This document shows, in pieces, positions 1 to 64,000 of a stretch of 64,000 bases of DNA. The translations under genes were made by a program, and so were the position numbers. The DNA comes from a virus, in the IMG/VR virus record IMGVR_UViG_3300023179_000041, positions 42,279 through 106,278 of that record, one strand, 5' to 3'. How positions within the stretch are numbered: the first letter of the stretch is position 1; every line of letters starts with the position of its first letter. The notes under the pieces were generated by a model. That model was not told the DNA's origin and made no database searches. It saw only the letters and a list, made by a program, of their open reading frames with translations.

Positions 1-323
1 GCGTTCTTATTGGTAATGCATCCAACGTGCCCACCGCCACCGCGCTGAGCGGAGATATCACAGTTAGTTCGTCTGGCGTAACAGCAATTGCGTCCGGTGT
101 AATTGTCGACGCGGATATTAATTCTTCTGCGGCAATCAGCCAGTCAAAGATTGCGACATCTACTACACAGGTTTGGGGAACTGGGTCGATTGAACTTGGT
201 CACGCGACGGACACGACAATTACAAGAGTTTCGGCTGGAAAGATTGCAGTCGAAGGCGTTACCGTAGCCACTACAACGGATACGAGAGATGTTCTAGTAA
301 GGTTCTACATGGAGGTTATCTGA
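1..323 (+). CDS. tail fibre-like protein, C-terminal part (truncated by window edge)
   Basis: Ser/Thr/Gly-rich 'LSGDITVSSSGVTAI...DADINSSAAI' typical of phage fibre repeats; next gene starts 1 nt after the stop. Confidence 0.6.
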   Translation, partial: VLIGNASNVPTATALSGDITVSSSGVTAIASGVIVDADINSSAAISQSKIATSTTQVWGTGSIELGHATDTTITRVSAGKIAVEGVTVATTTDTRDVLVRFYMEVI

Positions 324-324
324 T

Positions 325-687
325 ATGCCATTGACACAAAAGAGACTGGTCGGACCAACTCAGTTGACTACGACGACAAGCACTGTTCTCTATACGGTTC
401 CCCAAAGCACGACCACTATCGTCAAGCAAATAGTGCTGTGCAATACCACGGCGAGCGCTGTGACGGTAACTATGGTCCTCAAGCCGCTGAACGTTGCCCA
501 AGCATCATCGCAGAACTTTTTTAATACCTTGTCAATTGCAGCAAACGAAACGTTGACGTTCCAAACCAACATGGTTTTGACCAATAATGGAAGCACGGCG
601 AACGCTACCAATAGCGACCAAATCATTGGTTCAGCGAGCGCAAATACGGCAATCAATGCATTTATTTATGGCGTAGAAGAGAGTTAG
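325..687 (+). CDS. virion structural protein (tail-associated, beta-rich)
   Basis: 120 aa 'TVLYTVP...IVKQIVLCN...IYGVEE'; tightly packed among fibre genes. Confidence 0.55.
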   Translation: MPLTQKRLVGPTQLTTTTSTVLYTVPQSTTTIVKQIVLCNTTASAVTVTMVLKPLNVAQASSQNFFNTLSIAANETLTFQTNMVLTNNGSTANATNSDQIIGSASANTAINAFIYGVEES

Positions 688-689
688 TC

Positions 690-1421
690 GTGGCTGGGTT
701 TGTTCGGATGAACAACTCCACCATTTCAACGGCGGAGTCAACTTCAAGCGTGTCTGGTTCGTTATTGAACCTCGCAACGTACTTGAATTTGCCTGACCCC
801 GTATACGGAACTGGCGCCGACGGCGACGTCACCATAAGCGCGGACACGACCCTGACATCCGACAAGAACTACAAAAACCTCACGTTGGGCGCATTTACGC
901 TCAATCCTGGTGGATACAGAATATTCGTTCAAAATGTCCTCACCTTGGCGAACGGCTCAAGAATTGGGTACACGACAGGATTCACCACCGCTGGAACGCT
1001 CGCCCAGGGTGGAGCAACAAATACTGCCGTTACCCACAGTCTTGGCGGCTCAAGTGGTGCACAAACGGCGACGGCGCCAACAGCGGCACTTGGCGGGTCT
1101 GAGTACTACAGACAGCCCTTACAGGCGATTCGTGGTTGGGCGGTAACGGCTTCCTCTACGACTCCGACATTCCTTCGCGGCGGCGCCGGCGGTTCAAGCG
1201 GCGCTGGCGGCGGGGTCGTTCTTATTTCTGCTCGCTACATCACGGTATCTTCTGGCTCTGCCACATTCAGCGCTCCAGGAACTTCTGGTTCTGGCGGTGG
1301 CGGCGGCGGAGTTATCTTAATTGTCTCATCTGCGTCGGTACTCAATAATGGAGTAACTACTGATGTAACTGGAGGCACTGGGGCGTCGGCGGGCAACGTC
1401 TACTACATGCAGGTCGCATAA
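690..1421 (+). CDS. glycine-rich tail fibre/adhesin protein
   Basis: YGTGADGDVTIS...YKNLTL motif and GGGGGG-VIL repeats; paralogous to the next gene. Confidence 0.65.
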   Translation: MAGFVRMNNSTISTAESTSSVSGSLLNLATYLNLPDPVYGTGADGDVTISADTTLTSDKNYKNLTLGAFTLNPGGYRIFVQNVLTLANGSRIGYTTGFTTAGTLAQGGATNTAVTHSLGGSSGAQTATAPTAALGGSEYYRQPLQAIRGWAVTASSTTPTFLRGGAGGSSGAGGGVVLISARYITVSSGSATFSAPGTSGSGGGGGGVILIVSSASVLNNGVTTDVTGGTGASAGNVYYMQVA

Positions 1422-1423
1422 TC

Positions 1424-2458
1424 ATGCCAAACATACAAAGATTCGGGCAGGATAGAGCGCCAGTTCAAAAAACTGGCACGGACAAAATCTTTGGTACTGG
1501 AGTCGACGGCACCGTAACCATCTCGACAAACACGTCTCTTTCTAGGGATATGTATTACGCAAACTTGACGGTCAATTCGAGCGTCACCTTGTTTACCAAC
1601 GGATTCAAAATATTCGTCAGTGAAACGCTAACGAACAACGGAACCATTGGAATGCCCAAGGGCACTGCTCAAACTACTGCCGTACTGGCTGGAACAGTCC
1701 TAACAAGAGTTAATTCAACCGCATCGTGGACGGCAAACCAGTCAATAGATTCGGCAAACAGTTCTGGAAACTTGGCATTTAGTAACACAAAGGGATTTGA
1801 AAATATTCTTGAGGGCGCATATACCACTGGCTCTGCCGTCAACAGATTCTTTGCTGGAGCACAAGGTGCAGCAGGTACCGCAAATCCAGGGAATGCTGGG
1901 AGCGGAGGAAACTCAACTGCGGGGAATCCTGGAACTGCTGGCTCTGCTGGTCTTGGTGGCGGAACTGTGGCAGTGATTGCCAAGACGATTTCTGGTTCTG
2001 GAACTTTTATCAGCGAAGGAACAGACGGTACTTCTGGGTCAAACGGTAACCCTGGAACAACTCAACCTGGAACATCGTTCCACAACCCTGGTGGTCATGC
2101 CCATGCCCCAGCACATGCTCCTGGCCACAATCCTGGTTCGCACAATCCAGAACAATCATTTCACCACCCCGCTGGATGTTGCGCGTGGAACGGCGCACAC
2201 CACCATGACCATCATAGTCACCATCACGTAAACCAAAATGCTTGGCACCACCCAGGAAACCAATTCCATTATCAATATCACTATTCGCACTCACATCCAG
2301 GGAATCCAGGGCATAATCCTACATACCCAGGTGGCACTGGTGGCAGTGGAAATTCTGGAAACCCAGGAAAAGGTGGGAGTCTTTATGTGTTGACACGTGG
2401 TATTTCTACACATATAGCCTCTGGGAACATGACATACGTAGAAGACCTAGACGATTAA
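1424..2458 (+). CDS. glycine-rich tail fibre/adhesin with His-rich insert
   Basis: FGTGVDGTVTIS...YANLTV N-terminus like the previous gene; GNPG repeats; 23 His in ~85 aa. Confidence 0.65.
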   Translation: MPNIQRFGQDRAPVQKTGTDKIFGTGVDGTVTISTNTSLSRDMYYANLTVNSSVTLFTNGFKIFVSETLTNNGTIGMPKGTAQTTAVLAGTVLTRVNSTASWTANQSIDSANSSGNLAFSNTKGFENILEGAYTTGSAVNRFFAGAQGAAGTANPGNAGSGGNSTAGNPGTAGSAGLGGGTVAVIAKTISGSGTFISEGTDGTSGSNGNPGTTQPGTSFHNPGGHAHAPAHAPGHNPGSHNPEQSFHHPAGCCAWNGAHHHDHHSHHHVNQNAWHHPGNQFHYQYHYSHSHPGNPGHNPTYPGGTGGSGNSGNPGKGGSLYVLTRGISTHIASGNMTYVEDLDD

Positions 2459-2527
2459 AGAGCGATGTAGTGTATGATTGAAGACAGACACATAAGAGAA
2501 CAACTCGGATTTACAGAGGTGATTCAA

Positions 2528-2773
2528 ATGATTGATTTTTCTACTCTTCCAGCAGAAGAGGTTTCTTCGGTAGTTGCCAGAGTCAAAAACGACATTACTG
2601 CCGCTATTTATGAAGGAGTGTTAAGACTTGGTCTTGACCCTGCTTCGTTTGACGAGTCAACTTTTGCTAGTTCATTTGACGAAACGGATGTTGATTACGG
2701 TTTAAAGTCGGTTATTGTCAATTCAATCAATCGCCTCAACTGGGTAAATAACTGGGCTGCTGAAAACCTTTAG
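2528..2773 (+). CDS. hypothetical acidic protein
   Basis: GAGGTG SD before ATG 2528. Confidence 0.6.
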   Translation: MIDFSTLPAEEVSSVVARVKNDITAAIYEGVLRLGLDPASFDESTFASSFDETDVDYGLKSVIVNSINRLNWVNNWAAENL

Positions 2774-2809
2774 CCGCTAGGGCGCCTTGCGCCTTGATAG
2801 TATCCGTAT

Positions 2810-3424
2810 ATGAACTTCATAGAACATTTTTCGTGTCTTCGTGAATACACGTCGGTCTATTCGCCTGGTGATTTTGTAGAACTTGTTGAGCAAGAATGCA
2901 AACAAGATTGGGGATATTTGTCTTGGTATCAAACCCCAATTGGCGGAAACAAGAACAACTTGACAAATGTGGTTGACATTCACCGAACTTCACTCGGTTG
3001 CGAGATGTCCCCAATATCAATGCCGGTGGAGAATGTTTCCCAAGAAAGATTAATACCGCTTGCTAAAAAATGGATGCACATAAGGGAAAGAATCGATAAG
3101 TGCATTTGGCATTACCGCAATACGTATTCCCTCAACCTGAGCGCTGACGAGGGTTTCAGGTTGTTGAAATACGGACGTGGAGCAGAATATAAGGGCCACG
3201 TAGACCACGCCCCAACGAACGCAAGAGTATTAAGTCTCGTGAGTTTTGTTAATGATGGATTTACTGGAGGCGAACTTGTTTTCCCTCTTCTGGACGTTAA
3301 AGTGACGCCGACCGCTGGCTCTGTGCTTTTGTTCCCGTCTAATTTCCCTTACTACCACTATGCCGCCCCAGTTGGCAAAAGTGACGAATCAATAAAGTAT
3401 TCATTAGTTACATGGTTGCAGTGA
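2810..3424 (+). CDS. 2OG-Fe(II) oxygenase (prolyl 4-hydroxylase-like)
   Basis: HxD (HVD), GGELVF, FPSNFPYYH, KYSLVTW. Confidence 0.9.
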   Translation: MNFIEHFSCLREYTSVYSPGDFVELVEQECKQDWGYLSWYQTPIGGNKNNLTNVVDIHRTSLGCEMSPISMPVENVSQERLIPLAKKWMHIRERIDKCIWHYRNTYSLNLSADEGFRLLKYGRGAEYKGHVDHAPTNARVLSLVSFVNDGFTGGELVFPLLDVKVTPTAGSVLLFPSNFPYYHYAAPVGKSDESIKYSLVTWLQ

Positions 3425-3430
3425 ACAACG

Positions 3431-4885
3431 ATGAAGATAGTAATTGTTGGCTCTGGAACATCGGGATTAGTATCGGCAATAATCCTTAGGGGGCTATTCC
3501 CCTTGTGGGATATCACTGTTGTCTCATCAAAAGACATTGGCATTATTGGGGTCGGCGAAGGCTCAACAGAGCATTGGAGACTTTATTTCCAAGACAAATA
3601 TAACATCCCTGTTTCGGAGATGGTCACAGCCTGTCGCGCAACGCACAAATACGGAATCAAATTTGAAAACTGGACAAAACATACGCCAAATTATTTCCAC
3701 AGCGTAAGTGCTGGAGAGTGGGGTCGCGCGTATTTCCCTGCAAATTATGCGTTCTGTTTGGAGAACAACAAACTATTGACCAATTCTATGGTGACTCATC
3801 TTCACGACAATACGATTGTGTTGAACGAAGGCAACCCACATCATGCCGTAAATCAATTTCATTTTGACACTTTCAAACTTAATGAGTATTTGACAAGCGT
3901 CTGCAAGTTGCGAAATGTATCTTTTATCGATGGAAAGGTATCGCGAGTCACAAGAAACTCAGATAATGGTTTCATAGAGTCGATTGACGTGGATTCTTTC
4001 GGCTTGATAAATGGTGATTTTTTTATTGATGCAAGTGGGTTTCGCAGAGTTTTAATAAGTGAACTCGTTGATTCTGATAAAGACTTTGTTTCATATAGAA
4101 AATACGTTCCTTGCGATTCTGCCGCCGTATTCCCAACGCCACGTGACGAGAGTGGCGAAATTCGCCCATACACAAGGGCAAGAGCGATGCCGAATGGTTG
4201 GATGTGGGAAATCCCGACCCAAGACAGACGAGGCAATGGATATGTATTCGCCTCAGATTTTTGTTCAGAAGAGCAAGCAGTTAGAGAGATTTCGGAAGCC
4301 CACGGAAAAGATATAGAACCAGCAAAAATCATAAAGTTTAAGTCTGGATACCATAAAACCGCTTTCGCATTTAATTGTGTTGCTGTGGGCTTGTCCTCGT
4401 CGTTTGTTGAACCGCTGGAAGCAACTGCGATATCAACATCAATTCAACAAGCGCGAATGCTTGCCTCAGTTCTGCCGACGTTTTCTATTGGCTCAACTGC
4501 AACTGTGTCTCAATATAATAAACAGTACGAATCACTGTTGGAAAACATAATCACCATGGTGGCAATGCACTACATTTCCGACAGAGATGATACCGAAATG
4601 TGGAGAGCACAACAAGGTCTTGAGAAGCCGCCCATGCTTGAACACTTGATATCCCTGTGGAAAGAAAGACTTCCAGAAGCATATGATGTCCCAATATTTG
4701 GGTATGAATTATTTCAGAACGCACACTTTTGGCATGTCGCTCAAGGACAAGGTCTATTGAACCCAGATTTGGCAACTATCCAACTTGACGCATTTGCCGT
4801 ACGTAGAGAAGCAGCAAAAAACATTGCAAATCTAAAAAACGCCGCACTTGGGTCAAAAACCGTTAAGCATCATGCGATTTTTTAA
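3431..4885 (+). CDS. flavin-dependent tryptophan halogenase-family protein
   Basis: GSGTSG, IGVGEGS, ATHKYGIKF (catalytic-Lys region), WMWEIP, FVEPLEAT. Confidence 0.9.
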   Translation: MKIVIVGSGTSGLVSAIILRGLFPLWDITVVSSKDIGIIGVGEGSTEHWRLYFQDKYNIPVSEMVTACRATHKYGIKFENWTKHTPNYFHSVSAGEWGRAYFPANYAFCLENNKLLTNSMVTHLHDNTIVLNEGNPHHAVNQFHFDTFKLNEYLTSVCKLRNVSFIDGKVSRVTRNSDNGFIESIDVDSFGLINGDFFIDASGFRRVLISELVDSDKDFVSYRKYVPCDSAAVFPTPRDESGEIRPYTRARAMPNGWMWEIPTQDRRGNGYVFASDFCSEEQAVREISEAHGKDIEPAKIIKFKSGYHKTAFAFNCVAVGLSSSFVEPLEATAISTSIQQARMLASVLPTFSIGSTATVSQYNKQYESLLENIITMVAMHYISDRDDTEMWRAQQGLEKPPMLEHLISLWKERLPEAYDVPIFGYELFQNAHFWHVAQGQGLLNPDLATIQLDAFAVRREAAKNIANLKNAALGSKTVKHHAIF

Positions 4886-5735
4886 TCGCAACAAAAAGAG
4901 CAGGGTAGTTCAAGGTTCTGCATGGGAAGATGTACCAATCCCCAAACCCAATGAACTTTTTGTTGTTCCAGCAACGAATGTATTGCTACACCCAAAATTG
5001 TCCGTTTATGAGAATAGGTCAAAAACACCAGACTGGTACAAAAAGGCAATAAGCGGTGAGTCAAGTATCAAACGATGCTATGGGCTGGCTGATTATCTTC
5101 GAACTGGCTACACAATCCCATTGTGGGCAAAATTGGACATACGACCGCCGTTGAATAAATTACAACCCAAATGGGAAGCAAAATACGATTTTTCACACGG
5201 CAACGTTTCCCATGATTTGCAGTTTGTTGATGAACTGGTCGACGATGAATTTTTTTCTATGAATTCATTGTTTCATAATCAGTTTGGTCAAGACCAAGTT
5301 GGTGAGTGTCCAGTGTCTCGCATAAAAACACGACCAAATTCTGCATATCTCAAATTGACAAATCCGTGGTTATTCAAAACCGCACCAGGGTATTCAACGC
5401 TATTTATAGCACCGCAGTGGAGTCCTGACCCAAGATATCAGGTCATGTCTGGAGTTGTAAATACCGATTATTACCATCATGCAAATGTTGTTTTAAACAT
5501 TATTGCAAACGAAGAGTTTTCTATTGAAGAGGGAACTCCGATGCTTCACGCAATCCCATTCAAGCGAGAGGACGGAATAAAAAGCAGTTCATTAATTAGG
5601 GGAGATGAAAGACTACACAAAACCCTAGATGGGCTTGGATTTTTGAATGTTAGGCGTCCGACTGACTGGAAGGGAATGTACAAGCGCGAACAATCTCAAA
5701 TAGATAAGATGATTAAGGAACAAAACAGTGGATAG
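4872..5735 (+). CDS. DUF6065-like beta-barrel protein
   Basis: IKRC...GYTIP, NPWLFKTAPGYSTLF, GVVNTD, GTPMLHAIPFKRE; family seen beside phage oxygenases. Confidence 0.55.
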   Translation: MRFFNRNKKSRVVQGSAWEDVPIPKPNELFVVPATNVLLHPKLSVYENRSKTPDWYKKAISGESSIKRCYGLADYLRTGYTIPLWAKLDIRPPLNKLQPKWEAKYDFSHGNVSHDLQFVDELVDDEFFSMNSLFHNQFGQDQVGECPVSRIKTRPNSAYLKLTNPWLFKTAPGYSTLFIAPQWSPDPRYQVMSGVVNTDYYHHANVVLNIIANEEFSIEEGTPMLHAIPFKREDGIKSSSLIRGDERLHKTLDGLGFLNVRRPTDWKGMYKREQSQIDKMIKEQNSG

Positions 5736-6195
5736 ATACGTTTTTTGCCCCAATGAATCCATGATGGATGAGGCTGTTTTGCTCGCCAAAGAGTGGTCAT
5801 TGCCAATATTAAACGGTGATTCGGAGCGGTCAAAAAATGTTCATTTTGATAGAAATATTGTTTCCGTTGTTCTGATACCGATATTTAACGGGTTCGAGAA
5901 TTGTCCAGAAGTTCTGGAGCCAAACATGGCATACATATTTAGATACAGAAATGATTTCATAGATTGCGGAGAGTTGGCAGCGGTTCTGTCAACAAAAAAT
6001 CTAGGACTAAATAAAAGTTCTTTTTTACCGATACGAATGGTGTCGCCGCATGAAATAGAAATACTCGTTACAATCTCAAGTCTTGGAGAGTACTCAGTTA
6101 TGATTGCTAAAGATAAAGAGGTTTTTGCTACTCACGATTTTGCGGTTTTGCCAGATGGAAGTTCCTCTATTGAGGACTTAAGCGCGTATGATTAA
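5728..6195 (+). CDS. hypothetical protein
   Basis: overlaps both neighbours in operon. Confidence 0.6.
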   Translation: MDRYVFCPNESMMDEAVLLAKEWSLPILNGDSERSKNVHFDRNIVSVVLIPIFNGFENCPEVLEPNMAYIFRYRNDFIDCGELAAVLSTKNLGLNKSSFLPIRMVSPHEIEILVTISSLGEYSVMIAKDKEVFATHDFAVLPDGSSSIEDLSAYD

Positions 6196-6892
6196 TTTCC
6201 CCAGTGGCAGGTCTACCTGCATAGCATATATAGATAACGCAATATCTGTTGACGATTGCAACTTTCTGATAGCAGAATGCACTAAAAATTATGACAAACT
6301 ATTTTCCCCTGGCCCGACCATAGGTGGCGTAAACACAAGAATCAAAAACTCGATGGATTTTGGTTTGTCCGAAGAATCTGACAAGATTTATCAAACTGGC
6401 AACAATAATTTTTTGAAAGCAACGCAATTTGTCCTAGATGGTCTTGGAACCGCAATGGCTCTATATTTGGAAGAGTTCAAAGAATTGCAGCACTCAACAG
6501 CATTAACGAGTACTGGTTTTAGACTTCAGCACTATCCAAGAAAACAGGGTTATTACAGGCGGCATCATGATGGCGCGCCATGGGACCCGGACCCGATAAA
6601 CAGCAGAGTGCTTGGGGTGGTCATATACTTAAACACCATTAAGCATGGTGGTGGGACAGAATTCCCAGAACAAAATTGCGAGATAGAGGCAAAGGCTGGA
6701 AGAATCGCTCTTTTCCCAGCAAATTGGACACATCCACACGCGGGGAAAGTTCCAATATCATGCGACAAGTGGATTATCAGCACATTTATTGTCTGCGATA
6801 GAATACATTCAGAACAATCAGTCGTTGTTCAGCCAGAGCAAATTAAATCGTATGATGACATTGAAAAACTTTTAGCGAATGAGGAAAAGTGA
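6188..6892 (+). CDS. 2OG-Fe(II) oxygenase
   Basis: HHD, YLN...GGGTEF, FPANWTHPH, KWIIST. Confidence 0.9.
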   Translation: MINFPSGRSTCIAYIDNAISVDDCNFLIAECTKNYDKLFSPGPTIGGVNTRIKNSMDFGLSEESDKIYQTGNNNFLKATQFVLDGLGTAMALYLEEFKELQHSTALTSTGFRLQHYPRKQGYYRRHHDGAPWDPDPINSRVLGVVIYLNTIKHGGGTEFPEQNCEIEAKAGRIALFPANWTHPHAGKVPISCDKWIISTFIVCDRIHSEQSVVVQPEQIKSYDDIEKLLANEEK

Positions 6893-7620
6893 AACAAACT
6901 CCACTTACCATTTATTGGGCACCATACTGGCCGCTGTCTTTAAAATATGACCTAAATCATATATTTCCTTCACCAAAATCTCTGTATGACGAGTGGTTTG
7001 AAAAATATACGCCGCAGCGACGACCAGATGTTTACTTCAACTGCCCTGCGTCTACAAGAAAAATGAAACGAACATTTTCGTTTGTCAACATTGTAGACAC
7101 ACACACCAGATTTAATTCAGATGGGTCAATCGAATATTCACGACCAGAGAAATATCAACTACTGAATGAACTAATTCACCAACCGACTATAGAAAATCAC
7201 CGACTGATAAATGTTCAGTATTCGTTGCTTGTTTTTTGTGAGGAGTCTGTAGTTGCCTCAATGGAGTCCCCGTTTTTTCATAAAACAGAAGCATTCAAAT
7301 ATGGAGCCATAGTGCCTGGGGAGTTTGATGTTGGTCAATGGTACCGCCCATTAAATGCGGAGTTTCAATTATGGGAAAACGTAGACGAACTATATCTTGC
7401 TGCTAATGAGCCGCTCTTCTATCTTGAATTTTTGACCGATAGACCAGTAGTTATGCAAAGGTATCAAGTCACGAAAAGACTAAGCACAATTGCAAGTTCC
7501 CTAATTCATGTAAATCCTCTTGGGAAATTTGCGGGTCTTTCTGAAAAATATCGCATCTTTCAACAATCGCGACTTAGAAGTCAGGTATTGAAAGAAATCA
7601 AGAACAATTTGGTTGATTGA
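6889..7620 (+). CDS. oxygenase-cluster beta-barrel protein (distant DUF6065-like)
   Basis: YFNCPA, IVPGEFDVGQWYRPLN, EPLFYLEF. Confidence 0.5.
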   Translation: MKQTPLTIYWAPYWPLSLKYDLNHIFPSPKSLYDEWFEKYTPQRRPDVYFNCPASTRKMKRTFSFVNIVDTHTRFNSDGSIEYSRPEKYQLLNELIHQPTIENHRLINVQYSLLVFCEESVVASMESPFFHKTEAFKYGAIVPGEFDVGQWYRPLNAEFQLWENVDELYLAANEPLFYLEFLTDRPVVMQRYQVTKRLSTIASSLIHVNPLGKFAGLSEKYRIFQQSRLRSQVLKEIKNNLVD

Positions 7621-8233
7621 AATGACTATTAAAATAGTTGATTTTTTGTCTGCCGACGAAAGAGCGCGCGTCATTGAGTATGCAATGTGCAGACCGTGGT
7701 CAAAAGACAGTTGGGGACGTTTCACTTGTGACTTTCCTGTTTGGGACGTTCAAAACCTTGACTGGCTGTACGAGAAATCCGCCAATGCGGCATCTGCTGC
7801 GTTTGGCGCAGACGGCATTATTCCGACCTACTACAAATTTTGCAAGTATTCACCGCGTTACGGTATTCCAAGAGTCCCACCACACATAGATGAAAATGCA
7901 TGCACATATACAGTTGACATACAACTTGATTCAAATATTGACTGGTCTATATATATTGATTTTGATGAATATCTCCTTAAGGATGGAGATGCGGTTTTAT
8001 ACATGGGCGAAGACCAACTTCATTGGCGCCCAAAATTTCCAACAGATGATGAGTCGGATTCAATCTCAATGCTTTTCATGCATTATGCGCACCAGAATCA
8101 TTGGTTTTTTGAATATGGACAAGATTTTATGAGAAATCCAGAACTTCACAATATTTGGGTTCAAAGAATGCAAACTTTGCTTGCCTCGAACAAACACAAA
8201 ACGATGACAGAAATTGACGACGGAATATTATGA
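7613..8233 (+). CDS. 2OG-Fe(II) oxygenase-like protein
   Basis: PHID..ACTY, GDAVLYMG..LHWR. Confidence 0.75.
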   Translation: MIEMTIKIVDFLSADERARVIEYAMCRPWSKDSWGRFTCDFPVWDVQNLDWLYEKSANAASAAFGADGIIPTYYKFCKYSPRYGIPRVPPHIDENACTYTVDIQLDSNIDWSIYIDFDEYLLKDGDAVLYMGEDQLHWRPKFPTDDESDSISMLFMHYAHQNHWFFEYGQDFMRNPELHNIWVQRMQTLLASNKHKTMTEIDDGIL

Positions 8234-8251
8234 ATGTGCTATCATGTTTTC

Positions 8252-8692
8252 ATGAACAAATTTCAACAATTCTTCAGACCAACCACGCAAGATGAATTGG
8301 CAGAACTAGCCAAAAAACTAACCCCTCCAGACGACATAAGAGACCTAGTTCCGATTCCAGGTAGACCAGAAGACTGGCTATTTTACGGAGTACAAAAGAA
8401 AGCACAGTCATTTTTCTCGACGATGGCGGCTCAAACCAAAAGGTTTGGGTCTCGTGAATACTGGACAAAGGTCAACGCAATTGAGGCGATATCCTTCACC
8501 ACGAAGATATCTATCATTTTCCCTGGTCTTTTATTTGGCAAACAATGGTGGTGGCTGTATCTCTTCGCCCTGGTGTCAAGTGCGGCGCTTGTGGCAACAT
8601 CAACCATAAAGACTTTACCGACGATAATTTGGTTCAATATTATTTGGATTGTTCTAGCCTCACTATCAATCGCAAAGCACTTTATTCAATGA
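8252..8692 (+). CDS. membrane protein, leaderless
   Basis: hydrophobic C-terminal helices; TGcTATCAT -10 ends 7 nt before ATG. Confidence 0.7.
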   Translation: MNKFQQFFRPTTQDELAELAKKLTPPDDIRDLVPIPGRPEDWLFYGVQKKAQSFFSTMAAQTKRFGSREYWTKVNAIEAISFTTKISIIFPGLLFGKQWWWLYLFALVSSAALVATSTIKTLPTIIWFNIIWIVLASLSIAKHFIQ

Positions 8693-8809
8693 CGCAAGCG
8701 GCGGGATACTGATAGAAATTCAAGACAACTTGGTTGATTAACTACTTGTTTTCGTTGGCGTAATCAAAAGTCTTAAAAATTTGATGCCCTATACGTTACA
8801 ATTTAGTCA

Positions 8810-9886
8810 ATGAAAATTGGGTACATTTCTCAAGATTGGTCAAAGCATAATGGCAATTCTGTTCCAAACGGATGCACTTGGTACAGGTGCATAGTACCCG
8901 GCAAGGAAATGAAAAAATTTGGGGTGCTGACCGAAGTCGGTCTACTCGCAATGACAAGGAGCAATCAAATTGGCGTACAGCGTGTTGACGGAATGAAAGT
9001 CTCCGGGTTCGACATAATTGTTTTCAAATTGGCAATGCACGTGAGCACACTCGCAGCAGTTGATAGGGCAAAGGGAAACGGTCAAAAAATAGTCGTAGAT
9101 ATAGATGATTGGTTTGATGACCTACCTGATACAAATAGAGCAAAAATTATCACCGACCCAGAGCGAAACCCCTTCAACAACAGAAATATTTATTTTCAAA
9201 TAATTGAACTTGCGGATGCGCTTATTTGCTCAACCGATTTTCTTTATCGCTGGTATAAAAACAAATATCCAAATAAATTGGTATTTTTAGTTCGCAACGC
9301 CATTGATTTGGATAGGTGGGCCAAGTACAAGCCACCAAAAGGAAAACCAGTCATCGGATGGATGGGCGCAACGCCCTGGCGTGCACTTGACTTAGAGCAG
9401 TTGCGTCCGTTTTTTGGGAATTTTATAAAACAACACAAACTAACTTTTCATCATGCCGGCCACATAGAGAATGCCGAGCACGCCGCAGACCTTCTTGGCA
9501 TAGATAGGTCTTTTACTTCAACAGAACCGATGCAGCCAATTACAAATCTCCCTTCACTAATGAAAAAATTCAACATTGGGATTGTTCCGCTAAACAATAT
9601 TGATTTCAATAAGGCCAAGTCATATCTGAAGGGGCTTGAGTATGCGGTTGCCGGAATCCCGTTTGTTGCCTCTGACATGTTTGAGTACAGACTCTTATCT
9701 GATGCTGGGATTGGTCGAATTGCAGATTCCCCAGAGCAATGGCAAGCACACATGGAGGCGCTATTGGATTTCAAGACGCGCAATGAAGATGCTAGAATTA
9801 ATTACGAAATAGCAATATCTGAATTCTCAATAGGTTCGCGTGTCAATGAATGGTTGTCAGTATTCAAAAAAATCTTGGAGCAATAG
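8810..9886 (+). CDS. glycosyltransferase family 4 (GT-B)
   Basis: VVDIDD, IGWMG, IGIVPL..FN.AKS..KGLEYAVAGIPFVAS. Confidence 0.9.
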   Translation: MKIGYISQDWSKHNGNSVPNGCTWYRCIVPGKEMKKFGVLTEVGLLAMTRSNQIGVQRVDGMKVSGFDIIVFKLAMHVSTLAAVDRAKGNGQKIVVDIDDWFDDLPDTNRAKIITDPERNPFNNRNIYFQIIELADALICSTDFLYRWYKNKYPNKLVFLVRNAIDLDRWAKYKPPKGKPVIGWMGATPWRALDLEQLRPFFGNFIKQHKLTFHHAGHIENAEHAADLLGIDRSFTSTEPMQPITNLPSLMKKFNIGIVPLNNIDFNKAKSYLKGLEYAVAGIPFVASDMFEYRLLSDAGIGRIADSPEQWQAHMEALLDFKTRNEDARINYEIAISEFSIGSRVNEWLSVFKKILEQ

Positions 9887-9889
9887 TTC

Positions 9890-10984
9890 ATGGCAAAAAT
9901 TGAATTCAGCGTTGGTTTTGTTTCTACCGACTGGTCTCAGGTTGATGGTCAAATAGTGCCAAATGGCTGCACGTGGTACAGATGTATTTTGCCTTCACAT
10001 GAGTTGCTGAAGTCTGGAATAAAATCGGCGGTTGGGCTCATTCAAATTCACGAAAATAGAGGTTTTGGCGTTGGCGGCATCGGGGTGCAAAAAGTAGGTA
10101 CACATAAAATCATTGTGATGAAAGTAATAATGCATAAGTTGGTTCGCGACCATATTAAAAAAGCACAAAAGTACGGCCAAAAAATAGTTGTAGATATCGA
10201 CGATTTGTTTGATGAGATTCATGAAAGCAATATGGCTCACGGCTCGACAGACCCAACAAAAAACAAAGACAACAATCGAGTCATTTATAGTGAAATTATT
10301 GAGGCCTCTGACGCGCTTATTTGCTCGACCCCATTCATAGCGGAACATTACAAAGCAATGTTCCCAAGAAAACCTATATTTGTAATCAGGAATTCAATTG
10401 ATGCCGGTAGATGGATACCATTTAACTCCGTTGAGAGGCAGCCAATTATCGGCTGGCTAGGCGCAACTCCATGGCGCTCATTAGACCTTGAGCAATTATC
10501 TGGTTTTTTCAACGAGTATCTTGAGTCTAGAAATGCAAAATTTCATCATTCGGGATACTTAAAGTGGGCCCCGCTCGCCCATAACAAATTGGGGATTAAG
10601 GATGCAAAGCGCGTAACGGTGTCTCCAATGGTGCCACTTATGGAGTTGCCACAAACATACGCAAACTTTGATATTGGAATTGTGCCGTTAAACGACATAC
10701 CTTTCAATCGAGCAAAATCCTTCATTAAGGGCCTTGAATACGCGGCGGCTGGGATTCCATTTGTTGCTTCTGCACTGCCCGAATATGAATATCTTTCTGC
10801 TTGCGGCATAGGAACGATTGCGTCAAATAAAAGAGAATGGTTTGATGCCCTTGATTCATTGCTGGACGCAGGCAAAAGAGAGAAAGAAAGTTATAGGTGT
10901 AGGAAGATAGTTGAGGCCGATTTTTCTATTCAGGCGCACCGTAAAGAGTGGATTTCCGTGTTTAGGGAGATTGACAAGTTGTAG
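9890..10984 (+). CDS. glycosyltransferase family 4 (tandem paralogue)
   Basis: same motifs as 8810-9886 (PNGCTWYRC, VVDIDD, KGLEYAAAGIPFVAS). Confidence 0.9.
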   Translation: MAKIEFSVGFVSTDWSQVDGQIVPNGCTWYRCILPSHELLKSGIKSAVGLIQIHENRGFGVGGIGVQKVGTHKIIVMKVIMHKLVRDHIKKAQKYGQKIVVDIDDLFDEIHESNMAHGSTDPTKNKDNNRVIYSEIIEASDALICSTPFIAEHYKAMFPRKPIFVIRNSIDAGRWIPFNSVERQPIIGWLGATPWRSLDLEQLSGFFNEYLESRNAKFHHSGYLKWAPLAHNKLGIKDAKRVTVSPMVPLMELPQTYANFDIGIVPLNDIPFNRAKSFIKGLEYAAAGIPFVASALPEYEYLSACGIGTIASNKREWFDALDSLLDAGKREKESYRCRKIVEADFSIQAHRKEWISVFREIDKL

Positions 10985-11033
10985 GACTGCGATATTTTCT
11001 CTATCTGACCAAGAGAAATAGTATGCGGTCAAA

Positions 11034-13172
11034 ATGTCTACTCGCACCCGCATTCGTCGAATCCAGGCCATTGTTTGGCTGATTGCATTTACTGCGTCTC
11101 TTTTTACCTTTGTTAGTTTCCAGTCGCAGCGTGTCGTATTTGCCGACGATGAGCCAACAACAACGACGACGGTTTCCCCTACCACTACAGAGCCCACAAC
11201 AACAACAGTTGAATCTACGACAACAACTGTTGCCATAACTACGACTATTCCGGCGACTACAACTACGGTCGAATCAACTACGACCACTACGGTTTCGCCA
11301 ACTACCACTATAGAACAAGTAACTACGACTACTACGACTGTTCCGCCGACTACAACAACGACAACAGTCCCTCCAACAACAACTACTACCGTTCCCCAGC
11401 AAGTTACGTATACGGCTACGCAATCAACGCGGGACTTTTACTTAGAAATTACAGAAGCGAGAACATTGACAATCAGGACATATGCGCAGTCGTTCGGCAT
11501 TGACTCAATGTTGTGGCTCTACAACTCAAGTAACACAATTCTTGCCGCAAACGACGACTGGTTCGGGCTGGATTCACATATTTCTATTCAACTTCAACCT
11601 GGCACATATCGACTTAGGGCTGGCGTTTGCTGCGGCAACCCGGATGCATGGTACGGAACTTCATACACAATCCAAGCGAATTCTGCATTGGCGCCTACGG
11701 CCGTTACGACTACTACGACTGTTCCGCCGACTACAACTACGACTACAACTACGACTACAACGACAACTACAACGACAACTACAAGTACTACGAGTACTAC
11801 GAGTACAACTACTACGACTGTTCCAACAACTACGACTACGACTACGACTACGACTACGACAAGTACTACGAGTACGACTACTACGACTGTTTATGTAACT
11901 CCGCAGACTACGACGACGACCGCTCCTGTCGTGGAGACAACGCTTCCCCCGACAACAACTGTTCCTGAGCCAGAAGAGACTGCGCCTGAGACGACTGTTC
12001 CTGATGAGACTGAGACGACTGTTCCTGATGAAGCCGAAGAGCCTTCAACAACGACAACCACGATTTTAGAGCCTCAAGAAGAAGACGAAACAACAACAAC
12101 AACAACGACTACTCCTGTTGAGACTGACCCTGGTTTTGAGGCTGAGCCAGATGATGAACAGACCACTCCTCCTGACGAAGAAACAAAGACGCAAGAAGAG
12201 ACACAGTCGACAGAACCAGAAAACCCAGAAAGCCAAACAGAATCAGAATCTCCACAGGACGAAACTGTAACAGAAATAGTTGAAGGGCTTACTGAAGTTC
12301 TAGACGAAGATGCCTCGGCAGAAGATGTGACTGCTGCCGTTGAGGACGTCCTTGAATCAATCACGGATAAGGAAGAGGTAGCCGCCTTAGTCGAGGCAAT
12401 TCTTGATGCAATCACGGAAGATAAGCCTGTCGAGCAGTTGACCGAAGAAGATAAAGAAAAGATTGTAGCGGTGGTAGAAGCAGTCATAAGCGCCGGTATT
12501 GATTCTTCAGTCGCCTCAGAACTGGCTTCTAGCGCTGCGGTTCTTGAGTCTGTTTCTGTTGACCAAGCCAAAACCATTTTTGCTTCAGTAGACGAAAGCG
12601 CCCTGACTGAAGAGGTTGCCGAACAAATAGTTGACGCGGTGCAGGAAGCCCCCTCAGAGATTCGTGAAGTCTTTGAAGACGTCGTCAGCCTGTTCTCCGG
12701 CGCATTCGACTCCTATAAGATGCTCGGTTCAAATATCGATGTTGGGCAACGCCGAACAGTTGTTGCGGCAACTCTTCTAACTTCTGCCGGAGCGGCTTCG
12801 GCCATGCTCGGGACGTCTAGGCCCACCCCTAGCGGGTCTGCCCCGTCTAGTCCGAGCACACGGCAAGACACTGCGACTAGACGGGATGATGAGGAAGAAT
12901 CTGAGCCTGCCGGCGAGATTGCTGGCGACGGTCTGGATTGGATTAGGAGTATAAGTATTTACAAATACGTAAATGGAGTAAAGGTTATGGACTGGAAAGC
13001 ATTCATCAAAAAGTTTGTCTACGGGTTGCTCAATATGGGCTTCACCATCGCTGGCTCCCTTGTTGTGTATTTAACTCTGTCTGGAGCCATTCAGAAGATT
13101 GCTGGCATCTCAACAGTTCTGGCAATCGCTGCCGCTCTATATTTGCACATGAAGGAGCCTGGAGAAGGCTGA
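11034..13172 (+). CDS. mucin-like Thr-rich membrane protein with PPC-like domain
   Basis: N-terminal signal/TM, long Thr runs, DSMLWLY...NDDWFGLDS beta domain, acidic stalk, two C-terminal TM helices. Confidence 0.75.
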   Translation: MSTRTRIRRIQAIVWLIAFTASLFTFVSFQSQRVVFADDEPTTTTTVSPTTTEPTTTTVESTTTTVAITTTIPATTTTVESTTTTTVSPTTTIEQVTTTTTTVPPTTTTTTVPPTTTTTVPQQVTYTATQSTRDFYLEITEARTLTIRTYAQSFGIDSMLWLYNSSNTILAANDDWFGLDSHISIQLQPGTYRLRAGVCCGNPDAWYGTSYTIQANSALAPTAVTTTTTVPPTTTTTTTTTTTTTTTTTTSTTSTTSTTTTTVPTTTTTTTTTTTTSTTSTTTTTVYVTPQTTTTTAPVVETTLPPTTTVPEPEETAPETTVPDETETTVPDEAEEPSTTTTTILEPQEEDETTTTTTTTPVETDPGFEAEPDDEQTTPPDEETKTQEETQSTEPENPESQTESESPQDETVTEIVEGLTEVLDEDASAEDVTAAVEDVLESITDKEEVAALVEAILDAITEDKPVEQLTEEDKEKIVAVVEAVISAGIDSSVASELASSAAVLESVSVDQAKTIFASVDESALTEEVAEQIVDAVQEAPSEIREVFEDVVSLFSGAFDSYKMLGSNIDVGQRRTVVAATLLTSAGAASAMLGTSRPTPSGSAPSSPSTRQDTATRRDDEEESEPAGEIAGDGLDWIRSISIYKYVNGVKVMDWKAFIKKFVYGLLNMGFTIAGSLVVYLTLSGAIQKIAGISTVLAIAAALYLHMKEPGEG
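11705..11920 (+). repeat. ACN trinucleotide low-complexity tract encoding poly-Thr
   Basis: ACTACG/ACAACT repeats. Confidence 0.85.
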
Positions 13173-13221
13173 TTCGCGCTAGACTAATCGCACCAAATAA
13201 CCACAACCCAAAGAGGTGCAA

Positions 13222-13686
13222 ATGCAAGCAGAACAAGACGTCCTAGACATGGCCAAGCGCGAGTGCAAAGGCTTGGCAACAGACGAAGAAATTGCATGGC
13301 TTCACGATGACGAGAACAGATTGGCTTGGTGCCACGCGCTAATCACTGCCCTGTCCGACAGCGAATCTCAAGTTGTATTTCACAAAAGCCGAATTGATAT
13401 GATGGCTAAGGATGTCGAACTTGGGATTAAAGATGCAAACGATTACTACGAGGAAAAGCAAAAATTTGACGAGTGGGTTCGCAAGTCTCAGCGATACCGC
13501 AACGGCATCAGCAAAAGGCTTTCTGAAGTCAAGACCATCCTTGCAGATACGGATGGGTTGGACCTTGTCGAGGAAAACGCCAAACTTGTCAAGGCAATCC
13601 TTGAGCACAAGCGTGCTTCTTTTGATGGCGAATATACAGCCGAGCCGCACGACATAAAACTATGGTCGGTGATTCCAAGCCGGTAA
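13222..13686 (+). CDS. hypothetical coiled-coil protein
   Basis: GAGGTG SD; helical composition. Confidence 0.7.
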   Translation: MQAEQDVLDMAKRECKGLATDEEIAWLHDDENRLAWCHALITALSDSESQVVFHKSRIDMMAKDVELGIKDANDYYEEKQKFDEWVRKSQRYRNGISKRLSEVKTILADTDGLDLVEENAKLVKAILEHKRASFDGEYTAEPHDIKLWSVIPSR

Positions 13687-15854
13687 TTGCTTACGACGTA
13701 GAGCCGTTAGCAAGAGCGTTTAGAAAAATCGCAGCCCTTTGCGATGGCGCAACTGAACAAGATGGAGTTGGCTTTAGTAAGGCTGATTCGCGGTTTGGCG
13801 CTCTTGTTGCACTTCTCCCAAGCAACAAGTGGTCTCCGGCAGTCACATACGTTGCATGGACCATTCTTGCAAACTATGGCTCGCAATTAAAACGTAACGG
13901 AATTGATTACGACTCGATTATTCCACCACCACGACCTGATACATACGCTGGCGCAGACACGGTTTCTCTGATATCTCAATTGCGGCAGAAGGGCGTAAAT
14001 AGGGTTTCGACAAACGGAGAATTGTTTGCAATCGAATGCGAGTATGACGAGCAACTAATTGGAGAATTACAGAAAATAAAAGGTATTGCCTGGAATCCCG
14101 AGGCAAGTATGTGGTTGGCCCCGCTTTCGAGTAGCGAGCAAGTAGCATCTCTTATAAGCCAATACAAATTCAATACAACAAAGGAACTTGACGAAATGGC
14201 TATCGTTCCAACAATCCCAACACAATCGGTTGACCGCTCGATAACCGTATCAAAAGGTGGGCGATTAATTTTCCAATTTCCATACGACCAAGACATAGTT
14301 GCAGAAATCAAGCAATTAAATGGGCGACTTTGGGACGTTAAAAAAAAGGTGTGGACCGCACCACCATCACTTACCGCTGTGGAGATTGCAGACAAATACG
14401 GCTTTGCGATTTCTCAGTCTCTTCGCGACTCATTGCTGAAAGCAGCAAAGCGCGAGACGGAACTTCTTGAAGCCTCAACCTCCACTGATGCGGAAGTTGA
14501 AATCCCGACTCTCTCTGGCACGCTGATGCCGTATCAAAGGGCTGGCGTTGCGTATGCATCTTCTGTCGGCAGATGCCTTATCGCAGACCAGATGGGTCTT
14601 GGCAAGACGGTTGAGGCGATAGCAACGCTTGAGGCAAAAGATGCGTTTCCTGCGGTCGTCGTTTGCCCCGCATCCCTTAAGGAGAACTGGCGCCGCGAGT
14701 TTGCAAAATGGCTTCCCCACAGAACGGTAAATGTCGTATCTGGAAAGACTGATATTGTTGCCTGCGATGTGAACGTAGTGAACTATGACATTCTGTATAA
14801 GTTTGTCGAGCCAATCCAGCACTTGGGACCGAATGGGCTAATCCTTGATGAATCACATTATGTAAAAAATGCTACGTCTAAACGAACTAAGGCGGCAAAA
14901 GAAATAGCGTCATCGATTGGCAACTCTGGTGCGGTTCTGCTGTTGTCTGGAACCCCAGTTATGAACCGTCCATCCGAACTGGTTTCTCAGTTGGAAATAA
15001 TGGGGATGCTGAGCAGATTCGGCGGCAAATGGGCATTCTTGAAACGCTATGCGGCAGCGCACCATAACGGTTTCGGTTGGGATACTGGCGGCGCAAGCAA
15101 TCTCATTGAACTCAATACAAAACTCAGGCAGAACTGTTATATCCGCAGAACAAAAGATGAGGTGCTTCAGGAACTCCCGGACAAAGTTAGAAACGTGGTG
15201 CATCTTGACGCTTCTGGTCCGGGTTTTAGGGAGTATAGGAATGCAGAAAATGACCTAGTTTCTTTTCTTATGGCAAACGGATACAAAGCAAAAGATTCAT
15301 CAGAACATCTGGCAAGAACACAAGTTCTGAAGCGTTTGGCTGCATTGGCAAAAATGGATGCTGTCGAGGAGTGGATTGACTCATTTCTTGAATCGTGCGA
15401 CCGCAAACTTGTCGTGTTTGCACACAACGTAGACATTGTGGACCACTTGTCTGATAAGTACGGCGGCTTGCGAGTTTCTGGACGAGACAGCCTTGAAGAA
15501 CGTCAGCACGCAGTTGACGCATTTCAAAATAACCCAAAAGCGCGTGTGATTATATTGAACCTGCAGGCTGGTGGAGTTGGTATTACATTGACCGCCGGTT
15601 CTGATGTTGTTTTTGTGCAGATGGGCTGGACTCCGGGCGAACACGACCAAGCGGAAGACCGTTGCCACCGAATCGGCCAGAAAAACAACGTTCAAGCATG
15701 GTACTTGCTTGCAGCAGACACGATTGATGAAGATATCTACGACCTTGTTGACACAAAGAGAAAAGTTGTTGATGCCGTTACCGAAGGCGACGAAGTGGAA
15801 CAACAATCAGTTGTAAAAGATTTAATGAAGCGGCTTCTAGCAAAAGCAGAATAA
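13662..15854 (+). CDS. SNF2-family helicase/translocase with two HARP-like repeats
   Basis: LIADQMGLGKT, LILDESH, LLSGTP, QAEDRCHRIGQ; two YD..I..W...W repeats at N-terminus. Confidence 0.9.
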   Translation: MVGDSKPVIAYDVEPLARAFRKIAALCDGATEQDGVGFSKADSRFGALVALLPSNKWSPAVTYVAWTILANYGSQLKRNGIDYDSIIPPPRPDTYAGADTVSLISQLRQKGVNRVSTNGELFAIECEYDEQLIGELQKIKGIAWNPEASMWLAPLSSSEQVASLISQYKFNTTKELDEMAIVPTIPTQSVDRSITVSKGGRLIFQFPYDQDIVAEIKQLNGRLWDVKKKVWTAPPSLTAVEIADKYGFAISQSLRDSLLKAAKRETELLEASTSTDAEVEIPTLSGTLMPYQRAGVAYASSVGRCLIADQMGLGKTVEAIATLEAKDAFPAVVVCPASLKENWRREFAKWLPHRTVNVVSGKTDIVACDVNVVNYDILYKFVEPIQHLGPNGLILDESHYVKNATSKRTKAAKEIASSIGNSGAVLLLSGTPVMNRPSELVSQLEIMGMLSRFGGKWAFLKRYAAAHHNGFGWDTGGASNLIELNTKLRQNCYIRRTKDEVLQELPDKVRNVVHLDASGPGFREYRNAENDLVSFLMANGYKAKDSSEHLARTQVLKRLAALAKMDAVEEWIDSFLESCDRKLVVFAHNVDIVDHLSDKYGGLRVSGRDSLEERQHAVDAFQNNPKARVIILNLQAGGVGITLTAGSDVVFVQMGWTPGEHDQAEDRCHRIGQKNNVQAWYLLAADTIDEDIYDLVDTKRKVVDAVTEGDEVEQQSVVKDLMKRLLAKAE

Positions 15855-15929
15855 TAAAGACCTTAGTCAGACTATACGACTCCTTGGTTGAGACTGTTGG
15901 TGGCAAAAGCCATCAACAAAGGAGTCATC

Positions 15930-16139
15930 ATGGACAAAAAGACCCAGACACTCGACCAAGTTGTTAAGGGCGGCGCTCTTGGCGTCGTTGTTTATCTTTG
16001 CGATAAGTACAGCGTCGACGCGACATTGACTGCTCTTTTGATGCCGCTTGCTGCTGCCGTTTTTGCTTGGGCAAGCACCAAGGTCGGTGACCCATCGGTT
16101 GCTTCATTCCTTGCAAAGAAGGAGCAGGCCAAGAAATAG
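15930..16139 (+). CDS. holin-like small membrane protein
   Basis: two TM helices; GGAG SD; upstream of endolysin. Confidence 0.6.
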   Translation: MDKKTQTLDQVVKGGALGVVVYLCDKYSVDATLTALLMPLAAAVFAWASTKVGDPSVASFLAKKEQAKK

Positions 16140-16158
16140 GTATCGCTACCTCGGACGT

Positions 16159-16193
16159 GTGCGCCCAGTGCGTAAACACTCCGCTGGGCGCAC
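16159..16193 (+). terminator. hairpin between the two holin-like genes
   Basis: GTGCGCCCAG...CTGGGCGCAC inverted repeat. Confidence 0.45.
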
Positions 16194-16210
16194 ACTCTGG
16201 CTGAAAGAAT

Positions 16211-16459
16211 ATGGACCTCATCAAAAACGTACTTTTGCGAATCATCGCGACATTCGTCGTGACTGGCCTTGGAGTTATTGGCGCAGGCACCATTGCTGGC
16301 GTGTCGATAGAAAAGGCAATATTTATGGCCGGAATCGGCGGCGTGGCAAATGTGCTTGAAGGTCTTGCTCGCGCATTTTTGACTGATGGCAAGTTGTCTG
16401 AAGACGAGGTCAATGCTGTCTTTTCAAAAATCGAACAAGAAAATCCAGCAGAGCAATAG
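16211..16459 (+). CDS. holin-like membrane protein
   Basis: two TM helices, DGKLSEDE tail; directly before endolysin. Confidence 0.65.
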   Translation: MDLIKNVLLRIIATFVVTGLGVIGAGTIAGVSIEKAIFMAGIGGVANVLEGLARAFLTDGKLSEDEVNAVFSKIEQENPAEQ

Positions 16460-16468
16460 GAGATACAG

Positions 16469-17323
16469 ATGTCAGAACTGTACATTGATAAATTGACCCC
16501 GCCAAAAGATGTTGCTGGTCATAAACCTGGAAAACTCCCGGATGGTCTGCTTTCAAAAGTTGACGGTGGACGTTTGCACTGGCTTGCTGCGAACGCCTGG
16601 AAAGCGCTCAAGGCCGCTGCCGCTGCAGAAGGAATTGAACTGAAGCCAACATCTGCTGGCGACTTGTATCGTTCTTATGATGCACAACTCAAAGTCTTTC
16701 TTGAGCGTTACACAAAAGAGCCGAATGGGAACAGCACTCGCACATTTGAAGGTGTGAAGTGGTACAAGAAGTCTGAAAAACTGGCCAGCCTTGCCGCGCC
16801 AGGTACCTCTCAGCACAACAGCGGATTGGCAGTAGACGTTCATACCGCAAGCGGCGAACGTCTTAAGTGGATGATTGCAAACTGCCGCAAGTTTGGGTGG
16901 AGTTGGGAAGTTGTTCCAGAAGAGCCATGGCACATCCGTTATACGCAAGGCGATAATGTCCCAGAAGCAGTGAAGGCATGGATGGACGCAAATCCAGCAG
17001 AGGTCTGCAAGGCCGGCGAGGTCACTGCTCCGGCAGAACAGCCCAAACCAGCACCTGCTGCTGCAGCACCTGCTGGAGATGTAGATGCTGCCGTGAAGCG
17101 CGGAAAGACAAATGCTGCCACGAATCCAGTTCTGCAACTTGGCGCAAAAGGTGGTACGGTTCGCACCCTCCAGCAACTGCTCAATAAAGCAGGAGTCAAG
17201 TGCGCGACCGATGGAGACTTCGGTCCGAAGACAGAAGCCGCAGTAAAAGAATTCCAGAAGAAAGTTGGTCTGGAAGAAACCGGCATCGTCAATCACAAGA
17301 CGTGGGCAAAAGTAAATCCGTAG
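16469..17323 (+). CDS. endolysin: M15B (VanY-like) peptidase plus peptidoglycan-binding domain
   Basis: YRSYDAQ, PGTSQHNSGLAVD, EPWH; C-terminal DGDFGPKTEAAVKEFQ. Confidence 0.9.
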   Translation: MSELYIDKLTPPKDVAGHKPGKLPDGLLSKVDGGRLHWLAANAWKALKAAAAAEGIELKPTSAGDLYRSYDAQLKVFLERYTKEPNGNSTRTFEGVKWYKKSEKLASLAAPGTSQHNSGLAVDVHTASGERLKWMIANCRKFGWSWEVVPEEPWHIRYTQGDNVPEAVKAWMDANPAEVCKAGEVTAPAEQPKPAPAAAAPAGDVDAAVKRGKTNAATNPVLQLGAKGGTVRTLQQLLNKAGVKCATDGDFGPKTEAAVKEFQKKVGLEETGIVNHKTWAKVNP

Positions 17324-17408
17324 AGAATACTTCGTCTATACATACAAACCTGTGAGACTTTACCCGTTCGCGAAAGCGAACAACTAGCAGAACAAAGGAG
17401 TCATAACA

Positions 17409-17966
17409 ATGGCTGCATCAACATCCACAATCTCATTTGACGTTCACGACTGCAAGGTCTACCCCGTCACAGCAGATGCCACTGGTGGCATCACCTACGG
17501 CGCAGCCGTTGACGTTCCTGGTATCCAGGAAGTCTCGGTCGAGCCGAACTTCATCTCGGTTGAGTTGAAGGGTGACGGAAAGGTCCTTGCCAAGAAGGGC
17601 AAGGTCGACCGTCTCAACTTCTCCGCAACATACAGCGAACTGAGCCTCGATGTTCTCGCAGCCATCTTCGGTGGTTCGACAACAACAGCAGGCAGTGGCT
17701 CGGCTGAGTCTGCATCGTACGAGTTCGATGGCGACAGCCTTCCGTACTTCAAGATTGAAGTCTTGGTCAATGACCTTGAGTCTGAACTTGCCGAGATGGT
17801 CTTCACGCTGAACAAGTGCCAGATTACTGGTGGCACGATTATGTCTGGCTCGACAGACAACTTCTCGACACCATCGTTTGACGCCGAGGCAATCCTCCCG
17901 ATTGCAACTGGTGTCGGCTTTGGCAAGGTCACGCTCCGCGAGGCCGCTTCGGGTCTTACCGCCTAA
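17409..17966 (+). CDS. major tail protein
   Basis: YGAAVDVPGIQEVSVEP...ELKGD; strong codon bias; AAGGAG SD; followed by terminator, chaperone and tape measure. Confidence 0.8.
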   Translation: MAASTSTISFDVHDCKVYPVTADATGGITYGAAVDVPGIQEVSVEPNFISVELKGDGKVLAKKGKVDRLNFSATYSELSLDVLAAIFGGSTTTAGSGSAESASYEFDGDSLPYFKIEVLVNDLESELAEMVFTLNKCQITGGTIMSGSTDNFSTPSFDAEAILPIATGVGFGKVTLREAASGLTA

Positions 17967-17991
17967 TAACTGAATAGTTCTGCTGGCGCCT

Positions 17992-18033
17992 ACGCCAGTC
18001 TTGGGGATGTGTGTGACCCCAAGGCTGGCGTTT
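17992..18033 (+). terminator. intrinsic terminator after major tail gene
   Basis: ACGCCAGTCTTGGGG...CCCCAAGGCTGGCGT followed by T residues. Confidence 0.6.
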
Positions 18034-18066
18034 GCGCGTTTGTGACCGTGTATGTATGCTGTGTGC

Positions 18067-18597
18067 ATGGACTATACACCGCTAGTACTCAAGAACAAAG
18101 GCGTTCCCTGCCTCTTTGCAAAGACAACCAAAACTGGACCAGCAGAAGAGGATTGGACAAGACAAACAACAGAAGAAGGTGAGCCAATCACAGAAACAAT
18201 TCATGTCAGATTTACAAATAACTCAATTTCTGACATTGAAGAATTTTTTGGCAACCTTGAAAAATGGCAAGAAAGCCTTGAGCAGAAGCCATACAACACA
18301 CTTAGGCAGACACTTGCTTTTGCCTTGAAGCGCTCAATTTATGATATTGGCGAAGCGATGCTCGACGGTGAAATAGTTGGCTACTCAAATGTGATAGGAA
18401 CGGCTTGGTCAATCGCCAATGGCGTGGACCCTATCGTGGCGAGTCGAATGCTCAGCCAGACAATCGCACTCGCCGAAGAAAACAAAAAGCGTCTAGCCGA
18501 AAGTCTGGCTCAAGCACTACCGGATTTGCAGACTGGAAACAGTGGCTCGGACTCTGGGCCCAAACGGGCCAACCGCTCAAAGAATTCTGGGAACTAA
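18067..18597 (+). CDS. tail assembly chaperone (G)
   Basis: lies between major tail and tape measure genes; leaderless start 7 nt after TATGCT. Confidence 0.7.
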   Translation: MDYTPLVLKNKGVPCLFAKTTKTGPAEEDWTRQTTEEGEPITETIHVRFTNNSISDIEEFFGNLEKWQESLEQKPYNTLRQTLAFALKRSIYDIGEAMLDGEIVGYSNVIGTAWSIANGVDPIVASRMLSQTIALAEENKKRLAESLAQALPDLQTGNSGSDSGPKRANRSKNSGN

Positions 18598-18710
18598 GTC
18601 CAGCGCAACTAGCCGTTGTTTTTGAATCGCGCGGCTGGATGAAACAGCGCGCTGGCCAAGAGCAACTTATGTCTTTTGCTGCCCAGATGGGGCTGAAGAT
18701 AGAAAAGTAA
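18483..18710 (+). CDS. tail assembly chaperone -1 frameshift extension (GT); start approximate
   Basis: overlapping -1 frame ORF with FWELSPAQL motif, ending just before the tape measure. Confidence 0.6.
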   Translation, partial: QKASSRKSGSSTTGFADWKQWLGLWAQTGQPLKEFWELSPAQLAVVFESRGWMKQRAGQEQLMSFAAQMGLKIEK

Positions 18711-18758
18711 GGCTTTTCGCAAATTTGACATTTCTGCGGGTTGTGGAAAAATATTTAT

Positions 18759-21700
18759 ATGCCTGCAGCATCGAGTGGTGGTGTAACGCCCCTTAGCGTA
18801 CAAATAAAAATCACCACAACTGGTGTAAGCGCCGCAGCAAGAGGGATGGGTGCTGTTGGCAAGGCTGGCGGTTCAATGAGCAGGTCGCTTGCCGCAAGTT
18901 CAATATCTACAAGAACTCTTGGCGATGCAATGCGAATGACAGCAACCCTTATGAAATACACGGTTGTTGGCGCATTTATGAATGCTGGGAAACAAGCAAT
19001 CCAAATGCAGAGACAGTTTGAGGTGGCGTTTTCTCGGATTAAGGGCTTGGTCGTTGTTGGCGGAGACAGCGTCGACAAAATGCGAGAAAAGGTTCTCTCT
19101 CTTGCTGGAGAAACCACAAGAGCGCCATTGGAACTTGCTGATGCCCTTTATTACATCACCTCTGCCGGCATCAAAGACGCAAGTACGGCGATGGAAGTTC
19201 TTGAGTCTTCAGCGAAAGCGGCAGCAGCAGGTCTTGGAACAACCAATACCGTTGCCGACGCAATCACCTCTACATTGAATGCGTACGGACAGGAAAATTA
19301 CTCTGCGGCCAAAGCCACCGACATCCTTGTTGCCACCGTGCGTGAAGGTAAAGCAGAAGCCGATACATTTGCTCCTGCACTTGGTAAGGTTCTGCCAGTT
19401 GCTGCGGCATACGGTGCATCGTTTGAAGACGTATCTGCCGCAATCGCTGCCCTATCAAGAGGCGGTTTGTCTGCAGGAACGGCAGCCATCTATGTTCGTC
19501 AAACCCTGTCTCAGTTGCTTAAGCCATCAAAGCAAGCGCAAGAAGTTCTTGCAGGTGTTGGGACCAACGCAGACGAAATTCGCAAGAACATCCAAGAAAA
19601 AGGTTTGTTCCCAGCCCTTATGGAGTTGAGAGACCAACTTGGCGGTATTGAAAATGCTGCAGACTTTACAAAAGTCTTTGGAAACGTTCGCGCCCTAACC
19701 GCAGTTTTATCATTGGTCGGTCCTGCTGCCGAAGACAATGCAAAAATCTTTGAGCGCATGCAATCTGCCACTGGAGACTTGGACTACGCATTTGCTGCTT
19801 ACGCAGACACAACAGATGCACAGTTCAACAAAGCAATGGCAGAACAGCAGGCAGCCTTAATTAAACTCGGCGAAGCCCTTAAGCCAGTCATAACAACGTT
19901 GCTAAAACTCGGAACTGCAATATCAAAAACCCTCGGCGCATTTGTTGGGACTGGATTTGGTAAGGGATTTGCGCGCGTCGCTGCCGGTGCCGTTCTAGCG
20001 ATTGCTGCTCTTTCAACGGTAATGAAAACAATGTCTGCCCTTATTCGATTGGGTTCAAACTTAAACATCACATTGTTTGGAACTCAATTTAGATATAACG
20101 CAACAACTGGCGCCATTACAAAATATACAACTGGCACAATTACAGCGGCAACAGCAACTGGAACAATGACCAGGTCGGTTGGCGCATGGACTGTGGCAAA
20201 TGGATTCTTGGCAGGTTCAATCAGGCTCGTTGCTCTTTCCATGAATTTCTTGACCAAATCAATGACCTATATTATTCCTGTTTTGACTATTGGTTTGATG
20301 TTATTCGAAGGTTTCAAGTTTATTGCCGGAATGTTCAATAGGGGCAAAGATGGTGCTGATTCACTTGGTCAAAGTGTTGGAAAACTTAACACATTGCTCG
20401 ATGAAACCGTTAAATACGGAAGGTCAAACCTTGTATTTGACGTAACAATTAACACAGATAACGCCAATTCAATGGAGGCAATTAAGCGATTGCGTGACGA
20501 AATTGAAGAACAATCGCCGAACCTATTGCCGGACTTCAAGAACCTTGTCACAAAACAGGGCGCAGAAGCAGGAGCCCTTTATATCCAGTCAATGCTTGAC
20601 ACCGCATTTGCAGGAAATACAAAAGAGTTCAAAGACACGTTTGTGCAAATGATGCTCTCGGTCCGGCCAGATGTGGCCGCTGCTTTTAAAGAACTTGGCA
20701 GCAGCGTTGACTACGACGAAGCATTTGGTGACCCGGTTACTAACGCCGAAACATTCCAGGCCCTTGCATCTGCCGTGGCAAGTGGAGGGGATGTTATATC
20801 CAGAGCATCGATTAAGGCAGGCGATGGGCTTGAATCGTTCATTAAAAAAGTTACAGATACTGAAATGGACCAACATGCCGAAAGAAGCAAGGAGGCATTG
20901 GGCGCATATGGTCAGGCATTTACTGACACAATTCAAAACACCGGACAACTTAATCCACTTGTTGCAAATATTAAAAAGTGGCAAGCATATTTTGAATCTG
21001 CTGGCACCAATTCTACCGAACAAGCCGAAATCATTTCTCAAATTGTTGGACCGGCACTTACAGGTCTAACTGGAGATTTAGACCTTGTTGCAGATTCGAC
21101 TGGAAACTTTAGGAATGTGTTCCTAAAGACTGCCAATGAGACTGCTGCCATAAAGTTTATCGAAAATACATTTGGCGTTGAAGGAGCACGCGCTCTAGAA
21201 ATTCTTGAGGTTTTGCGCGACAGAATGAGAGCAATCCCAGAAGGTGCAGAAGGTGCAGCACAATCTGCACAAGTTCTTGTTGATGCCCTTGGTGAAATGA
21301 AAGTTAAAGCAGAAGATGTTGTTTATAGCGTTTATGACCTTGATACTGCGGTAACTGCTCTTGGCGACCGTTTTTCTGAAGGTCTGCATCCAGAAGTGCA
21401 GGGCCTCGTTGATGATTTTGATGCCGCTCAAGCGGCGCTCAAGAATTTCCAAAGAGGCCAAGAAGCCCTTATGGGCGTCACAAGGGGAATGACAGAAGCA
21501 CAAATTGACTTCCGTGACTCAATGCGAGGTTTTAGGGAAGACGCAGCGGCTGCCGGTGGAGACCTTTTCTCCGGAAGCGCCAATGCCGATAAAGCCCAAG
21601 AGGGCCTCCTTGACGCAATGGACAGCGTCCTCGAAGTGGTGAATCAGTTTGCCCTTAAGGGAGATGAGGCTGGAGCCACACGTGCGCTGGGTGAGGGAAT

Positions 21701-23660
21701 CGCTCGAATTGTCGGAGACGGGATGGCGGCAGGCTTAAATGAAGAGGATATTAATAAGTTCTTGGAAATGCACAGTTTCGGTCCCGAAATGATAAATACG
21801 CTTTTGGGCGCAAAAGATGCACAAAGCGCAAACGCCCAAAAAATTGGCAATGACCTTATGTCTGGATTTGCTACTGGTATCGAAAATGGCCGACCGTATG
21901 TTTCGCAAGCGATTGACGCTGTCGGAGATGATGTTATCGCTCGTCTTAAGCGCCGCCTTGGCATCAAGAGCCCGTCAACGGTTATGGCAAAAGAGGTTGG
22001 TAAACCGTCTGCGGAAGGTGTTGCTGTTGGGTTCAAGGCAGAAATGGCTGGTAGCGCTGGTCGAGTAATTGAAAAGTCAATGGAAAACGCCATTATGAAT
22101 GCATACAAAAAAGGTGGCTATAGGGGTGCTGGCTCTTTCTTCAAAAAGTTTCTTGAGCAAAAAGAGGATGTTGAAACTCCGGCCACTGATTATGTAAAAG
22201 CCGTAATGGGGCGAATGAAAGACATCATTGGCTCTCTTTCTGGTTATATCAAGTCTCAGTTGAATTTCCGTAAGGCTCAAGCGGACTTAGCAAAACTAAT
22301 CAATATGCAAAAGGGGCTTGATGACCGCAGAAAACGTGCTGCTCGCGAGCAGCAATATGCCCAAACAAGATTCGGCATGGGTGGCGGTGCGGAAGTAACC
22401 GGATATGAACAGGCCCAACTTGACGAATTGCAACTTGAATTTGAGCGCGTATCGCGCGATTATGCAATGGGACGTGCAACATACGTTCAACTTGTGGATG
22501 CAGAAATTGCATTGTTCGAAGCACGTGCTGCTGCATCCGAGATAAATGACACAGTCATTGATTCACAAAATAAGTTCATCGATGCATCTGTTGATGTAGA
22601 AAATAAACAACTGAATCTTGCTGATGCAACAGTAAACGTTCTTTCGGCTTATCAGGGTGTTCAGGAAGCGGCAGCGGAACTTTATAAAAATCATAAAGAA
22701 CTTGAGACTGTTTATAACAATTTGGCAACAGCAACAGGAATCGCCAGTGGGAAGTTGCAAATTGGCACAACCGACCTGACTACTTTGGGTGGAGAGGTTG
22801 GCAAATATGGTGGATACGTGTCCACCGTTGGAGGATATGTTTCGACTCTTGGAAACAATGTCACGGTAACTGGGCAAGCCTTTAACACAACTCTTTACGG
22901 CGAAAATGGAGTATTTGCAAACATCATAAAGGCTGGCGGAAACGTAAAAACTCTTACGGCTGGCATTGGAGCAGATTTTACAAATCTTGCAAGAGGCCTT
23001 CTTGACACAGATAGCCAAATGTACAAAGACCTGAAATCATTGGGGCCAGCAATTTTTAAAGCCATTCAAAGTTCAGCAAACGAATCATTCGCTAAGTCGC
23101 CACTTGTTCTGAAAATCCCAGTAAGTGCAATTATTGACACTGGCGGCGGCGGCGGCTACAAAGAGCCCGATGACAAGTCGGGCGCTGGACTTGGAACAAA
23201 GCCAATGACATATTCACAATGGCTGGCTAGTTCAAAGACATCAATTGAAAATGCCGCTTGGGCAAGTTTTGGCAGCCAATACGGAGGAGGAGGTCAAGCA
23301 GTTAGGAGCCAATTGATTGATTCCGGTGCATTTGATAGGCGATATCAGAGTCTTTTGACTAGCGAATGGGATAAGTATCTTCAAGGATTTAAGGCTGTTG
23401 GCGGACCAGTTACAGGAAATATGCCATATGTCGTTGGTGAGCGCGGACCAGAAATGTTTGTTCCAAAAGTTTCCGGAACAATCGTTACCAACTCAGCACT
23501 TGACCGATATGCGCGAAATACACAACGTCAGACAGCGACATCACAGGCATCATCTGGTCATCCTATTATTGTCACGGTCAATAACCCAGTCCCGGCAGCA
23601 GCAGAGGATTCAATTACTCGCCGCATGAAGGTTCTGGCAAATAGCGGATTGTTTGGGTGA
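18759..23660 (+). CDS. tape measure protein (TP901-type)
   Basis: ~1630 aa Ala/Gly-rich helical; ADALYYITSAG, LGIKSPS, VGERGPEMFVP. Confidence 0.95.
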   Translation: MPAASSGGVTPLSVQIKITTTGVSAAARGMGAVGKAGGSMSRSLAASSISTRTLGDAMRMTATLMKYTVVGAFMNAGKQAIQMQRQFEVAFSRIKGLVVVGGDSVDKMREKVLSLAGETTRAPLELADALYYITSAGIKDASTAMEVLESSAKAAAAGLGTTNTVADAITSTLNAYGQENYSAAKATDILVATVREGKAEADTFAPALGKVLPVAAAYGASFEDVSAAIAALSRGGLSAGTAAIYVRQTLSQLLKPSKQAQEVLAGVGTNADEIRKNIQEKGLFPALMELRDQLGGIENAADFTKVFGNVRALTAVLSLVGPAAEDNAKIFERMQSATGDLDYAFAAYADTTDAQFNKAMAEQQAALIKLGEALKPVITTLLKLGTAISKTLGAFVGTGFGKGFARVAAGAVLAIAALSTVMKTMSALIRLGSNLNITLFGTQFRYNATTGAITKYTTGTITAATATGTMTRSVGAWTVANGFLAGSIRLVALSMNFLTKSMTYIIPVLTIGLMLFEGFKFIAGMFNRGKDGADSLGQSVGKLNTLLDETVKYGRSNLVFDVTINTDNANSMEAIKRLRDEIEEQSPNLLPDFKNLVTKQGAEAGALYIQSMLDTAFAGNTKEFKDTFVQMMLSVRPDVAAAFKELGSSVDYDEAFGDPVTNAETFQALASAVASGGDVISRASIKAGDGLESFIKKVTDTEMDQHAERSKEALGAYGQAFTDTIQNTGQLNPLVANIKKWQAYFESAGTNSTEQAEIISQIVGPALTGLTGDLDLVADSTGNFRNVFLKTANETAAIKFIENTFGVEGARALEILEVLRDRMRAIPEGAEGAAQSAQVLVDALGEMKVKAEDVVYSVYDLDTAVTALGDRFSEGLHPEVQGLVDDFDAAQAALKNFQRGQEALMGVTRGMTEAQIDFRDSMRGFREDAAAAGGDLFSGSANADKAQEGLLDAMDSVLEVVNQFALKGDEAGATRALGEGIARIVGDGMAAGLNEEDINKFLEMHSFGPEMINTLLGAKDAQSANAQKIGNDLMSGFATGIENGRPYVSQAIDAVGDDVIARLKRRLGIKSPSTVMAKEVGKPSAEGVAVGFKAEMAGSAGRVIEKSMENAIMNAYKKGGYRGAGSFFKKFLEQKEDVETPATDYVKAVMGRMKDIIGSLSGYIKSQLNFRKAQADLAKLINMQKGLDDRRKRAAREQQYAQTRFGMGGGAEVTGYEQAQLDELQLEFERVSRDYAMGRATYVQLVDAEIALFEARAAASEINDTVIDSQNKFIDASVDVENKQLNLADATVNVLSAYQGVQEAAAELYKNHKELETVYNNLATATGIASGKLQIGTTDLTTLGGEVGKYGGYVSTVGGYVSTLGNNVTVTGQAFNTTLYGENGVFANIIKAGGNVKTLTAGIGADFTNLARGLLDTDSQMYKDLKSLGPAIFKAIQSSANESFAKSPLVLKIPVSAIIDTGGGGGYKEPDDKSGAGLGTKPMTYSQWLASSKTSIENAAWASFGSQYGGGGQAVRSQLIDSGAFDRRYQSLLTSEWDKYLQGFKAVGGPVTGNMPYVVGERGPEMFVPKVSGTIVTNSALDRYARNTQRQTATSQASSGHPIIVTVNNPVPAAAEDSITRRMKVLANSGLFG

Positions 23661-23665
23661 CATAG

Positions 23666-24538
23666 ATGGCCACAGCGCTTCCAACTGTTCTTGAGTGGTA
23701 TGACGTCAATGGCGTAGAACTAGCCACACACGGCTACATGCTCTCCAGCGTTGAACGAGGCATTCCGGCCAAAAAAGGCGACAACGTTGGGTCAGCAATC
23801 ATTCATGGCACTCAGTGGCGCGAGAAGCGCCTTGAGGCACGTACAGAAACATGGACGATTTGGATTACGGACAATGACCCGGTATCTGGCTCTGTTGCCG
23901 CTACGGAAGCGGGACGCCGTTCTCAGTTTAACGAAAACTACGACACAGTATTTAATCTACTCAACGAAATGCCAGAACTTCTTACTATCACTCATGTTCG
24001 CATTAATCCAGACAACCCCTCAAATTATTCATCGCGAGTTGCATATGGCGAGATTGTTAACGCAGTTACGGTATCTGACCATCGTGACTTGAATGTCACG
24101 GAGTTTTCAGTCGACGTGCAGTTCCCGGACCCACGCTGGTTTGCACCAACGTCCTCGTCTGCTTCTGCGGCTTTTGCTGGTTCAAATGTCGCTGTTCCAA
24201 TGCCCGCATCTGCTATCGGTACGGCTCCTGTTACATACATGACTATCACGTTCACATCGACATCAAATCTGACTAATCCGCGATTGACAAATGAAACCTA
24301 TGCGAACAGCCTCAGTTCTATTGGCTATACAGGGACGATTCCTACGGGACAATCAGTAATAATTGATACCGATGCTTTAACGCTTGAGAAAAGTAGCGTT
24401 AATGAAATCAGCAAACTGTATAGGGCTGGCTCCAGGCAGTCTTGGTTCGAATTGTTTCCGATAGCAAACGATTTGACCTTTTCCGCACAGTCTGGAACTG
24501 GTACAGTAACTATTTCTTATAGGAAGGCTTATTACTAA
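23666..24538 (+). CDS. distal tail (Dit-like) protein
   Basis: follows tape measure; F..DPRWF motif; ends YRKAYY. Confidence 0.75.
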   Translation: MATALPTVLEWYDVNGVELATHGYMLSSVERGIPAKKGDNVGSAIIHGTQWREKRLEARTETWTIWITDNDPVSGSVAATEAGRRSQFNENYDTVFNLLNEMPELLTITHVRINPDNPSNYSSRVAYGEIVNAVTVSDHRDLNVTEFSVDVQFPDPRWFAPTSSSASAAFAGSNVAVPMPASAIGTAPVTYMTITFTSTSNLTNPRLTNETYANSLSSIGYTGTIPTGQSVIIDTDALTLEKSSVNEISKLYRAGSRQSWFELFPIANDLTFSAQSGTGTVTISYRKAYY

Positions 24539-27500
24539 TGGCAAAGACAACCTGGGATGTTTGGGTTGTTCTGGCCAATAATCCAAACCAAACCATCGCC
24601 TACGTTCCGCGCTGGAAAACAATTCAGTTCTCTGACCAACTAAACGATGTTGGCTCGGCGACTCTTGAACATGATTTCTCTGACCCATTTTTTGCTGCCT
24701 TCCAAGCGGACCGTGGCGATTCGCTTCTTGACGGACCATACGCACTTCAGGTGCGTCGAGATGGAACTCCAGTATTTACGTTTTTTATTGAAGATGTTCA
24801 AGTCGACCGCGCAGGAGTAAGCCAGGCCCTGACCATGGGCGGAAGAGGAATTGCCTCTGCAATGGAGTGGGCAATTGTATTGCCAGAAGATTTTTCAAAT
24901 CAAATCCGTGTAACTGCCGGGACAACACAAAGGCCTCGATTCTTTGACCGCCTATTTCCTGGTTATGCATACAACGTTCGCGTAGCGACGACTGGCAATC
25001 TTTCTGCAACCTATTCGAATGGCCCACAAACTGACGTTCCTGGTGCTGGCGCTCGACTAACCGCAACATCGAATGGGTCAATTAATAATGCCGGTATTGA
25101 CGGTTTGACAGATTTGGTTGTTGGAGACACCGTCCTGGTAAAGAATCAAACGAATGCAGCACACAATGGTGTTTACTGGATTGCAACGATTGGTGGGGCT
25201 TCTGAGCCGTGGATTTTGCAGCGAACAGCACGAGCAGATGGCTCACCAATAGGTGACCTTGCTGTCGACAATACGGCTTTTGTAACTGATGGAACGACCA
25301 ACGGATACACGTCGTGGCGAATTTCAGACAATGGTTCTTTGTCCAATTCAAATCAGGTTGGAACAAACAATATTGTTTGGTCTTCTGTCAGTCTTGGCTC
25401 ATTTACTGGCATTTCAGCCTTTTACATTCTCTTTAAAGAGGCAGATACTGGCTACGAATACTCTACAAAGAAAGCAGATTTTGGAACGGTCAAAACGCTT
25501 TACGGACGTGGTGGAACTGGCTATGCGGTGGACTGGCCACTATCACTTGATGCAACGCTCAATGCCTCGATGGGCAAGACTGATTCAAAAGGACATGTCG
25601 TTCAAGACGGTGGCAATTTCAACATTGCGGTAGGCCGTACAATTCTTGACGTATTAAATGAAGTAGCCAGCAATACAGGTGTTGATTGGCACGTTGCGCC
25701 CACTGGCGCAATAAGTATTGCGGTTCGCCCGTTTTCAACGGCGACGGTTGTCTTTGATGACCCATTTGGGAACGACCTTACAAGTGGTTCTGCTGCGCTG
25801 TTGTTCAGCCTTCCAATGCTTGAGCAAGTAGAGACACGCACGTCTGTTGCAGAACTTCGAACTGTTGTATATGGTTCTGACGGATTCAATCTCGACAGGC
25901 AAATATCTGACCGTACTGGTATTTATGGTTTCCGCGAAACATTTATTGAAAACACAAGTGACGATGCTCCCGCGGTGGCAAACATAACTGCAGCGGCAGT
26001 CCGACAGGTTCGTGATGGAAAACTTCAAATCACGACATCATTTGCCGAAAGAGATGGGATGATTGCGTGGGAAGATTTTGGAATTGGCGACAAGGTTTTG
26101 GTTGAAATCGATACAGGAGTTTTTAGCGAACGGATTATTAGCGCCATCGGTGCGTCGGTGGATGAAAATGGTAATGAAACAGTCGAGGTTACGTTTGGCG
26201 ATGTGTTTCAGGACTTGGCCAGCAATCTTAAATACGCAGCGAATTACGGACGCTTATCTGCCGCTGAGATACCGACATTCACACTGCGAGGCACGTCGTC
26301 TCAGCCAACAAAAGCCACCGGAACATCAATCGGGGCAGAAGTTCAGGGTTTAAGCAACCGTGTTGTTGCCTCATGGGTCCCTGCAGACAATACAAGTGCC
26401 GCGCAATATGAGGCAATTGTTTATAGGGAAGAACAAAACTCTGTTGGGATTGCAATAACTTATCCAATAGTAAATATTTACCGTGATGGGAATATCGCAT
26501 ACTGTCAAGTTGATTCTGCTCACGGTTTTGATGTTGGTGACCGCATAAACATATACGACACGACAAATGACTATTTTGACCGCACAAGCGTGTTTCTAAC
26601 TAGCGCGAGCGGTGCTTACTTTACATTTAACGATGCCGGCCCAGACATTGATAGCGGGACATATACAAGCGGAGATGTTGTTCGAGTTGTCGAGCGCCAC
26701 TCCACATTTGTGCCAGCAAATCAAACATCTGCGACTTTTGAAAACCTTGCCGCGCCAGGACGTGAATATCAATTTACCGTTTTACCTTATACGTCAAATG
26801 GCCAAGCCGGTCTTCCAGCCGACCCAATCTCGTTTACTGCTTCCGCTAGCGCGCAAATACTTTTAGGCGGTGCAATTCGTTCAAATAACTATGTTCAGAA
26901 TACAAGCGGATGGACAATTGAGCACGATGGTTTTGCTGAATTAAACAATTTGATTGTTCGCAACGGTACATGGGTTCAAGGAACTCTGACTGCGCCAACG
27001 CTGCAAACCGCAACATCAAACCCAAAACTGGTAATTACATCAGCCGGATTGTATGCATATAACAGTGCTGGAGATATAGTTACGTCGATTGCTTCGACAA
27101 CTGGAGCATTTTCTACTGTTTCTGGTGCGTTTTCTGGCACTATTAACGTTGGCGGTAATGATGCAACATCTTTTCACGTTGACACAAACGGGAATATGTG
27201 GATTGGTGCAACAACGTTTGCTTCTGCGCCGTTTAGGGTTTCCAGTGCAGGAGAACTGACGGCCACAAGCGGAACTTTTAGCGGCGCATTTGCTGGCACG
27301 TTGGATATTGGAGGTAGCGACACAACCTCATTTCACGTTGACACTGCTGGGAACATGTGGCTTGGTGCTGCTACTTATGCCGCGGCTCCGTTCAAAGTAA
27401 GTAATGCTGGCGCACTGTCTGCAACTGGTGCAACCGTTACAGGCACCATAAATGCTTCGAGTGGAACGATTGGAAATCTTTCTATCAGCGATGGTGCAAT

Positions 27501-28347
27501 CACATATGCCGACTCAAGTAGCCGATTTCTGCGATTGGGTCCGCAGTCATGGCCGGATAATAACAGCGCTGCATCTCTTGTTATTTCTACAACAGTTGGA
27601 GGGGGTTCTTACACCAGAATTTTATCAACAGGTATCAATACACCATCAATAACTTCTGATGTCTTCTATGGGAGTTTTGCGCGAATTGACGATTATCGAA
27701 ACAGTGCTGGAGGAAATGCAAACTTTTTTGGAACTTTATACGGAAATATAACTGGGAATGCTGCCACCGCAGATAGTGCAAATAATGCAAATAATGCAAA
27801 TTACGCAAGCAATGCTGGTGCTGTTAGCGGATACGCAGTAAGTACTGGATTTGGAAGTACCAACAGCCTCCCAGTGCGCGAAGGTGATGCATCGATTGGT
27901 GCTCAATACTTTAGATTTGATGGCGGAGCATCAATCAATCCAGGACAAGGCCAAGAAATTCGCGTTCGTAATGATGGTTATATTTTGCGTTATAATTCCA
28001 GACGTGACCTTAAGGAGCAAATTCAAAACATAGAACCAGATTTTGCTATAAATTTGATTCAATCACTTCAGCCGGTATCTTTTAGGTGGAAAACAAATGA
28101 TTATGACGACCCTGTTTTTGCAGAACATACAAGCACGTATAAAGAATTTGGTTTTATCGCAGAAGATGTTGCTGCGGTAACTCCGCATTTGGCTAGTTTC
28201 CGAACTAATGAAGGCGGAACTGGCATTGCCCCATCATCGTGGCAGTCAAACGGGCTTATATCAATATCCGTTTCTGCCATTAAGGGGCTTATTGTCGAAA
28301 TTAATGCGTTGAAAGACCGTATTTCGGCGCTAGAATCTCAGCCATGA
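24538..28347 (+). CDS. large tail tip/fibre protein with FN3-like region and C-terminal S74-type chaperone
   Basis: LVKNQTNAAHNGVY fibre motif; S.R..KEQI...LQPVSF.WK...FGFIAEDV. Confidence 0.85.
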   Translation: MAKTTWDVWVVLANNPNQTIAYVPRWKTIQFSDQLNDVGSATLEHDFSDPFFAAFQADRGDSLLDGPYALQVRRDGTPVFTFFIEDVQVDRAGVSQALTMGGRGIASAMEWAIVLPEDFSNQIRVTAGTTQRPRFFDRLFPGYAYNVRVATTGNLSATYSNGPQTDVPGAGARLTATSNGSINNAGIDGLTDLVVGDTVLVKNQTNAAHNGVYWIATIGGASEPWILQRTARADGSPIGDLAVDNTAFVTDGTTNGYTSWRISDNGSLSNSNQVGTNNIVWSSVSLGSFTGISAFYILFKEADTGYEYSTKKADFGTVKTLYGRGGTGYAVDWPLSLDATLNASMGKTDSKGHVVQDGGNFNIAVGRTILDVLNEVASNTGVDWHVAPTGAISIAVRPFSTATVVFDDPFGNDLTSGSAALLFSLPMLEQVETRTSVAELRTVVYGSDGFNLDRQISDRTGIYGFRETFIENTSDDAPAVANITAAAVRQVRDGKLQITTSFAERDGMIAWEDFGIGDKVLVEIDTGVFSERIISAIGASVDENGNETVEVTFGDVFQDLASNLKYAANYGRLSAAEIPTFTLRGTSSQPTKATGTSIGAEVQGLSNRVVASWVPADNTSAAQYEAIVYREEQNSVGIAITYPIVNIYRDGNIAYCQVDSAHGFDVGDRINIYDTTNDYFDRTSVFLTSASGAYFTFNDAGPDIDSGTYTSGDVVRVVERHSTFVPANQTSATFENLAAPGREYQFTVLPYTSNGQAGLPADPISFTASASAQILLGGAIRSNNYVQNTSGWTIEHDGFAELNNLIVRNGTWVQGTLTAPTLQTATSNPKLVITSAGLYAYNSAGDIVTSIASTTGAFSTVSGAFSGTINVGGNDATSFHVDTNGNMWIGATTFASAPFRVSSAGELTATSGTFSGAFAGTLDIGGSDTTSFHVDTAGNMWLGAATYAAAPFKVSNAGALSATGATVTGTINASSGTIGNLSISDGAITYADSSSRFLRLGPQSWPDNNSAASLVISTTVGGGSYTRILSTGINTPSITSDVFYGSFARIDDYRNSAGGNANFFGTLYGNITGNAATADSANNANNANYASNAGAVSGYAVSTGFGSTNSLPVREGDASIGAQYFRFDGGASINPGQGQEIRVRNDGYILRYNSRRDLKEQIQNIEPDFAINLIQSLQPVSFRWKTNDYDDPVFAEHTSTYKEFGFIAEDVAAVTPHLASFRTNEGGTGIAPSSWQSNGLISISVSAIKGLIVEINALKDRISALESQP

Positions 28348-28502
28348 CCAACAGTAGACCACAGCCAGACATAAACGTAGTTATCGCCGAATTGTCCATC
28401 CAGGTGGCCAATTTAACCCGTGAAAACGCCATTCTTAAGGCCACAATTCAGGCTATGCAGGGCACAAAAACAACAGATGGCGGCGAGTTGGAAACCGAAT
28501 AA
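28344..28502 (+). CDS. small coiled-coil protein (52 aa, below ORF track cutoff)
   Basis: ATGA overlap; VIAELSIQVANLTRENAILKA. Confidence 0.6.
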   Translation: MTNSRPQPDINVVIAELSIQVANLTRENAILKATIQAMQGTKTTDGGELETE

Positions 28503-28555
28503 CACCCCGGCTATACTGTTAGTACAACATAACCACAAACAAGTTAGGAGGGCGT

Positions 28556-29404
28556 ATGCCCGTAAACTTTGACGATTACATCTCCACCTCACTGAGGTGG
28601 GCAATGTTTAAGGCAGATTGGCCTGATGCCACTGTCGAATTCTCAGAAGGGACTGCTGGCGATGCTGGTATTCCTTCGTCTTTCCACAAGAAAGATGAGA
28701 AGGTGTGCATTGCGACAATCACCCGATTCGTTGGCGATAAGCGCCCAATGATTGGCTACAAGACGCTTTCTGATGCTCGCTCGCGCGATACCGATTCGTG
28801 GAACGTCCTTTGCTCAAAGGCAATGGGCCGTGCGCTGAAGAAGGCTGGCTATCCAGACAACATGAACGACCTCAAGGTCTGGATGCGTTTTCGAGAGGCA
28901 ACTGGCAGTGCAACTCCTGCCCAACCAAAGCAGGTTTCGCAGATGGAGACAAAGTCGGTTGTCGCTGGAGTTTCATTGACTCAGCCACAACTCCCGATTG
29001 AGTCCAAAGAGCAGCCGGTCAAGAAGCCACTTATGGACTGGCCAAATGAGACGGAGCGCGAAGAGGCGCACCGCCTATTCAAGCAGTCTTGCTCTGACCT
29101 CTCGCCTGACGACCTTGAGACTTTGCGTGACGCTCACGACAAACTCAATAACCGTGCTTGGCCAATGCCCAAAGCGGAATTGAACACTCTTATCATCACG
29201 CTTGAAGGCATCCGTTCAAACAAAAAAGAGAGCGGAACAATCGGCATTGACGCAGTGAAGTCAATGTACGATTTCTCTTCTCCGAGCATTCAGGCAATCG
29301 TTCGTGAAAAACTTGGCAACCCAGAATCTTGGCCAGCCGAGTTGAGCGAGGCTGAGTACGACCAGATGGTTCAGGTGTTTGAGGCTGCTTCGGAAGCCGA
29401 ATGA
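28556..29404 (+). CDS. putative ssDNA-annealing/recombination protein (Rad52/Sak-like)
   Basis: FKADWPD...CSKAMGRALKKAGY resembles phage annealase N-domains; own promoter and AGGAGG SD. Confidence 0.45.
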   Translation: MPVNFDDYISTSLRWAMFKADWPDATVEFSEGTAGDAGIPSSFHKKDEKVCIATITRFVGDKRPMIGYKTLSDARSRDTDSWNVLCSKAMGRALKKAGYPDNMNDLKVWMRFREATGSATPAQPKQVSQMETKSVVAGVSLTQPQLPIESKEQPVKKPLMDWPNETEREEAHRLFKQSCSDLSPDDLETLRDAHDKLNNRAWPMPKAELNTLIITLEGIRSNKKESGTIGIDAVKSMYDFSSPSIQAIVREKLGNPESWPAELSEAEYDQMVQVFEAASEAE

Positions 29405-29763
29405 CGTCGTATATCGACGGAACAATGCCAGAACAATTCGTCACAAAAGTTGTTGGTGTCTCTTTCGTGGAGGCATATCCAGAGAACATTTATGCGCTTG
29501 CCAAAGATACGGCAATCATGAATGCCCCCCTGTCTCTAGTCAGAGACCCCAACAACGAGCATGATAAATATGCGATTCGCGTTGAGGCATTCAATGGCGC
29601 ACTTGGTCATCTGCCAAGGCTGATATCGCTGATTCTGGCCCCGAAACTAGATGCTGGAGAAGTGTGGAATGCTTCCGTCCATTCCATCGTTGTCTCTAGC
29701 GAAAATGTAAATCAACCAGGTATAAAAATTCACGTTTGGAGAACCAGCAATGAGAATGGATGA
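29401..29763 (+). CDS. HIRAN domain protein
   Basis: VVGVSF...LVRDPNNEHDKYAIRV...LGHLPR. Confidence 0.85.
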   Translation: MTSYIDGTMPEQFVTKVVGVSFVEAYPENIYALAKDTAIMNAPLSLVRDPNNEHDKYAIRVEAFNGALGHLPRLISLILAPKLDAGEVWNASVHSIVVSSENVNQPGIKIHVWRTSNENG

Positions 29764-30292
29764 ACTTATTGCCGATGTCGGCGAAACACTCAAGAAGGGA
29801 ATTGAATCTGTTGCCGGACGACTTGAACGCCAAGAAGAAAAAATTGATGAACAAGAACTATTTTACGCATTGGTTGAATTTGGCGAACTGAAATACCTAG
29901 TTAGGACATTGGAGACTCGCCTAAACATCATTCTCACCGAAAACATGAGACTGAGCGGAGAAAAATATTTAGAATTTAACGGCATGCTTGCAGAGCGCAA
30001 AGTAAGTTCGAGTCGCAAAAACTGGGAACACAACACCCTCATTGAGGCAGTCGTAAACAAGGCTATTTCCGGCGCTTCCGAAAGCGTCGTGGACCCCAAT
30101 ACGGGCGAGGTAGTGGACCTTGCTTCTATTTCAAAGCCCCTTATTGATGCCGTTGTCGAGAATTTGACTCGCGCAGCAGCCATTCGTGACTGGCGCGTTA
30201 CAGCGCTTCGTGCAATGATTCCTGGCCTAAATCCAGATGACTTTTGCGAAGTAGAAAAAGCAGAGCGCGTATCAATCAGGAGGAAGCAATGA
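29750..30292 (+). CDS. hypothetical protein
   Basis: coupled in operon; VDPNTGEV motif. Confidence 0.65.
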   Translation: MRMDELIADVGETLKKGIESVAGRLERQEEKIDEQELFYALVEFGELKYLVRTLETRLNIILTENMRLSGEKYLEFNGMLAERKVSSSRKNWEHNTLIEAVVNKAISGASESVVDPNTGEVVDLASISKPLIDAVVENLTRAAAIRDWRVTALRAMIPGLNPDDFCEVEKAERVSIRRKQ

Positions 30293-30552
30293 GGCCACTC
30301 GGATTGACCGTCGCCGTAGTGGTGACAACTCTTGTGATGATTGTTTTGCTGATTAATCTTGACGGCGTAATTGGAAGTAACCTGTGATTCCAACAAGAGA
30401 TGCTCCAGAAATCGTGGACGTAGCGGTAAAGCAGCATTTGCGCAAACTGACAAAGCCAACCTCAATCCATGGTATTTCTTCTGCACTCCGATACAGTCGT
30501 GAGGTCATTTCGCAGTCATTGGTCAGAATAGCAACAGAATTAGTGAGGAAAG

Positions 30553-31218
30553 ATGTCAATTAAAATCATGGACTGGGTATTCGAGAACTCCAAGGCTCAA
30601 GGCATCGAGCGATTGATTCTGCTCGTCATTGCTGACCATTGCAACAGCGAAGGCGAGCATGCATTCCCAAGAATCAGCGTGATTGCTAAGCGCGCCAATG
30701 TTTCCGAGAGAACCGTAAAACGCAAACTACAAGATTTGGTTGAACTTGGAGAACTAAAAGTTGTTAAGCGGCACGGAACGTCGAACCTATATAAAATTGT
30801 CACCAGAAAAAATAAAACTTCTTCAAACGAAATAGTTCCCATCGAGCCAAAGGTGCAAAAAAGCAAAAAGCGAGAACGCAATCCGATTTGGGACACGCTC
30901 CTTGAAGTATGTGGAGTCAACCCGAACAAAGTCAATTCAAACGAGGCATCTCGATATGGTCGAATGGTCAGGATTCTAAATGAATCTGATGCGACCCCAG
31001 AAGATATTCGCGTTCGTGCAGAAATATATAAACAAAAATTTTCCTACGCCACAATGACCCCAACGGCATTAGTGAATCGCTGGTCTGAATGTGACCCAGC
31101 AAGTCAACCGATGAACGGCTTGAACGGCGTTGTGCCGAAAGGCTGGAACGCTATTAAGGCAGCACGCGAACAGCGGCTATCTCAAGCCGTAACAGTGAAA
31201 GGTGAATTGAATGTCTGA
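30553..31218 (+). CDS. replication initiator-like wHTH protein
   Basis: RLILLVIADHCN....FP.IS.IAKRANVSERTVKRKL..L...G...SNLY; C-terminal TPTALVNRW. Confidence 0.75.
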   Translation: MSIKIMDWVFENSKAQGIERLILLVIADHCNSEGEHAFPRISVIAKRANVSERTVKRKLQDLVELGELKVVKRHGTSNLYKIVTRKNKTSSNEIVPIEPKVQKSKKRERNPIWDTLLEVCGVNPNKVNSNEASRYGRMVRILNESDATPEDIRVRAEIYKQKFSYATMTPTALVNRWSECDPASQPMNGLNGVVPKGWNAIKAAREQRLSQAVTVKGELNV

Positions 31219-31501
31219 AACTTTTTACGACCCAGAAAAAAATTACCTTGGTGTTGGGCGCAATGCGATTCCTGGTGATACATCATTCGATGACTGGATG
31301 TCATTTGGCATCGCGCGCGGTTGGTGTGGACCACCAGTCTGCTACACCCATGATGGATTTCCAATGTCAGAAGAAGAAGGTCAAGAATTTGAATCTGGCG
31401 ACCCGTGCGTACACATGATTCGACTTTACAATGATGACGAACACAAAAAAGCAATTGAGGATTCCCATTCGCCAAGCCAATGGAGAAACAGTTACACATA
31501 A
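31211..31501 (+). CDS. hypothetical protein
   Basis: GWCGPPVCYTHDG...DPCVH. Confidence 0.65.
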   Translation: MSETFYDPEKNYLGVGRNAIPGDTSFDDWMSFGIARGWCGPPVCYTHDGFPMSEEEGQEFESGDPCVHMIRLYNDDEHKKAIEDSHSPSQWRNSYT

Positions 31502-31848
31502 TGACCCCTGACCAAGCAGACGCAATAATCGCCGAACTAAATGTTTGTTTCCCCTCCAAGAACCTTGTGGTTGAAGAAGTTCGTAGGTGGGAGCAAAACC
31601 TAGAGCGATTCCATTTTGAGGATGCCAGAGCGGCGGTAAAGCGGATTGAGGATACAAGCCGCTTTTTCCCGTCTTGGGCTGAGTTTCGCGAGACCATCTG
31701 GCCACTTCATGAGCACAGGCTCTGGGTCGAAAAGGAACGTCGCGACGCCGAACGCAAGCAACTTGAGAAGCCACAAACAGAAGAAGAAAAGCAACGCATC
31801 TCCGCGATTATCTCTGAAATTATGTCTGGGCTGCGCACTCCCAAGTAA
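31501..31848 (+). CDS. helicase loader/inhibitor (G39P-like)
   Basis: MT..QA..II..L...FP...W...L....A..AV.......FFPS.AEF; next to initiator. Confidence 0.6.
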   Translation: MTPDQADAIIAELNVCFPSKNLVVEEVRRWEQNLERFHFEDARAAVKRIEDTSRFFPSWAEFRETIWPLHEHRLWVEKERRDAERKQLEKPQTEEEKQRISAIISEIMSGLRTPK

Positions 31849-31871
31849 ATACTTGTTCTATACTTGTCCGC

Positions 31872-33191
31872 ATGTCGGACAACATTCAAGTAAATACAGA
31901 GATAGTTGAAATCACCAGTCTTAAGCCATACCCAAAGAACCCGCGTCGCGGTGATGTTGAGGCAATCGCACAATCACTCAAAGTGAATGGACAGTACAAA
32001 CCAATCGTCGTGAATAAGCGCGACAACACCATTCTTGCCGGTAACCACACATGGAGAGCGGCACGAAGCCTGGGCTGGACACACATTGCAGTTTCGTTTG
32101 TCGATGTAGACGATTACGGTGCGCAAAAAATTGTTCTGGCTGACAATCGCACGTCCGATATGTCTTCCTATGACGATTCAAAACTCCTTGACCTTCTGCA
32201 ATCGTTGTCGACGCTTGATGGAACAGGATTCCAGCAGGTTGACATCGACCAACTTGAAGCACTAATTAGCGGAGACGGAGAATTTGAAGCGCCTAACCGA
32301 GATAGAACCGGCGCGGTTGGCAAGGAAATTCGTGTATGTGTTGGAAGTTACAGAATTCTTGTTGATGACGATGTTTACTCTGATTGGGCAAATGATATTG
32401 CTACAAAAGTTGGAGATGATGACAAGGTTCTAGTCGAACTCAAGAAGCGTTTACGTCTTTCAGATGTAACTCATTTACCACCAGAAAAAACAAAGCCAAA
32501 GCGACAAAAACGAAATATCGACAGGCAGCAAATGCACTCTGTGATGCTTTCTACGGAAAATGTCGACATCAATAGCGTCTTCCCATACCCGCTCAATGCA
32601 CGACAGGGCGATATCGGCCTGATTGCTGAATCTTTAAGCAAGAACGGTCAGTTCCGGCCAATTGTTGTCAACAAACGGGACAATTCAATCTTGGTTGGTA
32701 ATCACACGTGGAAGGCAGCCAAGATGTTGGGGTGGAAACAAATTGCGGCAACCTTTGTTGATTGCGATGAGGAGGAGGCAGCAAAGATTGTTCTTGTGGA
32801 CAACAAGACTGCAGACCTTGGGTCTTATGACCATGTTGAACTAGCAGAAATTCTTCAAACACTTCCAGTGTTTGACGGAACCGGATATACAGGAGATGAC
32901 TTAGACGACCTGATGCATGAGGTCGCCGGTTGGGGTATCAAAGAAAAACCAGTCAAAGAAAAGAACGATAAGCCCAGAAACGTTACGGCGATTATCGGAA
33001 AGTGGGAGTTCAAGATGGCGCCTAACTTTTATGAAGATTGGGAAGAGGCAATGTTTGTTGAGTTCGGATACTCATATGAAGAGGTTTGCGCTGGAATTGT
33101 TGGTCTTTTGGACATTCAAAACGATGCATGGGTTTCTACCCGTCAGCGACGTTCAAAGAAGGTCAGCCCGCGTAGGGCAAACGGAGAATAA
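31872..33191 (+). CDS. protein with two ParB/Srx N-terminal domains
   Basis: two copies of PYP.N.R.GD...IA.SL..NGQ..PIVVNKRDN.IL.GNHTW.AA..LGW...DN. Confidence 0.9.
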   Translation: MSDNIQVNTEIVEITSLKPYPKNPRRGDVEAIAQSLKVNGQYKPIVVNKRDNTILAGNHTWRAARSLGWTHIAVSFVDVDDYGAQKIVLADNRTSDMSSYDDSKLLDLLQSLSTLDGTGFQQVDIDQLEALISGDGEFEAPNRDRTGAVGKEIRVCVGSYRILVDDDVYSDWANDIATKVGDDDKVLVELKKRLRLSDVTHLPPEKTKPKRQKRNIDRQQMHSVMLSTENVDINSVFPYPLNARQGDIGLIAESLSKNGQFRPIVVNKRDNSILVGNHTWKAAKMLGWKQIAATFVDCDEEEAAKIVLVDNKTADLGSYDHVELAEILQTLPVFDGTGYTGDDLDDLMHEVAGWGIKEKPVKEKNDKPRNVTAIIGKWEFKMAPNFYEDWEEAMFVEFGYSYEEVCAGIVGLLDIQNDAWVSTRQRRSKKVSPRRANGE

Positions 33192-34738
33192 TGAAGCCCG
33201 TTCTTGCATCAGTAACAGACTTAAGGCCATCTGCATACAATCCGCGCAAAGCGGATGCAGAGAGGCTTGAGTTGGTTGAATTATCGCTGCGCAAGTTCGG
33301 TTGGCTATTACCTATCTACGCAGACAAGGATGGCGAGATTCTCAGTGGTCACCAGCGCCACATGGTCGCCACAAATATGGGAGCCACGATGGTCCCCGTC
33401 GTGCGTGTTCCTTCGTTCAAGATTGAGCGACGCATGGGCATCAACGTCCTTTATAACCGTGCTACGAACGACATGTACAAAACTCGTTCAACCACAGAAC
33501 TCAAAGATGACCTAATGGCAAAACTTGGAGACCTTGAGAAAATCAAGATGCTCCCAGACATCCCTGTTGATTCTCTAGAATGGTATCCAGTACTTAAGAC
33601 CAAGCCGGTTTCCACTCTTAGGCTCATACAACTGAACGGAAAATGGCCGGAACAGCACGCAGTTGCTATGGCAGCGCAGTTAAAAACTAACGGGCTTCCC
33701 CAGATGCCGGTCATCTGCACCACTGACTACAAGGTTCTCAATGGCCTTGCCAGGCTGACATACGCAGTGTCAGTAAATGAAGACTTTGTTCAGACCGTAC
33801 AGGTAGCGCCAGACATTGCCGAAGAGGTAACAGCAATGCTGAACCTTCTGACGATGGATTACAACATTCAAGAACGATATGAAGACCTGCTTCGATACAA
33901 CTCGTTTCGTCGAAAAAACCAACGGGTTCAGATTCTCACACCAACATTCTTGGAAGATTTTCTCCGCCACTTCATTAACTCTGGCAATCGTAACGGCGCC
34001 TTTGAACTCGATAACCCGCGCCATGTAGAACTATGGAAAGAGTATTACGGCACTCACGTCATTGACTTTGGTGCTGGTCTATGCGACAAGACTCAGATTC
34101 TCCGAAACATGGGAGTGGATGCAGTTGAATTTGAGCCTTTCTTCCTTGCCAAAGACAACGAAACAATCGATACGGACGCCGCTCGCGAACTTACGTCAAA
34201 ATTCCTTGCCCGCGTTGCGGACGGTACGGAGTGGGACAGTATCTTTATCGCTTCGGTATTCAACAGCATCCCATTCCTGCAAGACCGCAAACACGTGATT
34301 GCCATTGTCGCTTCCTTGTCGTCCCCACATACAAAACTCCACACAGCCGCTATATGCACGGAATCAGACCGTTGGTTCAATCACACTCGCGGAGATTTAA
34401 AGAAGGGACACGACACGTCAAGCAACGGATTTGCCCTTGATTACGAGCCACGCATCATCATCTCCGATATCGCTCTAAAGCCAAAGGTCCAGAAGTACCA
34501 TACCGAAACCGAGTTCAGCGAACTCATTAGGCACGGCTACCGGCATGTAGATACGTTCTTGACCGCCAAAAACGGGCTTGTTCAAGCCGTTGGTTCCAAT
34601 GCCCGACAAATTGGGGTCGACGAACTACGTGTTGCAATTGAGTTTGAGTTCAATGTCCCACATCCAGAAGGCCGTCGTCTTGGAATGGTGGAGGAAGCAA
34701 AAGCGGCGTTTTCCAAGAGGCTTGGGATTCAATTATGA
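33191..34738 (+). CDS. ParB-N domain fused to class I SAM-dependent methyltransferase-like domain
   Basis: YNPRK...ILSGHQR; VIDFGAG; DSIFIASVFNSIPF. Confidence 0.75.
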   Translation: MKPVLASVTDLRPSAYNPRKADAERLELVELSLRKFGWLLPIYADKDGEILSGHQRHMVATNMGATMVPVVRVPSFKIERRMGINVLYNRATNDMYKTRSTTELKDDLMAKLGDLEKIKMLPDIPVDSLEWYPVLKTKPVSTLRLIQLNGKWPEQHAVAMAAQLKTNGLPQMPVICTTDYKVLNGLARLTYAVSVNEDFVQTVQVAPDIAEEVTAMLNLLTMDYNIQERYEDLLRYNSFRRKNQRVQILTPTFLEDFLRHFINSGNRNGAFELDNPRHVELWKEYYGTHVIDFGAGLCDKTQILRNMGVDAVEFEPFFLAKDNETIDTDAARELTSKFLARVADGTEWDSIFIASVFNSIPFLQDRKHVIAIVASLSSPHTKLHTAAICTESDRWFNHTRGDLKKGHDTSSNGFALDYEPRIIISDIALKPKVQKYHTETEFSELIRHGYRHVDTFLTAKNGLVQAVGSNARQIGVDELRVAIEFEFNVPHPEGRRLGMVEEAKAAFSKRLGIQL

Positions 34739-35454
34739 GGGACAAAGACAACTACAAACCAAGTGGCAAATGGACATTTGATGAGGGTGTCACGAAGGTA
34801 TTTGAAGACATGATTTCCAGGTCAATTCCTGGATATCAAACAATGCGCGATTCTGTCGTCCGAGTGGCTACGCCAATTTTGTGCGCCGCAAACGTATCAA
34901 ACTTTTTGGATGTTGGCTGCAGCCGTGGTGAAACTATCTATCAAATCCTTAACGCTCTTCCTACTGACATCCCCGCGACTGCTGTTGGTGTCGACTCCAG
35001 CCAGCCCATGATTGATGCTGCTGCTGAACTTTTTGGGAACTTTGACAATGTTCGATTTGTTTGTGCGGATGTCAGCGATATCGAGATAAGGCCCTTCGAA
35101 TATTCGCTTATTACGTCGGTACTCACCGCGCAATTCATTCCTCTTGATGTCCGCCAAAATTTCTATCAACAGGTGCATAATGGTTTGTCCTTAAATGGGG
35201 CGTTTATTATCGTCGAAAAGATACTTGGCGAGACTCCACTTTGTCAGGATTTGCTGGTTGACATTTATCACACTTTTAAAGCCGACAACGGTTATACGCA
35301 CGAACAGATAGAAGAGAAGCGGAAGTCACTTCAGGGAGTTTTGGTTCCGCTTCGTGGTTCGGAAAATGAAAAAATGCTCAAAGATGCCGGCTTTATAAAT
35401 GTTCAGCGTTTCTGGCAATGCCTGAACTTTGCTGGTTGGGTGGCATTCAAATGA
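34735..35454 (+). CDS. cmoA: CmoA-like carboxy-SAM synthase / methyltransferase
   Basis: WTFDEGVTKVFEDMISRSIPGY, DVGCSRG, FKADNGYTHEQIEEKRKSL, FWQCLNF. Confidence 0.8.
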   Translation: MRDKDNYKPSGKWTFDEGVTKVFEDMISRSIPGYQTMRDSVVRVATPILCAANVSNFLDVGCSRGETIYQILNALPTDIPATAVGVDSSQPMIDAAAELFGNFDNVRFVCADVSDIEIRPFEYSLITSVLTAQFIPLDVRQNFYQQVHNGLSLNGAFIIVEKILGETPLCQDLLVDIYHTFKADNGYTHEQIEEKRKSLQGVLVPLRGSENEKMLKDAGFINVQRFWQCLNFAGWVAFK

Positions 35455-35831
35455 AAAAGCAGGACAAGAAAGTCCATGTTCTTGAAGTTTGGGGCGAAAT
35501 GTGGACCTCCAATAAAGAACGAACACTCCATCATTTCACGCGCGCCAAGAAGGTCAAGGAGTGGCGTGAAGCAGCATGTGTGTCTGCCATTGCCCGCAAG
35601 ATTCCCAAGATGAAAGCAATCGAGGTCCGCTTCATCCCCCATCGGGTGAACAAACGGGGCCTAGCAGATACTGGTGGGCACTTCCCGGTAGCAAAGGCCA
35701 TGATTGACGGTTTGGTTGACGCCGGCATCCTTACTGGCGATGGACCGGATACTGTGCGTAGACTTATATTCGAAGCACCGATTATTTCTGGCGAAAGCAA
35801 AGCAGTAATCGAAATCACCGAGTTGGAGTAG
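35451..35831 (+). CDS. RusA-like Holliday junction resolvase
   Basis: TSN...K.WR; D.G....KAMIDGLVDAGILTGD. Confidence 0.65.
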   Translation: MKKQDKKVHVLEVWGEMWTSNKERTLHHFTRAKKVKEWREAACVSAIARKIPKMKAIEVRFIPHRVNKRGLADTGGHFPVAKAMIDGLVDAGILTGDGPDTVRRLIFEAPIISGESKAVIEITELE

Positions 35832-35834
35832 GAC

Positions 35835-36119
35835 ATGATTGAAGGAAAACTAAAAGAGGTTACAAAGATTTCTGACCCAGTCGAACGCGCGCGTATTCTT
35901 CATTTTGAATTACTCCCAGCAGTTGCAGAAATTCGCCGCAGCATCATTGAGCAGCGCGCTCTTGCAATCAAAGAGTCGTGTGAGTTTGGTGGACCTGACG
36001 CAGAAGGACTTTCCTATTCGGCAATGGCTGGCGAACTGACAGTTTCCAAGCCGCTAATCCAGCAAATGGTGGCGTTGGCTCGCAAAATTGTTGCTGGTGG
36101 TCGGGCTCCCCTCGAATGA
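35835..36119 (+). CDS. HTH protein
   Basis: GLSYSAMAGELTVSKPLIQQM. Confidence 0.55.
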   Translation: MIEGKLKEVTKISDPVERARILHFELLPAVAEIRRSIIEQRALAIKESCEFGGPDAEGLSYSAMAGELTVSKPLIQQMVALARKIVAGGRAPLE

Positions 36120-36322
36120 CATTGTTTTGGCTGATTGTTGCTGTCTTTGGGTGGCTCGGCGCTATTTTATTGTGCGTCTTACTTGGTTTTATTTTAGTTG
36201 TTCTTGGTGGCCTTCAATCTGAATATCAAGAACTAGAAAAAAAATACACTTTGCTCTTGGAACAAAAAAAGTCTGGCAGTAGCATGTGGGCCTTGCGAAA
36301 GGAAGTCCCATTCGGTGATTGA
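36116..36322 (+). CDS. small membrane protein
   Basis: N-terminal TM; ATGA overlap. Confidence 0.55.
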   Translation: MTLFWLIVAVFGWLGAILLCVLLGFILVVLGGLQSEYQELEKKYTLLLEQKKSGSSMWALRKEVPFGD

Positions 36323-36593
36323 ACCCAATCCATATCGGCGTCAAAACCGATTTTACAAAGCAGTAAAAATTGTTGACCGAATAGAACAACTCGGTCTTGC
36401 ATTATTCAATGTAAAAAATATGTCAATAAAGTATCGAGCGAAGATTTCCAACGAAGCAGGATTCCCGGCCCCGTCTGAAGAAACTTGGGATAACGTCATC
36501 GATTTGTATTCAAAGAGGGTGGTATCCCCTTTAGTTCTGAAGGCGGCAGCGCGAAATACTGGCAGCGCATGTACGCCTCTGCGGTCGTACTAA
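36315..36593 (+). CDS. hypothetical protein
   Basis: coupled ORF; PSEETW motif. Confidence 0.55.
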   Translation: MIEPNPYRRQNRFYKAVKIVDRIEQLGLALFNVKNMSIKYRAKISNEAGFPAPSEETWDNVIDLYSKRVVSPLVLKAAARNTGSACTPLRSY

Positions 36594-36820
36594 CGCAAAC
36601 ACTCCAGCGTCACGCACTCGACCCCAGCGAGTGCCAGATGTTGAGAAGTCAAGAAATCCATCATCTCTGCACGTCAAGCGGAATCTTCACCGAAGAAGAA
36701 GATGTCGTATTCAAAATTTCTGTTTTGATGTTGGAAGAACGACATGGCTGGTCGTATGGTGGTGGCGAACAACTCCACAAAAAGAAAGAAGAAGAACAAT
36801 GGTCACACAAAACCGATTGA
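36569..36820 (+). CDS. hypothetical protein
   Basis: fills gap in operon. Confidence 0.4.
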   Translation: MYASAVVLTQTLQRHALDPSECQMLRSQEIHHLCTSSGIFTEEEDVVFKISVLMLEERHGWSYGGGEQLHKKKEEEQWSHKTD

Positions 36821-37353
36821 GAGAAAATGGCGCCTTTAGCCCGGACCCAAAAGTTCGTGTCCATGTCCCACAGGACGTGTTTCTTCAGAACAACAAATAT
36901 TTGTTGGATGAAAAGATTGATACGCCGCGTGGCGGCGCTTGTCAAGGCCAAGACACTTCGATTTTCTTCCCACTACATGCAGACGGTCGCTACACAAAAA
37001 AGCAGTTGACAGATAGACAAACCGCTATATCGCTTTGCCGGTCCTGCGATATCAGACAAAAGTGTTTGATGTATTCACTGGAGTACGAGCCACAAGGAAT
37101 TTGGGGTGGATTCCCGGAACAAGCCAGAGCCCTACTCGGGAAGTTCTGGGGTATTGAAAACAAGAGAACTTGGAAGGTCAGAGCCTCCTTCTTGAGGTAT
37201 AGAAAGATTGTCGACTATATTGTCAATTCGGAAGACATTGCGTTTCTCAAGAAAGTAGCCCATGACCACAATCTTGCACAACCACCTTTTGATGAACGGT
37301 CAGGCCTATCAGCCGCCGCGCGACGTCGAATCAGTCAAGGAGTGGCTAACTAA
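36799..37353 (+). CDS. whiB: WhiB-family Fe-S transcription factor
   Basis: GAC...FFP...CRSCDIRQKC...GIWGG. Confidence 0.85.
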   Translation: MVTQNRLRENGAFSPDPKVRVHVPQDVFLQNNKYLLDEKIDTPRGGACQGQDTSIFFPLHADGRYTKKQLTDRQTAISLCRSCDIRQKCLMYSLEYEPQGIWGGFPEQARALLGKFWGIENKRTWKVRASFLRYRKIVDYIVNSEDIAFLKKVAHDHNLAQPPFDERSGLSAAARRRISQGVAN

Positions 37354-37651
37354 GTTAGTTGCCGACATCGGCATGAAGATTGTTACTGGTCCTCATGCTT
37401 ACTATGTCGAGAGTGAAGGAAATCGCGGAATCACTGCGTGTGTATGTATTGAGACTTCGCACATCGCCTTCCACGTCTGGGATGAGGCAGTTCCCGCGCG
37501 CGTGCAGTTTGACCTTTACACATGCTCAACCCTCCCCACACAAGCAGTTCTAGAAGCGTGCGAAAAGTATTTCGACTTGGTGGATTATCAGTATGTTGTC
37601 CTTAACCGCGAAGATGGTTTTGTCATTGAGAAAACAGGTCAGCGCATTTAG
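37262..37651 (+). CDS. speD: S-adenosylmethionine decarboxylase proenzyme
   Basis: GITACVCIETSHIAFHVW...FDLYTC (self-cleavage SH motif). Confidence 0.85.
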   Translation: MTTILHNHLLMNGQAYQPPRDVESVKEWLTKLVADIGMKIVTGPHAYYVESEGNRGITACVCIETSHIAFHVWDEAVPARVQFDLYTCSTLPTQAVLEACEKYFDLVDYQYVVLNREDGFVIEKTGQRI

Positions 37652-37653
37652 TC

Positions 37654-37869
37654 ATGGGCGCAAAGAATAAGAAGGTCGCCCGTGGCTCGCAACAGCGAAT
37701 CCGCCACAACTATCTGACCGGCAAGGATGAAACCATTCCTGGAACCAAAGCAGGTAGGAAGAGACAGCGACTTTCTTTGGGTGACCCACTACGCACACAT
37801 GACCTTCACGGCCCGGTCGGCAAGAAGAAGAAGCCCAAAAAGTCGGAGCGACAAAACCAAGAAGATTAA
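37654..37869 (+). CDS. small basic protein
   Basis: Lys/Arg-rich, 71 aa. Confidence 0.55.
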   Translation: MGAKNKKVARGSQQRIRHNYLTGKDETIPGTKAGRKRQRLSLGDPLRTHDLHGPVGKKKKPKKSERQNQED

Positions 37870-37887
37870 GTTGGGAATTGATACCAA

Positions 37888-38460
37888 CTAGCGGTACGGC
37901 TCTCCATGTGCCCACGTAGTCAAGGAATACCTAACCCCCGACTCTACGGGTAGGACCTGATGAAGGGTCCACGAAGGCCACACGGTGGCGTACCCCTGAA
38001 CAGCGGAGATTGATTCCTCTTCCGGCCCCGCATATAAAACAACCCTCCCGCCTTTGTAGTTGTAGTGGGAGGACAGTTGGACGGTCATGGACAACTTCCG
38101 CTCCCGCGCCGCCCCGTATGACCAATCGGTATGACGCCCGTATCCATCCCCGACCTGATACTCCAGAACTCGGATGGACGGGATATCGGTATAGGACAGT
38201 TGCCACGGATTACCCCTGGCGAACCCCTCGTAGACGCGCTGAGAGAGGCTAGAAGCGTCGTTAAAGGTTAAACCATGTGGGTCTATCAAATATTCTTTAC
38301 AACGCCTTAAATCGCTTCCTGACGCTTGTGGGGAGTGGTGGACGAGGCCAGGTTGGGAATATCCCGATGAGATGGCGTAGTCAACGACCATTTGGGCTTC
38401 CTGCGGCGTGAACATCTGAAATTCATAATGAGTCCCCTTATTCAGCCCCTTGTTTTTCAT
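37888..38460 (-). CDS. 2OG-Fe(II) oxygenase (PKHD-type)
   Basis: HTD, RKLSMTVQLS...Y.GG, WPSWTLHQVLPV.SG.RYSL. Confidence 0.9.
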   Translation of the reverse strand: MKNKGLNKGTHYEFQMFTPQEAQMVVDYAISSGYSQPGLVHHSPQASGSDLRRCKEYLIDPHGLTFNDASSLSQRVYEGFARGNPWQLSYTDIPSIRVLEYQVGDGYGRHTDWSYGAARERKLSMTVQLSSHYNYKGGRVVLYAGPEEESISAVQGYATVWPSWTLHQVLPVESGVRYSLTTWAHGEPYR

Positions 38461-38526
38461 ACATTCTCCCTATACTCGCGGTACTATCACAACGATACAC
38501 AACCGATAACACTAAGGTCTTGGACT

Positions 38527-39081
38527 ATGCCCCTTCAAAAAACCCACTACCCAGATTGGCTGAAGGATTACGTAAAAAAACTGCAGAGCGAGATGAAACT
38601 TGCTCATTGGCAGATTGAGTTTGAAAAGCACTACTGCGGAGAAGCAGCCTTCGCTGAAATCTCCGTCCTGCCAGCACAACACTCCGCAACGCTATCTCTG
38701 TGTCGAGGTTGGCGCAAGTGGTCACCAAGTTTGATGCGAAGCACCATCACTCACGAACTCATGCACTGCCATCTAAACGCAATAAACGAAATTGCGGAAG
38801 AACACTTGGAAGAGTTGTCCCCCAAGACGTATGAAGCACGCAAGAAGGGAATTGATTATGTCAATGAGAGGGTAACGGATGCCCTGGCAGAGATGATTTC
38901 CCCACACTTGACTTTGCCAAAAGTGCCAGTGGTCCGCAAGTCGCACACACTATCGCATACACTATCATACTCTCGCACACGAAGTAGTGCAAAATCGGGT
39001 AAGTCAAACGGGAAGAAAGTACAGAAGTCCGGTAAAAAGAATGTAAGGAAGAGGCCCGCTAAGCCGAAGAAACGAAATTAA
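38527..39081 (+). CDS. HExxH metallopeptidase-like protein with basic tail
   Basis: ITHELMHCH...E. Confidence 0.7.
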   Translation: MPLQKTHYPDWLKDYVKKLQSEMKLAHWQIEFEKHYCGEAAFAEISVLPAQHSATLSLCRGWRKWSPSLMRSTITHELMHCHLNAINEIAEEHLEELSPKTYEARKKGIDYVNERVTDALAEMISPHLTLPKVPVVRKSHTLSHTLSYSRTRSSAKSGKSNGKKVQKSGKKNVRKRPAKPKKRN

Positions 39082-39192
39082 GTAAAACAAGTTGGCCGAA
39101 AACCTAAAAAATCGACACGTGTGTGCGCGATAATTTTTTCAAGAAACGGCACCGGATTAAACCCATCACGGCTGGAACACCATTTTTTGCGA

Positions 39193-39519
39193 CTAATCTC
39201 GCGCTAAATCCCGTCTTCGCAGCGTCTCATTTGAAACTTGTGCGTCCTTTATGAATTTAGTTTTCTCGTAAGCCATCAATGCAGCAATTCCACGTTCAGT
39301 AATCACAACATTCTTCCCCACTCGCATACACCAGCCGTTTTCCAAGTATCGACGAATGATTAACAGGGCCTGTGAGCGTGTTGGGACGTTCTTGGACTTC
39401 GCATTCGCTCCTTCGTGTGGAGAGACGAAGTCAATGTAGACGTCAGCGTTGAATTCCTTGCCGATGCGCGTGTAAAAGCGCATGATGTTGAGCATGTTCC
39501 ATTTGTGATTTGTTGCCAT
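39193..39519 (-). CDS. winged-helix-like protein
   Basis: RYLENGW...VITERG. Confidence 0.45.
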   Translation of the reverse strand: MATNHKWNMLNIMRFYTRIGKEFNADVYIDFVSPHEGANAKSKNVPTRSQALLIIRRYLENGWCMRVGKNVVITERGIAALMAYEKTKFIKDAQVSNETLRRRDLARD

Positions 39520-40045
39520 AGTTGTTCTTCTTCAATCTAGCGACCATCACGTCCTTTTCCAACTGCGTGAGTGGTCTTTTGTATGGTGTGTGTCTCTTGG
39601 AGTACTTGCAATTATGTTTCTTCATCGCGGCCTTTAGTTGTTTTAATTTCTCCCGACCAAAAAACAGAAGTACCAAATGCTGATATACGCGGCAAAACTC
39701 TCTTCCGTGTTCCTGTACATCTGCCGGAGTGAATAGATGCGCGAGTTCGTGGAGGATGGTGTGTTTATTTCGGAACTTGCGCGGGAATGAAACCCACATC
39801 TTGTCCGGAAGTATGCGGGCCCATGCCTTACGAGAGCCATCACCCTTGGATATCTTGAGCGGGATACGTCCAGATACGATATCGCGGGCCACTGGGTATC
39901 TTTTTTGGACCCGCCAGTTCGATAAAACTTTCCAAATGTATGCCTCGGCATCCCCCATGGTCTTGAATTCCATTGTCGGCCAGCCAAAGCACTCCCACTC
40001 CGCTGCGTAGAGGCGGCTTCTCTGGTTGTCTCGCGGGCGCGGCAT
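39443..40045 (-). CDS. SprT-like / Rv0185-family HExxH metallohydrolase
   Basis: RDNQRSRLYAAE; ILHELAH...HGREF. Confidence 0.75.
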   Translation of the reverse strand: MPRPRDNQRSRLYAAEWECFGWPTMEFKTMGDAEAYIWKVLSNWRVQKRYPVARDIVSGRIPLKISKGDGSRKAWARILPDKMWVSFPRKFRNKHTILHELAHLFTPADVQEHGREFCRVYQHLVLLFFGREKLKQLKAAMKKHNCKYSKRHTPYKRPLTQLEKDVMVARLKKNNYGNKSQMEHAQHHALLHAHRQGIQR

Positions 40046-40270
40046 GAAAACAGTTTAGAGAAACGGCAAAAGCAGAATAAACCCATTCCGGCTGGAACAC
40101 CATTTTTTTGGGACAGAGGCAGAAAAGTTTGTGATTGTGCGCACTTTCACAAACGAGGGCTCAAAATGATTTTACCGAGAGCAAAAATATTTTTTGAAAG
40201 AGGTTGTCGCATGCTCTATCACGCTGTATCATGGATAGTGTCCCTAGACAACTCAAGAAATGAGAACCCA

Positions 40271-40480
40271 ATGAAAGAGTACAGAATCACCACCATGGTC
40301 ACCGTGGATGTTTTGGCCGCAAGTGAGACCCTTGCCGTCAAGTACGCCCTGGATGAGATTGACGACCACATCAGAAACAGAGAAGACACCAAGTCTGTTA
40401 AGAACCCAGTCGTTACCGGCATTGCTCAGACCTTGGATGGCGAGTTCATGGTTTTTGAACAGAAGCGTGCTAGAGCCTGA
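40271..40480 (+). CDS. small hypothetical protein
   Basis: downstream of promoter at 40204. Confidence 0.65.
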   Translation: MKEYRITTMVTVDVLAASETLAVKYALDEIDDHIRNREDTKSVKNPVVTGIAQTLDGEFMVFEQKRARA

Positions 40481-40519
40481 TATAATATGATAACAACACA
40501 ATACGAGGAGGTGAAACAA

Positions 40520-40720
40520 ATGAGCATTGACTTAGACGCCCGCGTGGAAGAAGCGGTAGACGTGGGTCTTGAAGCCTTCTGGGCTGCCATCGTGGAGAAG
40601 TTCCCCGAGTCGCAATCCGGAGACTTTGACCCGATGCTAGAAGGTGCAATGTATGCAGATATGTCCGCATACCTTCGCCACTGGCTTACACTCAATACCA
40701 ACCTAATTCCAAAGGAGTAA
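40520..40720 (+). CDS. small hypothetical protein
   Basis: GAGGAGG SD. Confidence 0.7.
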   Translation: MSIDLDARVEEAVDVGLEAFWAAIVEKFPESQSGDFDPMLEGAMYADMSAYLRHWLTLNTNLIPKE

Positions 40721-40724
40721 ACGA

Positions 40725-41015
40725 ATGTCCTTAATCAGGAACAAATGGTTTTGGTGGTTTGTCGTTCTGGTGTTGTCCTTCGGTGTGCTGCCGGTGACGA
40801 ATGCGTCGCCGATGTTGGTCGCCATGGCAATGCTGTGGGCAATCTTTTTCCCAACCATGCAATTCACTGGAGGAGTATTTAAGTTCCTCAAGTTTCATCA
40901 ATTCCCAACCCCATTTCAACTACTGAAAGGATTCAAGCGCATATGGCCCGCCGTAAGAAAAGGTCCCGTCGTCACGCGAGTGCACCGACCACGCCCATCG
41001 TCACGTACACCGTGA
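40725..41015 (+). CDS. small membrane protein
   Basis: AAGGAG SD; two hydrophobic segments. Confidence 0.55.
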   Translation: MSLIRNKWFWWFVVLVLSFGVLPVTNASPMLVAMAMLWAIFFPTMQFTGGVFKFLKFHQFPTPFQLLKGFKRIWPAVRKGPVVTRVHRPRPSSRTP

Positions 41016-41197
41016 CAGTGGCGCACGAGCCGAATGCTGAGTGTGATGCGTGCTGCATGCCGCGGCCAACGCTCATCGAGCAGGAAAGCGGCGCATGGAT
41101 TTGCGAGATGTGCGCCGGGCTCTCAAGAGGCGGCGGTGCGTTTTGGAGCATGGCATTCTTCAATGGAATCTACGATGCAGCAGGAGACGGCTGGTGA
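40943..41197 (+). CDS. small Zn-finger protein
   Basis: CxxC...CxxC. Confidence 0.55.
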   Translation: MARRKKRSRRHASAPTTPIVTYTVTVAHEPNAECDACCMPRPTLIEQESGAWICEMCAGLSRGGGAFWSMAFFNGIYDAAGDGW

Positions 41198-41694
41198 AAA
41201 TAACCGACGACATCATCGAAAACAAGAACGCAGAACTGTGGAAGGATGCAGCGCTTAAGTACGGGACGAAATTCAAAGTTCCGAATAGCGAGCAGCAGCG
41301 CATCGGCGAACTTATCCGCGGGCTGTGCGTGATGCAGGTTTGGCAAAAAACGCCATCGGCCGGCAACATAGTGCGGTTTATGCGCGATTACTCGATTGCC
41401 CAGCCGGTAATCGAGTATCTCGTCACAGAGTACCTGGGGAAAGAACGGTTGAAAGAAGCGGTCCAAGAAAAGAAACCTGAGAAGCGCGCCGACAAGTGGA
41501 AAGCCCTTGAGGAGTGGTGCAAAAACAACACTTACAAGGAAGTAACCACCGAAGAGATTGTCGGCCTTTCGGGATTTTCTTATCCAACAGTTCTAAACTA
41601 TCTTAAAACTTCCCCATACTTCCGCAAAATACAGCGGGGCTCGTGGGAAGTGAGGGACCCCAAAGCGGATAGAGAACGAGAGAAGAATGGCTAA
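41194..41694 (+). CDS. wHTH-like protein
   Basis: GGAG SD, GTG start; EEIVGLSGFSYPTV...F.KI.RG.W. Confidence 0.6.
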   Translation: MKITDDIIENKNAELWKDAALKYGTKFKVPNSEQQRIGELIRGLCVMQVWQKTPSAGNIVRFMRDYSIAQPVIEYLVTEYLGKERLKEAVQEKKPEKRADKWKALEEWCKNNTYKEVTTEEIVGLSGFSYPTVLNYLKTSPYFRKIQRGSWEVRDPKADREREKNG

Positions 41695-42148
41695 GAAGTC
41701 AACTGAGCGCATCGTACTGATGGACTTGAACGTGGCTTTGTCGTCCAACTTCAGCGAGATGCGTAATCATGCCTTTGAAGACTTCGTAAACAATCACGAG
41801 GACTATCGGAAGTGGATGACGGAACTACTTGACCCGGAATTTACGATTCTGATTACGGCGCGCAACATCAAGTGGGCCATTCCCACGTTGAAGCGCATAT
41901 ATGACCGTACCGGATGGCAGCCAGACCTCGCCCTCTTTAACGACACAGACATCGATGGCCAAGATGCTCCGGCAATCAAGGAGTATCAGATGGTCAATCG
42001 AGTATTCAAGAAATTCGGGAATGACACAGGTAAATACCACGCCATTGACTCAAACGCGAATACGCGGGCGATGTACAAGCGGCTTGGGCTGAGCAGCGTG
42101 CATGACTGTGCGCGCGGCAAGGACATGTGGTTCAGGCTCCCCTTTTAA
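41687..42148 (+). CDS. HAD-superfamily (PNK-phosphatase-like) protein
   Basis: VLMDLN, ILITAR, K, AIDSN...MY; second Asp of motif I replaced by Asn. Confidence 0.55.
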   Translation: MAKKSTERIVLMDLNVALSSNFSEMRNHAFEDFVNNHEDYRKWMTELLDPEFTILITARNIKWAIPTLKRIYDRTGWQPDLALFNDTDIDGQDAPAIKEYQMVNRVFKKFGNDTGKYHAIDSNANTRAMYKRLGLSSVHDCARGKDMWFRLPF

Positions 42149-42171
42149 CAAAACAAAGAAAGACATAAAAC

Positions 42172-42414
42172 ATGACAAGGAAGACGGAGTTCCGGCAGCC
42201 GCCGGGACCACGAAACGGCAGCCCATTTCAGGTTGCGCGTTTCGTAGACAAACTCAAAGAGACTCCTGGCGAGTGGGCGGTGTACTGCACCGGCAACATC
42301 GCGCGCACGGGTCACTCCAAAGCACAGCAATACAAGAAGCGATATCCGGGTACGGAATGGATTGTGCGACGCGAAGAAGGCGGCTACACCGTCTTTGGAA
42401 GATGGGTGGGGTAG
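42172..42414 (+). CDS. small hypothetical protein
   Basis: LKETPGEWA...VFGRWVG. Confidence 0.65.
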   Translation: MTRKTEFRQPPGPRNGSPFQVARFVDKLKETPGEWAVYCTGNIARTGHSKAQQYKKRYPGTEWIVRREEGGYTVFGRWVG

Positions 42415-42424
42415 ATTGCCGCAC

Positions 42425-42688
42425 ATGAAACCAATCACCGTGAGTGCTGCGGCAAATACCCGTAGTGATGGATTGCGCATCGTTGCAGTTTTGCGCGAAC
42501 TCGATGAAACAGGAGAACTCCTGTTACATGAAGCAAAGAAGGGAATGGGGTGGACGGTCACGGGCTATGTGTGCTTGTCCCTCGACAATCTTCGCAAACT
42601 ACGAAATCGTTTCAACGACATGGGTGTACTTGCCTCGGTGAAGGATGCTGACCGGCCACATGGCCCAAGGGAACGGCCTGCGCAGTAA
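42425..42688 (+). CDS. small hypothetical protein
   Basis: ORF ends inside repeat copy 3. Confidence 0.45.
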   Translation: MKPITVSAAANTRSDGLRIVAVLRELDETGELLLHEAKKGMGWTVTGYVCLSLDNLRKLRNRFNDMGVLASVKDADRPHGPRERPAQ

Positions 42689-42759
42689 AATAAAACCATT
42701 TCTACTGGAACACCATTTTTTGGGCTAGGGGCAAAATGAGACACTATTGCCGAAGTGTC

Positions 42760-42915
42760 TCACGGTAAACAGTTGAGACTGAACCAATCCTTTATTTTCT
42801 GCCAACGCGACCTATTTTCCCAATCGCGCATAGCCAGTTTCAGGCGCACATACAGGAGTTTTATTTCATCGTCGGTCATATTTTCCAGTTTGGTGTTGAA
42901 TGTTTGTTTGTCCAT
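42760..42915 (-). CDS. small hypothetical protein on opposite strand
   Basis: GAAAGG SD; hairpin TGAGACACT/AGTGTCTCA at its end. Confidence 0.45.
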   Translation of the reverse strand: MDKQTFNTKLENMTDDEIKLLYVRLKLAMRDWENRSRWQKIKDWFSLNCLP

Positions 42916-42985
42916 ACCCTTTCTACGCACGAACTTTTTGGGGTGTGACGTTGGCAAATAAGATTCTTTGTGCTACAATGGGTGT

Positions 42986-43234
42986 ATGAATCAAACTTAT
43001 GTGCTCCAAAAAACCAATGATAAGGGATACCGGCGATTCGCAGCAAAGGTCTTAGGCGACCGAGGCGGAACCACCAACACCCTTCGCAATGCCTTGACTT
43101 GGGATAGTTTTGCCAATGCTGAGACTTTCCGTATTATCCATAACCTGACTCAGTTTGATGTTGTCCTTTCAGACAATACGGACGACGAGCAGACAGAAGT
43201 GCGCGCGTATTGGGCTGCCAAGAATGGAAAATAA
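42986..43234 (+). CDS. small hypothetical protein, leaderless
   Basis: ATG 7 nt after TACAAT. Confidence 0.65.
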   Translation: MNQTYVLQKTNDKGYRRFAAKVLGDRGGTTNTLRNALTWDSFANAETFRIIHNLTQFDVVLSDNTDDEQTEVRAYWAAKNGK

Positions 43235-43541
43235 ACCAGACTGGACGGATATGCTCCTTGCGCCACCCGAAAGTATCCCCGACTACATAATCGAAGACCA
43301 CGAAGACTGGTGGATTTGTAAGTGTAAGAACCAGCCAGACTCAGATGGGTTTAGTCCTTGTAGTCCTATCGGCGCGCGTTGCGAGCCAGATGACGACAGT
43401 TGGGACGGAACCCACTACCTATGTGAACGGTGTTTTCGTATCATCGACCAACATACACTTCAGATAATGGGTATCCCCTCAGACGAAGTAATCCAACAGA
43501 ACGAGTCGTATCGTTGGCACGATGTGTCCTTATTTGACTGA
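43224..43541 (+). CDS. Cys-rich small protein
   Basis: CKC.N.P..DGF.PC...CERC.RII. Confidence 0.65.
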   Translation: MENKPDWTDMLLAPPESIPDYIIEDHEDWWICKCKNQPDSDGFSPCSPIGARCEPDDDSWDGTHYLCERCFRIIDQHTLQIMGIPSDEVIQQNESYRWHDVSLFD

Positions 43542-43618
43542 TAAGGTTGCTAAGTGTGCTACAATATGATACAATCTAAGTGTAAGCAATAATCAACTCA
43601 ACAAGAAAAGAGAAACTA

Positions 43619-43936
43619 ATGGCTACTACAACTATGGAAGATTACTGGCTTGATGTCGCAGAGGCGTGTCATGCGGCGCACCTCATCGCGTGGGATACGT
43701 GCCACAAGATTTATCTCGCTATGGACAAAACTCAGGCTGACTGGTTTGAGGAAAACTATCTCACTGAGCGCGGCACTCCAGAAGAAATGCTGGAAACTCT
43801 CAAGCGTTGGTACGAGCGTTCGTGCTGGCTTAGGTTCATTTCGGCGGTAGAAACCAACGAGGCTGACCCCAACGAAGGCTTCACCGACCTCATTCCTCAA
43901 GGCGCGGAAGAAGAAGAAGAGGAGGAGTATGCGTGA
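43619..43936 (+). CDS. acidic small protein
   Basis: own promoter; WDTCHKIYL. Confidence 0.7.
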   Translation: MATTTMEDYWLDVAEACHAAHLIAWDTCHKIYLAMDKTQADWFEENYLTERGTPEEMLETLKRWYERSCWLRFISAVETNEADPNEGFTDLIPQGAEEEEEEEYA

Positions 43937-44142
43937 TGGAGAAAATTAACGTCATCCGCACCTTCACCTACGATGTCGCGGCAGTCAAAGAGTCAATTCG
44001 GGAACTTAACCACGACCCTGAGTTAGAAGTGTCTGACGACGAAGTGATGGACTTGGTCTATGGGTGGGCATATGAAGATATGCGCTCAGTCCCGTCCCGT
44101 CACGAACTCATCTTCCAAGATGAGGATGGCAACGATATCTAG
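43933..44142 (+). CDS. acidic small protein
   Basis: GGAGGAG SD. Confidence 0.65.
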   Translation: MMEKINVIRTFTYDVAAVKESIRELNHDPELEVSDDEVMDLVYGWAYEDMRSVPSRHELIFQDEDGNDI

Positions 44143-44201
44143 GTTGTAAAACCACCTACAATGTGCTACAATGTAATCAACCCAATAGAAAGGCAAACAC
44201 A

Positions 44202-44441
44202 ATGAACAAATATGTAGTTCGCGTCACCGCGTCCCTTGATATCTCCTATGTAATTGAGGGAGAGGATATGGACGACGCGATGGAAAACTCTCTTGACCGC
44301 TTTGACCCCAAGAATATTGTCGGAATAGACCACATTCATTGGGACAAGCCGTGGGACATTGAGGAGTACGCCGTAGGCGCGCCCCACCGTGTCCTTACAG
44401 AGAAAGAACTGAAGCCCTATCAGGAAGCAGGAATCATCTGA
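44202..44441 (+). CDS. small hypothetical protein
   Basis: own promoter and GAAAGG SD. Confidence 0.65.
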   Translation: MNKYVVRVTASLDISYVIEGEDMDDAMENSLDRFDPKNIVGIDHIHWDKPWDIEEYAVGAPHRVLTEKELKPYQEAGII

Positions 44442-44797
44442 TGGGCGCAGACTTCTTTCTATGTGTCCTCGAAATAAAACACACAAAGAGTGTCGCTCTG
44501 GCAAAGGCGAAAGACCTGAACCTGACCAAAGACGACTTTCATACCTTTGAGGACGCAGGCATTTGGTTTGACTGGACTGGCGATGACGCAGAACTGGTTA
44601 AAGAGATGCGTGCGAGGCTCCTAGAGGCTGTGGAGGCCGTTTATAGCGCAACCCAGCGTCGCGACTGTTCATACTTCTATGTGGACGGCGACAGGGTGTT
44701 CTACGCCACCGGTGGGACTTCGTGGGGCGGCGAACCAAGCGATGTCTGGGACGACTTCCTCCTTGTCCAGCAATACTCCAAAGAAATCTTGGAGTAG
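44441..44797 (+). CDS. hypothetical protein
   Basis: TGATG coupling; TGGTSWG motif. Confidence 0.7.
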   Translation: MGADFFLCVLEIKHTKSVALAKAKDLNLTKDDFHTFEDAGIWFDWTGDDAELVKEMRARLLEAVEAVYSATQRRDCSYFYVDGDRVFYATGGTSWGGEPSDVWDDFLLVQQYSKEILE

Positions 44798-44866
44798 AGG
44801 TTGGCAAGTGTGCTACAATGTGCTACAATGTAAGTAATAACCAAACTCAATGAAAGGGAATACACA

Positions 44867-45346
44867 ATGGGATTAGACCAATACCTCTACGCAAAGAAAT
44901 ACTCTTGCCCGAACGACATAACTGGCAACGAGCGTTGGAAGCAGATGAACGCTGACTTCTCAAAGTTTAAGAAGTTGCTTGGCGACGACGCTAAATACAT
45001 TCATAAAGAGTTGCCAAGTATTTCTGTCGAGATGAAAATCGGCTATTGGCGCAAGGCAAATGCCATTCACCAATGGTTCGTGGACAACTGCCAGAAGGGT
45101 GAGGACGACTGCCGTGAAGCCTATGTGTCTCGTGAACAACTTGAGGAACTCTTGGGAGTAGTCAATAAAGTCCTTGCTGACCACAGCAAGGCTGATGAAC
45201 TACTGCCAACACAGTCAGGTTTCTTCTTCGGCTCAACCGAGTACGACGAGTATTACTTTGGCGACCTTGAACTGACCAAGAAGATACTGAAGAACGCCCT
45301 CTCTATGCCGAAAGAGTGGGACTTCGGATACTCAAGTTCTTGGTAA
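44867..45346 (+). CDS. conserved phage protein (MGLD...YWRKAN family)
   Basis: MGLDQY, YWRKANAIHQWF, LLPT.SGFFFGST.YD, YSSSW. Confidence 0.8.
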   Translation: MGLDQYLYAKKYSCPNDITGNERWKQMNADFSKFKKLLGDDAKYIHKELPSISVEMKIGYWRKANAIHQWFVDNCQKGEDDCREAYVSREQLEELLGVVNKVLADHSKADELLPTQSGFFFGSTEYDEYYFGDLELTKKILKNALSMPKEWDFGYSSSW

Positions 45347-45354
45347 TAACTAAA

Positions 45355-45463
45355 CACATAAGGGCAGATGACTTGGCTGGGGCGGGACGCCGCTACTTCC
45401 AGTAATGGATGTCGTTGCCGATGCTGAAAAGATGGCTGAAATAAACCATCGTTCCCTTGTGTG
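45355..45463 (+). ncRNA. candidate structured RNA (multi-stem)
   Basis: CACATAAGGG/CCCTTGTGTG closing stem with nested hairpins; no ORF in track. Confidence 0.4.
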
Positions 45464-45501
45464 AAGTTGTAAAACGACAAGAAAGGTGATACAATATCAT
45501 T

Positions 45502-45726
45502 ATGGACAAGACAACCAAATACGAAAACATAATCAACAGTATTATCAACGCCATTACCCATCACGGCGACCTCGCCACTGATGGAGAGTGCCTAGATGAG
45601 GTTTGGGGAGTTCTTGAGCAGGCTGGCTACGGCGAGCAACTCAGGAAAGTCCAAGCCGAACAAGAAGCCGACCACTTGGCGTTCATAGAAGCAAACCGCG
45701 TTCGGAGTGGTGGCGATGACGACTGA
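45502..45726 (+). CDS. small hypothetical protein, leaderless
   Basis: ATG 7 nt after TACAAT; TDGECLD. Confidence 0.65.
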   Translation: MDKTTKYENIINSIINAITHHGDLATDGECLDEVWGVLEQAGYGEQLRKVQAEQEADHLAFIEANRVRSGGDDD

Positions 45727-45982
45727 CCTTTGTGTTTACTGTCATCGCTCAACGGCGTTCGGTAGCGGCAACGGCCTGTTCGTGAACCGTATTCCAGTCG
45801 ATGACGGCTGGGGTTGCGCGGAATGCTCAGGCTTTGAGTGCGACGAGTGCGGAGAACAGATTTATCTGGACTCAGAAGTTCGCGTCGAGGGCTACGACGA
45901 AGGCAAATATCTGTACGGCAACTATCACCAAGAGTGCTACAACAGAACAAAACACGGCGACGCAAGTTATGGTGTCGTATGA
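45716..45982 (+). CDS. small Zn-binding protein
   Basis: three CxxC; FVNRIP. Confidence 0.65.
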   Translation: MTTDLCVYCHRSTAFGSGNGLFVNRIPVDDGWGCAECSGFECDECGEQIYLDSEVRVEGYDEGKYLYGNYHQECYNRTKHGDASYGVV

Positions 45983-46067
45983 AAGACATACTCGTGGTCA
46001 TTGCCCTGTTCGCTGTTCTTGCGGCTGTATTGGCCATTTACATCAAAACAAACGAAAGAGATACACA

Positions 46068-46298
46068 ATGAGCATTGTCTATTGTGATGCTTGTAGCGGG
46101 ACGTGGTTTCTTGACGCCCCGGTACGCATCGATACGCAAGGCTGGGATGACGCCGACTGGAATGCGTGGGACAATGTGATGTCCGACGCCGAACGCGGCG
46201 ACTACGCAGATAAATACGCGCACGCACAAATGTACGGCACTGTCGACAAAATGCCTTCTCCTCAAGAATATTCTCGTGGACAGGTTGGAGATGGCTGA
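46068..46298 (+). CDS. small hypothetical protein
   Basis: GAAAGAG SD-like. Confidence 0.55.
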   Translation: MSIVYCDACSGTWFLDAPVRIDTQGWDDADWNAWDNVMSDAERGDYADKYAHAQMYGTVDKMPSPQEYSRGQVGDG

Positions 46299-46362
46299 TT
46301 ATTGTGCTACAATGTAAGTGTAAGCAATAACCAATAACCAACTCAATGAAAGGGAATACAAA

Positions 46363-47037
46363 ATGCCAAACTGGTGCTACAACGAATTAGAAGTCCACGG
46401 CGAAACAAGCGAACTCCAAAGGTTCGTTGACGCCACCAAGACCACCTACAAGGATGAGGAGACTGGCGAGACCAAAAAAGAAGTTGGTCTCAACCACCTC
46501 TTTCCTTGCCCCAAAGAACTGTCCGACACCGTGTCTGGCTTTCTGGGTGACGGAGAAGAACAGAAGAAACTGGAAGAACAGCAAAAGCGCAACATCGAGA
46601 AGTACGGTCACCAAGACTGGTATTCGTGGTGTAATGCCAATTGGGGAACCAAGTGGGGTGCTTGCGACTTTGACTGGACTTCATTCTTTGACGACAAGAT
46701 GGAAGAAAAAGCACAATACATTGGCGCCTACTTCCAGAGTGCGTGGTCGCCTGCTGAAGGTCTCATCAAAGAGATTTCCAAGCAGTTCCCAACTCTGGTG
46801 TTCTCGCTTGTTTACACAGAAGAAAGCCACGCCTTCGCAGGGTGCTCAGTCTTCCGTGACGGCAAACTTCTGGCAGAAGAAGGTGAAGAGCCACAGATGC
46901 CAGAAGGCTTAGAAGAACTTGCCGAGAAAGAAGATATGGACGACTACTACGAGGCAATGAGCGACTGGCAAAACGAATACTCGGACAAGTATCGAGAGAT
47001 GCGTGACTCCCTAGTTGCCAATGCCCTTGGCATTTAG
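46363..47037 (+). CDS. DUF1281/YubB (Api92-like ferredoxin-fold) protein
   Basis: MPNWCYN, DWYSWC..NWGTKW, F.SAWSP. Confidence 0.8.
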   Translation: MPNWCYNELEVHGETSELQRFVDATKTTYKDEETGETKKEVGLNHLFPCPKELSDTVSGFLGDGEEQKKLEEQQKRNIEKYGHQDWYSWCNANWGTKWGACDFDWTSFFDDKMEEKAQYIGAYFQSAWSPAEGLIKEISKQFPTLVFSLVYTEESHAFAGCSVFRDGKLLAEEGEEPQMPEGLEELAEKEDMDDYYEAMSDWQNEYSDKYREMRDSLVANALGI

Positions 47038-47041
47038 GGGT

Positions 47042-47294
47042 CAATATGTGGGGGGTGACAGGTTGTCACCTCCACTACATATAGTATGTGACATCCGACA
47101 CAAGTAGTGACAGGTTGTCACCCTGGGGTGTCAGGCTGTCACCCCCTAGGTGACAGGTTGTCACCCCCTAGGTGTCAGGCTGTCACCCGCAAATATGGTA
47201 CAAATCTCGGGAAACCCTTACCCAGTAAGGGTTTGAGCCTGTACCATAGATATCTAACCGTCACTTAACCGTCACTATAACCGTCACTTAACCA
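47042..47294. repeat. iteron array / putative replication origin
   Basis: 5 x RGTGWCAGGYTGTCACC at 47054, 47106, 47127, 47149, 47171; imperfect palindrome 47194-47248; 3 x TAACCGTCACT. Confidence 0.75.
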
Positions 47295-47391
47295 CAAAGC
47301 GCGAGTGACCTCGCGCACAGAGGTTGTGGTGATGTCAAACAGTATGTATAATGAAGATGTAATACCAACACACATAGAAAGCAGAAAAGCA

Positions 47392-47556
47392 ATGAGCAAG
47401 ACCAAGACGGCGTCAAAGCCTAAGTACCCACTCATCGCCTTCCGTCTCTCGGAGGATATGGCGCGTCAAATCGCGACCGCATCCAAAGAGGACAAGGTAA
47501 GCAAGTCGGCAGTCATCAAGTCCGCTATTGAGGCTTACCTCAAGAAGCGCGGATAA
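47392..47556 (+). CDS. ribbon-helix-helix (CopG-like) regulator
   Basis: IAFRLSEDM...I...S....VSKSAVIKSAIEAYL. Confidence 0.75.
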   Translation: MSKTKTASKPKYPLIAFRLSEDMARQIATASKEDKVSKSAVIKSAIEAYLKKRG

Positions 47557-47780
47557 CGTAGCGTCCCTTGCGGCTGGGCAATCAGCCCCAAGGGAACGGC
47601 CGCACTGTAAATTAAATCCAATTTATCTGGAACACCATTTTTTGGGCCAGAGGCAAAAACCAAAGTAGCCGGGTCAGGCAAGAACCACATCCGCGAACAT
47701 ATTCTTTCGGGAAGGTTGCAAACCTGACTCGGCTATGGTACAATGTAGTTGTGGCACAACACCCACAGAAAGAAAAAATA

Positions 47781-48014
47781 ATGAACAACGCAATGAACAA
47801 AAAGGCACTGCTTGAAGTTGCAAGCCGAGTAAAGAGCCTGCGTGAGACCAACGGTCTCTCACAGGGTCAGTTGGCTGAGAGCGCAGGCATTGACCGCAAA
47901 ACCATCAACAGAATCGAGAACGGTCACTTCTCGCCGTCACTAGATACATTTTTCCGTATCTGCTACGCGCTTGATACCCGACCAGAAAAACTCGTGACGG
48001 GAATCAAGGTATGA
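47781..48014 (+). CDS. XRE-family HTH regulator
   Basis: LR...GLSQ.QLAE.AGIDRKTINRIENG...PSL. Confidence 0.9.
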   Translation: MNNAMNKKALLEVASRVKSLRETNGLSQGQLAESAGIDRKTINRIENGHFSPSLDTFFRICYALDTRPEKLVTGIKV

Positions 48015-48235
48015 GCAATACCAAAGTCAAAGGCAAGGCTCACTACGCTCAGTCACTTGTTGGCAAAACAATCGTCAGCGTTCGCTATCTTTCAGAAGCA
48101 GAGATGGAAAACCTAGGTTGGTTCCCAACGGGCGACCCGACGTGCGTAATCTCGTTTAACGACGACACATACGCGCTCGTGCAATCCGACCCAGAAGGCA
48201 ATGGCACAGGCTTCCTAGACATTGGTCGCTACTAA
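48011..48235 (+). CDS. small hypothetical protein
   Basis: LVGKTI.SVRY...SDPEGNG.G. Confidence 0.65.
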   Translation: MSNTKVKGKAHYAQSLVGKTIVSVRYLSEAEMENLGWFPTGDPTCVISFNDDTYALVQSDPEGNGTGFLDIGRY

Positions 48236-48408
48236 TGTCTGAACCCGTGACGGGCGATAAATACGAAGCAGCAAGAAAACTCGTGGATGAGGCTCTGTCG
48301 GAAATCTCCGGCAGAGACCTTGTCTCATCCGCAGAGATGACTGACCTACTCCTAGACATTCGTCTACATTTAGCAGCAGAAGAAGTTGCAACACAACCAA
48401 CTTCGTGA
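48235..48408 (+). CDS. small hypothetical protein (57 aa)
   Basis: TAATG coupling; below ORF track cutoff. Confidence 0.5.
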   Translation: MSEPVTGDKYEAARKLVDEALSEISGRDLVSSAEMTDLLLDIRLHLAAEEVATQPTS

Positions 48409-48456
48409 TACAATCTAAGTGTAAGCAATAACCAACTCAACAGAAAGAAAAACAAA

Positions 48457-48927
48457 ATGGGATACTTTGTACAGACAACCAATAACGACATAACCATCAA
48501 GAAAGAAAACTTTGTCAAGTGCTACGAGGCGATGTGCGCCCTCAACCAGCATGATGACTTGAAGCGTGGCGGCTCATACGGCGGCGATGGTGTGGACGCT
48601 CGTAGTCCACGACCAGAAGGTTTGGACTATCACCCCGCCAAATGGTTTTCGTGGATGCCAGCGGATTACCCTCACCAATACAAGACCTTTGAGGAAATCA
48701 TCAAGGCTCTTGGCTTTGACGCTGACTACAACCAAGATGGTGACCTCAGCGCTATCTACTACGACAACAAGATGGGTTCAGAAGACCTGTTCTTCCAGGC
48801 AATCGCCAAGTATGTCGAGAAAGATAGTTTCATTGATTGGCGTGGCGAAGACGGTGCCGAGTGGCGTTGGTTATTCAACGGCGACAGCATTGTGACGCAA
48901 AGCCTCATCAGAAAGGTTTGGGCATGA
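48457..48927 (+). CDS. hypothetical protein
   Basis: own promoter; W.GEDG..WRW.F. Confidence 0.75.
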   Translation: MGYFVQTTNNDITIKKENFVKCYEAMCALNQHDDLKRGGSYGGDGVDARSPRPEGLDYHPAKWFSWMPADYPHQYKTFEEIIKALGFDADYNQDGDLSAIYYDNKMGSEDLFFQAIAKYVEKDSFIDWRGEDGAEWRWLFNGDSIVTQSLIRKVWA

Positions 48928-49331
48928 ACGGATATACCGAAACAAACGGATATACCGAAAAACGCGGAACCAAGTACGAAGACGTCGCCTATCTGTCTGA
49001 CGCAAACGACAGTGGCGTCACATTTACAGAAGGCAAAAGCCTCATCACTTTGTGGAACCACCACCAAACGTGGCACTTCGTAGAGGTAAAGCCCTATCTT
49101 TCTCAAAATCTGTTCCGTGTTTACATAGCCCGCAACGCATACGATGAGCAGTCATACGCGCGGCTAGAAAAGTTCATGGGTTCTGGCTGGGTCAAACTCC
49201 ACGAAATAGGAATCAACGGGACTCCTGCTGCACAGGTTTCATACATTCAGAAGTTGGGTCGTGTTGATATAGAACTATTCCGCCGCACCGCAGATATTTT
49301 GTGGGACATAAAGGCGTTCATGAATGAGTAA
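48924..49331 (+). CDS. hypothetical protein
   Basis: ATGA overlap; AY..QSYA. Confidence 0.6.
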   Translation: MNGYTETNGYTEKRGTKYEDVAYLSDANDSGVTFTEGKSLITLWNHHQTWHFVEVKPYLSQNLFRVYIARNAYDEQSYARLEKFMGSGWVKLHEIGINGTPAAQVSYIQKLGRVDIELFRRTADILWDIKAFMNE

Positions 49332-49464
49332 AGAAACGCGATATTGCGAAGCGGGATGCGGTTATAAGTTGCCAGAAGAATACGGCGACGACGAGACCAT
49401 CTGTGGAGCCTGTTTGGACAATCCTGAATCTTGGGAAGAGTCAGACTTGACATCCGTAAAATAA
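49324..49464 (+). CDS. small Cys-containing protein (46 aa)
   Basis: CxxxC...CxxC; overlaps previous stop. Confidence 0.5.
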   Translation: MSKETRYCEAGCGYKLPEEYGDDETICGACLDNPESWEESDLTSVK

Positions 49465-49481
49465 CTGTCATACTTGACGAC

Positions 49482-49567
49482 GCGGCTGAGGCTTTCCTTC
49501 CTTGTGCCTCAGTCGTCGGGTGCGCGGCCCGTCCAGGTTCTTAATCCCTTTCTGTCCTGGGCGGGCC
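49482..49567 (+). ncRNA. candidate two-hairpin sRNA with anti-SD loops
   Basis: TTGACA(49447)...TGtCATACT promoter; loops TTTCCTTCCTTGT and TTCTTAATCCCTTTCTGT; G-U pairs on + strand. Confidence 0.55.
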
Positions 49568-49695
49568 CCCTGACCCCAAGGGAACGGCCTGCCGGTATAA
49601 ATAAATCCATTATTCGAGGAACACCATTTTTTGGGGCAGGGACAAAAACTCGGCAGCAAGATTCACAAACACACAACGGGGGCCCGGGCCGAAAG

Positions 49696-49716
49696 TTATC
49701 CACAGGCTGTGGAAAA
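49696..49716. promoter_or_regulatory. inverted pair of DnaA boxes
   Basis: TTATCCACA-GGC-TGTGGAAAA. Confidence 0.7.
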
Positions 49717-49882
49717 ATAATTCTTGAAATAGGTTGGCATTTGGGTATTCTCCCCCTATATTGGTATTACCAACGTGAACGAAATAAATATTCGCGATGG
49801 TGGTTGCGAAAGCAACGGCAATGTGATACACTTAGTAATAGCAATACCAACCCAAATAACCAAACACAGAAAGGCAATAGCA

Positions 49883-50926
49883 ATGTCCAAAGAAACTATG
49901 GAGTGGCTCAACTCCAACATTCTCGTCGGGTTCACCGCCGAGCGTGGGAACGCGTGGCACTACCGCGCCGACCTACAAGGTTCAGAGCCAAACCACTACG
50001 AAGGCGCGATTCCGACCGACGATATTCTTCGTCGGCTCTTCGCGTGGTCGGCAGTATCGGCTCCCGTTTTTGTTCGTGTCCCCGCGACACTTGAAGACGC
50101 GACCTCAACCGATGACGAAGGCAATCCAATCAAGTTCATTCGCGTAGAGCGTCAAGCAATCTTGCGCTCAGATACCAACGAACTGATGGAAATCTTCGGC
50201 AACGACTATCGCTCGCACCAATACGGCGAGTGGCTCGTTCAGAACCTTGCGAACATCGTTGATGGAAATATCAACTTTGGCTCGGCAGGGCTCTTGAAGA
50301 ACGGCGCAGTTGCGTTCGTCTCGTTGGAAATGCCAGAGTCAGTAGAAGTGTTGGAAGGATTCTCAGTCCGACCGCACCTACTCGCGACTACTTCGCACAA
50401 CGGAATGTTGGCAACGACCTACAAGAGCGTTTCTACATTCGTCGTGTGCGATAACACTCACGCGATGGCGATGAGCGAAAACACGAGTCAGTTCAAGACC
50501 CGACACAGCAAGTATTCGGGAATGAAGATTCAGTCTGCTCGTGACGCTCTTGGTATCGTTCACAAGATGACGGAAGATATCGTCGCGGAAGTGACGAAAC
50601 TGTCCGAAGTCAAAGTGACCGACGCAGAATGGCAAAAAGTGCTTGAAGCACTCGCGCCTATTCCGTCGCTTGCGAAAGACGAAAGCAACAAGGCAGCAGT
50701 GACGCGCGCAGAGAATAAGCGCGCCGAACTTGTCGGTCTTTACAACTACGATGTTCGCGTGGCACCGTGGAAGGGTTCAGCACTTGGAGTTCTTCAAGCG
50801 TTCAACACTTACAACCACCACATCGTCGGCAACGACAAGAACCGCGCCGAGCGCAATCAAATGAACGCGCTAATGGGCAAGACCGAGCAGAGTGACCGAA
50901 AGGTTCTCCAACTTCTCGGAGTCTGA
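49883..50926 (+). CDS. DUF932 family (phage/plasmid-like) protein
   Basis: AWH, SAGLL..G, LLATTSHNG, VVCDNT, RH. Confidence 0.85.
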   Translation: MSKETMEWLNSNILVGFTAERGNAWHYRADLQGSEPNHYEGAIPTDDILRRLFAWSAVSAPVFVRVPATLEDATSTDDEGNPIKFIRVERQAILRSDTNELMEIFGNDYRSHQYGEWLVQNLANIVDGNINFGSAGLLKNGAVAFVSLEMPESVEVLEGFSVRPHLLATTSHNGMLATTYKSVSTFVVCDNTHAMAMSENTSQFKTRHSKYSGMKIQSARDALGIVHKMTEDIVAEVTKLSEVKVTDAEWQKVLEALAPIPSLAKDESNKAAVTRAENKRAELVGLYNYDVRVAPWKGSALGVLQAFNTYNHHIVGNDKNRAERNQMNALMGKTEQSDRKVLQLLGV

Positions 50927-50958
50927 CCGCGTACAGGTGGGGTGCGAAAGCACCCCAC

Positions 50959-50972
50959 CGAACACGCGTTCG
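50959..50972. promoter_or_regulatory. LexA (SOS) box, actinobacterial type
   Basis: CGAAC-ACGC-GTTCG. Confidence 0.65.
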
Positions 50973-51290
50973 GGCCGCGAGCGCGCGGCGAGGCCGGGAA
51001 CAGGGACCGACGAACCGGACATGCCAGGGTCCAAGGGAACGGCGCAGCATAAGAATAAAACCATTGGTAATGGAACACCATTTCTTGGGTCGGGAGCAGG
51101 AGCAGGTTTACAGCGCACCGGCGCATAGCAAAACTGTTAGGCAAGCCTTACAAAAGAAACTTTGCACAATCTCAGTTTCGGGTTGCGCACCACACCCCAA
51201 GTGTGGTACAGTATAGGTATGGGGTTAGCACCCCAGAAAATAATTCAGAATAAGGTTGCGAAAGCGACTAGAATGTGATACAGTATAAGT

Positions 51291-51517
51291 AGTGGGAAAC
51301 CACTACGGAATCACTAACAACATACGGATAGCATTACCAGTCACGCGTTGTATCACCAGCGATGTGCGAGAGAAGTGCCGCGGCACCCACTCAGTTCCTC
51401 TCCTGCGATGAGCCGCCTCTGCTAGTCCCTGCTATCGGCGGCAACCAGACTTGCTATCTGGTGGGTCGCAACGAAATGGGCAACGACGGTTGCTGTTGGT
51501 GGTTTCGTAGTGGTTTC
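51291..51517 (+). ncRNA. candidate ~225-nt structured ncRNA
   Basis: own promoter; 24-bp 5'/3' stem whose three deviations are all G-U pairs; internal hairpins. Confidence 0.7.
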
Positions 51518-51609
51518 TGACTGCGATAGGTTGCGAAAGTGCCTAGCGTGTGATACAATCTAAGTAGTGGGCAATCCCGCCCACTACAAACACAAGGAAA
51601 GGCAACACA

Positions 51610-52062
51610 ATGAGTACCATCAGCAATACGACGGAACTGAGCGTGGGAGAAATCGTCTCACTGCTCGGCGCAAACTGTCTCAACACCAACCCGACTATCG
51701 GCACTGCCCCCACAAAGGCTCGTGTCGCACCCGTAGCGTTCCACGACGGACACCCAATCTGGGTCAAAGACTTGGAACAGCGTGGCGGAGATGTGTACGA
51801 CCTGCTGGATACAATCACCCCCGACGAGTCTGCGAACTATTACGGGGTCATTACGGCTGGTTGGGCTTCGCCCGTTGGAGACAACGACCACCTGCCACCG
51901 TCTCAGCACCCTGAGCGTCGGCGTGTGGAGTTGCTGGTCGTCGTCAATCGTGACGGCTCAATAGCAAGCGCACTCTCAATGTCGGGCAACGACGAACTGA
52001 TTATTGACGAAGGCAAAGCGCACGGCGCACTTGCCGACGCAGTTCTCGGTATCTTCGCCTGA
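51610..52062 (+). CDS. hypothetical protein
   Basis: GWA.P...PSQHPERRRV; promoter, SD and 3' hairpin. Confidence 0.75.
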   Translation: MSTISNTTELSVGEIVSLLGANCLNTNPTIGTAPTKARVAPVAFHDGHPIWVKDLEQRGGDVYDLLDTITPDESANYYGVITAGWASPVGDNDHLPPSQHPERRRVELLVVVNRDGSIASALSMSGNDELIIDEGKAHGALADAVLGIFA

Positions 52063-52071
52063 GTCAGTCGG

Positions 52072-52095
52072 GCTGGTGGGCAACCCCCACCAGCC
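52072..52095 (+). terminator. recurrent 3' hairpin GGCTGGTGGG-N-CCCACCAGCC (variants near 50935, 54635, 55519, 56913, 58538, 60105, 60495)
   Basis: same GC hairpin after many cassette genes; usually no U-tract. Confidence 0.65.
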
Positions 52096-52169
52096 CACAA
52101 CTCGGCCGGCAGGGGCAGAATCTTCCAAACAAAGTTGCAAAGCAACAGAAAGTGTGATACACTAGAACT

Positions 52170-52382
52170 ATGAGCACAAACACCGAAATCAAATATCCAG
52201 AGATAACAATCCCGCTTGAGGGCGAGGACGGAAATGCGTTTGCAATACTTGGGCGTGTTAGCCGTATCGCCAAGCAGGAGGGTGTCTCAAAAGAAGAGAT
52301 TAAAGCGTTTATGGATGAGGCGATGAGTAGCGATTATGACCACCTTCTCCGCACCGTGATGCGCTGGTTCTCGATTACCTGA
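52170..52382 (+). CDS. conserved small protein (GEDGNAFAILG family), leaderless
   Basis: LEGEDGNAFAILGRV...DYDHLL. Confidence 0.8.
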   Translation: MSTNTEIKYPEITIPLEGEDGNAFAILGRVSRIAKQEGVSKEEIKAFMDEAMSSDYDHLLRTVMRWFSIT

Positions 52383-52638
52383 GTTCGCTTCTACGGGATT
52401 GCACACACACCTAGGTGGTCTCCGTAGAACGAGGGCAGGGGCAGAGTATTCACTTTCTCTGTCCCTGCCCGACTCTCAGGTTGCAAATTCAGAAAAACCG
52501 CTACGCTTTAGTTCTTCCCGAGTTGAGTTCCCGGCGGGCCTTTTCCTCGGGAAGGCGCAGGGGCAGGGCACGGGCCTCCGTAGTCCCTGCCCCTCGCAGC
52601 AGGTTGCAAATCAACAGAAACTGTGATACAATATAACT

Positions 52639-52806
52639 ATGAAACCAAACCACTACTACGCACCATTCAAAAACTTTGAAGGCTGGGAAGTCTGGCTTTA
52701 CAGCGGGACAACTCGCCTAGACCGCATCTCTGGCCCTCATCAAGACCGCATCGCTGCCGAAAGAGCAGCAGCGCGTTTGATGAACGAAGAGTTGCTAAGT
52801 CAGTAA
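52639..52806 (+). CDS. small protein (55 aa), leaderless
   Basis: ATG 7 nt after TACAAT; below ORF track cutoff. Confidence 0.6.
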   Translation: MKPNHYYAPFKNFEGWEVWLYSGTTRLDRISGPHQDRIAAERAAARLMNEELLSQ

Positions 52807-52852
52807 ATAAGTGATACAATAGAGATAACACAACAAGAAAGGCACAAACACA

Positions 52853-53344
52853 ATGGGATACACGCACTACTGGGTACGAGACAAGCGCAATGTCGGCTCG
52901 GCTTGGATGTTCGGCAAACTTGCCCTAGACACCAAGAAGATTATTGAGCAGGCAAAGTCAGAAGGCATAGAAATATGCGGACCTCTTGGCAAAGGCGAGC
53001 CCGAGTTCACCGAGGCACACTTCTGCTTTAACGGAACCGAAGTCGGCGGACTTGACCACGAGACCTTTTGGTGGGAAGCACTGCCAACTCAGCCCGACTA
53101 CCAATACGAATACAAGAAAGGCACCGACCGTGAGAATGAGATTTTTGAGTTCTGTAAGACTGCTTACAAGCCGTATGACTTGGTGGTCGTGGCAGTTCTT
53201 CTCAGGGCTAAATACTGGTACGGAAATGTCGTAGATGTTTTTTCTGATGGTGGCTGGGATAGCGACTGGAAAGAAGGGCGAGCCTTCTACGAGCGCATCT
53301 TTGACGAAGTCGCACAGTGTCCACGAGACGAGGTGTCGGCGTGA
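52853..53344 (+). CDS. conserved phage protein (MGYTHYW family)
   Basis: MGYTHYW...FNG...HETF...FCKTA.KPYD.VV...SDG. Confidence 0.8.
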   Translation: MGYTHYWVRDKRNVGSAWMFGKLALDTKKIIEQAKSEGIEICGPLGKGEPEFTEAHFCFNGTEVGGLDHETFWWEALPTQPDYQYEYKKGTDRENEIFEFCKTAYKPYDLVVVAVLLRAKYWYGNVVDVFSDGGWDSDWKEGRAFYERIFDEVAQCPRDEVSA

Positions 53345-53505
53345 CGCGCCTCTATCGAGATATGGTCCACTTCGGCACCGAGGACTCATTCGACGCCTTT
53401 AAGCGGAAAGTAAACGATTACTACGACTGGTGTCTACGACTTGGTCGAGACCCCCAAAACGACGAGAACTGGATTACGTACCACGAGATGATGGCCAACG
53501 CTTAG
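53341..53505 (+). CDS. small hypothetical protein
   Basis: GAGG SD; GTGA overlap. Confidence 0.55.
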   Translation: MTRLYRDMVHFGTEDSFDAFKRKVNDYYDWCLRLGRDPQNDENWITYHEMMANA

Positions 53506-53761
53506 TCCTTGGCTGGCCCGGCCTCATCCTTTCCGGGCCGGGCCGGCACCCAAGGGAATGGCGCAGCCTTAAATAAATCCGAATATCGAGGAACACCATA
53601 TTTTGTGGCAGGGGCAGAATTCATCAATTGCTTATTAGCAAGTCGTGCAGATAAGCCGCAGGGGCCAAGGTCACTCTCCGTGGTCGAGCGGCCACCCTGG
53701 GCGGTCAGAACTTTTTTCCGTAGAAGTTGCCAACTGTCTAACAAACTGCTATAATCTAGGT

Positions 53762-54157
53762 ATGAGAACATACACACTCCCAAACATCAACCGTGAAGGT
53801 CGCGAATGTGACCCCACAGAACTTATCCAGCAAATCGGACTAATGAACCTCTACGCCATCTCTGGTGGTCTTTGGGGCTCTCTCCGTGACGCTGAGCAAA
53901 ACATAATCGGTGCGTGGCTGCCTGTCGGTCAAGGTCGTATGGTTGAGGTGTCGCTTGACTTTGACGACACCTACCGTGTCCGTTGCGTTCGCCGTGTTAT
54001 GCGTGGCAAGAACCGTAATCAGGGCATTATTGAGACCGAAGTAGTCGGTGTCTATTGCGACCAAGTGGGCGAGGCTGCCTATCAAGCGTCGTGCTGGCGC
54101 ACCAACAACTACCGAAAAGAAATCGCGTCACAGGTTGCCGACAGCGCAACGGTGTGA
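53762..54157 (+). CDS. hypothetical protein, leaderless
   Basis: QIG....AISGG...DTY.V...VYCDQ. Confidence 0.7.
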   Translation: MRTYTLPNINREGRECDPTELIQQIGLMNLYAISGGLWGSLRDAEQNIIGAWLPVGQGRMVEVSLDFDDTYRVRCVRRVMRGKNRNQGIIETEVVGVYCDQVGEAAYQASCWRTNNYRKEIASQVADSATV

Positions 54158-54212
54158 TACAATAGAGGTGTGGGGATAACCTCACGCTAAACCAAACAGG
54201 AAAGGCAATCAA

Positions 54213-54623
54213 ATGAGTAAAACAGTAAATGTTCGGGTCGCCAAGAGCAAGTTGCTCAAAGCCCTGAAAGAAGCACTTGACCGCAAGGTTGAGGAAGCGA
54301 ACAACCACGCCAAGGCTGAGAAGGCTCAGAAGCAGGCAATCGCAGACATCAAGAAGTCTGTCGCCGCGCTTGTGAAGTCTGGAAAACTCACGCCCAAAGA
54401 GGTGTCGTTTCCATACAACTATCACCGCTACGGCAACGAGGAAATCAACGAAGTCACCGTGACTTTCAGTCACAAGATTTCACTCCCCAAAATTGAGGGT
54501 TTCAGCGAGCACCGTAATCAGGAAGCGCAAGAGGAACTTTCTAACGCAATCCGAGTGCTGGAACTGTCCGACGAGGAGTATGTCCGTACTTCCTCATACG
54601 GCGCAGTAGCCAAGTATCTCTAA
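54213..54623 (+). CDS. coiled-coil protein
   Basis: promoter, SD and 3' hairpin. Confidence 0.75.
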   Translation: MSKTVNVRVAKSKLLKALKEALDRKVEEANNHAKAEKAQKQAIADIKKSVAALVKSGKLTPKEVSFPYNYHRYGNEEINEVTVTFSHKISLPKIEGFSEHRNQEAQEELSNAIRVLELSDEEYVRTSSYGAVAKYL

Positions 54624-54851
54624 GTGGTCAGCGAGGCTGGTGGGGCAACCCCCCACCAGCCCAGCCCCAAGGGAACGGCGCAAGGCAAAATAAATCCATT
54701 TATCGAGGAACACCATTTTTTGGGGCAGGAGCAGAAATCGCTTTCACCGGCCCCGGGCTTGTGAAAGTGTGAACAAGCACAAGCCGAATGTCACACAACT
54801 GTAATACTTCTCAGGTTGCCAAATGTCTAACACTATGCCTATAATGTAGTT

Positions 54852-55211
54852 ATGAACACCACACAAGGAACCAGCCCTAATGCTGGAAGCGCAATAGATA
54901 AGTTAGATGAGTTCACGGAATACTGCTTCGAGTTCTATCTGCTTGACCCAGAAAGACCGTCGCTGTACCCGTTTGCTCTGGATTGGGAAATCTGTCGTGC
55001 GGTAGTCGCCCACATGACTGACCCGAACCCGCTATTCCCGTTTGACGGTGATAGCGCAGACCGTGAAGCAGTCCGTGACCGTATTCTCGCAGACCGCCGT
55101 CTAATCGGCTGTGGCGAGACTAACTTCGACAAGGCTGTGGCAATGGGTCAGCACGGTATCCCGTCACGCTGGCGAACCTACGAACAGACGCTAGAAAAAA
55201 TCCTCAAATAA
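54852..55211 (+). CDS. hypothetical protein, leaderless
   Basis: FDGDS.DRE.VRD. Confidence 0.7.
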   Translation: MNTTQGTSPNAGSAIDKLDEFTEYCFEFYLLDPERPSLYPFALDWEICRAVVAHMTDPNPLFPFDGDSADREAVRDRILADRRLIGCGETNFDKAVAMGQHGIPSRWRTYEQTLEKILK

Positions 55212-55287
55212 GGTTGCTGTTCTGCCCCACATCTGGTATTCTGTAGATGTGGGGCAGAAGCACCACCAACACAAGAAAGGCAAGGAA

Positions 55288-55512
55288 ATGGAAACAGAAA
55301 TCCAGAAGCCACGACAAGCGGCAACGCTCTACTCGTGGAACACAGCCATTGACCAAATCAAAGTCAGGGTGAACGGCGGTCACTTAGAGGTTCGCATTGG
55401 TGACCTCTCTATCGTGATGAGCGCAGTCTCAGGCGAGCAGGTGCTCGACCTTGCGGCGGCGTTCAGTCAGGTGGAAGTCACCGACACCGTCACCAAGACC
55501 GTCAGGGTGTAA
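55288..55512 (+). CDS. small hypothetical protein
   Basis: promoter, SD and 3' hairpin. Confidence 0.65.
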   Translation: METEIQKPRQAATLYSWNTAIDQIKVRVNGGHLEVRIGDLSIVMSAVSGEQVLDLAAAFSQVEVTDTVTKTVRV

Positions 55513-55673
55513 GTGGTGGGCTGGTGGGGTGAAAGCCCCACCAGCAAACACCCAGCCGATAGGCCGGGAATAGGGGCCGACGAAAATAATCGGCCGCCGA
55601 GTTGCGAAAGCGTCTTGGGTGTGATACAATAAAAGTGTAAGGTAAACCAACAACAGAAAGGTAAGAAACAGAA

Positions 55674-55940
55674 ATGGCAAATGTTCCAGTCCCGTTTCAG
55701 GGAACCAAAGAAGAGGCTGAGGCTAACTACCTCACGCATTCGTGGTGGTCGTTTGACGGCACGCCCGTTTGCGGAGAATGTGACGCAAAGGCTTGGCACC
55801 AAGCGGCCAACTACCCTTGCGGCACCGAGCCTGAGCGTCTTAATGTCGCAGACCTATCAGAGTGGGCAGCCCTAATCAAGGGTGAAATCACGCTGGCAGA
55901 GTTGCGAGAGCGTGAAAAGTGTGATACAATAGAAGTATAA
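55674..55940 (+). CDS. small Zn-binding protein
   Basis: H.W...CxxCDA...YPCGT. Confidence 0.65.
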   Translation: MANVPVPFQGTKEEAEANYLTHSWWSFDGTPVCGECDAKAWHQAANYPCGTEPERLNVADLSEWAALIKGEITLAELREREKCDTIEV

Positions 55941-55996
55941 GGTCGAGTGCGGCTGGTGGGGTTCCTTACCTCCTTTCCCCACCAGCCCAAGACCTC
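55939..55996 (+). ncRNA. candidate hairpin sRNA with anti-SD loop
   Basis: promoter 55902-55930 with no gene downstream; loop TTCCTTACCTCCTTT. Confidence 0.55.
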
Positions 55997-56091
55997 CCCA
56001 CGGCAGGGCCGACAGGGGCAGAATCGCAGAAAGGCAGGTTGCAAAACGCGAACAGATGTGATACACTGGAAGTATGAGGAAAGGAAAAACA

Positions 56092-56328
56092 ATGACCAAG
56101 AAAATCAGGCAATACCGATACGAGCCCGTCGGACTGGATGTCTTTGACGCTCGCCCGCATCAGCCAAAGCGTGGAACCCTCGTGGTGAAGTGCTCAGGCG
56201 GAATGGGTGCGCCAAAGAACGGAACGATGGGTCACTCGTTCGTGAAAGACGCAGTGACAGGTGAGTTCTACGGCCTCGTGCTGAATAACTCACTGAAGCC
56301 CGCTGGCCTCGTCCCTACCTCACGGTAG
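56092..56328 (+). CDS. small hypothetical protein
   Basis: G.P.NGTMGH...GLV..NSL. Confidence 0.65.
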   Translation: MTKKIRQYRYEPVGLDVFDARPHQPKRGTLVVKCSGGMGAPKNGTMGHSFVKDAVTGEFYGLVLNNSLKPAGLVPTSR

Positions 56329-56440
56329 GGCGAGTGCCGCCCGGAGGCAAACTTTGCCGCCGAGGTTGTCAAACAGCAAAATAGGTGATACAATTTAAGT
56401 AGTGGGGCAAAAGCACCACCTAACAGAAAGGAAGTAAACA

Positions 56441-56905
56441 ATGCCATTGACATGGGATATCGGAAACACAAAGGCTTACGCCAAAGACCCTGACGGAATC
56501 TGGGTGAAAGACGAGTACGGTCACACCACCGTACGCGCCGACATTCAGACGTTCATCTTCTGGGGTGGCGTGGTCGGATACGGTCGCATCACCGAAGCAA
56601 ACGCTGCCGACTACTACGGTCGGTCAAAGGCTGTTGAGGCTCTGATGCAAAACTCAATGATGCACGAGTGGAGAGAAGATGGCGAACGCCACAACCTCTA
56701 CATCACTCCAGAGATGGTAGATGAGATGGTCGGACTCAGCACCAACCACAGCACCTACAGCATCACCGAGTGGGCAAACCGTATTGCGAAGTACGGAAAC
56801 AACGTGGTCGAGATGCCAGCAAAAGTCATCAAAGCCATCGTGACCACTGAGTCGTGGAACTACGAGCAGTGGGTCAAAGCCCAGAAAGAGTTAGTCACAG
56901 CCTGA
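56441..56905 (+). CDS. hypothetical protein
   Basis: MPLTWD...ITE.N...GLSTN. Confidence 0.75.
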   Translation: MPLTWDIGNTKAYAKDPDGIWVKDEYGHTTVRADIQTFIFWGGVVGYGRITEANAADYYGRSKAVEALMQNSMMHEWREDGERHNLYITPEMVDEMVGLSTNHSTYSITEWANRIAKYGNNVVEMPAKVIKAIVTTESWNYEQWVKAQKELVTA

Positions 56906-56962
56906 CGGGTCTGGCTGGTGGGGAACCACCCCACCAGCCGATGCCCGGAGGCAGAGGAAAAA

Positions 56963-57163
56963 ATGAACTACATCATCAAACTCGAAACAGCCGTGGGCGA
57001 AATCTGCCTCGGCCCATACTCAAAACTCAGTGAGGCGCTCAGAGTGGCAAAAACCAGGGGGCAAATCATTGCGGTCATCAAACCCACAAAACTAAACGCA
57101 GTAGATATTCAGGCCATGACCGAAGCAGAGTTGCTAAAACTCCTAGAGTGTGATACACTGTAA
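56963..57163 (+). CDS. small hypothetical protein
   Basis: GAGGA SD. Confidence 0.55.
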   Translation: MNYIIKLETAVGEICLGPYSKLSEALRVAKTRGQIIAVIKPTKLNAVDIQAMTEAELLKLLECDTL

Positions 57164-57187
57164 TTATCCAACAAGAAAGGAAACACA

Positions 57188-57340
57188 ATGAGCAAGACAA
57201 CGTGGTGGGAGCATCTCCCAGAAGACATCCAAGAAGGCAAAGCGCCGCTTACAGAAGACGACTTCTGGCAAGCAGTAGCCGATGCCAACGACCTTGATGT
57301 CTCCGAGATAGCAGATGGAGACGTCATCGAGTGGCTCTAG
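57188..57340 (+). CDS. small acidic protein (50 aa)
   Basis: promoter and GAAAGG SD; below cutoff. Confidence 0.6.
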   Translation: MSKTTWWEHLPEDIQEGKAPLTEDDFWQAVADANDLDVSEIADGDVIEWL

Positions 57341-57623
57341 CCAAGTGGGGTGAGTGGCCGGCGTGGTCACTCACCCCAAGGCTCGGGAGCCCAAGGGAAC
57401 CGCCCCGAAAACAAAAATTAAACCATTTCTGACGGAACACCATTTCTTTGCCGGGGGCAAAAACAAGGTCGCGGGCTTGTGAAAGTTCGTACTATCACTT
57501 GTTAGGCACGCCTAACACCTATTGTTACAGTTGTGTAACAAGTGTCGCACAATGCGAGGAAATCTACCCCACCAATGGTATGCTTAGAGTGTAAGGTAAA
57601 AACAACAACAAGGAGAAAACACA

Positions 57624-57794
57624 ATGAGTGAAGTGAACGTCACCTACCTAACATGGGACGAAGTACCAGAAGAAATCCAATGGGAATACTACGAGCGCAT
57701 AATGGCGAAGACGTGGCACCCATGCGACCGCATGAACGAAGACAAGGCATGGAAGTACGCCGAAGAACTATGGGAAAACGAAAACGGTAGGTAA
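57624..57794 (+). CDS. small protein (56 aa)
   Basis: AAGGAG SD; below cutoff. Confidence 0.6.
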   Translation: MSEVNVTYLTWDEVPEEIQWEYYERIMAKTWHPCDRMNEDKAWKYAEELWENENGR

Positions 57795-57859
57795 CTCCGT
57801 TACACCCATAAGGCATAATGAGAGTGTAAGGCAATAACAAAACAACAAGGAGAAACCCA

Positions 57860-58132
57860 ATGAGAATAGAAGTAACCCAACTCAACTCAACGGCAGTGAG
57901 AAAACTCACTTACGTTCTGGGTGCTATTGACCCAGCCGAGACAGACGAAAATAACGAACTCACCTATGGTGAACTAGTTATTGAGTACGCCAACGGTAGC
58001 GAGTATGTCTACTACGACGTAATGCTCGGCGTGTTCACTGACCTACTCAATGCGAAGAGCATTGGGCGAGCCGTGAACGAAGACATAAAGCCGACCCACC
58101 GCTACGACAAACTCGCAACGGTAAACGCCTAG
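57860..58132 (+). CDS. KTSC domain protein
   Basis: STAV..L.Y...L.IEY.NG..Y.Y.DV....F..LL.A.SIG...N..IK. Confidence 0.75.
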   Translation: MRIEVTQLNSTAVRKLTYVLGAIDPAETDENNELTYGELVIEYANGSEYVYYDVMLGVFTDLLNAKSIGRAVNEDIKPTHRYDKLATVNA

Positions 58133-58306
58133 TAGCAAACGGGTGTAACACAGTTAGCAATAACTGTGTTACACCCCCACGCTAAAATGGGAGTGTGGGA
58201 GAGAACTGCGTTAGCCCAGGGGCAAAACTTTCAGACGAGGTTGCGAAATCACTAGAAGTGTGATACACTTAGAGTGTAAGGTAAACCAACAACAAGGAGA
58301 AACACA

Positions 58307-58528
58307 ATGGGAACATACAGCAACCTGCCCCCGGGCGTCAGCGTCAGCGACCTCCCGGGCTGGCACGACATTACGGCAGAGGTAGAGATTATCTGCCCAA
58401 ACTGCGGCCACCAGTATTGGGAAGAACACGAAATTGACGGGCGTTGCGGATACACAACAGATGTCGAGACCCAGTGCCCAAACTGCCTACGCAGGTGGGA
58501 GCACCCAGTAACCGTGTCGCTTGACTGA
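58307..58528 (+). CDS. small Zn-ribbon protein
   Basis: NLPPGVS..DLPG; two CPNC. Confidence 0.7.
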   Translation: MGTYSNLPPGVSVSDLPGWHDITAEVEIICPNCGHQYWEEHEIDGRCGYTTDVETQCPNCLRRWEHPVTVSLD

Positions 58529-58579
58529 CCGAGCGCAGTGGTGGGGCGCAAGCCCCACCCGAACGCGCAGGGGCAGAAT

Positions 58580-58593
58580 CGAACAGGTGTTCG
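58580..58593. promoter_or_regulatory. LexA (SOS) box
   Basis: CGAAC-AGGT-GTTCG. Confidence 0.65.
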
Positions 58594-58673
58594 CCCGTGC
58601 GCCAGAGGCCGCGGCGGGCGGCGAGGCACGCGCAGAGGGCGGAGAGCGTCTCCCACCTCTCCCGTCTATTATT

Positions 58674-58702
58674 ATTGTATCACACAGCGAGAGAAAAAAC
58701 AA
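58674..58702 (-). promoter_or_regulatory. leftward promoter (also 59695-59723 and 61285-61313)
   Basis: TTG...-17-TACAMT with TG extension on the minus strand. Confidence 0.7.
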
Positions 58703-58819
58703 CCTGAGCCGGCAAAAAGTTTCTGAAGTTTCTGCCCGAATAGGTTGCGAAGTGTCTAACAATCTGGCATAATTGAGTTAGTAGGGAAACCGAAGTACCT
58801 ACGAGAGAGAGGTAATGAA

Positions 58820-59110
58820 GTGAGTTATTACAAACTGCCGAGAGGCGCAAAGCGCACGAGCGAGTGGGCTGAGGTATCCAGCGAGGCTTACCCTACGGGG
58901 TGGGCTTACGACGAGATTACCAAAGTCACCTACGAAGCCGAAGTGACCTACGACGATGGCATAAAGGCAAACGCCGTTATGGTGGAGTTGTACCACAAAG
59001 GCAAGCGTGTCTATCGGCAAGCGTTCTACGGCGAGACAGCCGACAGCGACGCTTGGCGAGAGAGTGGCGACGCCCTCAACAAGTTGGCAATGGCAACGCC
59101 AACCGCATAG
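58820..59110 (+). CDS. small hypothetical protein
   Basis: GAGGT SD; FYGETA.SDA.R. Confidence 0.65.
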   Translation: MSYYKLPRGAKRTSEWAEVSSEAYPTGWAYDEITKVTYEAEVTYDDGIKANAVMVELYHKGKRVYRQAFYGETADSDAWRESGDALNKLAMATPTA

Positions 59111-59287
59111 GTCGTGAGAGCACGGCGGGGTTCAACCTCCTTCCCCCGCCGTGCCAGACCTCTCCCGCCAAAGGCCGGGAATAGGGGCTGACGAAAAAAA
59201 GTTGGGAATGAGTTGCGAAGTTATCGAGAGTGTGATACACTAATAGTAGTGGGGCAACCGCACCACTAGACCAAGGAAGGAAACACA

Positions 59288-59479
59288 ATGAGTACCCACA
59301 TCTACCACAACCTCAAAGCGGAGGGTGTCGTCGTAGAAATGCGAAACGGCACACTTGTTATCGAAATGCGCGAGGGAGACAAGTGGACTTGGCTGAACAT
59401 TACGGGCGAAATCGTAGAAATCGCTCGCAAGTTGGGCAACCCAACCGTCAAGGCAAAGCCAGAAACGGTAAACGCCTAA
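59288..59479 (+). CDS. small hypothetical protein
   Basis: promoter and AAGGAAGG SD. Confidence 0.65.
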   Translation: MSTHIYHNLKAEGVVVEMRNGTLVIEMREGDKWTWLNITGEIVEIARKLGNPTVKAKPETVNA

Positions 59480-59832
59480 GAGCGCAAGTGGGCTGAGGGG
59501 GACGAGAAGTGCCCCCTCGGCTCAATGCTCACGGCCGGGAGCCCAAGGGAACGCCTAGCGCAAATAAATCCAATTATCAGGAAACACCATATTTTGGGCG
59601 GCCGGGAGCAGGAGCAGTCTGAGGCGCGCGGGAAAAGACAAGAGGGGGGAGGGCTAGGGCTCTCCCGTGTCGCCTGCCTTGCCCTACTACTATCAGTGTA
59701 TCACACTCCGACGGAAAAAGCAACCTCAAAAAGAAAAATAAGTTTCTGCCCGAATAGGTTGACAAATGTCTAACAGCGTGCCTATAATGTAGTTGTAGGG
59801 AAAAAGAAGTACCTACAGAAAGAGGTAATGAA

Positions 59833-60093
59833 ATGAAAGTCCTTATCGGCGCCGAGACCCCAGAAAGCACGGCTATCGCAAAGTGGCACTATTCCACTGA
59901 AGACGAGGCTGGCACTATGGGCGCTCTCTTTATCACTTTCACGAATGGAAGCGTGTACGGCTACCCCAACTGCCCACTGACTATGGCACTCGCTATGGCA
60001 CAGCAGGCAAGCGTTGGTCGCTACTTCGCCCACACCGTGAAGCCCTACTTTGGCGAGAACTTCGTCAAGGTTGGCGAACAGGTGAACGCCTAA
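59833..60093 (+). CDS. KTSC domain protein
   Basis: STAI...Y...L.ITF.NG..Y.Y...SVGRYF...VK; consensus TTGACA/TATAAT promoter. Confidence 0.7.
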   Translation: MKVLIGAETPESTAIAKWHYSTEDEAGTMGALFITFTNGSVYGYPNCPLTMALAMAQQASVGRYFAHTVKPYFGENFVKVGEQVNA

Positions 60094-60237
60094 GACCCTC
60101 GCTAGTGGTGGGGCGCAAGCCCCACCACAACAGCGAAGCCGCTGGGGCAGAAATCGTAGATGGAGTTGCGAAACCGCGATAGATGTGATACAATAAGAGT
60201 GTAGGGAAAAAGAAGTACCTACAAGAGAGAGGTAAAA

Positions 60238-60483
60238 ATGAGACACAAAGGAACAGTGGCAAGCGCCGAAGTGGTGCTGAGCCCAACAATGGAATACGGA
60301 GTACGGACAGAGTGGGCAGTTGCCTTACACTTCCAAAGCCCGACGGGTGACGCCTCGGACTTTATGGTGCGAGAGTTGCCCTGCCTGAACCGTGAACAGG
60401 CAGTGATTATCGCAGACAAGTGGAATAGCGAAGTTTGCCCAGAGTTAGTGGGCAGGTTCGCAGTCTCCGACTTGGTGAACTGA
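60238..60483 (+). CDS. small hypothetical protein
   Basis: promoter, SD and 3' hairpin. Confidence 0.65.
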   Translation: MRHKGTVASAEVVLSPTMEYGVRTEWAVALHFQSPTGDASDFMVRELPCLNREQAVIIADKWNSEVCPELVGRFAVSDLVN

Positions 60484-60609
60484 AAACGGCGTAAGGCTGG
60501 TGGGGCGCTCCCCCCACCAGCCGAGCCGCTGGGGCAGAACTCTAAAAATCTTTGCGAAAGAGTTGCGAAACCTCGCAGAGTGTGATACACTATTCTTATG
60601 GAGGTAAAG

Positions 60610-60744
60610 ATGAAAAAGCAAAAGAGCAAGCGCAAGGGCTGGAACTCAGCCGATAGGCAAGCGTTCGCCGACGGGCTTCGCACCCGTGCGGTGACTATCC
60701 ACCACAAGCGCAAGCCTGCGCCTGACCGCCGAGAGTGGGACTGA
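60610..60744 (+). CDS. small basic protein (44 aa)
   Basis: GGAGG SD; below cutoff. Confidence 0.55.
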   Translation: MKKQKSKRKGWNSADRQAFADGLRTRAVTIHHKRKPAPDRREWD

Positions 60745-60894
60745 CCCACCCAGGGCGGCGGGCAACCTAGGGCGCGCGGGCGGCGGAGGCCGCGGCGGGC
60801 AAAACTTTGCGCCGCAGGTTGCGAAATAGAAGTAGTTGTGATACACTAGAAGTAGTGGGGCAACCGCCTCACACAACACAAAGGAGAAAGAACA

Positions 60895-61137
60895 ATGGAT
60901 ACAATGACCGAGGGTGAGATAGCGCAGCAGAAGGCGAATGAAGTCAAGTTCATTCTGCGCCGACTGATTGACCAAGTAGAGGCAGCCGAAGCGGAGGCAG
61001 CCGACACGCCCCACGACGAAGAAAAGAGCAGCCTCATTCAGGGTGCACTGAGGGTCGTACAGCGACGTTGCAGCAACCTCGCCTACGACATTGTGTACGC
61101 ATACGGAACGCTGCTCAACACGCAAGAAGCAAAGTAG
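60895..61137 (+). CDS. small helical protein
   Basis: promoter and AAGGAG SD. Confidence 0.65.
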   Translation: MDTMTEGEIAQQKANEVKFILRRLIDQVEAAEAEAADTPHDEEKSSLIQGALRVVQRRCSNLAYDIVYAYGTLLNTQEAK

Positions 61138-61394
61138 TCCCGAGGGGGGAGGGCGACCTCCCCCACAAGGGGCGGCCAGGGGCCGCGCGGGGCGCGGCGG
61201 GCAACCCAGGGCGAAGAGGGGCGCGCGGGCTGCCACTTGCCGGAGAGGGGCGCGAGCCGTCTCCTACCCCACCCCTACAATAATAGTGTATCACAGACTG
61301 ACGCAAAAAGCAACCTCAAACAAAAAATAAAAAATGCTCAGGAAGTTGCGAAACCTTGCGAAGTGTGATACAGTATTAGTAGGAGGAAAACACA

Positions 61395-61646
61395 ATGAAC
61401 ATCGGACAACTAGCAACGGCACACATTCGCAACGGCGGAACCGCTAAGGCTTCGTCGTGGCGTGCTTATCAGGGCGAGAAGGTACGAGAAATCTACCACT
61501 ACACCACCTTGATGGCGAAGGTCGAAGGCAAGACCCTCACCAAGGTAAGTGAAGGTTGGGGCTCAGTCACCGATAAGCAAGGCTGGCGAAAACTGAGCAA
61601 CGCTGCCCGAAATGCAGGGTTCACCGTGAACGAGTTGCAAAACTAA
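61395..61646 (+). CDS. small hypothetical protein
   Basis: AGGAGG SD; HY.T.M...GWGS.TDKQG. Confidence 0.7.
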   Translation: MNIGQLATAHIRNGGTAKASSWRAYQGEKVREIYHYTTLMAKVEGKTLTKVSEGWGSVTDKQGWRKLSNAARNAGFTVNELQN

Positions 61647-61670
61647 TAGAAGTGTGATACAATAGGACTA

Positions 61671-61734
61671 GAGTGGTTGGGGCGGGCTAAACCGGCTGCG
61701 GAACAGAGGCGTCGTGCTCTCGCCTCAACCACTC
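61671..61734 (+). ncRNA. candidate ~65-nt hairpin RNA
   Basis: own promoter; 16-bp stem with two G-U pairs; no ORF. Confidence 0.55.
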
Positions 61735-61777
61735 ACAGAAAGTTGCAAAACCAAGGGAAATCTGTTATACTAAAGAT

Positions 61778-61892
61778 GATGCAAAGCGAGCCCGAAGGTA
61801 TTCGTACCTTCACCAAAGGGTTAGCCGAGCACCCTCGCTGAACAACCGAAACCCCCAGCCGCAAGGGCGTAGGCAGCGTTGATTGAGAAGGC
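61778..61892 (+). ncRNA. candidate structured RNA with UUCG and GCAA tetraloops
   Basis: own promoter; GAAGGTA-TTCG-TACCTTC inside AGCGAG/CTCGCT. Confidence 0.5.
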
Positions 61893-61949
61893 CACGCAGG
61901 GTAGTTGCAAAACACTACCCTGCGTGTTATACTAAAAACAGGAGGAAAA

Positions 61950-62096
61950 ATGACACCGAGAGAACAAAACAGACTAAACCGAGAGAACCACGAGAGGGTA
62001 GAAATCTTCGACTGGGCGCTCGACATTGACCTAAACGAGGACTTCGCCAAATGGGCAGAGGAACTTCGGAGGGCTCTGGAGAGCGACGAGGACTGA
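61950..62096 (+). CDS. small acidic protein (48 aa)
   Basis: AGGAGG SD. Confidence 0.6.
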   Translation: MTPREQNRLNRENHERVEIFDWALDIDLNEDFAKWAEELRRALESDED

Positions 62097-62197
62097 CCTG
62101 CGAGCAGGGGCAGACCAGCCCCGAAGGAACGCTTTGCGCAAAAATAAATCCGAACATTCTGGAACACCATATTTTGGGCAGCCGGAGGCAAAAGTGA

Positions 62198-62302
62198 AAG
62201 TTCGCACTTTCACAAGGTCGCGGGTTTGTTAGGTCAGCCTAACACGCTCGTCACTCTCCGTGACTGCCGACCACCTAGGGTGTTGTGTTACAGTTGTGTT
62301 AC
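62198..62302. promoter_or_regulatory. string of Rex-like, IdeR/DtxR-like, BldD-like and GTnAC-n6-GTnAC boxes
   Basis: AAGTTCGCACTTTCACAA; TTAGGTCAGCCTAAC; GTCACTCTCCGTGAC; GTTACAGTTGTGTTAC. Confidence 0.55.
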
Positions 62303-62353
62303 AAATGGTCGTAGAAGTTGCGAAGTGTCTAACAATAGTGTACCCTTGTATTA

Positions 62354-62620
62354 GTGGCGAAAACGAAGTACCCACTAAGGAAGGTTACCGAAGTGCTCAC
62401 TATCCACCCAACACCAGCCAACGCTACGGCTTGGCTTCGTGATAACGCCCGTAAGGGTGCTATGAAGTACACCATCAACGGCTTGACCGTCTTCGTGACG
62501 GGTGCCAAAGTCACCTACGGCGACCCCGACAAAGGCACCGAGCAGTGGCCGTTGTTCGCCCCGACCCACGCATTGGGCAAGGCGTACACCGACACCAGCA
62601 CGAAGCCCCAAATCGACTAG
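62354..62620 (+). CDS. small hypothetical protein (start uncertain)
   Basis: follows promoter at 62318. Confidence 0.5.
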   Translation: MAKTKYPLRKVTEVLTIHPTPANATAWLRDNARKGAMKYTINGLTVFVTGAKVTYGDPDKGTEQWPLFAPTHALGKAYTDTSTKPQID

Positions 62621-62666
62621 GTGTATCAAAGGGGTGTAACACAGTTTCGTAACTGTGTTACACCCC

Positions 62667-62696
62667 TGAACACTTGTTCGCCCGAACACGCGTTCG
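62667..62696. promoter_or_regulatory. tandem LexA (SOS) boxes
   Basis: GAAC-ACTT-GTTC and GAAC-ACGC-GTTC. Confidence 0.65.
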
Positions 62697-63038
62697 CAGG
62701 GGCAGAAATCGCCTGCGGGCGCAGTCTGCGAGTAGTGTCTAACAGCCCACCAGACGCAATAGGAAGCCCCCAGAGCGTTCGTTTCCAAAAGCCTTGACTA
62801 AGGGCAAGGTTTGTAAAACGCTCGCCACAAGGGCAGCCTAAACGCTTGTATTACACTCAGGCAACCACGCTCAGAAGACCCACCACACGCACCCGAGAGC
62901 CCCCAGAGCGTCGCAAACAAAAAGCCTTGACTAAGGGCTTATTTCTCTCAGCGAGGCGCGCCAGGGCGTTCTAAAAAAATCTTCGTCAGAAGTTGCGAAG
63001 CGTTGCCAAGTGTGATACACTGATAGCAGGAGGAAAAA

Positions 63039-63260
63039 ATGGAAACCCAAACAGAAACCCCAGAACAGAAAGCCCACTTAGACAGCAAGGTCTATAGCGG
63101 GACAGACGCTTGGCTGCTCGGCTGCCTAGACAAGGTAGGGGAAATTACCTACCGTGAGGCACTCGCAGCATTCCACGCCCGCGAGCAGGCAAAGGCGAAA
63201 ATGGCAGCAGCCACTATCGCCCTCGCTCAGGAAATACTGAGCCCGAGCCCGCGAGCCTAA
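63039..63260 (+). CDS. small hypothetical protein
   Basis: promoter and AGGAGG SD. Confidence 0.65.
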   Translation: METQTETPEQKAHLDSKVYSGTDAWLLGCLDKVGEITYREALAAFHAREQAKAKMAAATIALAQEILSPSPRA

Positions 63261-63379
63261 GGGCAAGACCCACGTGGGGGAGGGCAACCTCCCCCACCAA
63301 GGGATTCGCAGGGGCAGAACTTGCCCCGCTGAGTTGCAAGATTACCAATAGTGTGATACACTGATAACAGGAGGAAAAA

Positions 63380-63532
63380 ATGGAAACCGAAACCCAAGGA
63401 CATATCTGGACACAGACCGACGAGGAGAGCGTTCGCTGCGCCAAGTGCGACGCTCGCTACGGCGGGAAGTGGCACAACCTGCCGTGCGGTACCGACGGCA
63501 CCGACATTCACCTACTTGACATCGTTGAGTAA
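63380..63532 (+). CDS. small Zn-binding protein (50 aa), similar to 55674-55940
   Basis: H.W...CxxCDA...LPCGT. Confidence 0.6.
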   Translation: METETQGHIWTQTDEESVRCAKCDARYGGKWHNLPCGTDGTDIHLLDIVE

Positions 63533-63654
63533 GTGAGGTTCGCCCAAAGGGGGAGGGCAACCTCCCCCGAAGGGGCGGTCAGGGGCAGAACTTGCCCCGC
63601 GGAGTTGCAATCTGTCTAACACTATGCTATACTAGAACCAAGGAGGGAAAACCA

Positions 63655-63876
63655 ATGAACAACGAAATCGCACCCGAGGAAATGGAAACCGAGCAAAAGT
63701 GGGAAGAAACGCCCTATTGCTTCGTGTGCAGTCGCTGCACCTGCCACATAGGTGAGCACGAGGACGAGGTAGCCGCAGGGCTCGCCGAGTACCGCGAGGG
63801 CTTGTATGTGGACTGGCGCGAGGGCGTCACCCGCGAGCAGGTAGAGGCGTTCTACGCCGCCCAGCGCGCGGGGTGA
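63655..63876 (+). CDS. small Cys/His protein
   Basis: AAGGAGG SD; CxxC.R.T.H..EH. Confidence 0.65.
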   Translation: MNNEIAPEEMETEQKWEETPYCFVCSRCTCHIGEHEDEVAAGLAEYREGLYVDWREGVTREQVEAFYAAQRAG

Positions 63877-64000
63877 GGGTCGCCCCGAGGGGGAGGGTGT
63901 GAGCCCGCGGAAGCGGGTTTCGGAAACACCCAACCCCAAGGGTCGACAGGGGCAAAACTTGTTTCGAGGAGTTGCAAAACATCGAGAAGTGTGATACACT

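Follow-up and report, generated by a model that had tools for sequence, protein, structure and literature searches.

A ParB-fused class I transferase coupled to a CmoA-like gene: a candidate carboxy-SAM-dependent DNA modification system of phages

Natural carboxymethylation of phage DNA, giving 5cxmC through the CmoA-CmoX pair, was published in December 2025 (PMC12783734). In Synechococcus phage S-B43, the CmoA-CmoX-CmoY system makes 5-carboxymethylcytosine together with the corresponding glycine amide (Yang et al., Nat Commun 2025, PMC12783734). CmoX is a homologue of C5-cytosine methyltransferases with an SPPC motif and Arg350, is paired with a phage CmoA, and the activity of this type of system has been demonstrated (PMC12783734). 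The same study found ParBc proteins in many CmoX contigs and reports no CmoA-linked candidates for carboxymethyltransferases acting on adenine N6 or cytosine N4 (PMC12783734). In bacteria, the CmoA-CmoB pathway makes cmo5U34 in tRNA (PMC3663124, PMC4482062). CmoB accommodates the carboxylate of the cofactor in a pocket of the Lys91/Tyr200/Arg315 type. A further comparison is offered by the ParB_N-fused DNA methyltransferases of phages and plasmids (phrog_498; CDD cd16402 ParB_N_like_MT, according to the SM1 record), which, like the protein described here, carry an N-terminal ParB/Srx domain before a SAM-dependent transferase.

Here we analyzed a window of 64,000 nt (positions 42,279 to 106,278) from the 106-kb record of a freshwater phage (IMG/VR IMGVR_UViG_3300023179_000041). 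As in S-B43, a phage CmoA homologue adjoins a SAM-fold transferase; since the CmoA-like gene is coupled to a ParB-fused transferase and not to the published CmoX, the locus probably specifies a second carboxymethyl mark on phage DNA. The features of the locus are as follows.

31872..33191, plus strand: g1, tandem ParB protein of 439 aa with PF02195, phrog_8071 and phrog_723 matches
33191..34738, plus strand: g2, ParB-ParB'-class I SAM-methyltransferase fusion of 515 aa (phrog_5475)
33191..33526, plus strand: g2 domain 1, ParB/Srx N-terminal domain (residues 1-112; profile and fold matches)
33635..33868, plus strand: g2 domain 2, degenerate ParB_N-like domain (residues about 149-226; hhalign)
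33872..34738, plus strand: g2 domain 3, class I Rossmann-fold SAM-dependent transferase (Methyltransf_23 and fold matches)
34735..35454, plus strand: g3, CmoA-like putative carboxy-SAM synthase of 239 aa (TIGR00740, 1im8, 4gek)
41687..42148, plus strand: capless HAD-fold protein of 153 aa, Pnkp-3'-phosphatase-like (phrog_32036), 6 kb downstream of the cassette

The ORFs g1, g2 and g3 (31872-33191, 33191-34738 and 34735-35454) all lie on the plus strand and overlap, in full agreement with an earlier note made from the sequence alone. The g1/g2 junction is TAATG (1-nt overlap, with GGAGAA 8 nt upstream) and the g2/g3 junction is ATGA (4-nt overlap), so translational coupling, which the note had proposed, is plausible. 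Its reading of g1 as a ParB-ParB protein also agrees with the profile search, in which PF02195 (ParB_N) matched g1 in two stretches (63 bits, cut-off 26.3). The two halves of g1 (residues 1-215 and 216-439), each containing ParB_N, share 44% identity over 178 aa (E 3e-55), and g1 is matched by phrog_8071 and phrog_723 at about E 1e-95. The ParB CTPase motifs GERRxR and ENLQRE were found neither in g1, which has GNHTWRAA instead, nor in g2, which has the invariant GHQRH and NRATND.

The ParB_N profile scored only 17 bits on the g2 protein of the window, and the family was matched by 36 of 39 homologues. Domain 1 has the fold of CTP-bound ParB (Z 11.4, rmsd 2.0 over 93 aa), its profile from the homologue alignment (A1) matches Noc and Spo0J chains (E 5e-6), and its invariant motifs are YNPR, GHQR and NRxTND. 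When the sub-alignments of A1 for residues 1-112 and 120-232 were compared by hhalign, they matched with a probability of 95.4% (E 1.8e-8); NGxxRL replaces GHQR in domain 2. This second ParB-like domain inside g2 had been missed by the earlier note. Domain 3 was matched by Methyltransf_23 in 20 of the 39 homologues, and its AF2 model (pLDDT 88) found METTL6 as the best fold match (Z 13.4), the matches spanning residues about 226-476. Foldseek and VIA placed METTL6, the M. tuberculosis heterocyclic toxin methyltransferase, GNMT and CcbJ at Z 11-13.4; these closest relatives in fold methylate tRNA or small molecules rather than DNA, and stand only slightly above the generic class I background. 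The SAM-binding motif is intact, with motif I (VIDFGAG, residues 290-296) and the acidic E315 after strand 2 both invariant. Family-specific invariants among 23 diverged domains are LRYNSFRR, NSxPFxxDR, YE and PKxQK, six invariant basic residues lie beyond the canonical motifs (R235, R241, R366, K432, K435 and R510), and the loop after strand 4 is FNSIPF.

A PC dipeptide and a [DNS]PP[YFW] motif were both absent from the whole g2 sequence, as claimed before for PC and DPPY, and a Pfam scan of g2 found ParB_N alone, with no match to PF00145, PF01555 or the CmoB family PF08003. Compared with CmoX, g2 is thus not a C5-cytosine methyltransferase (it lacks PF00145, the SPPC/PC motif and the catalytic Cys context), and its transferase is fused to two ParB-type domains. 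The likeness to CmoA-CmoB is that a CmoA-type synthase is paired with a class I Rossmann-fold transferase, proposed here as a carboxy-SAM user, but g2 has no PF08003 match and its setting is a phage with ParB proteins, not tRNA modification. Matches of g1 and g2 to phrog_498 and the PADLOC MTase_II models are confined to the ParB regions. The catalytic domain of g2 is a Methyltransf_23-like class I domain without [DNS]PP[YFW], and g2 differs from those fusions in its tandem ParB-type domains and its near-obligate CmoA linkage. A representative search for the g2 transferase family returned 595 clusters at 50% identity, and among the 150 matches listed most are about 500 aa long with the architecture of g2.

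The fold matches bear on the acceptor. A free nucleotide or small metabolite would be the substrate if the system served pre-replicative nucleotide modification or a metabolite pathway, with ParB/Srx domains as nucleotide-binding modules instead of DNA clamps and the HAD-fold protein acting on a nucleotide phosphate. Many small-molecule methyltransferases are indeed among the nearest transferase folds (CcbJ, ToxA, GNMT), the ParB/Srx fold includes nucleotide-using enzymes, an NCBIfam scan gave a weak SerK match for g1, and HAD proteins are commonly nucleotidases. However, three to four ParB-type domains per system are hard to rationalize in a small-molecule pathway, the HAD-like protein lacks the general acid for monoesterase chemistry, and the conserved genes of the cassette include no nucleotide kinase, nothing like thymidylate synthase and no polymerase partner. 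We regard a small-molecule acceptor as very unlikely.

The third ORF, g3, aligned with TIGR00740 over residues 11-239 (E 1.6e-47) at 162.2 bits, which makes it a clear homologue but leaves it below the equivalog cut-off of 193.3 bits. The CmoA chains 1im8 (E 8e-35) and 4gek (E 1e-27) align with it over the full length, and this alignment maps Lys195-Arg196 of g3 to Lys198-Arg199 of E. coli CmoA; the C-terminal KR named earlier among the CmoA signatures of g3 is therefore this pair. Arg199 of CmoA forms a salt bridge with the cofactor carboxylate and is not conserved among ordinary SAM enzymes (PMC3663124). In E. coli numbering, g3 keeps Y39, D62, G64, S66, D89, D117, F137, E164, K198 and R199, and deviates at Asn132 (Val) and Asn90 (Ser). 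Asn132 is also missing from the CmoA proteins of two C5-type clusters, those of phage PaBG and Staphylococcus phage SPbeta-like, and g3 shares 41% identity with the PaBG protein. Judged by homology and the conserved cofactor-binding residues, g3 likely converts host SAM and prephenate to carboxy-SAM. In a set of 64 distinct CmoA-like proteins that accompany the fusion, the Lys at position 198 is invariant; position 199 is Arg in 32 of them, Glu in 21, Ala in nine and another residue in two, and Asn132 is kept in none. With Arg199 in only half of these proteins and Asn132 in none, part of the CmoA-like family may hold the cofactor in another way or have another product.

To survey neighborhood co-occurrence, which the earlier note had listed as a check, we used fusion-anchored sets of 80 IMG/VR viral loci and 80 bacterial-genome loci. 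A CmoA-like ORF adjoins the fusion in 72 of the 80 viral loci, and in each of the eight misses the sequence breaks off within less than 720 nt of the fusion's end, which leaves the gene near the fusion in all 72 testable loci. For bacterial genomes, CmoA accompanies the fusion in 68 of 80 loci; nine of the 12 misses are cut and three have a full flank without a called CmoA (68/71 testable loci). Three cultured phages, Gordonia phage Evaa, Aeromonas phage HJ05 and Pseudomonas phage SM1, likewise have CmoA with the fusion. In 66 of the 80 viral loci the fusion is preceded by a ParB gene, which usually encodes a single ParB domain (about 266 aa). Among 79 CmoA-anchored viral loci, 43 have a C5-methyltransferase, 30 have the fusion, none has both and six have neither, five of the latter ending at a contig edge; the SPPC signature of CmoX is present in 36 of the 43 C5 enzymes. 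The linkage between fusion and CmoA is near-obligate in phages of many phyla and is exclusive with the CmoX partner. ParB-domain proteins accompany both types, as in the CmoX-type cluster of phage PaBG (ParB / C5-MTase / CmoA / AsnB), whereas an AsnB-type amide ligase occurs in 12 C5-type loci and in no fusion-type locus. In a CmoA tree of 76 rows the C5-type and fusion-type proteins are interleaved: parsimony gives 15 label changes, well-supported branches force at least five, and sister pairs of opposite partner type occur. Such interleaving suggests that the same kind of CmoA serves both transferase partners.

These patterns also bear on whether g2 is an ordinary SAM-dependent methyltransferase, acting on DNA or another substrate, next to a CmoA-like protein that does something else: it might drain SAM, make carboxy-SAM against host SAM-dependent defences, or be a methyltransferase itself. 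Motif I and the fold of g2 are of the ordinary methyltransferase type, Arg is missing from position 199 in half of the CmoA-like partners, depletion of SAM by a phage-encoded CmoA has been raised as a possibility (PMC12783734), and CmoB mutants can revert to methyl transfer (PMC4482062). However, a generic anti-defence or SAM-draining CmoA would not predict that CmoA occurs with one of two transferase types, with both in 0 of 79 loci and with neither in just one uncut locus, nor repeated partner swaps in the CmoA tree, nor tight translational coupling to a transferase, and the CmoA of the window keeps both Arg199 (the equivalent residue, as in the CmoA-CmoB pathway) and Glu164. We therefore consider an ordinary methyltransferase quite unlikely. 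The 106-kb record has no match to PF00145, PF01555, PF02086, PF08003 or PF00733, and no C5, N6/N4 or Dam methylase or CmoB was found in it. g2 is thus the only methyltransferase-fold partner found in the record, which is about 79% complete; the absent portion could encode a further partner.

Taken from the linkage, the exclusivity with CmoX, the interleaved CmoA tree and the lack of any other methyltransferase in the record, the non-C5, non-DPPY ParB-fused transferase is likely a user of carboxy-SAM. The earlier note had arrived at the same gene identities and cofactor, and this part of its proposal has strong comparative support; its idea of phage DNA carboxymethylation is not new, given CmoA-CmoX (December 2025). 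The novelty is restricted to this transferase family. We give slightly better than even chances to the reading that a hitherto undescribed transferase family uses carboxy-SAM to carboxymethylate phage DNA. In this mechanism, g3 would make carboxy-SAM from host SAM and prephenate, the C-terminal domain of g2 would transfer its carboxymethyl group to phage DNA, and the two ParB-type domains of g2 together with the separate g1 would bring or load the enzyme onto DNA. We infer the cofactor of g2 from gene linkage and the DNA acceptor from the ParB context. The ParB domains within the transferase protein and next to it, the ParB gene of PaBG, the ParBc proteins of many CmoX contigs and the HAD partner, structurally closest to a polynucleotide-end enzyme, point to DNA; the fusion is no proof of a DNA substrate, since kinases and nucleotide-binding proteins can contain ParB/Srx domains too. 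Since g2 has neither the PC motif with the catalytic Cys nor the amino-methyltransferase motif, its product is probably not the 5-carboxymethylcytosine of CmoX chemistry, and a different carboxymethyl adduct is more likely. If so, the phage DNA would likely be shielded from host nucleases.

The HAD-fold protein is a fourth dedicated component of the proposed carboxy-SAM module, new here. Its gene, encoded in trans at 41687-42148, had been missed by the earlier note. In 48 of the 80 viral loci a homologue sits in the interval from the fusion to CmoA; these proteins are 31-70% identical to the window ORF (alignment A2). HAD-anchored loci contain both the fusion and CmoA in 55 of 68 cases, the remainder being cut or of the window's own clade. 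The gene was found in none of the 43 C5-type loci, which sets the fusion-type system apart from the CmoX type. The AF2 model (pLDDT 92) is closest to 5uj0, the T4 Pnkp phosphatase (Z 15.1, rmsd 2.5, 129 aa), followed by the phosphatase domain of Pnkp1 (Z 14.3), with other HADs at most 12.1. The protein shares with the T4 Pnkp 3'-phosphatase and bacterial Pnkp1 the capless HAD fold, and with T4 Pnkp the Asp nucleophile, Thr/Ser-x-Arg of motif II, Lys of motif III and the first acid of motif IV; hhalign to T4 PseT put motifs II-IV in register. It differs in lacking a kinase domain, and its family has an invariant Asn for the general acid Asp167 and Ser for the Mg ligand Asp278. Motif I is invariantly D-x-N (D13-L-N15) and motif IV is [E/D]-S-N across homologues (D-S-N in the window protein), so that the Asp-x-Asp and the acidic Mg ligand of HAD phosphatases are both lacking. 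In T4 Pnkp, D167N abolishes the phosphomonoesterase, keeps a weak cyclic phosphodiesterase and sequesters 3'-phosphate ends (PMC3592404). An ordinary phosphatase is less likely for this reason, and the protein may, speculatively, bind or process a nucleic-acid phosphate or the carboxymethyl group as part of the same system.

A fuller reading, which we hold tentatively and at somewhat less than even chances, is that a second natural DNA carboxymethyl mark, chemically different from 5-carboxymethylcytosine, is made in phages of at least eight bacterial phyla by a ParB-loaded class I writer with an obligatory, repurposed Pnkp-like HAD partner. The acceptor could then be a ring or exocyclic nitrogen, an oxygen, or a terminal or backbone phosphate, and the HAD partner, devoid of phosphomonoesterase chemistry, may bind a phosphate or an end of the DNA, or deal with the carboxymethyl group much as a haloacetate dehalogenase would.

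The same HAD protein raises the alternative that carboxy-SAM is the cofactor while RNA or a polynucleotide end is the acceptor, like the 'heal and mark' of Pnkp/Hen1. The HAD protein would hold a 3'-phosphate or cyclic-phosphate end and the transferase would alkylate the terminal nucleotide or phosphate; the targets could be host tRNA cut by anticodon nucleases, or phage genome ends made by packaging. The closeness to the Pnkp phosphatase domains and the D-x-N that mimics T4 D167N are consistent with this, as are the tRNA methyltransferases METTL6 and Trm9 among the top folds of the transferase domain, the ancestral role of CmoA in tRNA modification, and the terminase gene that abuts the cassette in many other phages. 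We nevertheless consider such an acceptor unlikely: the cassette has no conserved kinase or ligase, ParB domains are characteristic of systems that act on DNA and a ParB neighbor also occurs in the CmoX-type DNA system, the matches to tRNA enzymes are within 1 Z unit of those to small-molecule enzymes, and the cassette of the window sits in a replication/recombination block, far from the packaging genes.

The three plus-strand ORFs that the earlier note had taken for a ParB-ParB, ParB-methyltransferase and CmoA operon were recovered at exactly its coordinates, with the junctions TAATG and ATGA. They sit within the replication and recombination block of the source virus record (106,278 bp, estimated completeness 79% in IMG/VR). 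The main features of the window are:

about 1-28 kb, structural genes
24538-28347, tail protein with a Peptidase_S74 domain
30553-31218, replication initiator (replication/recombination block)
31872-33191 (+), tandem ParB protein, g1
33191-34738 (+), ParB-ParB'-transferase fusion, g2
34735-35454 (+), CmoA-like putative carboxy-SAM synthase, g3
35418-35831, RusA-like resolvase (replication/recombination block)
36631-37353, WhiB-like regulator (replication/recombination block)
41687-42148 (+), HAD-like protein

The presence of the WhiB-like regulator points to an actinobacterial host. In a sequencing-run search the window DNA was seen only in freshwater and lake metagenomes, as stored contigs, and no RNA sequencing runs carrying it were listed. 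A scan for promoters and terminators gave nothing exceeding shuffled expectation.

The g1 protein (439 aa) consists of two tandem copies of a ParB_N-containing unit, with PF02195 matching two stretches (63 bits) and the two halves being 44% identical to each other. The ParB_N match of g2 (515 aa) taken alone was weak; its three domains were seen from an alignment of 39 homologues and an AF2 model (pLDDT 88). A ParB/Srx domain, matched by CTP-bound ParB structures (Z 11.4, rmsd 2.0), comes first and is followed by a degenerate one of ParB_N-like type (E 1.8e-8 at an hhalign probability of 95%). The last domain is a class I SAM-dependent transferase, for which Methyltransf_23 matched 20 of the 39 homologues and the best folds were METTL6, GNMT, CcbJ and an M. 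tuberculosis heterocyclic toxin methyltransferase (Z 11-13.4). As had been noticed from the sequence, g2 contains neither a PC dipeptide nor a [DNS]PP[YFW] motif. Other searches were less specific: the g2 profile found ParB chains and a marginal UbiG match in the PDB, the protein-atlas look-alikes of the transferase were generic Methyltransf_23 clusters, the MTase_II models of PADLOC matched the ParB part only, and a nucleotide search of the phage collection gave short ParB matches only. When the transferase domain was looked for in shorter proteins without the fusion, only fragments of close relatives were returned.

The g3 protein (239 aa) matched TIGR00740 over its full length (E 1.6e-47, under the equivalog cut-off) and aligned with the PDB CmoA chains 1im8 and 4gek; PADLOC gave a generic methyltransferase match. 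By the residues that Byrne et al. list (PMC3663124), numbered as in E. coli CmoA, g3 keeps Lys198 and the carboxylate-binding Arg199 in the 4gek alignment, which bears out the CmoA signatures and C-terminal KR reported for it before. Tyr39, Asp62, Gly64, Ser66, Asp89, Asp117, Phe137 and Glu164 are also kept, and position 132 is Val instead of Asn. Among 64 distinct CmoA-like proteins partnering the fusion, Lys198 is invariant, Asn132 is never kept, and position 199 is occupied by Arg in 32 (the clade of the window among them), by Glu in 21, by Ala in nine and by Asn or Thr in two. The partners in loci L061-L078 and L024-L029 are among the Ala/Glu variants. The CmoA of a Staphylococcus SPbeta-like phage (L166), which lies beside a C5-MTase, has Ser at this position, and an Arg four residues further on is found in this Ser form and in the Ala forms. 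Because this C5-linked CmoA is without Arg199, the sequences indicate that Arg199 is not strictly needed in phage CmoA-type proteins, or that some of these proteins differ in function.

Natural DNA carboxymethylation was described in December 2025, for cytosine C5 only (Yang et al., Nat Commun 2025, PMC12783734). In that system, carboxy-SAM is made by CmoA of Synechococcus phage S-B43, and CmoX, which is homologous to C5-cytosine methyltransferases and has Arg350 and an SPPC motif, then forms 5-carboxymethylcytosine, the substrate that CmoY amidates; ParBc proteins occur in many CmoX contigs, and no CmoA-linked candidates for adenine-N6 or cytosine-N4 carboxymethyltransferases were found (PMC12783734). 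Among the searchable papers, none besides this one combined ParB, CmoA, methyltransferase and phage, so the concept of DNA carboxymethylation is already published and a non-C5 partner is not. No link between PaMx31 and DNA modification was found in the literature.

The neighbourhood survey that the earlier note had proposed placed CmoA beside the fusion in most loci. Each locus scan took the best 80 loci. Among 80 IMG/VR loci anchored on the fusion (g2 relatives 39-94% identical), an iterated CmoA profile found a CmoA-like ORF in 72, and in the remaining eight the contig was cut within 720 nt after g2. In bacterial genomes, where the fusion loci are prophages or MAG contigs, 68 of 80 had a CmoA-like ORF, nine of the misses being cut and three having a full flank. 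These three (L090, L100 and L145) carry the fusion and the HAD-like gene with 6 kb of downstream flank and no called CmoA-like ORF, which could reflect loss, frameshift or relocation. At 50% identity, the fusion family falls into about 600 clusters. Its members were found in phages or prophages of Actinomycetota, Pseudomonadota (including Alphaproteobacteria), Verrucomicrobiota (Akkermansia), Cyanobacteriota, Chloroflexota, Bacteroidota, Bacillota (Clostridia) and Thermodesulfobacteriota (Bilophila wadsworthia). The order ParB, fusion, CmoA-like was also found in the cultured phages Gordonia Evaa, Aeromonas HJ05 and Pseudomonas SM1/PaMx31.

The reverse survey used the narrower CmoA alignment A4, since A3, a mixed one, was too divergent to scan loci with, and it is thereby biased toward Arg199-type CmoA. 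Among the 79 viral loci anchored in this way, a C5-MTase was present within 7 kb in 43 and the fusion in 30, none had both, and six had neither (five of them cut at the contig end). Thus about 40% of the sampled phage CmoA loci carry the ParB-fused transferase in place of CmoX. SPPC was present in 36 of the 43 C5 enzymes. In nine of the fusion-anchored loci (L024, L026, L028, L029, L041, L086, L087, L089 and L152), a C5-MTase is encoded about 3 kb from the fusion; these enzymes have GYPC or SCPC, not SPPC, and weak scores, and are therefore probably ordinary Dcm-type enzymes, although each may be a second user of carboxy-SAM. A further observation concerns the ~260-kb Erwinia and Dickeya phage group, which also encodes CmoA. 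In Erwinia phage Yoloswag (L164, record 12158-13816), the sole member examined, no C5-MTase or ParB fusion lies within 5 kb of CmoA; the adjoining gp17 is a PP-loop protein (QueC / Asn_synthase-like) and a 2OG-Fe(II) oxygenase is nearby. Yoloswag may represent a third kind of arrangement, in which the transferase gene is at a different genomic site.

In a FastTree phylogeny of 76 dereplicated CmoA proteins (in which Evaa, HJ05 and SM1 were flagged as long branches), the C5 and fusion partner labels were interleaved, with 15 changes by parsimony, at least five changes forced by branches with SH-like support of at least 95, and sister pairs of opposite partner type. This interleaving indicates that the same kind of CmoA has changed partner repeatedly. 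Within the 106-kb record there was no match to PF00145, PF01555, PF02086, PF08003 or PF00733. One rival reading considered was that g2 is a plain methyltransferase and that CmoA has a different purpose. From the linkage in both directions, the phylogeny and the exclusion of other candidates taken together, g2 is predicted to be the only sensible consumer of carboxy-SAM in this phage.

From the gene identities, linkage statistics and folds, we infer which cofactor and acceptor are used and what the ParB and HAD components do. Carboxy-SAM would be made by CmoA (g3), its carboxymethyl group would be moved to phage DNA by the class I domain of g2, the ParB-type domains of g1 and g2 would target or load the enzyme, and the HAD-like protein would take part in substrate handling. 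The earlier observation thus holds and its interpretation has partial support, carboxymethyl transfer to DNA being still a proposal. A nucleotide or small molecule was also considered as the acceptor. The product is probably not 5-carboxymethylcytosine made in the manner of CmoX, because g2 is without the Cys-based C5 machinery and without an amino-methyltransferase motif. The system is a variant of the recently described kind of carboxymethylation; in a difference from the CmoX system, an AsnB-type ligase (PaBG gp306 as seed) was found in none of the 191 fusion-bearing loci.

Clustering of the g2 neighbours revealed a protein of ~157 aa (phrog_32036, without Pfam match), whose gene separates the fusion from CmoA in 48 of the 80 viral loci and most of the 80 genomic loci, and is present in 74 of 83 loci when three phage-isolate loci are joined to the genomic ones. 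In the window there is no gene between g2 and g3, and the homologue (31-70% identical to others in its alignment) lies 6.2 kb downstream. A scan anchored on this protein found both fusion and CmoA in 55 of 68 loci, the other 13 being either truncated or from the clade of the window, which has the gene in trans, and the gene was in none of the 43 C5-type loci (CmoA beside a C5-MTase). On both counts, it is tied to the fusion and not to CmoA as such.

A PDB sequence search with the profile of this protein gave nothing meaningful. Its AF2 model (pLDDT 92) has a capless HAD fold, best matched by the 3'-phosphatase domain of T4 Pnkp (5uj0; Z 15.1, rmsd 2.5, 129 aa) and then by Pnkp1 (Z 14.3), with other HAD proteins at most 12.1. 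By hhalign against T4 PseT, Thr57/Arg59 correspond to Ser211/Arg213, Lys98 to Lys258 and Asp121-Ser122 to Asp277-Asp278, and motif I is invariantly Asp-Leu-Asn. In T4 Pnkp, Asp278 is a Mg ligand, and D167N abolishes the 3'-phosphomonoesterase, keeps a weak 2',3'-cyclic phosphodiesterase and sequesters 3'-phosphate ends (PMC3592404). Compared with T4 Pnkp, the HAD-like protein resembles a natural 'D167N/D278S' Pnkp type, encoded in trans in the window lineage; as its motif I equals the D167N change, the family is unlikely to be an ordinary phosphatase. This likeness is where another acceptor was considered, namely RNA or a polynucleotide end, following a Pnkp/Hen1-like logic. As a speculation from motifs, its combination of Asp / Thr / Lys / Ser-Asn may also be likened to the catalytic residues in L-2-haloacid dehalogenases (PMC4899344), which act on X-CH2-COO- substrates, chemical analogues of the carboxymethyl-sulfonium of carboxy-SAM. 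In two loci (L018 and L020) the HAD-like protein has an N-terminal DUF3721 extension. In one marine clade a TauD/TfdA-family Fe/2OG dioxygenase (PF02668, E 1e-21) is encoded between the HAD-like gene and CmoA; it occurs in nine loci only (L051, L058, L060 at 8071-9003, L097 and five more) and is absent from the window.

If the proposed transfer holds, g2 would represent a second class of DNA-carboxymethylating enzyme, whose product is probably new. The ParB-methyltransferase fusions, long without an explanation, would then have a function, and g2 would be a new enzyme for putting a reactive carboxyl handle on DNA. This can be tested directly in the cultured Gordonia phage Evaa, the Pseudomonas phage SM1/PaMx31 group and Aeromonas phage HJ05.

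Several other features were observed in the window. A 2OG-Fe(II) oxygenase of 190 aa (37888-38460, minus strand; PF13640, E 1.6e-14) is encoded 2.4 kb downstream of CmoA. In 47 loci from two related clades, the freshwater clade of the window and one ~42% identical in g2, a homologue is encoded no more than 7 kb from the fusion or HAD gene, and none was found in C5-type loci; the oxygenase could be an accessory hydroxylase or simply a neighbour specific to these lineages. Weak matches to SprT-like metalloproteases, below the cut-off, were obtained at 39443-40045 (minus strand; E 0.006, with a HELAH motif) and 38392-39081 (plus strand; E 0.04). Beyond 35 kb the window holds a single ORF of at least 250 aa, and a DUF932-family protein (49775-50926, plus strand; PF06067, E 1e-34) lies amid small ORFs. 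GC content rises to 0.51-0.56 at 50000-64000 (0.41-0.49 elsewhere), and AT skew is strongly positive (0.20-0.33) from about 54 kb and lower in the rest of the window.

Follow-up and report, generated by a model that had tools for sequence, protein, structure and literature searches.

A conserved, polar ~75-bp element in the early region of a freshwater actinobacterial phage as a possible phage-specific promoter core

In an uncultivated freshwater actinobacterial phage and in related phages, the early region carries a repeated element of ~75 bp, which is a real, strongly conserved, polar and sequence-specific signal without a structured-RNA signature. We tentatively read it (probability of roughly 0.4) as a lineage-specific transcription signal that would be recognized by a protein in duplex DNA, namely a promoter core specific to the phage and fitted with plug-in operators. 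A core of the non-sigma-70 type has become the leading interpretation on account of the operator-like palindromes, which are interchangeable and keep a fixed position just downstream of the element.

Distribution and polarity of the element

The window (i.e., the whole stretch of 64,000 nucleotides that was analyzed) covers bases 42279-106278 of a 106,278-bp IMG/VR contig. A scan for the core TAAANCC-N9-GRAACACCAT (≤1 mismatch) returned 11 matches between 39158 and 62170, all on the + strand, against 0.00 expected by chance from 100 dinucleotide-preserving shuffles of the window (Table 1). Neighboring core starts are 920-4922 bp apart. The first-pass annotation had described 11 co-oriented copies every 0.9-4.9 kb and none left of 39 kb, and both statements hold within the window. 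No copy lies on the opposite strand of either the window or the 106-kb record. That annotation had also proposed scanning the whole genome and relatives. The full record contains 13 copies, the extra two being on the + strand at bases 800 and 2064, and therefore the series extends beyond the right end of the window. Related IMG/VR phage contigs (at least 10) and >100 metagenome contigs also carry the element, which gave 199 distinct copies overall.

Table 1. Positions of the element copies and associated features in the window
Feature	Coordinates	Strand	Core start	Remarks
Copy 1	39129..39206	+	39174 (GGAACACCAT)	Box 1 variant AAGAAACGGC; box 4 missing; between the stops of + gene 38527-39081 and minus gene P0002
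Copy 2	40049..40126	+	40094	Divergent gap between the P0001 minus-strand start (40045) and the next + unit; palindrome 40127-40154 downstream
Copy 3	42662..42739	+	42707	Directly followed by palindrome TGAGACAC-N10-GTGTCTCA at 42737-42762
Copy 4	47584..47661	+	47629	73 nt past stop of ribbon-helix-helix gene (47332-47556); HTH regulator gene (47751-48014) next
Copy 5	49573..49650	+	49618	Perfect DnaA box TTATCCACA downstream, 49696-49704
Copy 6	51027..51104	+	51072	146 nt past DUF932 gene (49883-50926), its hairpin and an SOS-type box (50959-50972); IdeR-like box 51135-51152
Copy 7	53545..53622	+	53590	Orthologous junction in the closest relative (G407) has hairpin and box 4 only
Copy 8	54662..54739	+	54707	84 nt past stop of gene 54213-54623 and a strong GC hairpin
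Copy 9	57389..57466	+	57434	Palindromes downstream, one being TGTTAGGCACGCCTAACA at 57500-57517
Copy 10	59536..59613	+	59581 (GAAACACCAT)	10-bp direct repeat GGCCGGGAGC on both sides; heads a ~1-kb module missing in G407
Copy 11	62116..62193	+	62161	Followed by palindrome GTGAAAGTTCGCACTTTCAC at 62194-62213 and IdeR-like box at 62227-62244
Stand-alone box 4	52111..52120	+		AGGGGCAGAA
P0001	39443-40045	-		HExxH metallohydrolase, Rv0185 type
P0002	39193-39519	-		Winged-helix fold

In 9 of the 9 phage contigs tested, the element has the orientation of the sigma-A-type extended -10 promoters (for example, 44:5, 38:5, and 32:6), with no element on the other strand, and none of the 45 multi-copy metagenome loci has copies on mixed strands. 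This strict orientation in every contig, together with a linear, information-rich core that shows no covariation, supports a sequence-specific signal that is polar, as the earlier annotation proposed.

Phages with a protein identity of only 35-60% still have an identical core, and the positions and order of the copies are largely kept between phages at only 66-80% DNA identity. Comparing G000 with G003, the element is ~80% identical and the flanking coding DNA 66-71%. In every relative, the element is limited to an early region of ~25 kb, and no copy stands ahead of replication and structural genes. Some orthologous junctions lack the element among relatives, so it is dispensable at any single junction.

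Exact matches to TAAANCC-N9-GRAACACCAT were found in 0 of 400 further genomes belonging to the class of an Actinomycetes MAG, a class that may not be that of the host. Across 185,579 species genomes, matches occurred one per contig and were scattered over unrelated phyla, and the bipartite motif was not found in isolated phages. Since the motif does not recur in the sampled Actinomycetes genomes or in isolated phages, we rejected a host regulon operator as the identity of the element.

Anatomy of the element

The core consensus is AA(A/T)TAAAnCC-N9-GGAACACCAT(A/T)TTTT-GGG. Among 65 copies from 11 contigs, the positions of box 2 are identical in 61-65, box 3 (GGAACACCAT) is invariant, and the T-tract after box 3 is conserved in 58-63; the 199 distinct copies show the same pattern. 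A looser box 1 (RGAAACGGC) lies upstream, mostly starting 33-37 nt from the core, and a G-rich box 4 (AGGGGCAGAA) lies mostly 17-24 nt downstream, both at slightly variable distances. The fixed internal spacing noted previously is therefore confined to the 9 nt between boxes 2 and 3, and the 17-bp internal tandem reported with it is not conserved, about a third of the copies having CCGAA instead of CCATT.

Box 4 also stands alone, in a short form in which a hairpin is followed by box 4 and then, after 11-13 nt, by the -35 of a sigma-A promoter. Besides the site listed in Table 1, such short forms occur at 56014, 58218, 63310, 63581, and 63948, and stand-alone boxes at 58569 and 62698 adjoin SOS-type boxes without a promoter directly downstream.

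Promoter, terminator, RNA, and coding signatures

An ordinary sigma-70/sigma-A promoter, with a TTGACA-like -35 and a TANNNT -10 spaced 16-18 nt apart, is not what the element contains. A consensus promoter scan of positions 44500-64000 gave 30 sites (11 expected), 0 of them inside any element on either strand, and the best -10 in manual registers was CAT(A/T)TT, without a -35 match. The first-pass verdict that the element is not a promoter is accurate for the sigma-70 type; as a general exclusion it was unjustified. An intrinsic terminator was also rejected, as no element holds a terminator-like match and unpaired GGAACACCA precedes the T-tract.

The absence of covariation, of an Rfam match, and of a consensus fold ruled out a structured RNA. 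RNAalifold predicted 0 pairs on 32 copies, base-pair counts in the element equaled those of shuffled controls, and base-pair covariation was found in neither 32 nor 199 copies, mutual information across the latter reflecting neighbor and register effects only. Rfam 15 gave 0 matches at the gathering threshold over the whole window and, at E up to 5, one chance-level match only in 38.5-64 kb. A coding repeat or mini-ORF was discarded as well: over 50 nt, the best frame stays open in 78% of the 199 copies, and over 80 nt in ≤67%, no frame is open in all copies, and the spacing of box 1 shifts by non-multiples of 3. The earlier assertion that the element is neither hairpin nor ORF is thereby upheld.

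An unstructured RNA signal that acts from read-through transcripts, within the upstream unit's 3' untranslated region, appears very improbable; its reader could be, for instance, an RNA-binding protein, a ribonuclease, or the ribosome. Such a signal would suit the co-orientation and the position of copies behind U-less hairpins, at which termination may be poor, the GGA motifs about 35 nt apart in boxes 1 and 3, and the similarity of box 3 to the phage's own ribosome-binding context GGAAACACAATG (families D13, D16, and D20). Yet, apart from the missing fold and covariation, copy 2 has no preceding + gene, DNA operators better match the placement of the palindromes, and the record holds no complementary partner, the 10-mer never occurring on the other strand.

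Gene context and downstream operator-like boxes

All copies are intergenic and ahead of + genes. In the record, 10 of the 13 lie 65-146 nt past the stop of a + gene and a GC-rich hairpin, and the remaining three are 279-343 nt from the nearest called ORF. The first-pass annotation placed copies even between minus-strand genes, which fits copies 1 and 2 insofar as they flank one minus-strand block of two genes (39193..40045; P0001 and P0002), conserved in at least 6 relatives; the other nine follow + genes. A sigma-A-type promoter stands between each copy and the next gene, and only 13 of about 45 promoter junctions have the element.

Of 189 copies, 29% have a perfect palindrome (arms ≥7) at +22 to +80, versus 2.6% after shuffling, and 44 of these 55 palindromes begin at +25 to +39, i.e., 25-39 nt after the core and with the conserved T-tract 10-25 nt upstream of them. 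At least 6 unrelated palindrome types occupy that place, one being GCGAACAnnTGTTCGC, and SOS-box types are among the boxes that start there. The palindromes lie anywhere from about 60 to 220 nt ahead of the next sigma-A promoter and are therefore placed by the element and not by that promoter. Other boxes also lie just downstream of the element: of 190 copies, 20 have a perfect DnaA box at +20 to +100, 14 an SOS-type box, and 14 an IdeR-like box.

This arrangement bears on the main rival explanation, which we regard as somewhat unlikely: a polar roadblock, terminator, or insulator of the stoperator kind. A phage or host protein on the element or the adjoining palindrome would halt rightward polymerases that run past U-less 3' hairpins, with the T-tract as release site, and the next unit's operators and promoters would thus be shielded. 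The position of most copies behind a + gene and its hairpin is consistent with this, as are the T-tract ahead of the palindromes and the A6-hairpin-T6 bidirectional terminator-like site directly before copy 1. Canonical hairpin-plus-T terminators are not enriched in the promoter-dense region (28 versus 25.7 expected) and almost none are on the + strand, so another stop signal is plausible. Copies 1 and 2 bracket the winged-helix protein gene, and co-orientation with transcription recalls the Cluster A mycobacteriophage stoperators described in PMC9283540. Against a roadblock, the ~25 near-invariant bases of boxes 2 and 3 are superfluous for a release tract, no hairpin abuts the T-tract, copy 2 has no + gene ahead of it, and the element is missing from most promoter junctions. 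Moreover, stoperator sequences differ between Cluster A immunity groups, whereas the core here is identical across divergent phages.

The same boxes could serve an architectural or decoy site, in which a nucleoprotein complex organizes or silences the early region, or host proteins are titrated via the adjacent DnaA, SOS, and IdeR-like boxes, an explanation that takes in the previous ideas of an organiser and of genome entry and that we hold to be decidedly improbable. Restriction to the early region in all relatives, the recurrence of copies at intervals of a few kilobases, the enrichment of host-regulator-like boxes, and a multipartite size of ~75 bp are all compatible with it. Shifts of several base pairs in the spacing of boxes 1 and 4 argue against a single rigid complex, however; a purely architectural site would not need strict polarity, and the motif's absence from the sampled host-class genomes means that it is not a copied host site.

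Homology boundaries and recombination

A recombination site or miniature mobile element is, in our estimate, the least probable alternative. Copies would either mark cassette junctions, with homologous or site-specific exchange, or have spread into box-4-like targets. Several features point this way: the copies on either side of the minus-strand block are the two most alike, as in a Campbell-type insertion; some copies have flanking direct repeats (GGCCGGGAGC at 59581) and short inverted ends, CCCCAA...TTGGGG; presence and absence alternate at orthologous junctions, repeatedly with the 5' edge of box 4 as the junction; and genes between conserved copies are partly replaced among relatives.

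On the other hand, copy positions and order are largely retained, neither relatives nor population contigs showed a clean insertion or deletion of ~60 nt, every presence/absence difference accompanies other sequence replacement, and population contigs show no such difference at all. The association with breakpoints that had been suggested as a check amounted, against the closest relative, to 3 of 22 homology-block boundaries near the element (6% expected, not significant), and these boundaries cluster at ordinary promoters at least as much. No integrase, recombinase, or transposase was found among the scanned ORFs of a genome of which about 21% is missing, copies keep a single orientation, and the near-invariant core suggests selection on function rather than the drift of a selfish repeat. 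The earlier suggestion of a recombination or cassette-exchange site is accordingly not borne out, and neither cassette exchange nor genome entry has specific support.

A site-specific recombination site of the integron attC type was rejected, with no conserved inverted repeat, no integrase or recombinase among the scanned ORFs, and no significant breakpoint enrichment. So was a MITE, as one orientation prevails in 45 of 45 multi-copy loci and orthologous positions are kept; the inverted ends span 4-6 bp only, and direct repeats occur at some copies.

A possible second promoter class

Under the promoter reading, host RNA polymerase with a phage factor would use the element as a second promoter class, presumably starting transcription at the element, which the factor would recognize. 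Boxes 2 (AATAAAnCC) and 3 with their rigid 9-nt spacing would be the recognition elements, the (A/T)TTTT tract the melting region, and the G-run and box 4 the start region. The palindromes 25-39 nt past box 3 would act as interchangeable operators, through which different regulators (SOS-box, IdeR-like, and DnaA-box types, as well as phage-specific ones) may gate individual copies, and the copies would fire rightward into early units that also bear ordinary sigma-A promoters, much as the middle promoters of phage T4 stand behind early terminators. The ~75-bp span including boxes 1 and 4 approximates an RNA polymerase-promoter footprint, and the floating boxes 1 and 4 resemble upstream and start-site promoter elements.

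Other observations fit this promoter reading less well, among them the lack of copies ahead of replication or structural genes and the dispensability of the element at single junctions. The element is never the sole promoter candidate because a sigma-A-type promoter follows each copy, and the available 79% of the genome revealed no sigma factor, no RNA polymerase, and no known specificity factor. Box 4 alone, upstream of a sigma-A -35, is a poor fit to a pure start region; copy 1 as a promoter would fire antisense into the convergent operon; and the candidate -10 CAT(A/T)TT has neither the usual T at -12 nor a TG extension.

It is unlikely that the element represents the core of an undescribed promoter class by which this freshwater actinophage lineage redirects host RNA polymerase with a non-sigma factor, every copy being coupled to a plug-in operator of its own (SOS-box, DnaA-box, IdeR-like, or phage-specific). 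If it did, the early region would be a sensor array for host DNA damage, replication, and iron status.

Comparison with known systems

Integron attC sites (~60-140 bp, co-oriented) resemble the element in punctuating an array of small gene units. They are, however, imperfect inverted repeats that fold as single strands for an integron integrase; the element shows no conserved inverted-repeat structure, no integrase was found, and the units here have their own promoters. The ultra-small mobile elements of mycobacteriophages (MPMEs) measure about 440 bp and carry 11-bp inverted ends, and bacterial MITEs insert in both orientations, leaving clean filled and empty sites. The element is likewise a short intergenic repeat with presence/absence between relatives and some flanking direct repeats, but its single orientation, conserved orthologous positions, and lack of clean indels set it apart.

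Stoperators are intergenic and oriented with transcription; the element shares their asymmetry, co-orientation, and many copies in an actinobacteriophage genome. According to PMC9283540 and PMC6550527, the Cluster A phage repressor at stoperators also terminates elongation, and these sites, there and in the wider literature, are of 13-14 bp, genome-wide, and variable by immunity group. The element differs in being ~75 bp and multipartite, in occupying the early region only rather than the genome at large, and in its identical core across divergent phages, and the winged-helix gene between copies 1 and 2 is not linked to it.

Promoters of T7-type phage RNA polymerases are about 20-30 bp and co-oriented, and in them an AT-rich segment for melting precedes a G-rich start. 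The element, too, is repeated, information-rich, and co-oriented, with an AT-rich stretch before a G-rich putative start; unlike them, it reaches much further upstream and its copies are in one region only. The available 79% of the genome yielded no gene for a single-subunit RNA polymerase.

T4 middle promoters combine a good sigma-70 -10 with a 9-bp MotA box at -30, often lie behind early terminators, and are read by host polymerase with phage factors (sigma appropriation). The element has a poor putative -10 and a conserved core of about 30 bp, unlike these promoters, and no MotA/AsiA-like pair was identified in the phage, where a WhiB-like protein is a speculative candidate for the factor. 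Like the MotA-dependent promoters, the element occurs in many co-oriented copies across a pre-replicative region whose genes also have early promoters.

Distribution and anatomy of the element

Our data establish that the element, a ~75-bp signal of the early region, is a linear sequence signal that is specific to its lineage, locked in orientation, and subject to strong purifying selection. A search for its core (TAAANCC-N9-GRAACACCAT, ≤1 mismatch) yielded 11 matches in the window, all on the + strand and with 0.00 expected from shuffles, which bears out the eleven co-oriented copies reported in the first-pass annotation. The whole record contains 13 copies, none of them on the minus strand; the two extra ones are at record bases 800 and 2064, and the series therefore leaves the window's right end and resumes at the contig's left end. 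A promoter fragment, TGTGATACACT, is common to both contig ends, which makes a repeat the probable cause of the assembly break.

The anatomy was derived from 65 copies of 11 phage contigs, aligned on the core. Box 2, AA(A/T)TAAAnCC, is followed by nine variable AT-rich bases and then by box 3, GGAACACCAT, which is invariant except for G/A at position 2. Next come (A/T)TTTT, with T in 58-63 of the 65 copies, and a G-run. The looser box 1 (RGAAACGGC, in many cases behind a CCCAAGG) usually begins 33-37 nt upstream of box 3, and the G-rich box 4, (C)AGGGGCAGAA, usually 17-24 nt downstream of it, most commonly 20-21. The fixed internal spacing initially proposed thus holds for the distance between boxes 2 and 3 and not for the other boxes, whose distances vary, and the internal 17-bp tandem described with it is not a conserved feature of the alignment.

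The element is conserved in related phages, since exact-pattern scans found it in at least 10 further IMG/VR contigs; one relative (G003, 105 kb) has 12 copies, and two closer ones (G407 and G408) have 9 each. In addition, a metagenome scan uncovered at least 117 stretches with the element on >100 contigs, and the pooled set comprises at least 199 distinct 110-nt copies. None of the 45 multi-copy loci among the matches listed has copies on both strands. Within each contig, the copies are restricted to one ~20-25-kb region where small genes and strong promoters are abundant, and in each of the nine phage contigs compared, its direction is that of the large majority of sigma-A-type extended -10 promoters (element-oriented versus opposite, for example, 44 to 5, 28 to 6, 38 to 5, and 32 to 6). 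Tandem pairs of copies, 67-73 nt apart, occur in some relatives (locus L300 of contig G411, and loci L320, L329, and L354).

The element was absent from all isolated phages searched, and none of these is a close relative of the phage under study. The exact pattern was likewise found in 0 of 400 further genomes of the class of an Actinomycetes MAG. Bacterial species genomes gave scattered single matches in unrelated phyla, and a host motif was discarded as a reading. The core sequence has no match in the searchable literature, and publications on phiC31 early promoters and freshwater actinophages offered nothing relevant.

The phage and its record

The window covers bases 42279-106278 of the source record (106,278 bp), to which CheckV assigns 79% completeness. 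Its structural genes encode terminase, portal, prohead protease, HK97-type capsid, a 1526-aa tape measure, a tail tip/fibre protein, and endolysin; the others include an SNF2 helicase, SSB, an O-like replication initiator, ParB-N proteins, and a WhiB-family regulator, the last of which suggests an actinobacterial host. Regulator-type genes of the window are those for the WhiB-like protein (36799-37353), a ribbon-helix-helix protein (47332-47556), and an HTH protein (47751-48014). The phage DNA is present in lake and freshwater metagenomes, and no RNA run is listed as containing it. No informative neighbours were found in Atlas for a 159-aa core early protein.

Three further features of the record deserve mention. 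Past the final element copy, a ~2-kb stretch (record bases 2100-4100, outside the window; locus L292) is poor in credible ORFs and rich in repeats and regulator-like boxes. A tRNA-Thr(TGT) gene at record bases 4003-4076, also outside the window, lies just ahead of the packaging and structural genes. Within the tail/adhesin region, long imperfect 9/12-nt repeats (ACTACGACT...) correspond to a Thr-rich low-complexity stretch of a 712-aa protein.

Structure, coding, and known signal classes

Structured RNA was rejected, with no Rfam matches and 0 pairs returned by RNAalifold. Two helices from single-sequence folds, CCCAAGGGAA/UUUUUUGGG and V1/V2 around box 2, did not differ from shuffles: in a 32-copy alignment, paired cells, compensatory changes, and covariation score equalled the shuffled means, the observed values being reached by 215, 277, and 138 of 500 shuffles, respectively. 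Mutual information across 199 copies revealed no long-range complementary pairs, its signal coming from adjacent columns and box 4 register shifts. With no consensus structure and no frame open in all copies, the element is neither a hairpin nor an ORF, as had been stated. An RNA signal that acts unstructured has less support than a promoter core or a polar roadblock, and we think it quite improbable.

Consensus scans placed no hairpin-plus-T terminator and no sigma-70-type promoter inside any copy. The earlier assertion that the element is not a promoter is therefore right for the sigma-70 type and does not stand as a general exclusion, a promoter core being the reading we favour. ARAGORN found 0 tRNAs in the window, and a tRNA-like reading of GGAAC-A-CCA was dropped. 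Likenesses of box 3 to the ECF -35 (GGAAC), the sigma-32 -10 (CCCCATNT), sigma-28, sigma-54, the 16S rRNA 3' end, and CsrA GGA sites were also considered and may be numerology. The element is real, no other non-coding feature of the lineage's early regions is as conserved, and nothing like it is found in Rfam, isolated phages, or the searchable literature. Among described promoters, terminators, RNA families, and recombination sites, it has no match; repeated phage-specific transcription signals in general are an already known kind of feature.

Comparison of orthologous junctions

The order of copies at orthologous junctions is the same in G003 as in the phage under study, with coding blocks 66-76% and elements about 80% identical. 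Nine copies correspond in the closer G407 (77-85%), and two of the phage under study have no counterpart there. At 53590, G407 has hairpin-CCC-box 4 where the phage under study has hairpin-boxes 1-3-box 4, and the upstream gene module differs too. At 59581, the phage under study carries an extra ~1-kb module that has the element at its start and ends in the hairpin ahead of a stand-alone box 4. Copies 4 and 6 are missing in relatives G410 and G409, respectively; the adjacent sequence is replaced as well, with no clean indel.

These junctions bear on a recombination or mobile-element role, under which gene gain and loss might break at the element. Between the phage under study and G407, 3 of 22 homology-block boundaries fall within 25 bp of an element (6% expected; not significant), and 8 of 22 fall within 25 bp of a sigma-A promoter (12% expected). 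Conserved regulatory motifs generally act as islands where homology starts or stops, and the element does not stand out among them. Nor did population contigs from four runs contain circular junctions or clean indels at the element; their joints lie at several kinds of repeat, promoters among them. Among ~75 ORFs scanned with Pfam, PHROGs, and NCBIfam, no integrase was detected. Such a role is less supported and, of the readings considered, the least probable.

Genomic context of the copies

Ten of the 13 record copies lie 65-146 nt past the stop codon of a + strand gene and past a GC-rich hairpin without a T-tail; for the remaining three, the closest ORF called upstream is 279-343 nt away. 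An A6-hairpin-T6 site precedes copy 1, which adjoins the 3' end of a convergent operon on the minus strand; copy 2 is at the 5' end of the same operon, which is kept at the protein level in at least 6 relatives. Its 108-aa product is modelled as a winged-helix fold (pLDDT 82), with members of the MarR, PadR, and AF1382 families as best PDB neighbours. This operon lies between the two element copies that resemble each other most and is divergent from the early units, in the manner of a regulatory cassette. Many 3' hairpins have stems GGCTGGTGGGG...CCCCACCAGCC, so that GCTGGTGG, the E. coli Chi octamer, occurs on both strands; this is probably a coincidence, the host being actinobacterial.

At least one sigma-A-type promoter, the ordinary early promoter of the region, lies between every copy and the next gene. 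The element is consequently never the sole promoter candidate and, if a terminator, would never leave a gene without a promoter. Copy 2 had appeared to be the only promoter of gene 40166; orthologues place the true start at an internal ATG near 40271, with a sigma-A promoter in between that is present at all orthologous loci. The other apparently promoter-less copies were resolved on inspection.

The strong early promoter, (A/G)GTTGCGAAA-N12-TGTGATACA(A/C)T, occurs ~45 times on the + strand and only 3-5 times on the minus strand, in window 40455-64000 and record bases 250-1702, and many share conserved leaders (AAGTGTAAGC..., AGTAGTGGG...). Three minus-strand copies point leftward into ORF-poor, hairpin-rich DNA. 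In a second subclass (TTGCCAAnTGTCTAACAnnnTGCCTATAAT), the spacer carries a fixed TGTCTAACA, which looks like a built-in operator.

Box 4 is also an independent polar motif, found 15 times on the + strand and 0 times on the minus strand of the early region. Its short form, which lacks boxes 1-3, stands behind a hairpin; six examples lie 11-13 nt ahead of a sigma-A -35.

Coordinates of the element copies and neighbouring features
Feature	Position in window	Strand	Remark
Element core 10-mer, copies 1-11 (starts)	39174, 40094, 42707, 47629, 49618, 51072, 53590, 54707, 57434, 59581, 62161	+	
Two-gene operon	39193-40045	minus	Rv0185-type HExxH metallohydrolase and 108-aa winged-helix protein
Stand-alone box 4 (AGGGGCAGAA)	52111, 56014, 58218, 58569, 62698, 63310, 63581, 63948	+	
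SOS-type boxes, CGAAC-N4-GTTCG	50959-50972, 58580-58593, 62683-62696		perfect
DnaA box	49696-49704		perfect
IdeR/DtxR-like boxes, TGTTAGG-N-CCTAACA	51135-51152, 57500-57517, 62227-62244		
Second promoter subclass	53727-53755, 54816-54845, 59759-59788, 62314-62345		also record ~2290
Early promoter, minus-strand copies	58648-58716, 59669-59737, 61259-61327	minus	59669-59737 predicted to transcribe copy 10 antisense
3' hairpins	54634-54660, 52071-52094		and others
Imperfect 9/12-nt repeats	11157-11921		
Palindrome type TGAGACA-N12-TGTCTCA			
Palindrome type GTTTGTGAAAGT-N4-ACTTTCACAAAC			
Palindrome type GCGAACAnnTGTTCGC			actinobacterial SOS-box
Palindrome type ATATAGC-N6-GCTATAT			
Palindrome type AACTTTACATAAC-N5-GTTATGTAAAGTT			

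Operator-like sites downstream of the core

Perfect inverted repeats with arms of ≥7 bp are found at +22 to +80 from the core in 29% of 189 distinct copies, versus 2.6% after shuffling. In 44 of 55, the palindrome starts at +25 to +39, and at least six unrelated types are represented. Perfect DnaA boxes lie at +20 to +100 in 20 of 190 copies, and IdeR-like TTAGG-N-CCTAA boxes and SOS-type boxes accompany 14 of 190 each. Since the gap between a palindrome and the sigma-A promoter that follows ranges from about 60 to >200 nt, the palindromes are placed relative to the element and not to that promoter. A constant core with interchangeable operator-like sites at a set place has the look of a promoter family under diverse repressors. 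In the window, the SOS-type, DnaA, and IdeR/DtxR-like boxes are in spacers between units and not over promoters; IdeR-like and DnaA boxes also occur in G411 (locus L300), the relative that has diverged most.

The same surroundings can be read as those of a terminator or polar roadblock. Such a site would resemble the stoperators known from Cluster A mycobacteriophages, where repressors with many binding sites also terminate elongation (PMC9283540). The position behind U-less hairpins, the scarcity of canonical terminators, and the T-tract upstream of the palindromes all fit, and 3' ends would then pile up at CCAUUUUUU. However, so much invariant upstream sequence is left unexplained, as is an identical core despite phage proteins that are only 35-60% identical. 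We consider this main rival rather unlikely.

Interpretation and significance

The reader of the element is most likely a protein or protein complex that acts on rightward early transcription. Judging from sequence, our preferred reading, at a probability of roughly 0.4, is a promoter core specific to the phage and fitted with plug-in operators. The promoter reading alone covers, all at once, the ~25 near-invariant bases, the ~75-bp span, and one rigid spacing with floating flanks; it also covers a G-rich segment behind an AT-rich tract, the shared direction of element and genes, and the fixed place of diverse operators. An architectural or decoy role has less support and appears improbable. 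In the favoured promoter, CAT(A/T)TT would serve as a weak -10, transcription would begin near +17 to +21, within either the G-run or box 4, and the operators would lie over roughly +5 to +40 of the transcript. Against this reading, no RNA polymerase or sigma factor was detected among ~75 ORFs scanned with Pfam, PHROGs, and NCBIfam, and no sigma or appropriator candidate was found except, speculatively, the WhiB-like protein. In addition, sigma-A promoters are always downstream, box 4 also occurs alone, and firing of copy 1 would be antisense.

The element defines a lineage of large actinobacterial phages that is uncultivated and widespread in freshwater, for which its 26-bp pattern is a specific metagenome marker, and under either reading it is a precise handle for studying regulation in these phages. 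A polar roadblock would extend the stoperator principle past temperate mycobacteriophages. A promoter class would point to a so far unrecognised route to re-programming actinobacterial RNA polymerase, and its copies, with the same core and different operators, a natural construct set. In the pre-replicative region of T4, middle promoters that duplicate early ones are situated behind early terminators, and they provide a functional precedent for the element as a promoter.

What the first reader, a model, noticed from the sequence alone, without database searches (positions are those of the whole stretch)
40135..62302. Mix-and-match strings of host regulator-like boxes downstream of the 70-bp element
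Seen: Rex-type TTGTGMnnnnnTTCACAA at 40135 (near perfect), 54759, 62198 and weakly 57477; TTAGGnnnGCCTWAC at 51137, 57502, 62229; GTCACTCTCCGTGRY at 53670, 62250; GTnAC-n6-GTnAC at 57524, 62287 and a variant at 54790. All four types sit within 105 bp after copy 11, in the same order as the three after copy 9, and mostly upstream of rather than over the -35/-10. Known: these resemble Rex (NADH), IdeR/DtxR (iron), BldD (c-di-GMP) and MtrA/GlnR-type sites. Inference: a panel that senses host state, titrates host regulators, or coats incoming DNA with host proteins.
Basis: partly seen in the sequence, partly recalled or inferred. Interest (0 to 1): 0.82.

Follow-up and report, generated by a model that had tools for sequence, protein, structure and literature searches.

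The report
Host-type regulator sites in phage promoter hubs
An uncultured lake phage places short protein-binding DNA boxes between its early gene units, and several of them match the sites that actinobacteria use for iron, nitrogen, DNA-damage and replication control, so the phage probably ties its early genes to the host's own regulators.

Summary
All four box families sit at the stated places. Their copies lie almost entirely in the roughly 2% of the genome that follows the 70-bp element, and they are 34-218 times denser there across five related phages.

- **Box B** is exactly the published one-dimer IdeR/DtxR site, TTAGG-N4-CCTAA. In sampled actinobacterial genomes it sits upstream of iron-type and ZIP transporter genes.
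- **Box D** is a GlnR/MtrA-type direct repeat with an 11-bp period. Actinobacteria use it upstream of glnA and of response-regulator genes. In the phages it lies 7-14 bp before the -35.
- **Box A** has Rex half-sites but a 10-bp spacer instead of 4. The same 24-mer overlaps the promoter of rex genes on five bacterial metagenome contigs. It was not enriched in sampled Actinomycetota.
- **Box C** fits the loose BldD formula in only a few copies and remains unassigned.

No homologue of LexA, IdeR, Rex, DnaA or OmpR-type regulators was found in the phage record (CheckV 79% complete). Copy-to-copy changes rule out selected hairpins.

Most likely these are control hubs fed by host regulators. A sponge role, or phage-encoded binders for A and C, remain open. 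No binding has been measured.

This scan has noted similar arrays before, at this genome's left end and in other large phages.

The parts
40129..40152 (.). Box A, weakest copy (TTGTGATTGTGCGCACTTTCACAA), after the partial element at 40071-40124
54759..54782 (.). Box A variant (TTGTGAAAGTGTGAACAAGCACAA). The left half is conserved and the right half diverged.
57477..57500 (.). Box A (TTGTGAAAGTTCGTACTATCACTT), abutting box B
62192..62215 (.). Box A, best copy (AAGTGAAAGTTCGCACTTTCACAA). It shares 21-22 of 24 positions with the rex-promoter 24-mer of the metagenome contigs.
51135..51152 (.). Box B (TGTTAGGCAAGCCTTACA), one mismatch to TTAGG-N4-CCTAA
   Evidence: PMC8464063
57500..57517 (.). Box B (TGTTAGGCACGCCTAACA), exact IdeR/DtxR one-dimer consensus
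62227..62244 (.). Box B (TGTTAGGTCAGCCTAACA), exact IdeR/DtxR one-dimer consensus
53670..53684 (.). Box C (GTCACTCTCCGTGGT)
62250..62284 (.). Box C (GTCACTCTCCGTGAC) plus a degenerate second unit (CGACCACCTAGGGTG). In relatives the two units are tandem.
54789..54806 (+). Box D direct repeat (TGTCACACAACTGTAATA), 9 bp before the -35
57523..57540 (+). Box D (TGTTACAGTTGTGTAACA)
62286..62303 (+). Box D direct repeat (TGTTACAGTTGTGTTACA), 14 bp before the -35
49696..49716 (.). Inverted pair of DnaA-type boxes (TTATCCACAGGCTGTGGAAAA). The distance to the -35 is the same (+17) in four phages.
50959..50972 (.). LexA/Cheo-type box CGAACACGCGTTCG, directly after a terminator-like hairpin
58580..58593 (.). 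LexA/Cheo-type box CGAACAGGTGTTCG
62667..62696 (.). Tandem LexA/Cheo-type boxes (TGAACACTTGTTCG and CGAACACGCGTTCG), directly after the hairpin at 62631-62666
62120..62193 (+). 70-bp element, copy 11, the upstream border of the hub. Other copies: 42664-42736, 47586-47658, 49575-49647, 51029-51101, 53549-53622, 54664-54736, 57391-57463, 59540-59612. Partial copies: 39151-39191, 40071-40124.
62318..62346 (+). Promoter of the class with TGTCTAACA in its spacer, downstream of box D. Same class at 53727-53755, 54816-54845, 58745-58773, 59759-59788.
47751..48014 (+). Phage Xre-type HTH gene, a candidate phage-encoded binder for the unassigned boxes
   Evidence: HTH_3, E 2.3e-14
47305..47556 (+). Weak ribbon-helix-helix ORF, a second candidate phage-encoded binder
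   Evidence: RHH_1, E 4.6e-4, at the cut-off

Best explanation
The boxes are protein-binding operators on DNA. They are strung together in control hubs of about 100-200 bp. Each hub lies between a terminator-like hairpin plus the 70-bp element and the next early promoter.

Shown here:
- The boxes are real and confined to the hubs.
- They are kept in related phages.
- They are conserved by sequence, not by pairing.
- B and D are operator types that Actinomycetota use at metal-transporter genes and at glnA and response-regulator genes.

Inferred:
- Host IdeR/DtxR binds B.
- A host OmpR-family regulator of GlnR/MtrA type binds D.
- Host LexA and DnaA bind their canonical boxes.
- A Rex-family protein binds A.
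- Whatever binds C is unknown.

Proposed mechanism. D ends 7-14 bp before the -35, and the DnaA pair ends 17 bp before it. These two act as promoter-proximal inputs to a class of early promoters that carries TGTCTAACA in its spacer. The distal repressor-type boxes (LexA, IdeR, A, C) modulate or insulate the unit, for example by blocking read-through from the unit upstream. Early genes would thus be tied to host iron, nitrogen, redox, DNA-damage and replication state.
For: - **Chance and placement:** statistics against chance, and confinement to hubs.
- **Conservation:** the same boxes follow the same element in G001-G005 and in further metagenome contigs, with gains and losses of single boxes at orthologous hubs.
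- **Not hairpins:** the central three 'pairs' of A are paired in only 12, 4 and 8 of 18 distinct copies, with an invariant left side and no compensation. B keeps invariant arms and a free centre. D is a direct repeat.
- **B:** matches TTAGGNNNNCCTAA, the IdeR one-dimer consensus (PMC8464063). The pattern hits 84 of 401 Actinomycetota genomes, against about 40 for the reversed control. Hits often form tandem pairs. Seven of 10 examined lie before SBP_bac_6 genes and 2 of 10 before ZIP genes.
- **D:** hits 17 of 201 genomes against 3 for the control, upstream of glnA and OmpR-type regulator genes. The consensus is given in PMC5650626.
- **Fixed spacing:** D and the DnaA pair keep their distance to the -35 across phages.
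- **No phage homologues:** six-frame searches of the phage found no LexA, Rex, DnaA or OmpR-type domain, and only a 14-bit sub-threshold hit for the IdeR domain. Only an Xre HTH, a weak RHH, WhiB and an HTH_36 protein were found.
Against: - No binding or expression data exist, and the host is unknown.
- A is not enriched in 301 sampled Actinomycetota genomes. Among 2.9 million viral contigs it occurs essentially only in this phage family, which fits a phage-encoded binder as well.
- C carries little information and has no assignment.
- The repressor-type boxes do not overlap promoters. LexA boxes lie 126-325 bp upstream of the next strong promoter-like site, which is atypical for classical repression.
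- The record is only 79% complete by CheckV, so a phage regulator could be missing.
- Many small early ORFs have no recognisable fold.
Confidence: 0.55

Rival explanations
1. Sponge or decoy. The hubs exist to soak up host global regulators once the phage DNA replicates. That would derepress host SOS, iron-uptake, redox and nitrogen genes, or block host replication. Promoter control would not be the point.
For: - Several different repressor-type sites are packed outside promoters.
- LexA boxes sit 126-325 bp from the next strong promoter-like site, right after hairpins.
- Sites occur in many copies per genome.
- B-type boxes, often in tandem, appear in 17 other viral contigs.
Against: - D and the DnaA pair keep a fixed distance to the -35 in paralogous and orthologous hubs.
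- Only about 3-7 sites of each kind exist per genome.
- The 17 exact B hits in viral contigs are near my own rough estimate for chance, which rests on an assumed collection size.
- No measurement of titration exists.
Confidence: 0.2
2. Some or all boxes, above all A and C, are operators of phage-encoded early regulators such as the Xre HTH, the RHH protein or one of the many small unknown ORFs. Their likeness to host sites would then be partial or convergent.
For: - A occurs only in this phage family among viral contigs and is not enriched in Actinomycetota.
- In relatives, an A variant abuts the -35 of a conserved promoter like a repressor operator.
- The phage encodes an Xre HTH and a weak RHH.
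- C is a short pseudo-palindrome of the kind that Xre-type domains bind (inference).
Against: - B, D, LexA and DnaA boxes match host-type sites exactly, and B and D were found at fitting host genes.
- Two or three detectable phage DNA-binding proteins cannot cover six or more box types.
- The A 24-mer overlaps rex promoters in bacteria.
Confidence: 0.2
3. The boxes are hairpins acting in RNA or single-stranded DNA, for example as terminators, processing sites or leader structures.
For: A, B and C are inverted repeats with short loops. The terminator scan picks up A and B as stem-loops.
Against: - There are no compensatory changes. Changes break pairing on one side only.
- D is a direct repeat.
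- The boxes lie upstream of the mapped promoter-like sites.
- No Rfam family matches.
Confidence: 0.04

Closest known systems
Spo0A boxes on the virulent Bacillus phages phi29 and Nf (PMC2731898)
   Same: Binding sites for a host global regulator on a lytic phage genome tie early transcription, and replication, to host state.
   Different: That case has one regulator and a few sites that overlap promoters and origins, and binding was shown by experiment. Here there are five or six box types in repeated modular hubs, mostly upstream of promoters, and nothing has been tested.
NtcA sites and Pho boxes in T4-like cyanophages (PMC3037559)
   Same: Multiple copies of host nutrient-regulator sites (1-16 NtcA sites per genome) are predicted to drive phage genes.
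   Different: Those are single sites acting as promoters of scattered genes. They are not strings of different operators behind a conserved repeat element.
IdeR/DtxR one-dimer operator TTAGGNNNNCCTAA (PMC8464063)
   Same: Box B at 57500 and 62227 matches all 10 specified positions. The same pattern stands before iron-type transporter genes in sampled Actinomycetota.
   Different: B is not the full 19-bp two-dimer box. It lies on phage DNA, about 30 bp upstream of a weak promoter at 51135 and further upstream at the other two copies, not over a promoter of an iron gene.
Rex operators (TTGTGAAW4TTCACAA, PMC2883068)
   Same: The half-sites TTGTGAA and TTCACAA are identical.
   Different: The spacer is 10 bp instead of 4. 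The right half is degenerate in most copies.
MtrA/GlnR direct-repeat sites of actinobacteria (PMC5650626)
   Same: Two 6-bp GTnACn units are separated by 5 bp.
   Different: The units are more A/T-rich. The regulator cannot be told apart from other OmpR-family members.

Membership tests
Rex operator (ROP) | Inverted half-sites TTGTGAA / TTCACAA | tested here: met
   62192, 57477, 54759 and 40129 carry them, complete or nearly so.
Rex operator (ROP) | 18-bp site with a 4-bp spacer (TTGTGAAW4TTCACAA, PMC2883068) | tested here: not met
   The spacer is 10 bp in every copy.
Rex operator (ROP) | Found at promoters of rex or redox genes in bacteria | tested here: inconclusive
   The same 24-mer overlaps the rex promoter on 5 metagenome contigs. 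That Rex is only 35-40% identical to actinobacterial Rex, and the motif is not enriched in 301 Actinomycetota genomes.
Rex operator (ROP) | Binding by Rex, relieved by NADH | not testable with these tools
   Needs EMSA.
IdeR/DtxR operator | 14-bp one-dimer consensus TTAGGNNNNCCTAA (PMC8464063) | tested here: met
   Exact at 57502-57515 and 62229-62242; one mismatch at 51137.
IdeR/DtxR operator | Full 19-bp two-dimer box TTAGGTTAGSCTAACCTAA | tested here: not met
   B is an 18-bp palindrome about a different centre.
IdeR/DtxR operator | Used before metal-uptake genes in the presumed host phylum | tested here: met
   84 of 401 genomes against about 40 for the control. Hits lie before SBP_bac_6 genes (7 of 10 examined) and ZIP genes (2 of 10).
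BldD box | 5'-TNAC(N)5GTNA-3' (PMC4151990) | tested here: inconclusive
   Met at 62250 (TCAC-N5-GTGA). 53670 has GTGG, and most copies in relatives have CCAC or GCGG. With six specified positions, chance matches are common.
MtrA/GlnR-type (OmpR family) site | Two 5-6-bp direct repeats GTnACn separated by 5 bp (PMC5650626) | tested here: met
   62286, 57523 and 54789, and 9 further copies in relatives and the left end.
MtrA/GlnR-type (OmpR family) site | Used at nitrogen or regulator genes in Actinomycetota | tested here: met
   17 of 201 genomes against 3 for the control. Hits lie upstream of glnA (L190, L191) and of response-regulator genes (L185, L186, L188).
LexA (Cheo / actinobacterial SOS) box | CGAAC-N4-GTTCG palindrome (consensus from established knowledge, not re-read here) | tested here: met
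   Six exact copies in the genome, about 0.1 expected; three exact in the window plus one adjacent near-copy (TGAAC...) at 62667.
LexA (Cheo / actinobacterial SOS) box | Overlaps the regulated promoter | tested here: not met
   126-325 bp upstream of the next strong promoter-like site.
DnaA box | TTATCCACA 9-mer (consensus from established knowledge) | tested here: met
   Inverted pair at 49696-49716, conserved with fixed spacing in four phages.

The most novel reading that the evidence does not exclude
The hubs are multi-regulator docking arrays. One phage family would use them to read or drain at least five host global regulators at once (iron, nitrogen or cell envelope, redox, SOS, replication). 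Box A would reveal an undescribed long-spacer (24-bp) binding mode of Rex-family repressors, which also autoregulates rex in uncultured bacteria.
Probability: 0.2. Interest if true: 0.8.

Novelty: new variant of a known kind. Interest (0 to 1): 0.62.

Why it matters
Single host-regulator sites on phages are known, for example Spo0A, LexA, DtxR and NtcA. Here one lytic-type phage family combines several different host-type operators into repeated, evolving modules in front of its early genes.

If the sites bind host proteins, phage early expression is computed from several host signals at once, or the phage disarms several host regulons at once.

Each box gives a direct test: EMSA, reporters, DAP-seq. 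The A 24-mer gives a handle on a possible second operator geometry for Rex.

Tried and rejected
- **Phage database:** no near or distant DNA match.
- **Rfam:** no family in 39000-64000 at E up to 1.
- **Genome scan for the A core:** 8 singletons in unrelated phyla, which is chance level, plus 7 copies of one repeat element in a Ca. Obscuribacter MAG. No regulon signal.
- **My first objection to IdeR** (wrong spacing) was wrong and is withdrawn after reading PMC8464063.
- **Upstream regions of 30 actinobacterial rex genes:** almost no operator of any spacing, so uninformative.
- **Literature search with raw motif strings:** only primer noise.
- **Sequencing runs:** no RNA holder listed.
- **Laying contigs of four freshwater DNA runs:** showed the phage and variants, with assembly joints at the repeats, but nothing on transcription.
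- **The look-up of encoding contigs:** The protein atlas gave mixed Bacillota and Actinomycetota neighbours.
- **Box C:** not tested in host genomes, because its conserved core (CAC-N5-GTG plus flanks) carries too little information for a clean control.
- **Unpublished genomes:** the tallies include a few (G007, G024, G054, G088, G094, G126, G180, G274). None of the loci I examined comes from them.


Full report
**Context**

The window is the right 64 kb of a 106,278-bp virus record, which CheckV rates 79% complete. The record carries a WhiB gene and occurs in lake and freshwater metagenomes of several studies. It has no near relative in the phage database.

From about 40 kb onward the window holds dozens of small genes. 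Each is served by strong sigma-70-type promoters with an extended -10. On 49.4-64 kb the scan found 21 promoter-like sites against 7.2 +/- 3.0 in shuffles.

A 70-bp element with core GGAACACCAT occurs 13 times, always on the + strand. Eleven copies lie in the window and two at the genome's left end. Each complete copy follows a terminator-like hairpin and precedes the next promoter. I call the stretch between the element and the promoter a hub.

**Observation**

To avoid circularity I took only the four boxes after copy 11 as references and asked where else the genome matches them.
- A: 3 further hits at up to 3 mismatches, 0.0 expected from 100 Markov simulations.
- B: 5 hits, 0.13 expected.
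- C: 2 hits at up to 2 mismatches, 0.19 expected.
- D: 2-3 hits, 0-0.05 expected.

Nearly all hits fall in the 2.1% of the genome that is hub.

It is a 24-mer with a 10-bp spacer, and 40129 is the weakest copy rather than a near-perfect one. The same A-B-C-D string also occurs at genome 949-1051, outside the window.

The genome further holds six exact CGAAC-N4-GTTCG boxes, against about 0.1 expected. Three of them are in the window, with an adjacent near-copy at 62667. There is also an inverted DnaA-box pair at 49696.

**Relatives**

A scan of viral contigs for the element core, and for box A, found at least nine related uncultured contigs. Five of them (G001-G005) carry 2-12 copies of the element, all in one orientation.

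In 47 hubs of five phage sequences, box density relative to the rest of the sequences was:
- A: 218x
- B: 99x
- C: 34x
- D: 99x
- DnaA boxes: 8x
- LexA cores: 4x

A blind 7-mer count ranks A, B, TGTCTAACA, DnaA-box, C and D words on top.

One hub was aligned across four phages. A, two tandem C units and D are conserved. B is present only in two phages, a LexA box only in one, and a DnaA box only in another. So the hubs share a common order and evolve by gain and loss of whole boxes. That is the real content of 'mix and match'.

**DNA site or hairpin**

Among 18 distinct A copies the left half TTGTGAAAGTGCGAAC is nearly invariant. The right half varies (TTT, AAG, AAT, TAT). The three central would-be pairs are paired in only 12, 4 and 8 copies, and no change is ever compensated.

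B keeps its arms and lets its centre vary. Arm changes are one-sided. D is a direct repeat of TGTnAyA with an 11-bp period.

This is the pattern of protein recognition, not of a selected stem.

**Box B**

PMC8464063 shows that one IdeR dimer binds a half site. It proposes redefining the consensus from the 19-bp box to TTAGGNNNNCCTAA. B at 57500 and 62227 matches this exactly.

In 401 sampled Actinomycetota genomes, TGTTAGGNNNNCCTAACA with up to 1 mismatch hit 84 genomes. The reversed control hit about 40 by my count. The hits I examined are intergenic and often form tandem pairs 21-25 bp apart. Seven of 10 lie directly before SBP_bac_6 (ferric-type) binding-protein genes and 2 of 10 before ZIP transporter genes.

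B is therefore a genuine metal-regulator operator type of the presumed host phylum.

**Box D**

PMC5650626 gives the MtrA site as two 5-6-bp direct repeats, G/T-T-G/A-A-C-C-N5-G-T-G/T-A-C-N. It notes more A/T-rich versions in lower-GC species.

TGTNACANNNNTGTNACA occurs in 17 of 201 sampled genomes (22 sites), against 3 genomes for the control. Sites lie upstream of glutamine synthetase genes (2 cases) and of OmpR-type response-regulator genes (3 cases), among others.

In the phages, D ends 7-14 bp before the -35. Nine of 12 D boxes precede a promoter with TGTCTAACA in its spacer.

**Box A**

The half-sites equal Rex half-sites, but Rex sites have a 4-bp spacer (PMC2883068).

In 301 Actinomycetota genomes the A pattern was no more frequent than its control. 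The only recurrent true sites were Streptomyces-type Rex operators that carry a third half-site 6 bp outside. Among viral contigs, A occurs only in this phage family, apart from one hit in a giant-virus contig that I take to be chance.

The metagenome scan added a new fact. Five independent bacterial contigs carry TTGTGAAAGTTCGAACTATCACAA. The 24-mer is invariant among diverged flanks and lies right after the -10 of a promoter in front of a rex gene (Put_DNA-bind_N plus CoA_binding). Mrp/Mbh-type genes follow. The best phage copy shares 21-22 of 24 positions.

That Rex is only 35-40% identical to actinobacterial Rex, and none closer was found in 401 genomes.

So a long-spacer Rex-family operator plausibly exists. 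Whether the phage's host has such a protein is open.

**Box C**

Its constant core is CAC-TCTCC-GTG with variable flanks. The BldD formula TNAC-N5-GTNA (PMC4151990) is met at 62250 but fails in most copies. I leave C unassigned.

**Phage-encoded candidates**

Six-frame family searches of the whole record found no LexA, Rex, DnaA or OmpR-type DNA-binding domain. For the IdeR domain there was only a 14-bit hit, below the cut-off.

Pfam on 103 right-arm ORFs, plus separate Pfam scans of other ORFs in the window, found one Xre HTH, one weak RHH, WhiB and an HTH_36 protein. These could serve A or C. They cannot cover six or more box types.

**Mechanism**

Shown: real, conserved, sequence-constrained boxes; host-type identity of B and D; fixed promoter distance of D and of the DnaA pair, which is +17 in four phages although the flanks diverge.

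Inferred: host regulators bind. The proximal boxes feed the promoter. The distal repressor-type boxes modulate or insulate. LexA boxes lie 126-325 bp from the next strong promoter-like site and right after hairpins, which suits a roadblock or a sponge better than classical occlusion.

My weights are about 0.55 for regulatory hubs fed mainly by host proteins, 0.2 for a sponge, 0.2 for phage-encoded binders of A and C, and 0.04 for hairpins.

**Relation to earlier notes of this scan**

Notes on this genome's left end (e1-6049801) and on other large phages describe the same kind of array. I used them as leads only. The two papers they named, PMC3037559 and PMC2731898, were read here.

Noticed in passing
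window 53727-53755, 54816-54845, 58745-58773, 59759-59788, 62318-62346: A second promoter class carries an invariant TGTCTAACA between -35 and -10. Nine of 12 D boxes in five phages sit just upstream of such a promoter. This suggests one regulated, possibly temporal, class.
   Followed up: partly
L130, L131, L137, L140, L143 (metagenome contigs): An invariant 24-bp palindrome with Rex half-sites and a 10-bp spacer overlaps the promoter of a rex gene followed by Mrp/Mbh-type genes. It may be an undescribed long-spacer Rex operator class.
   Followed up: partly
window 58648-58716, 59669-59737, 61259-61327: Three copies of a minus-strand promoter-like repeat (reverse complement of GTTG...TGTGATACAAT) point leftwards into hubs. 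One would transcribe across the LexA box at 58580.
   Followed up: no
window 62631-62666: A perfect 14-bp-stem hairpin (GGGGTGTAACACAG...CTGTGTTACACCCC) contains D-type words. It is followed at once by tandem LexA-type boxes, in a hub-like region without a 70-bp element.
   Followed up: no
window 47668-47733: An inverted repeat, GCCGGGTCAGG ... CCTGACTCGGC, brackets the -35 of the promoter of the Xre HTH gene and is kept in G003. It is a likely operator of the phage's own Xre protein. A half LexA-like box lies between the arms at 47694.
   Followed up: no
window 57490: In one freshwater run (X2), contigs read C instead of T. This turns the centre of this A copy into the family consensus TTCGCAC.
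   Followed up: no
L071, L074, L075, L077, L078, L082, L083 (Ca. Obscuribacter MAG): Seven copies of a repeat element with identical flanks contain the exact box A core GTGAAAGTTCGCACTTTCAC.
   Followed up: no
L111, L113, L116, L127 and other IMG/VR contigs: Other uncultured viral contigs (GC 44-57%) carry exact B boxes in non-coding DNA. Ten of 17 have a second B-like box close by, as in actinobacterial iron-gene promoters.
   Followed up: partly
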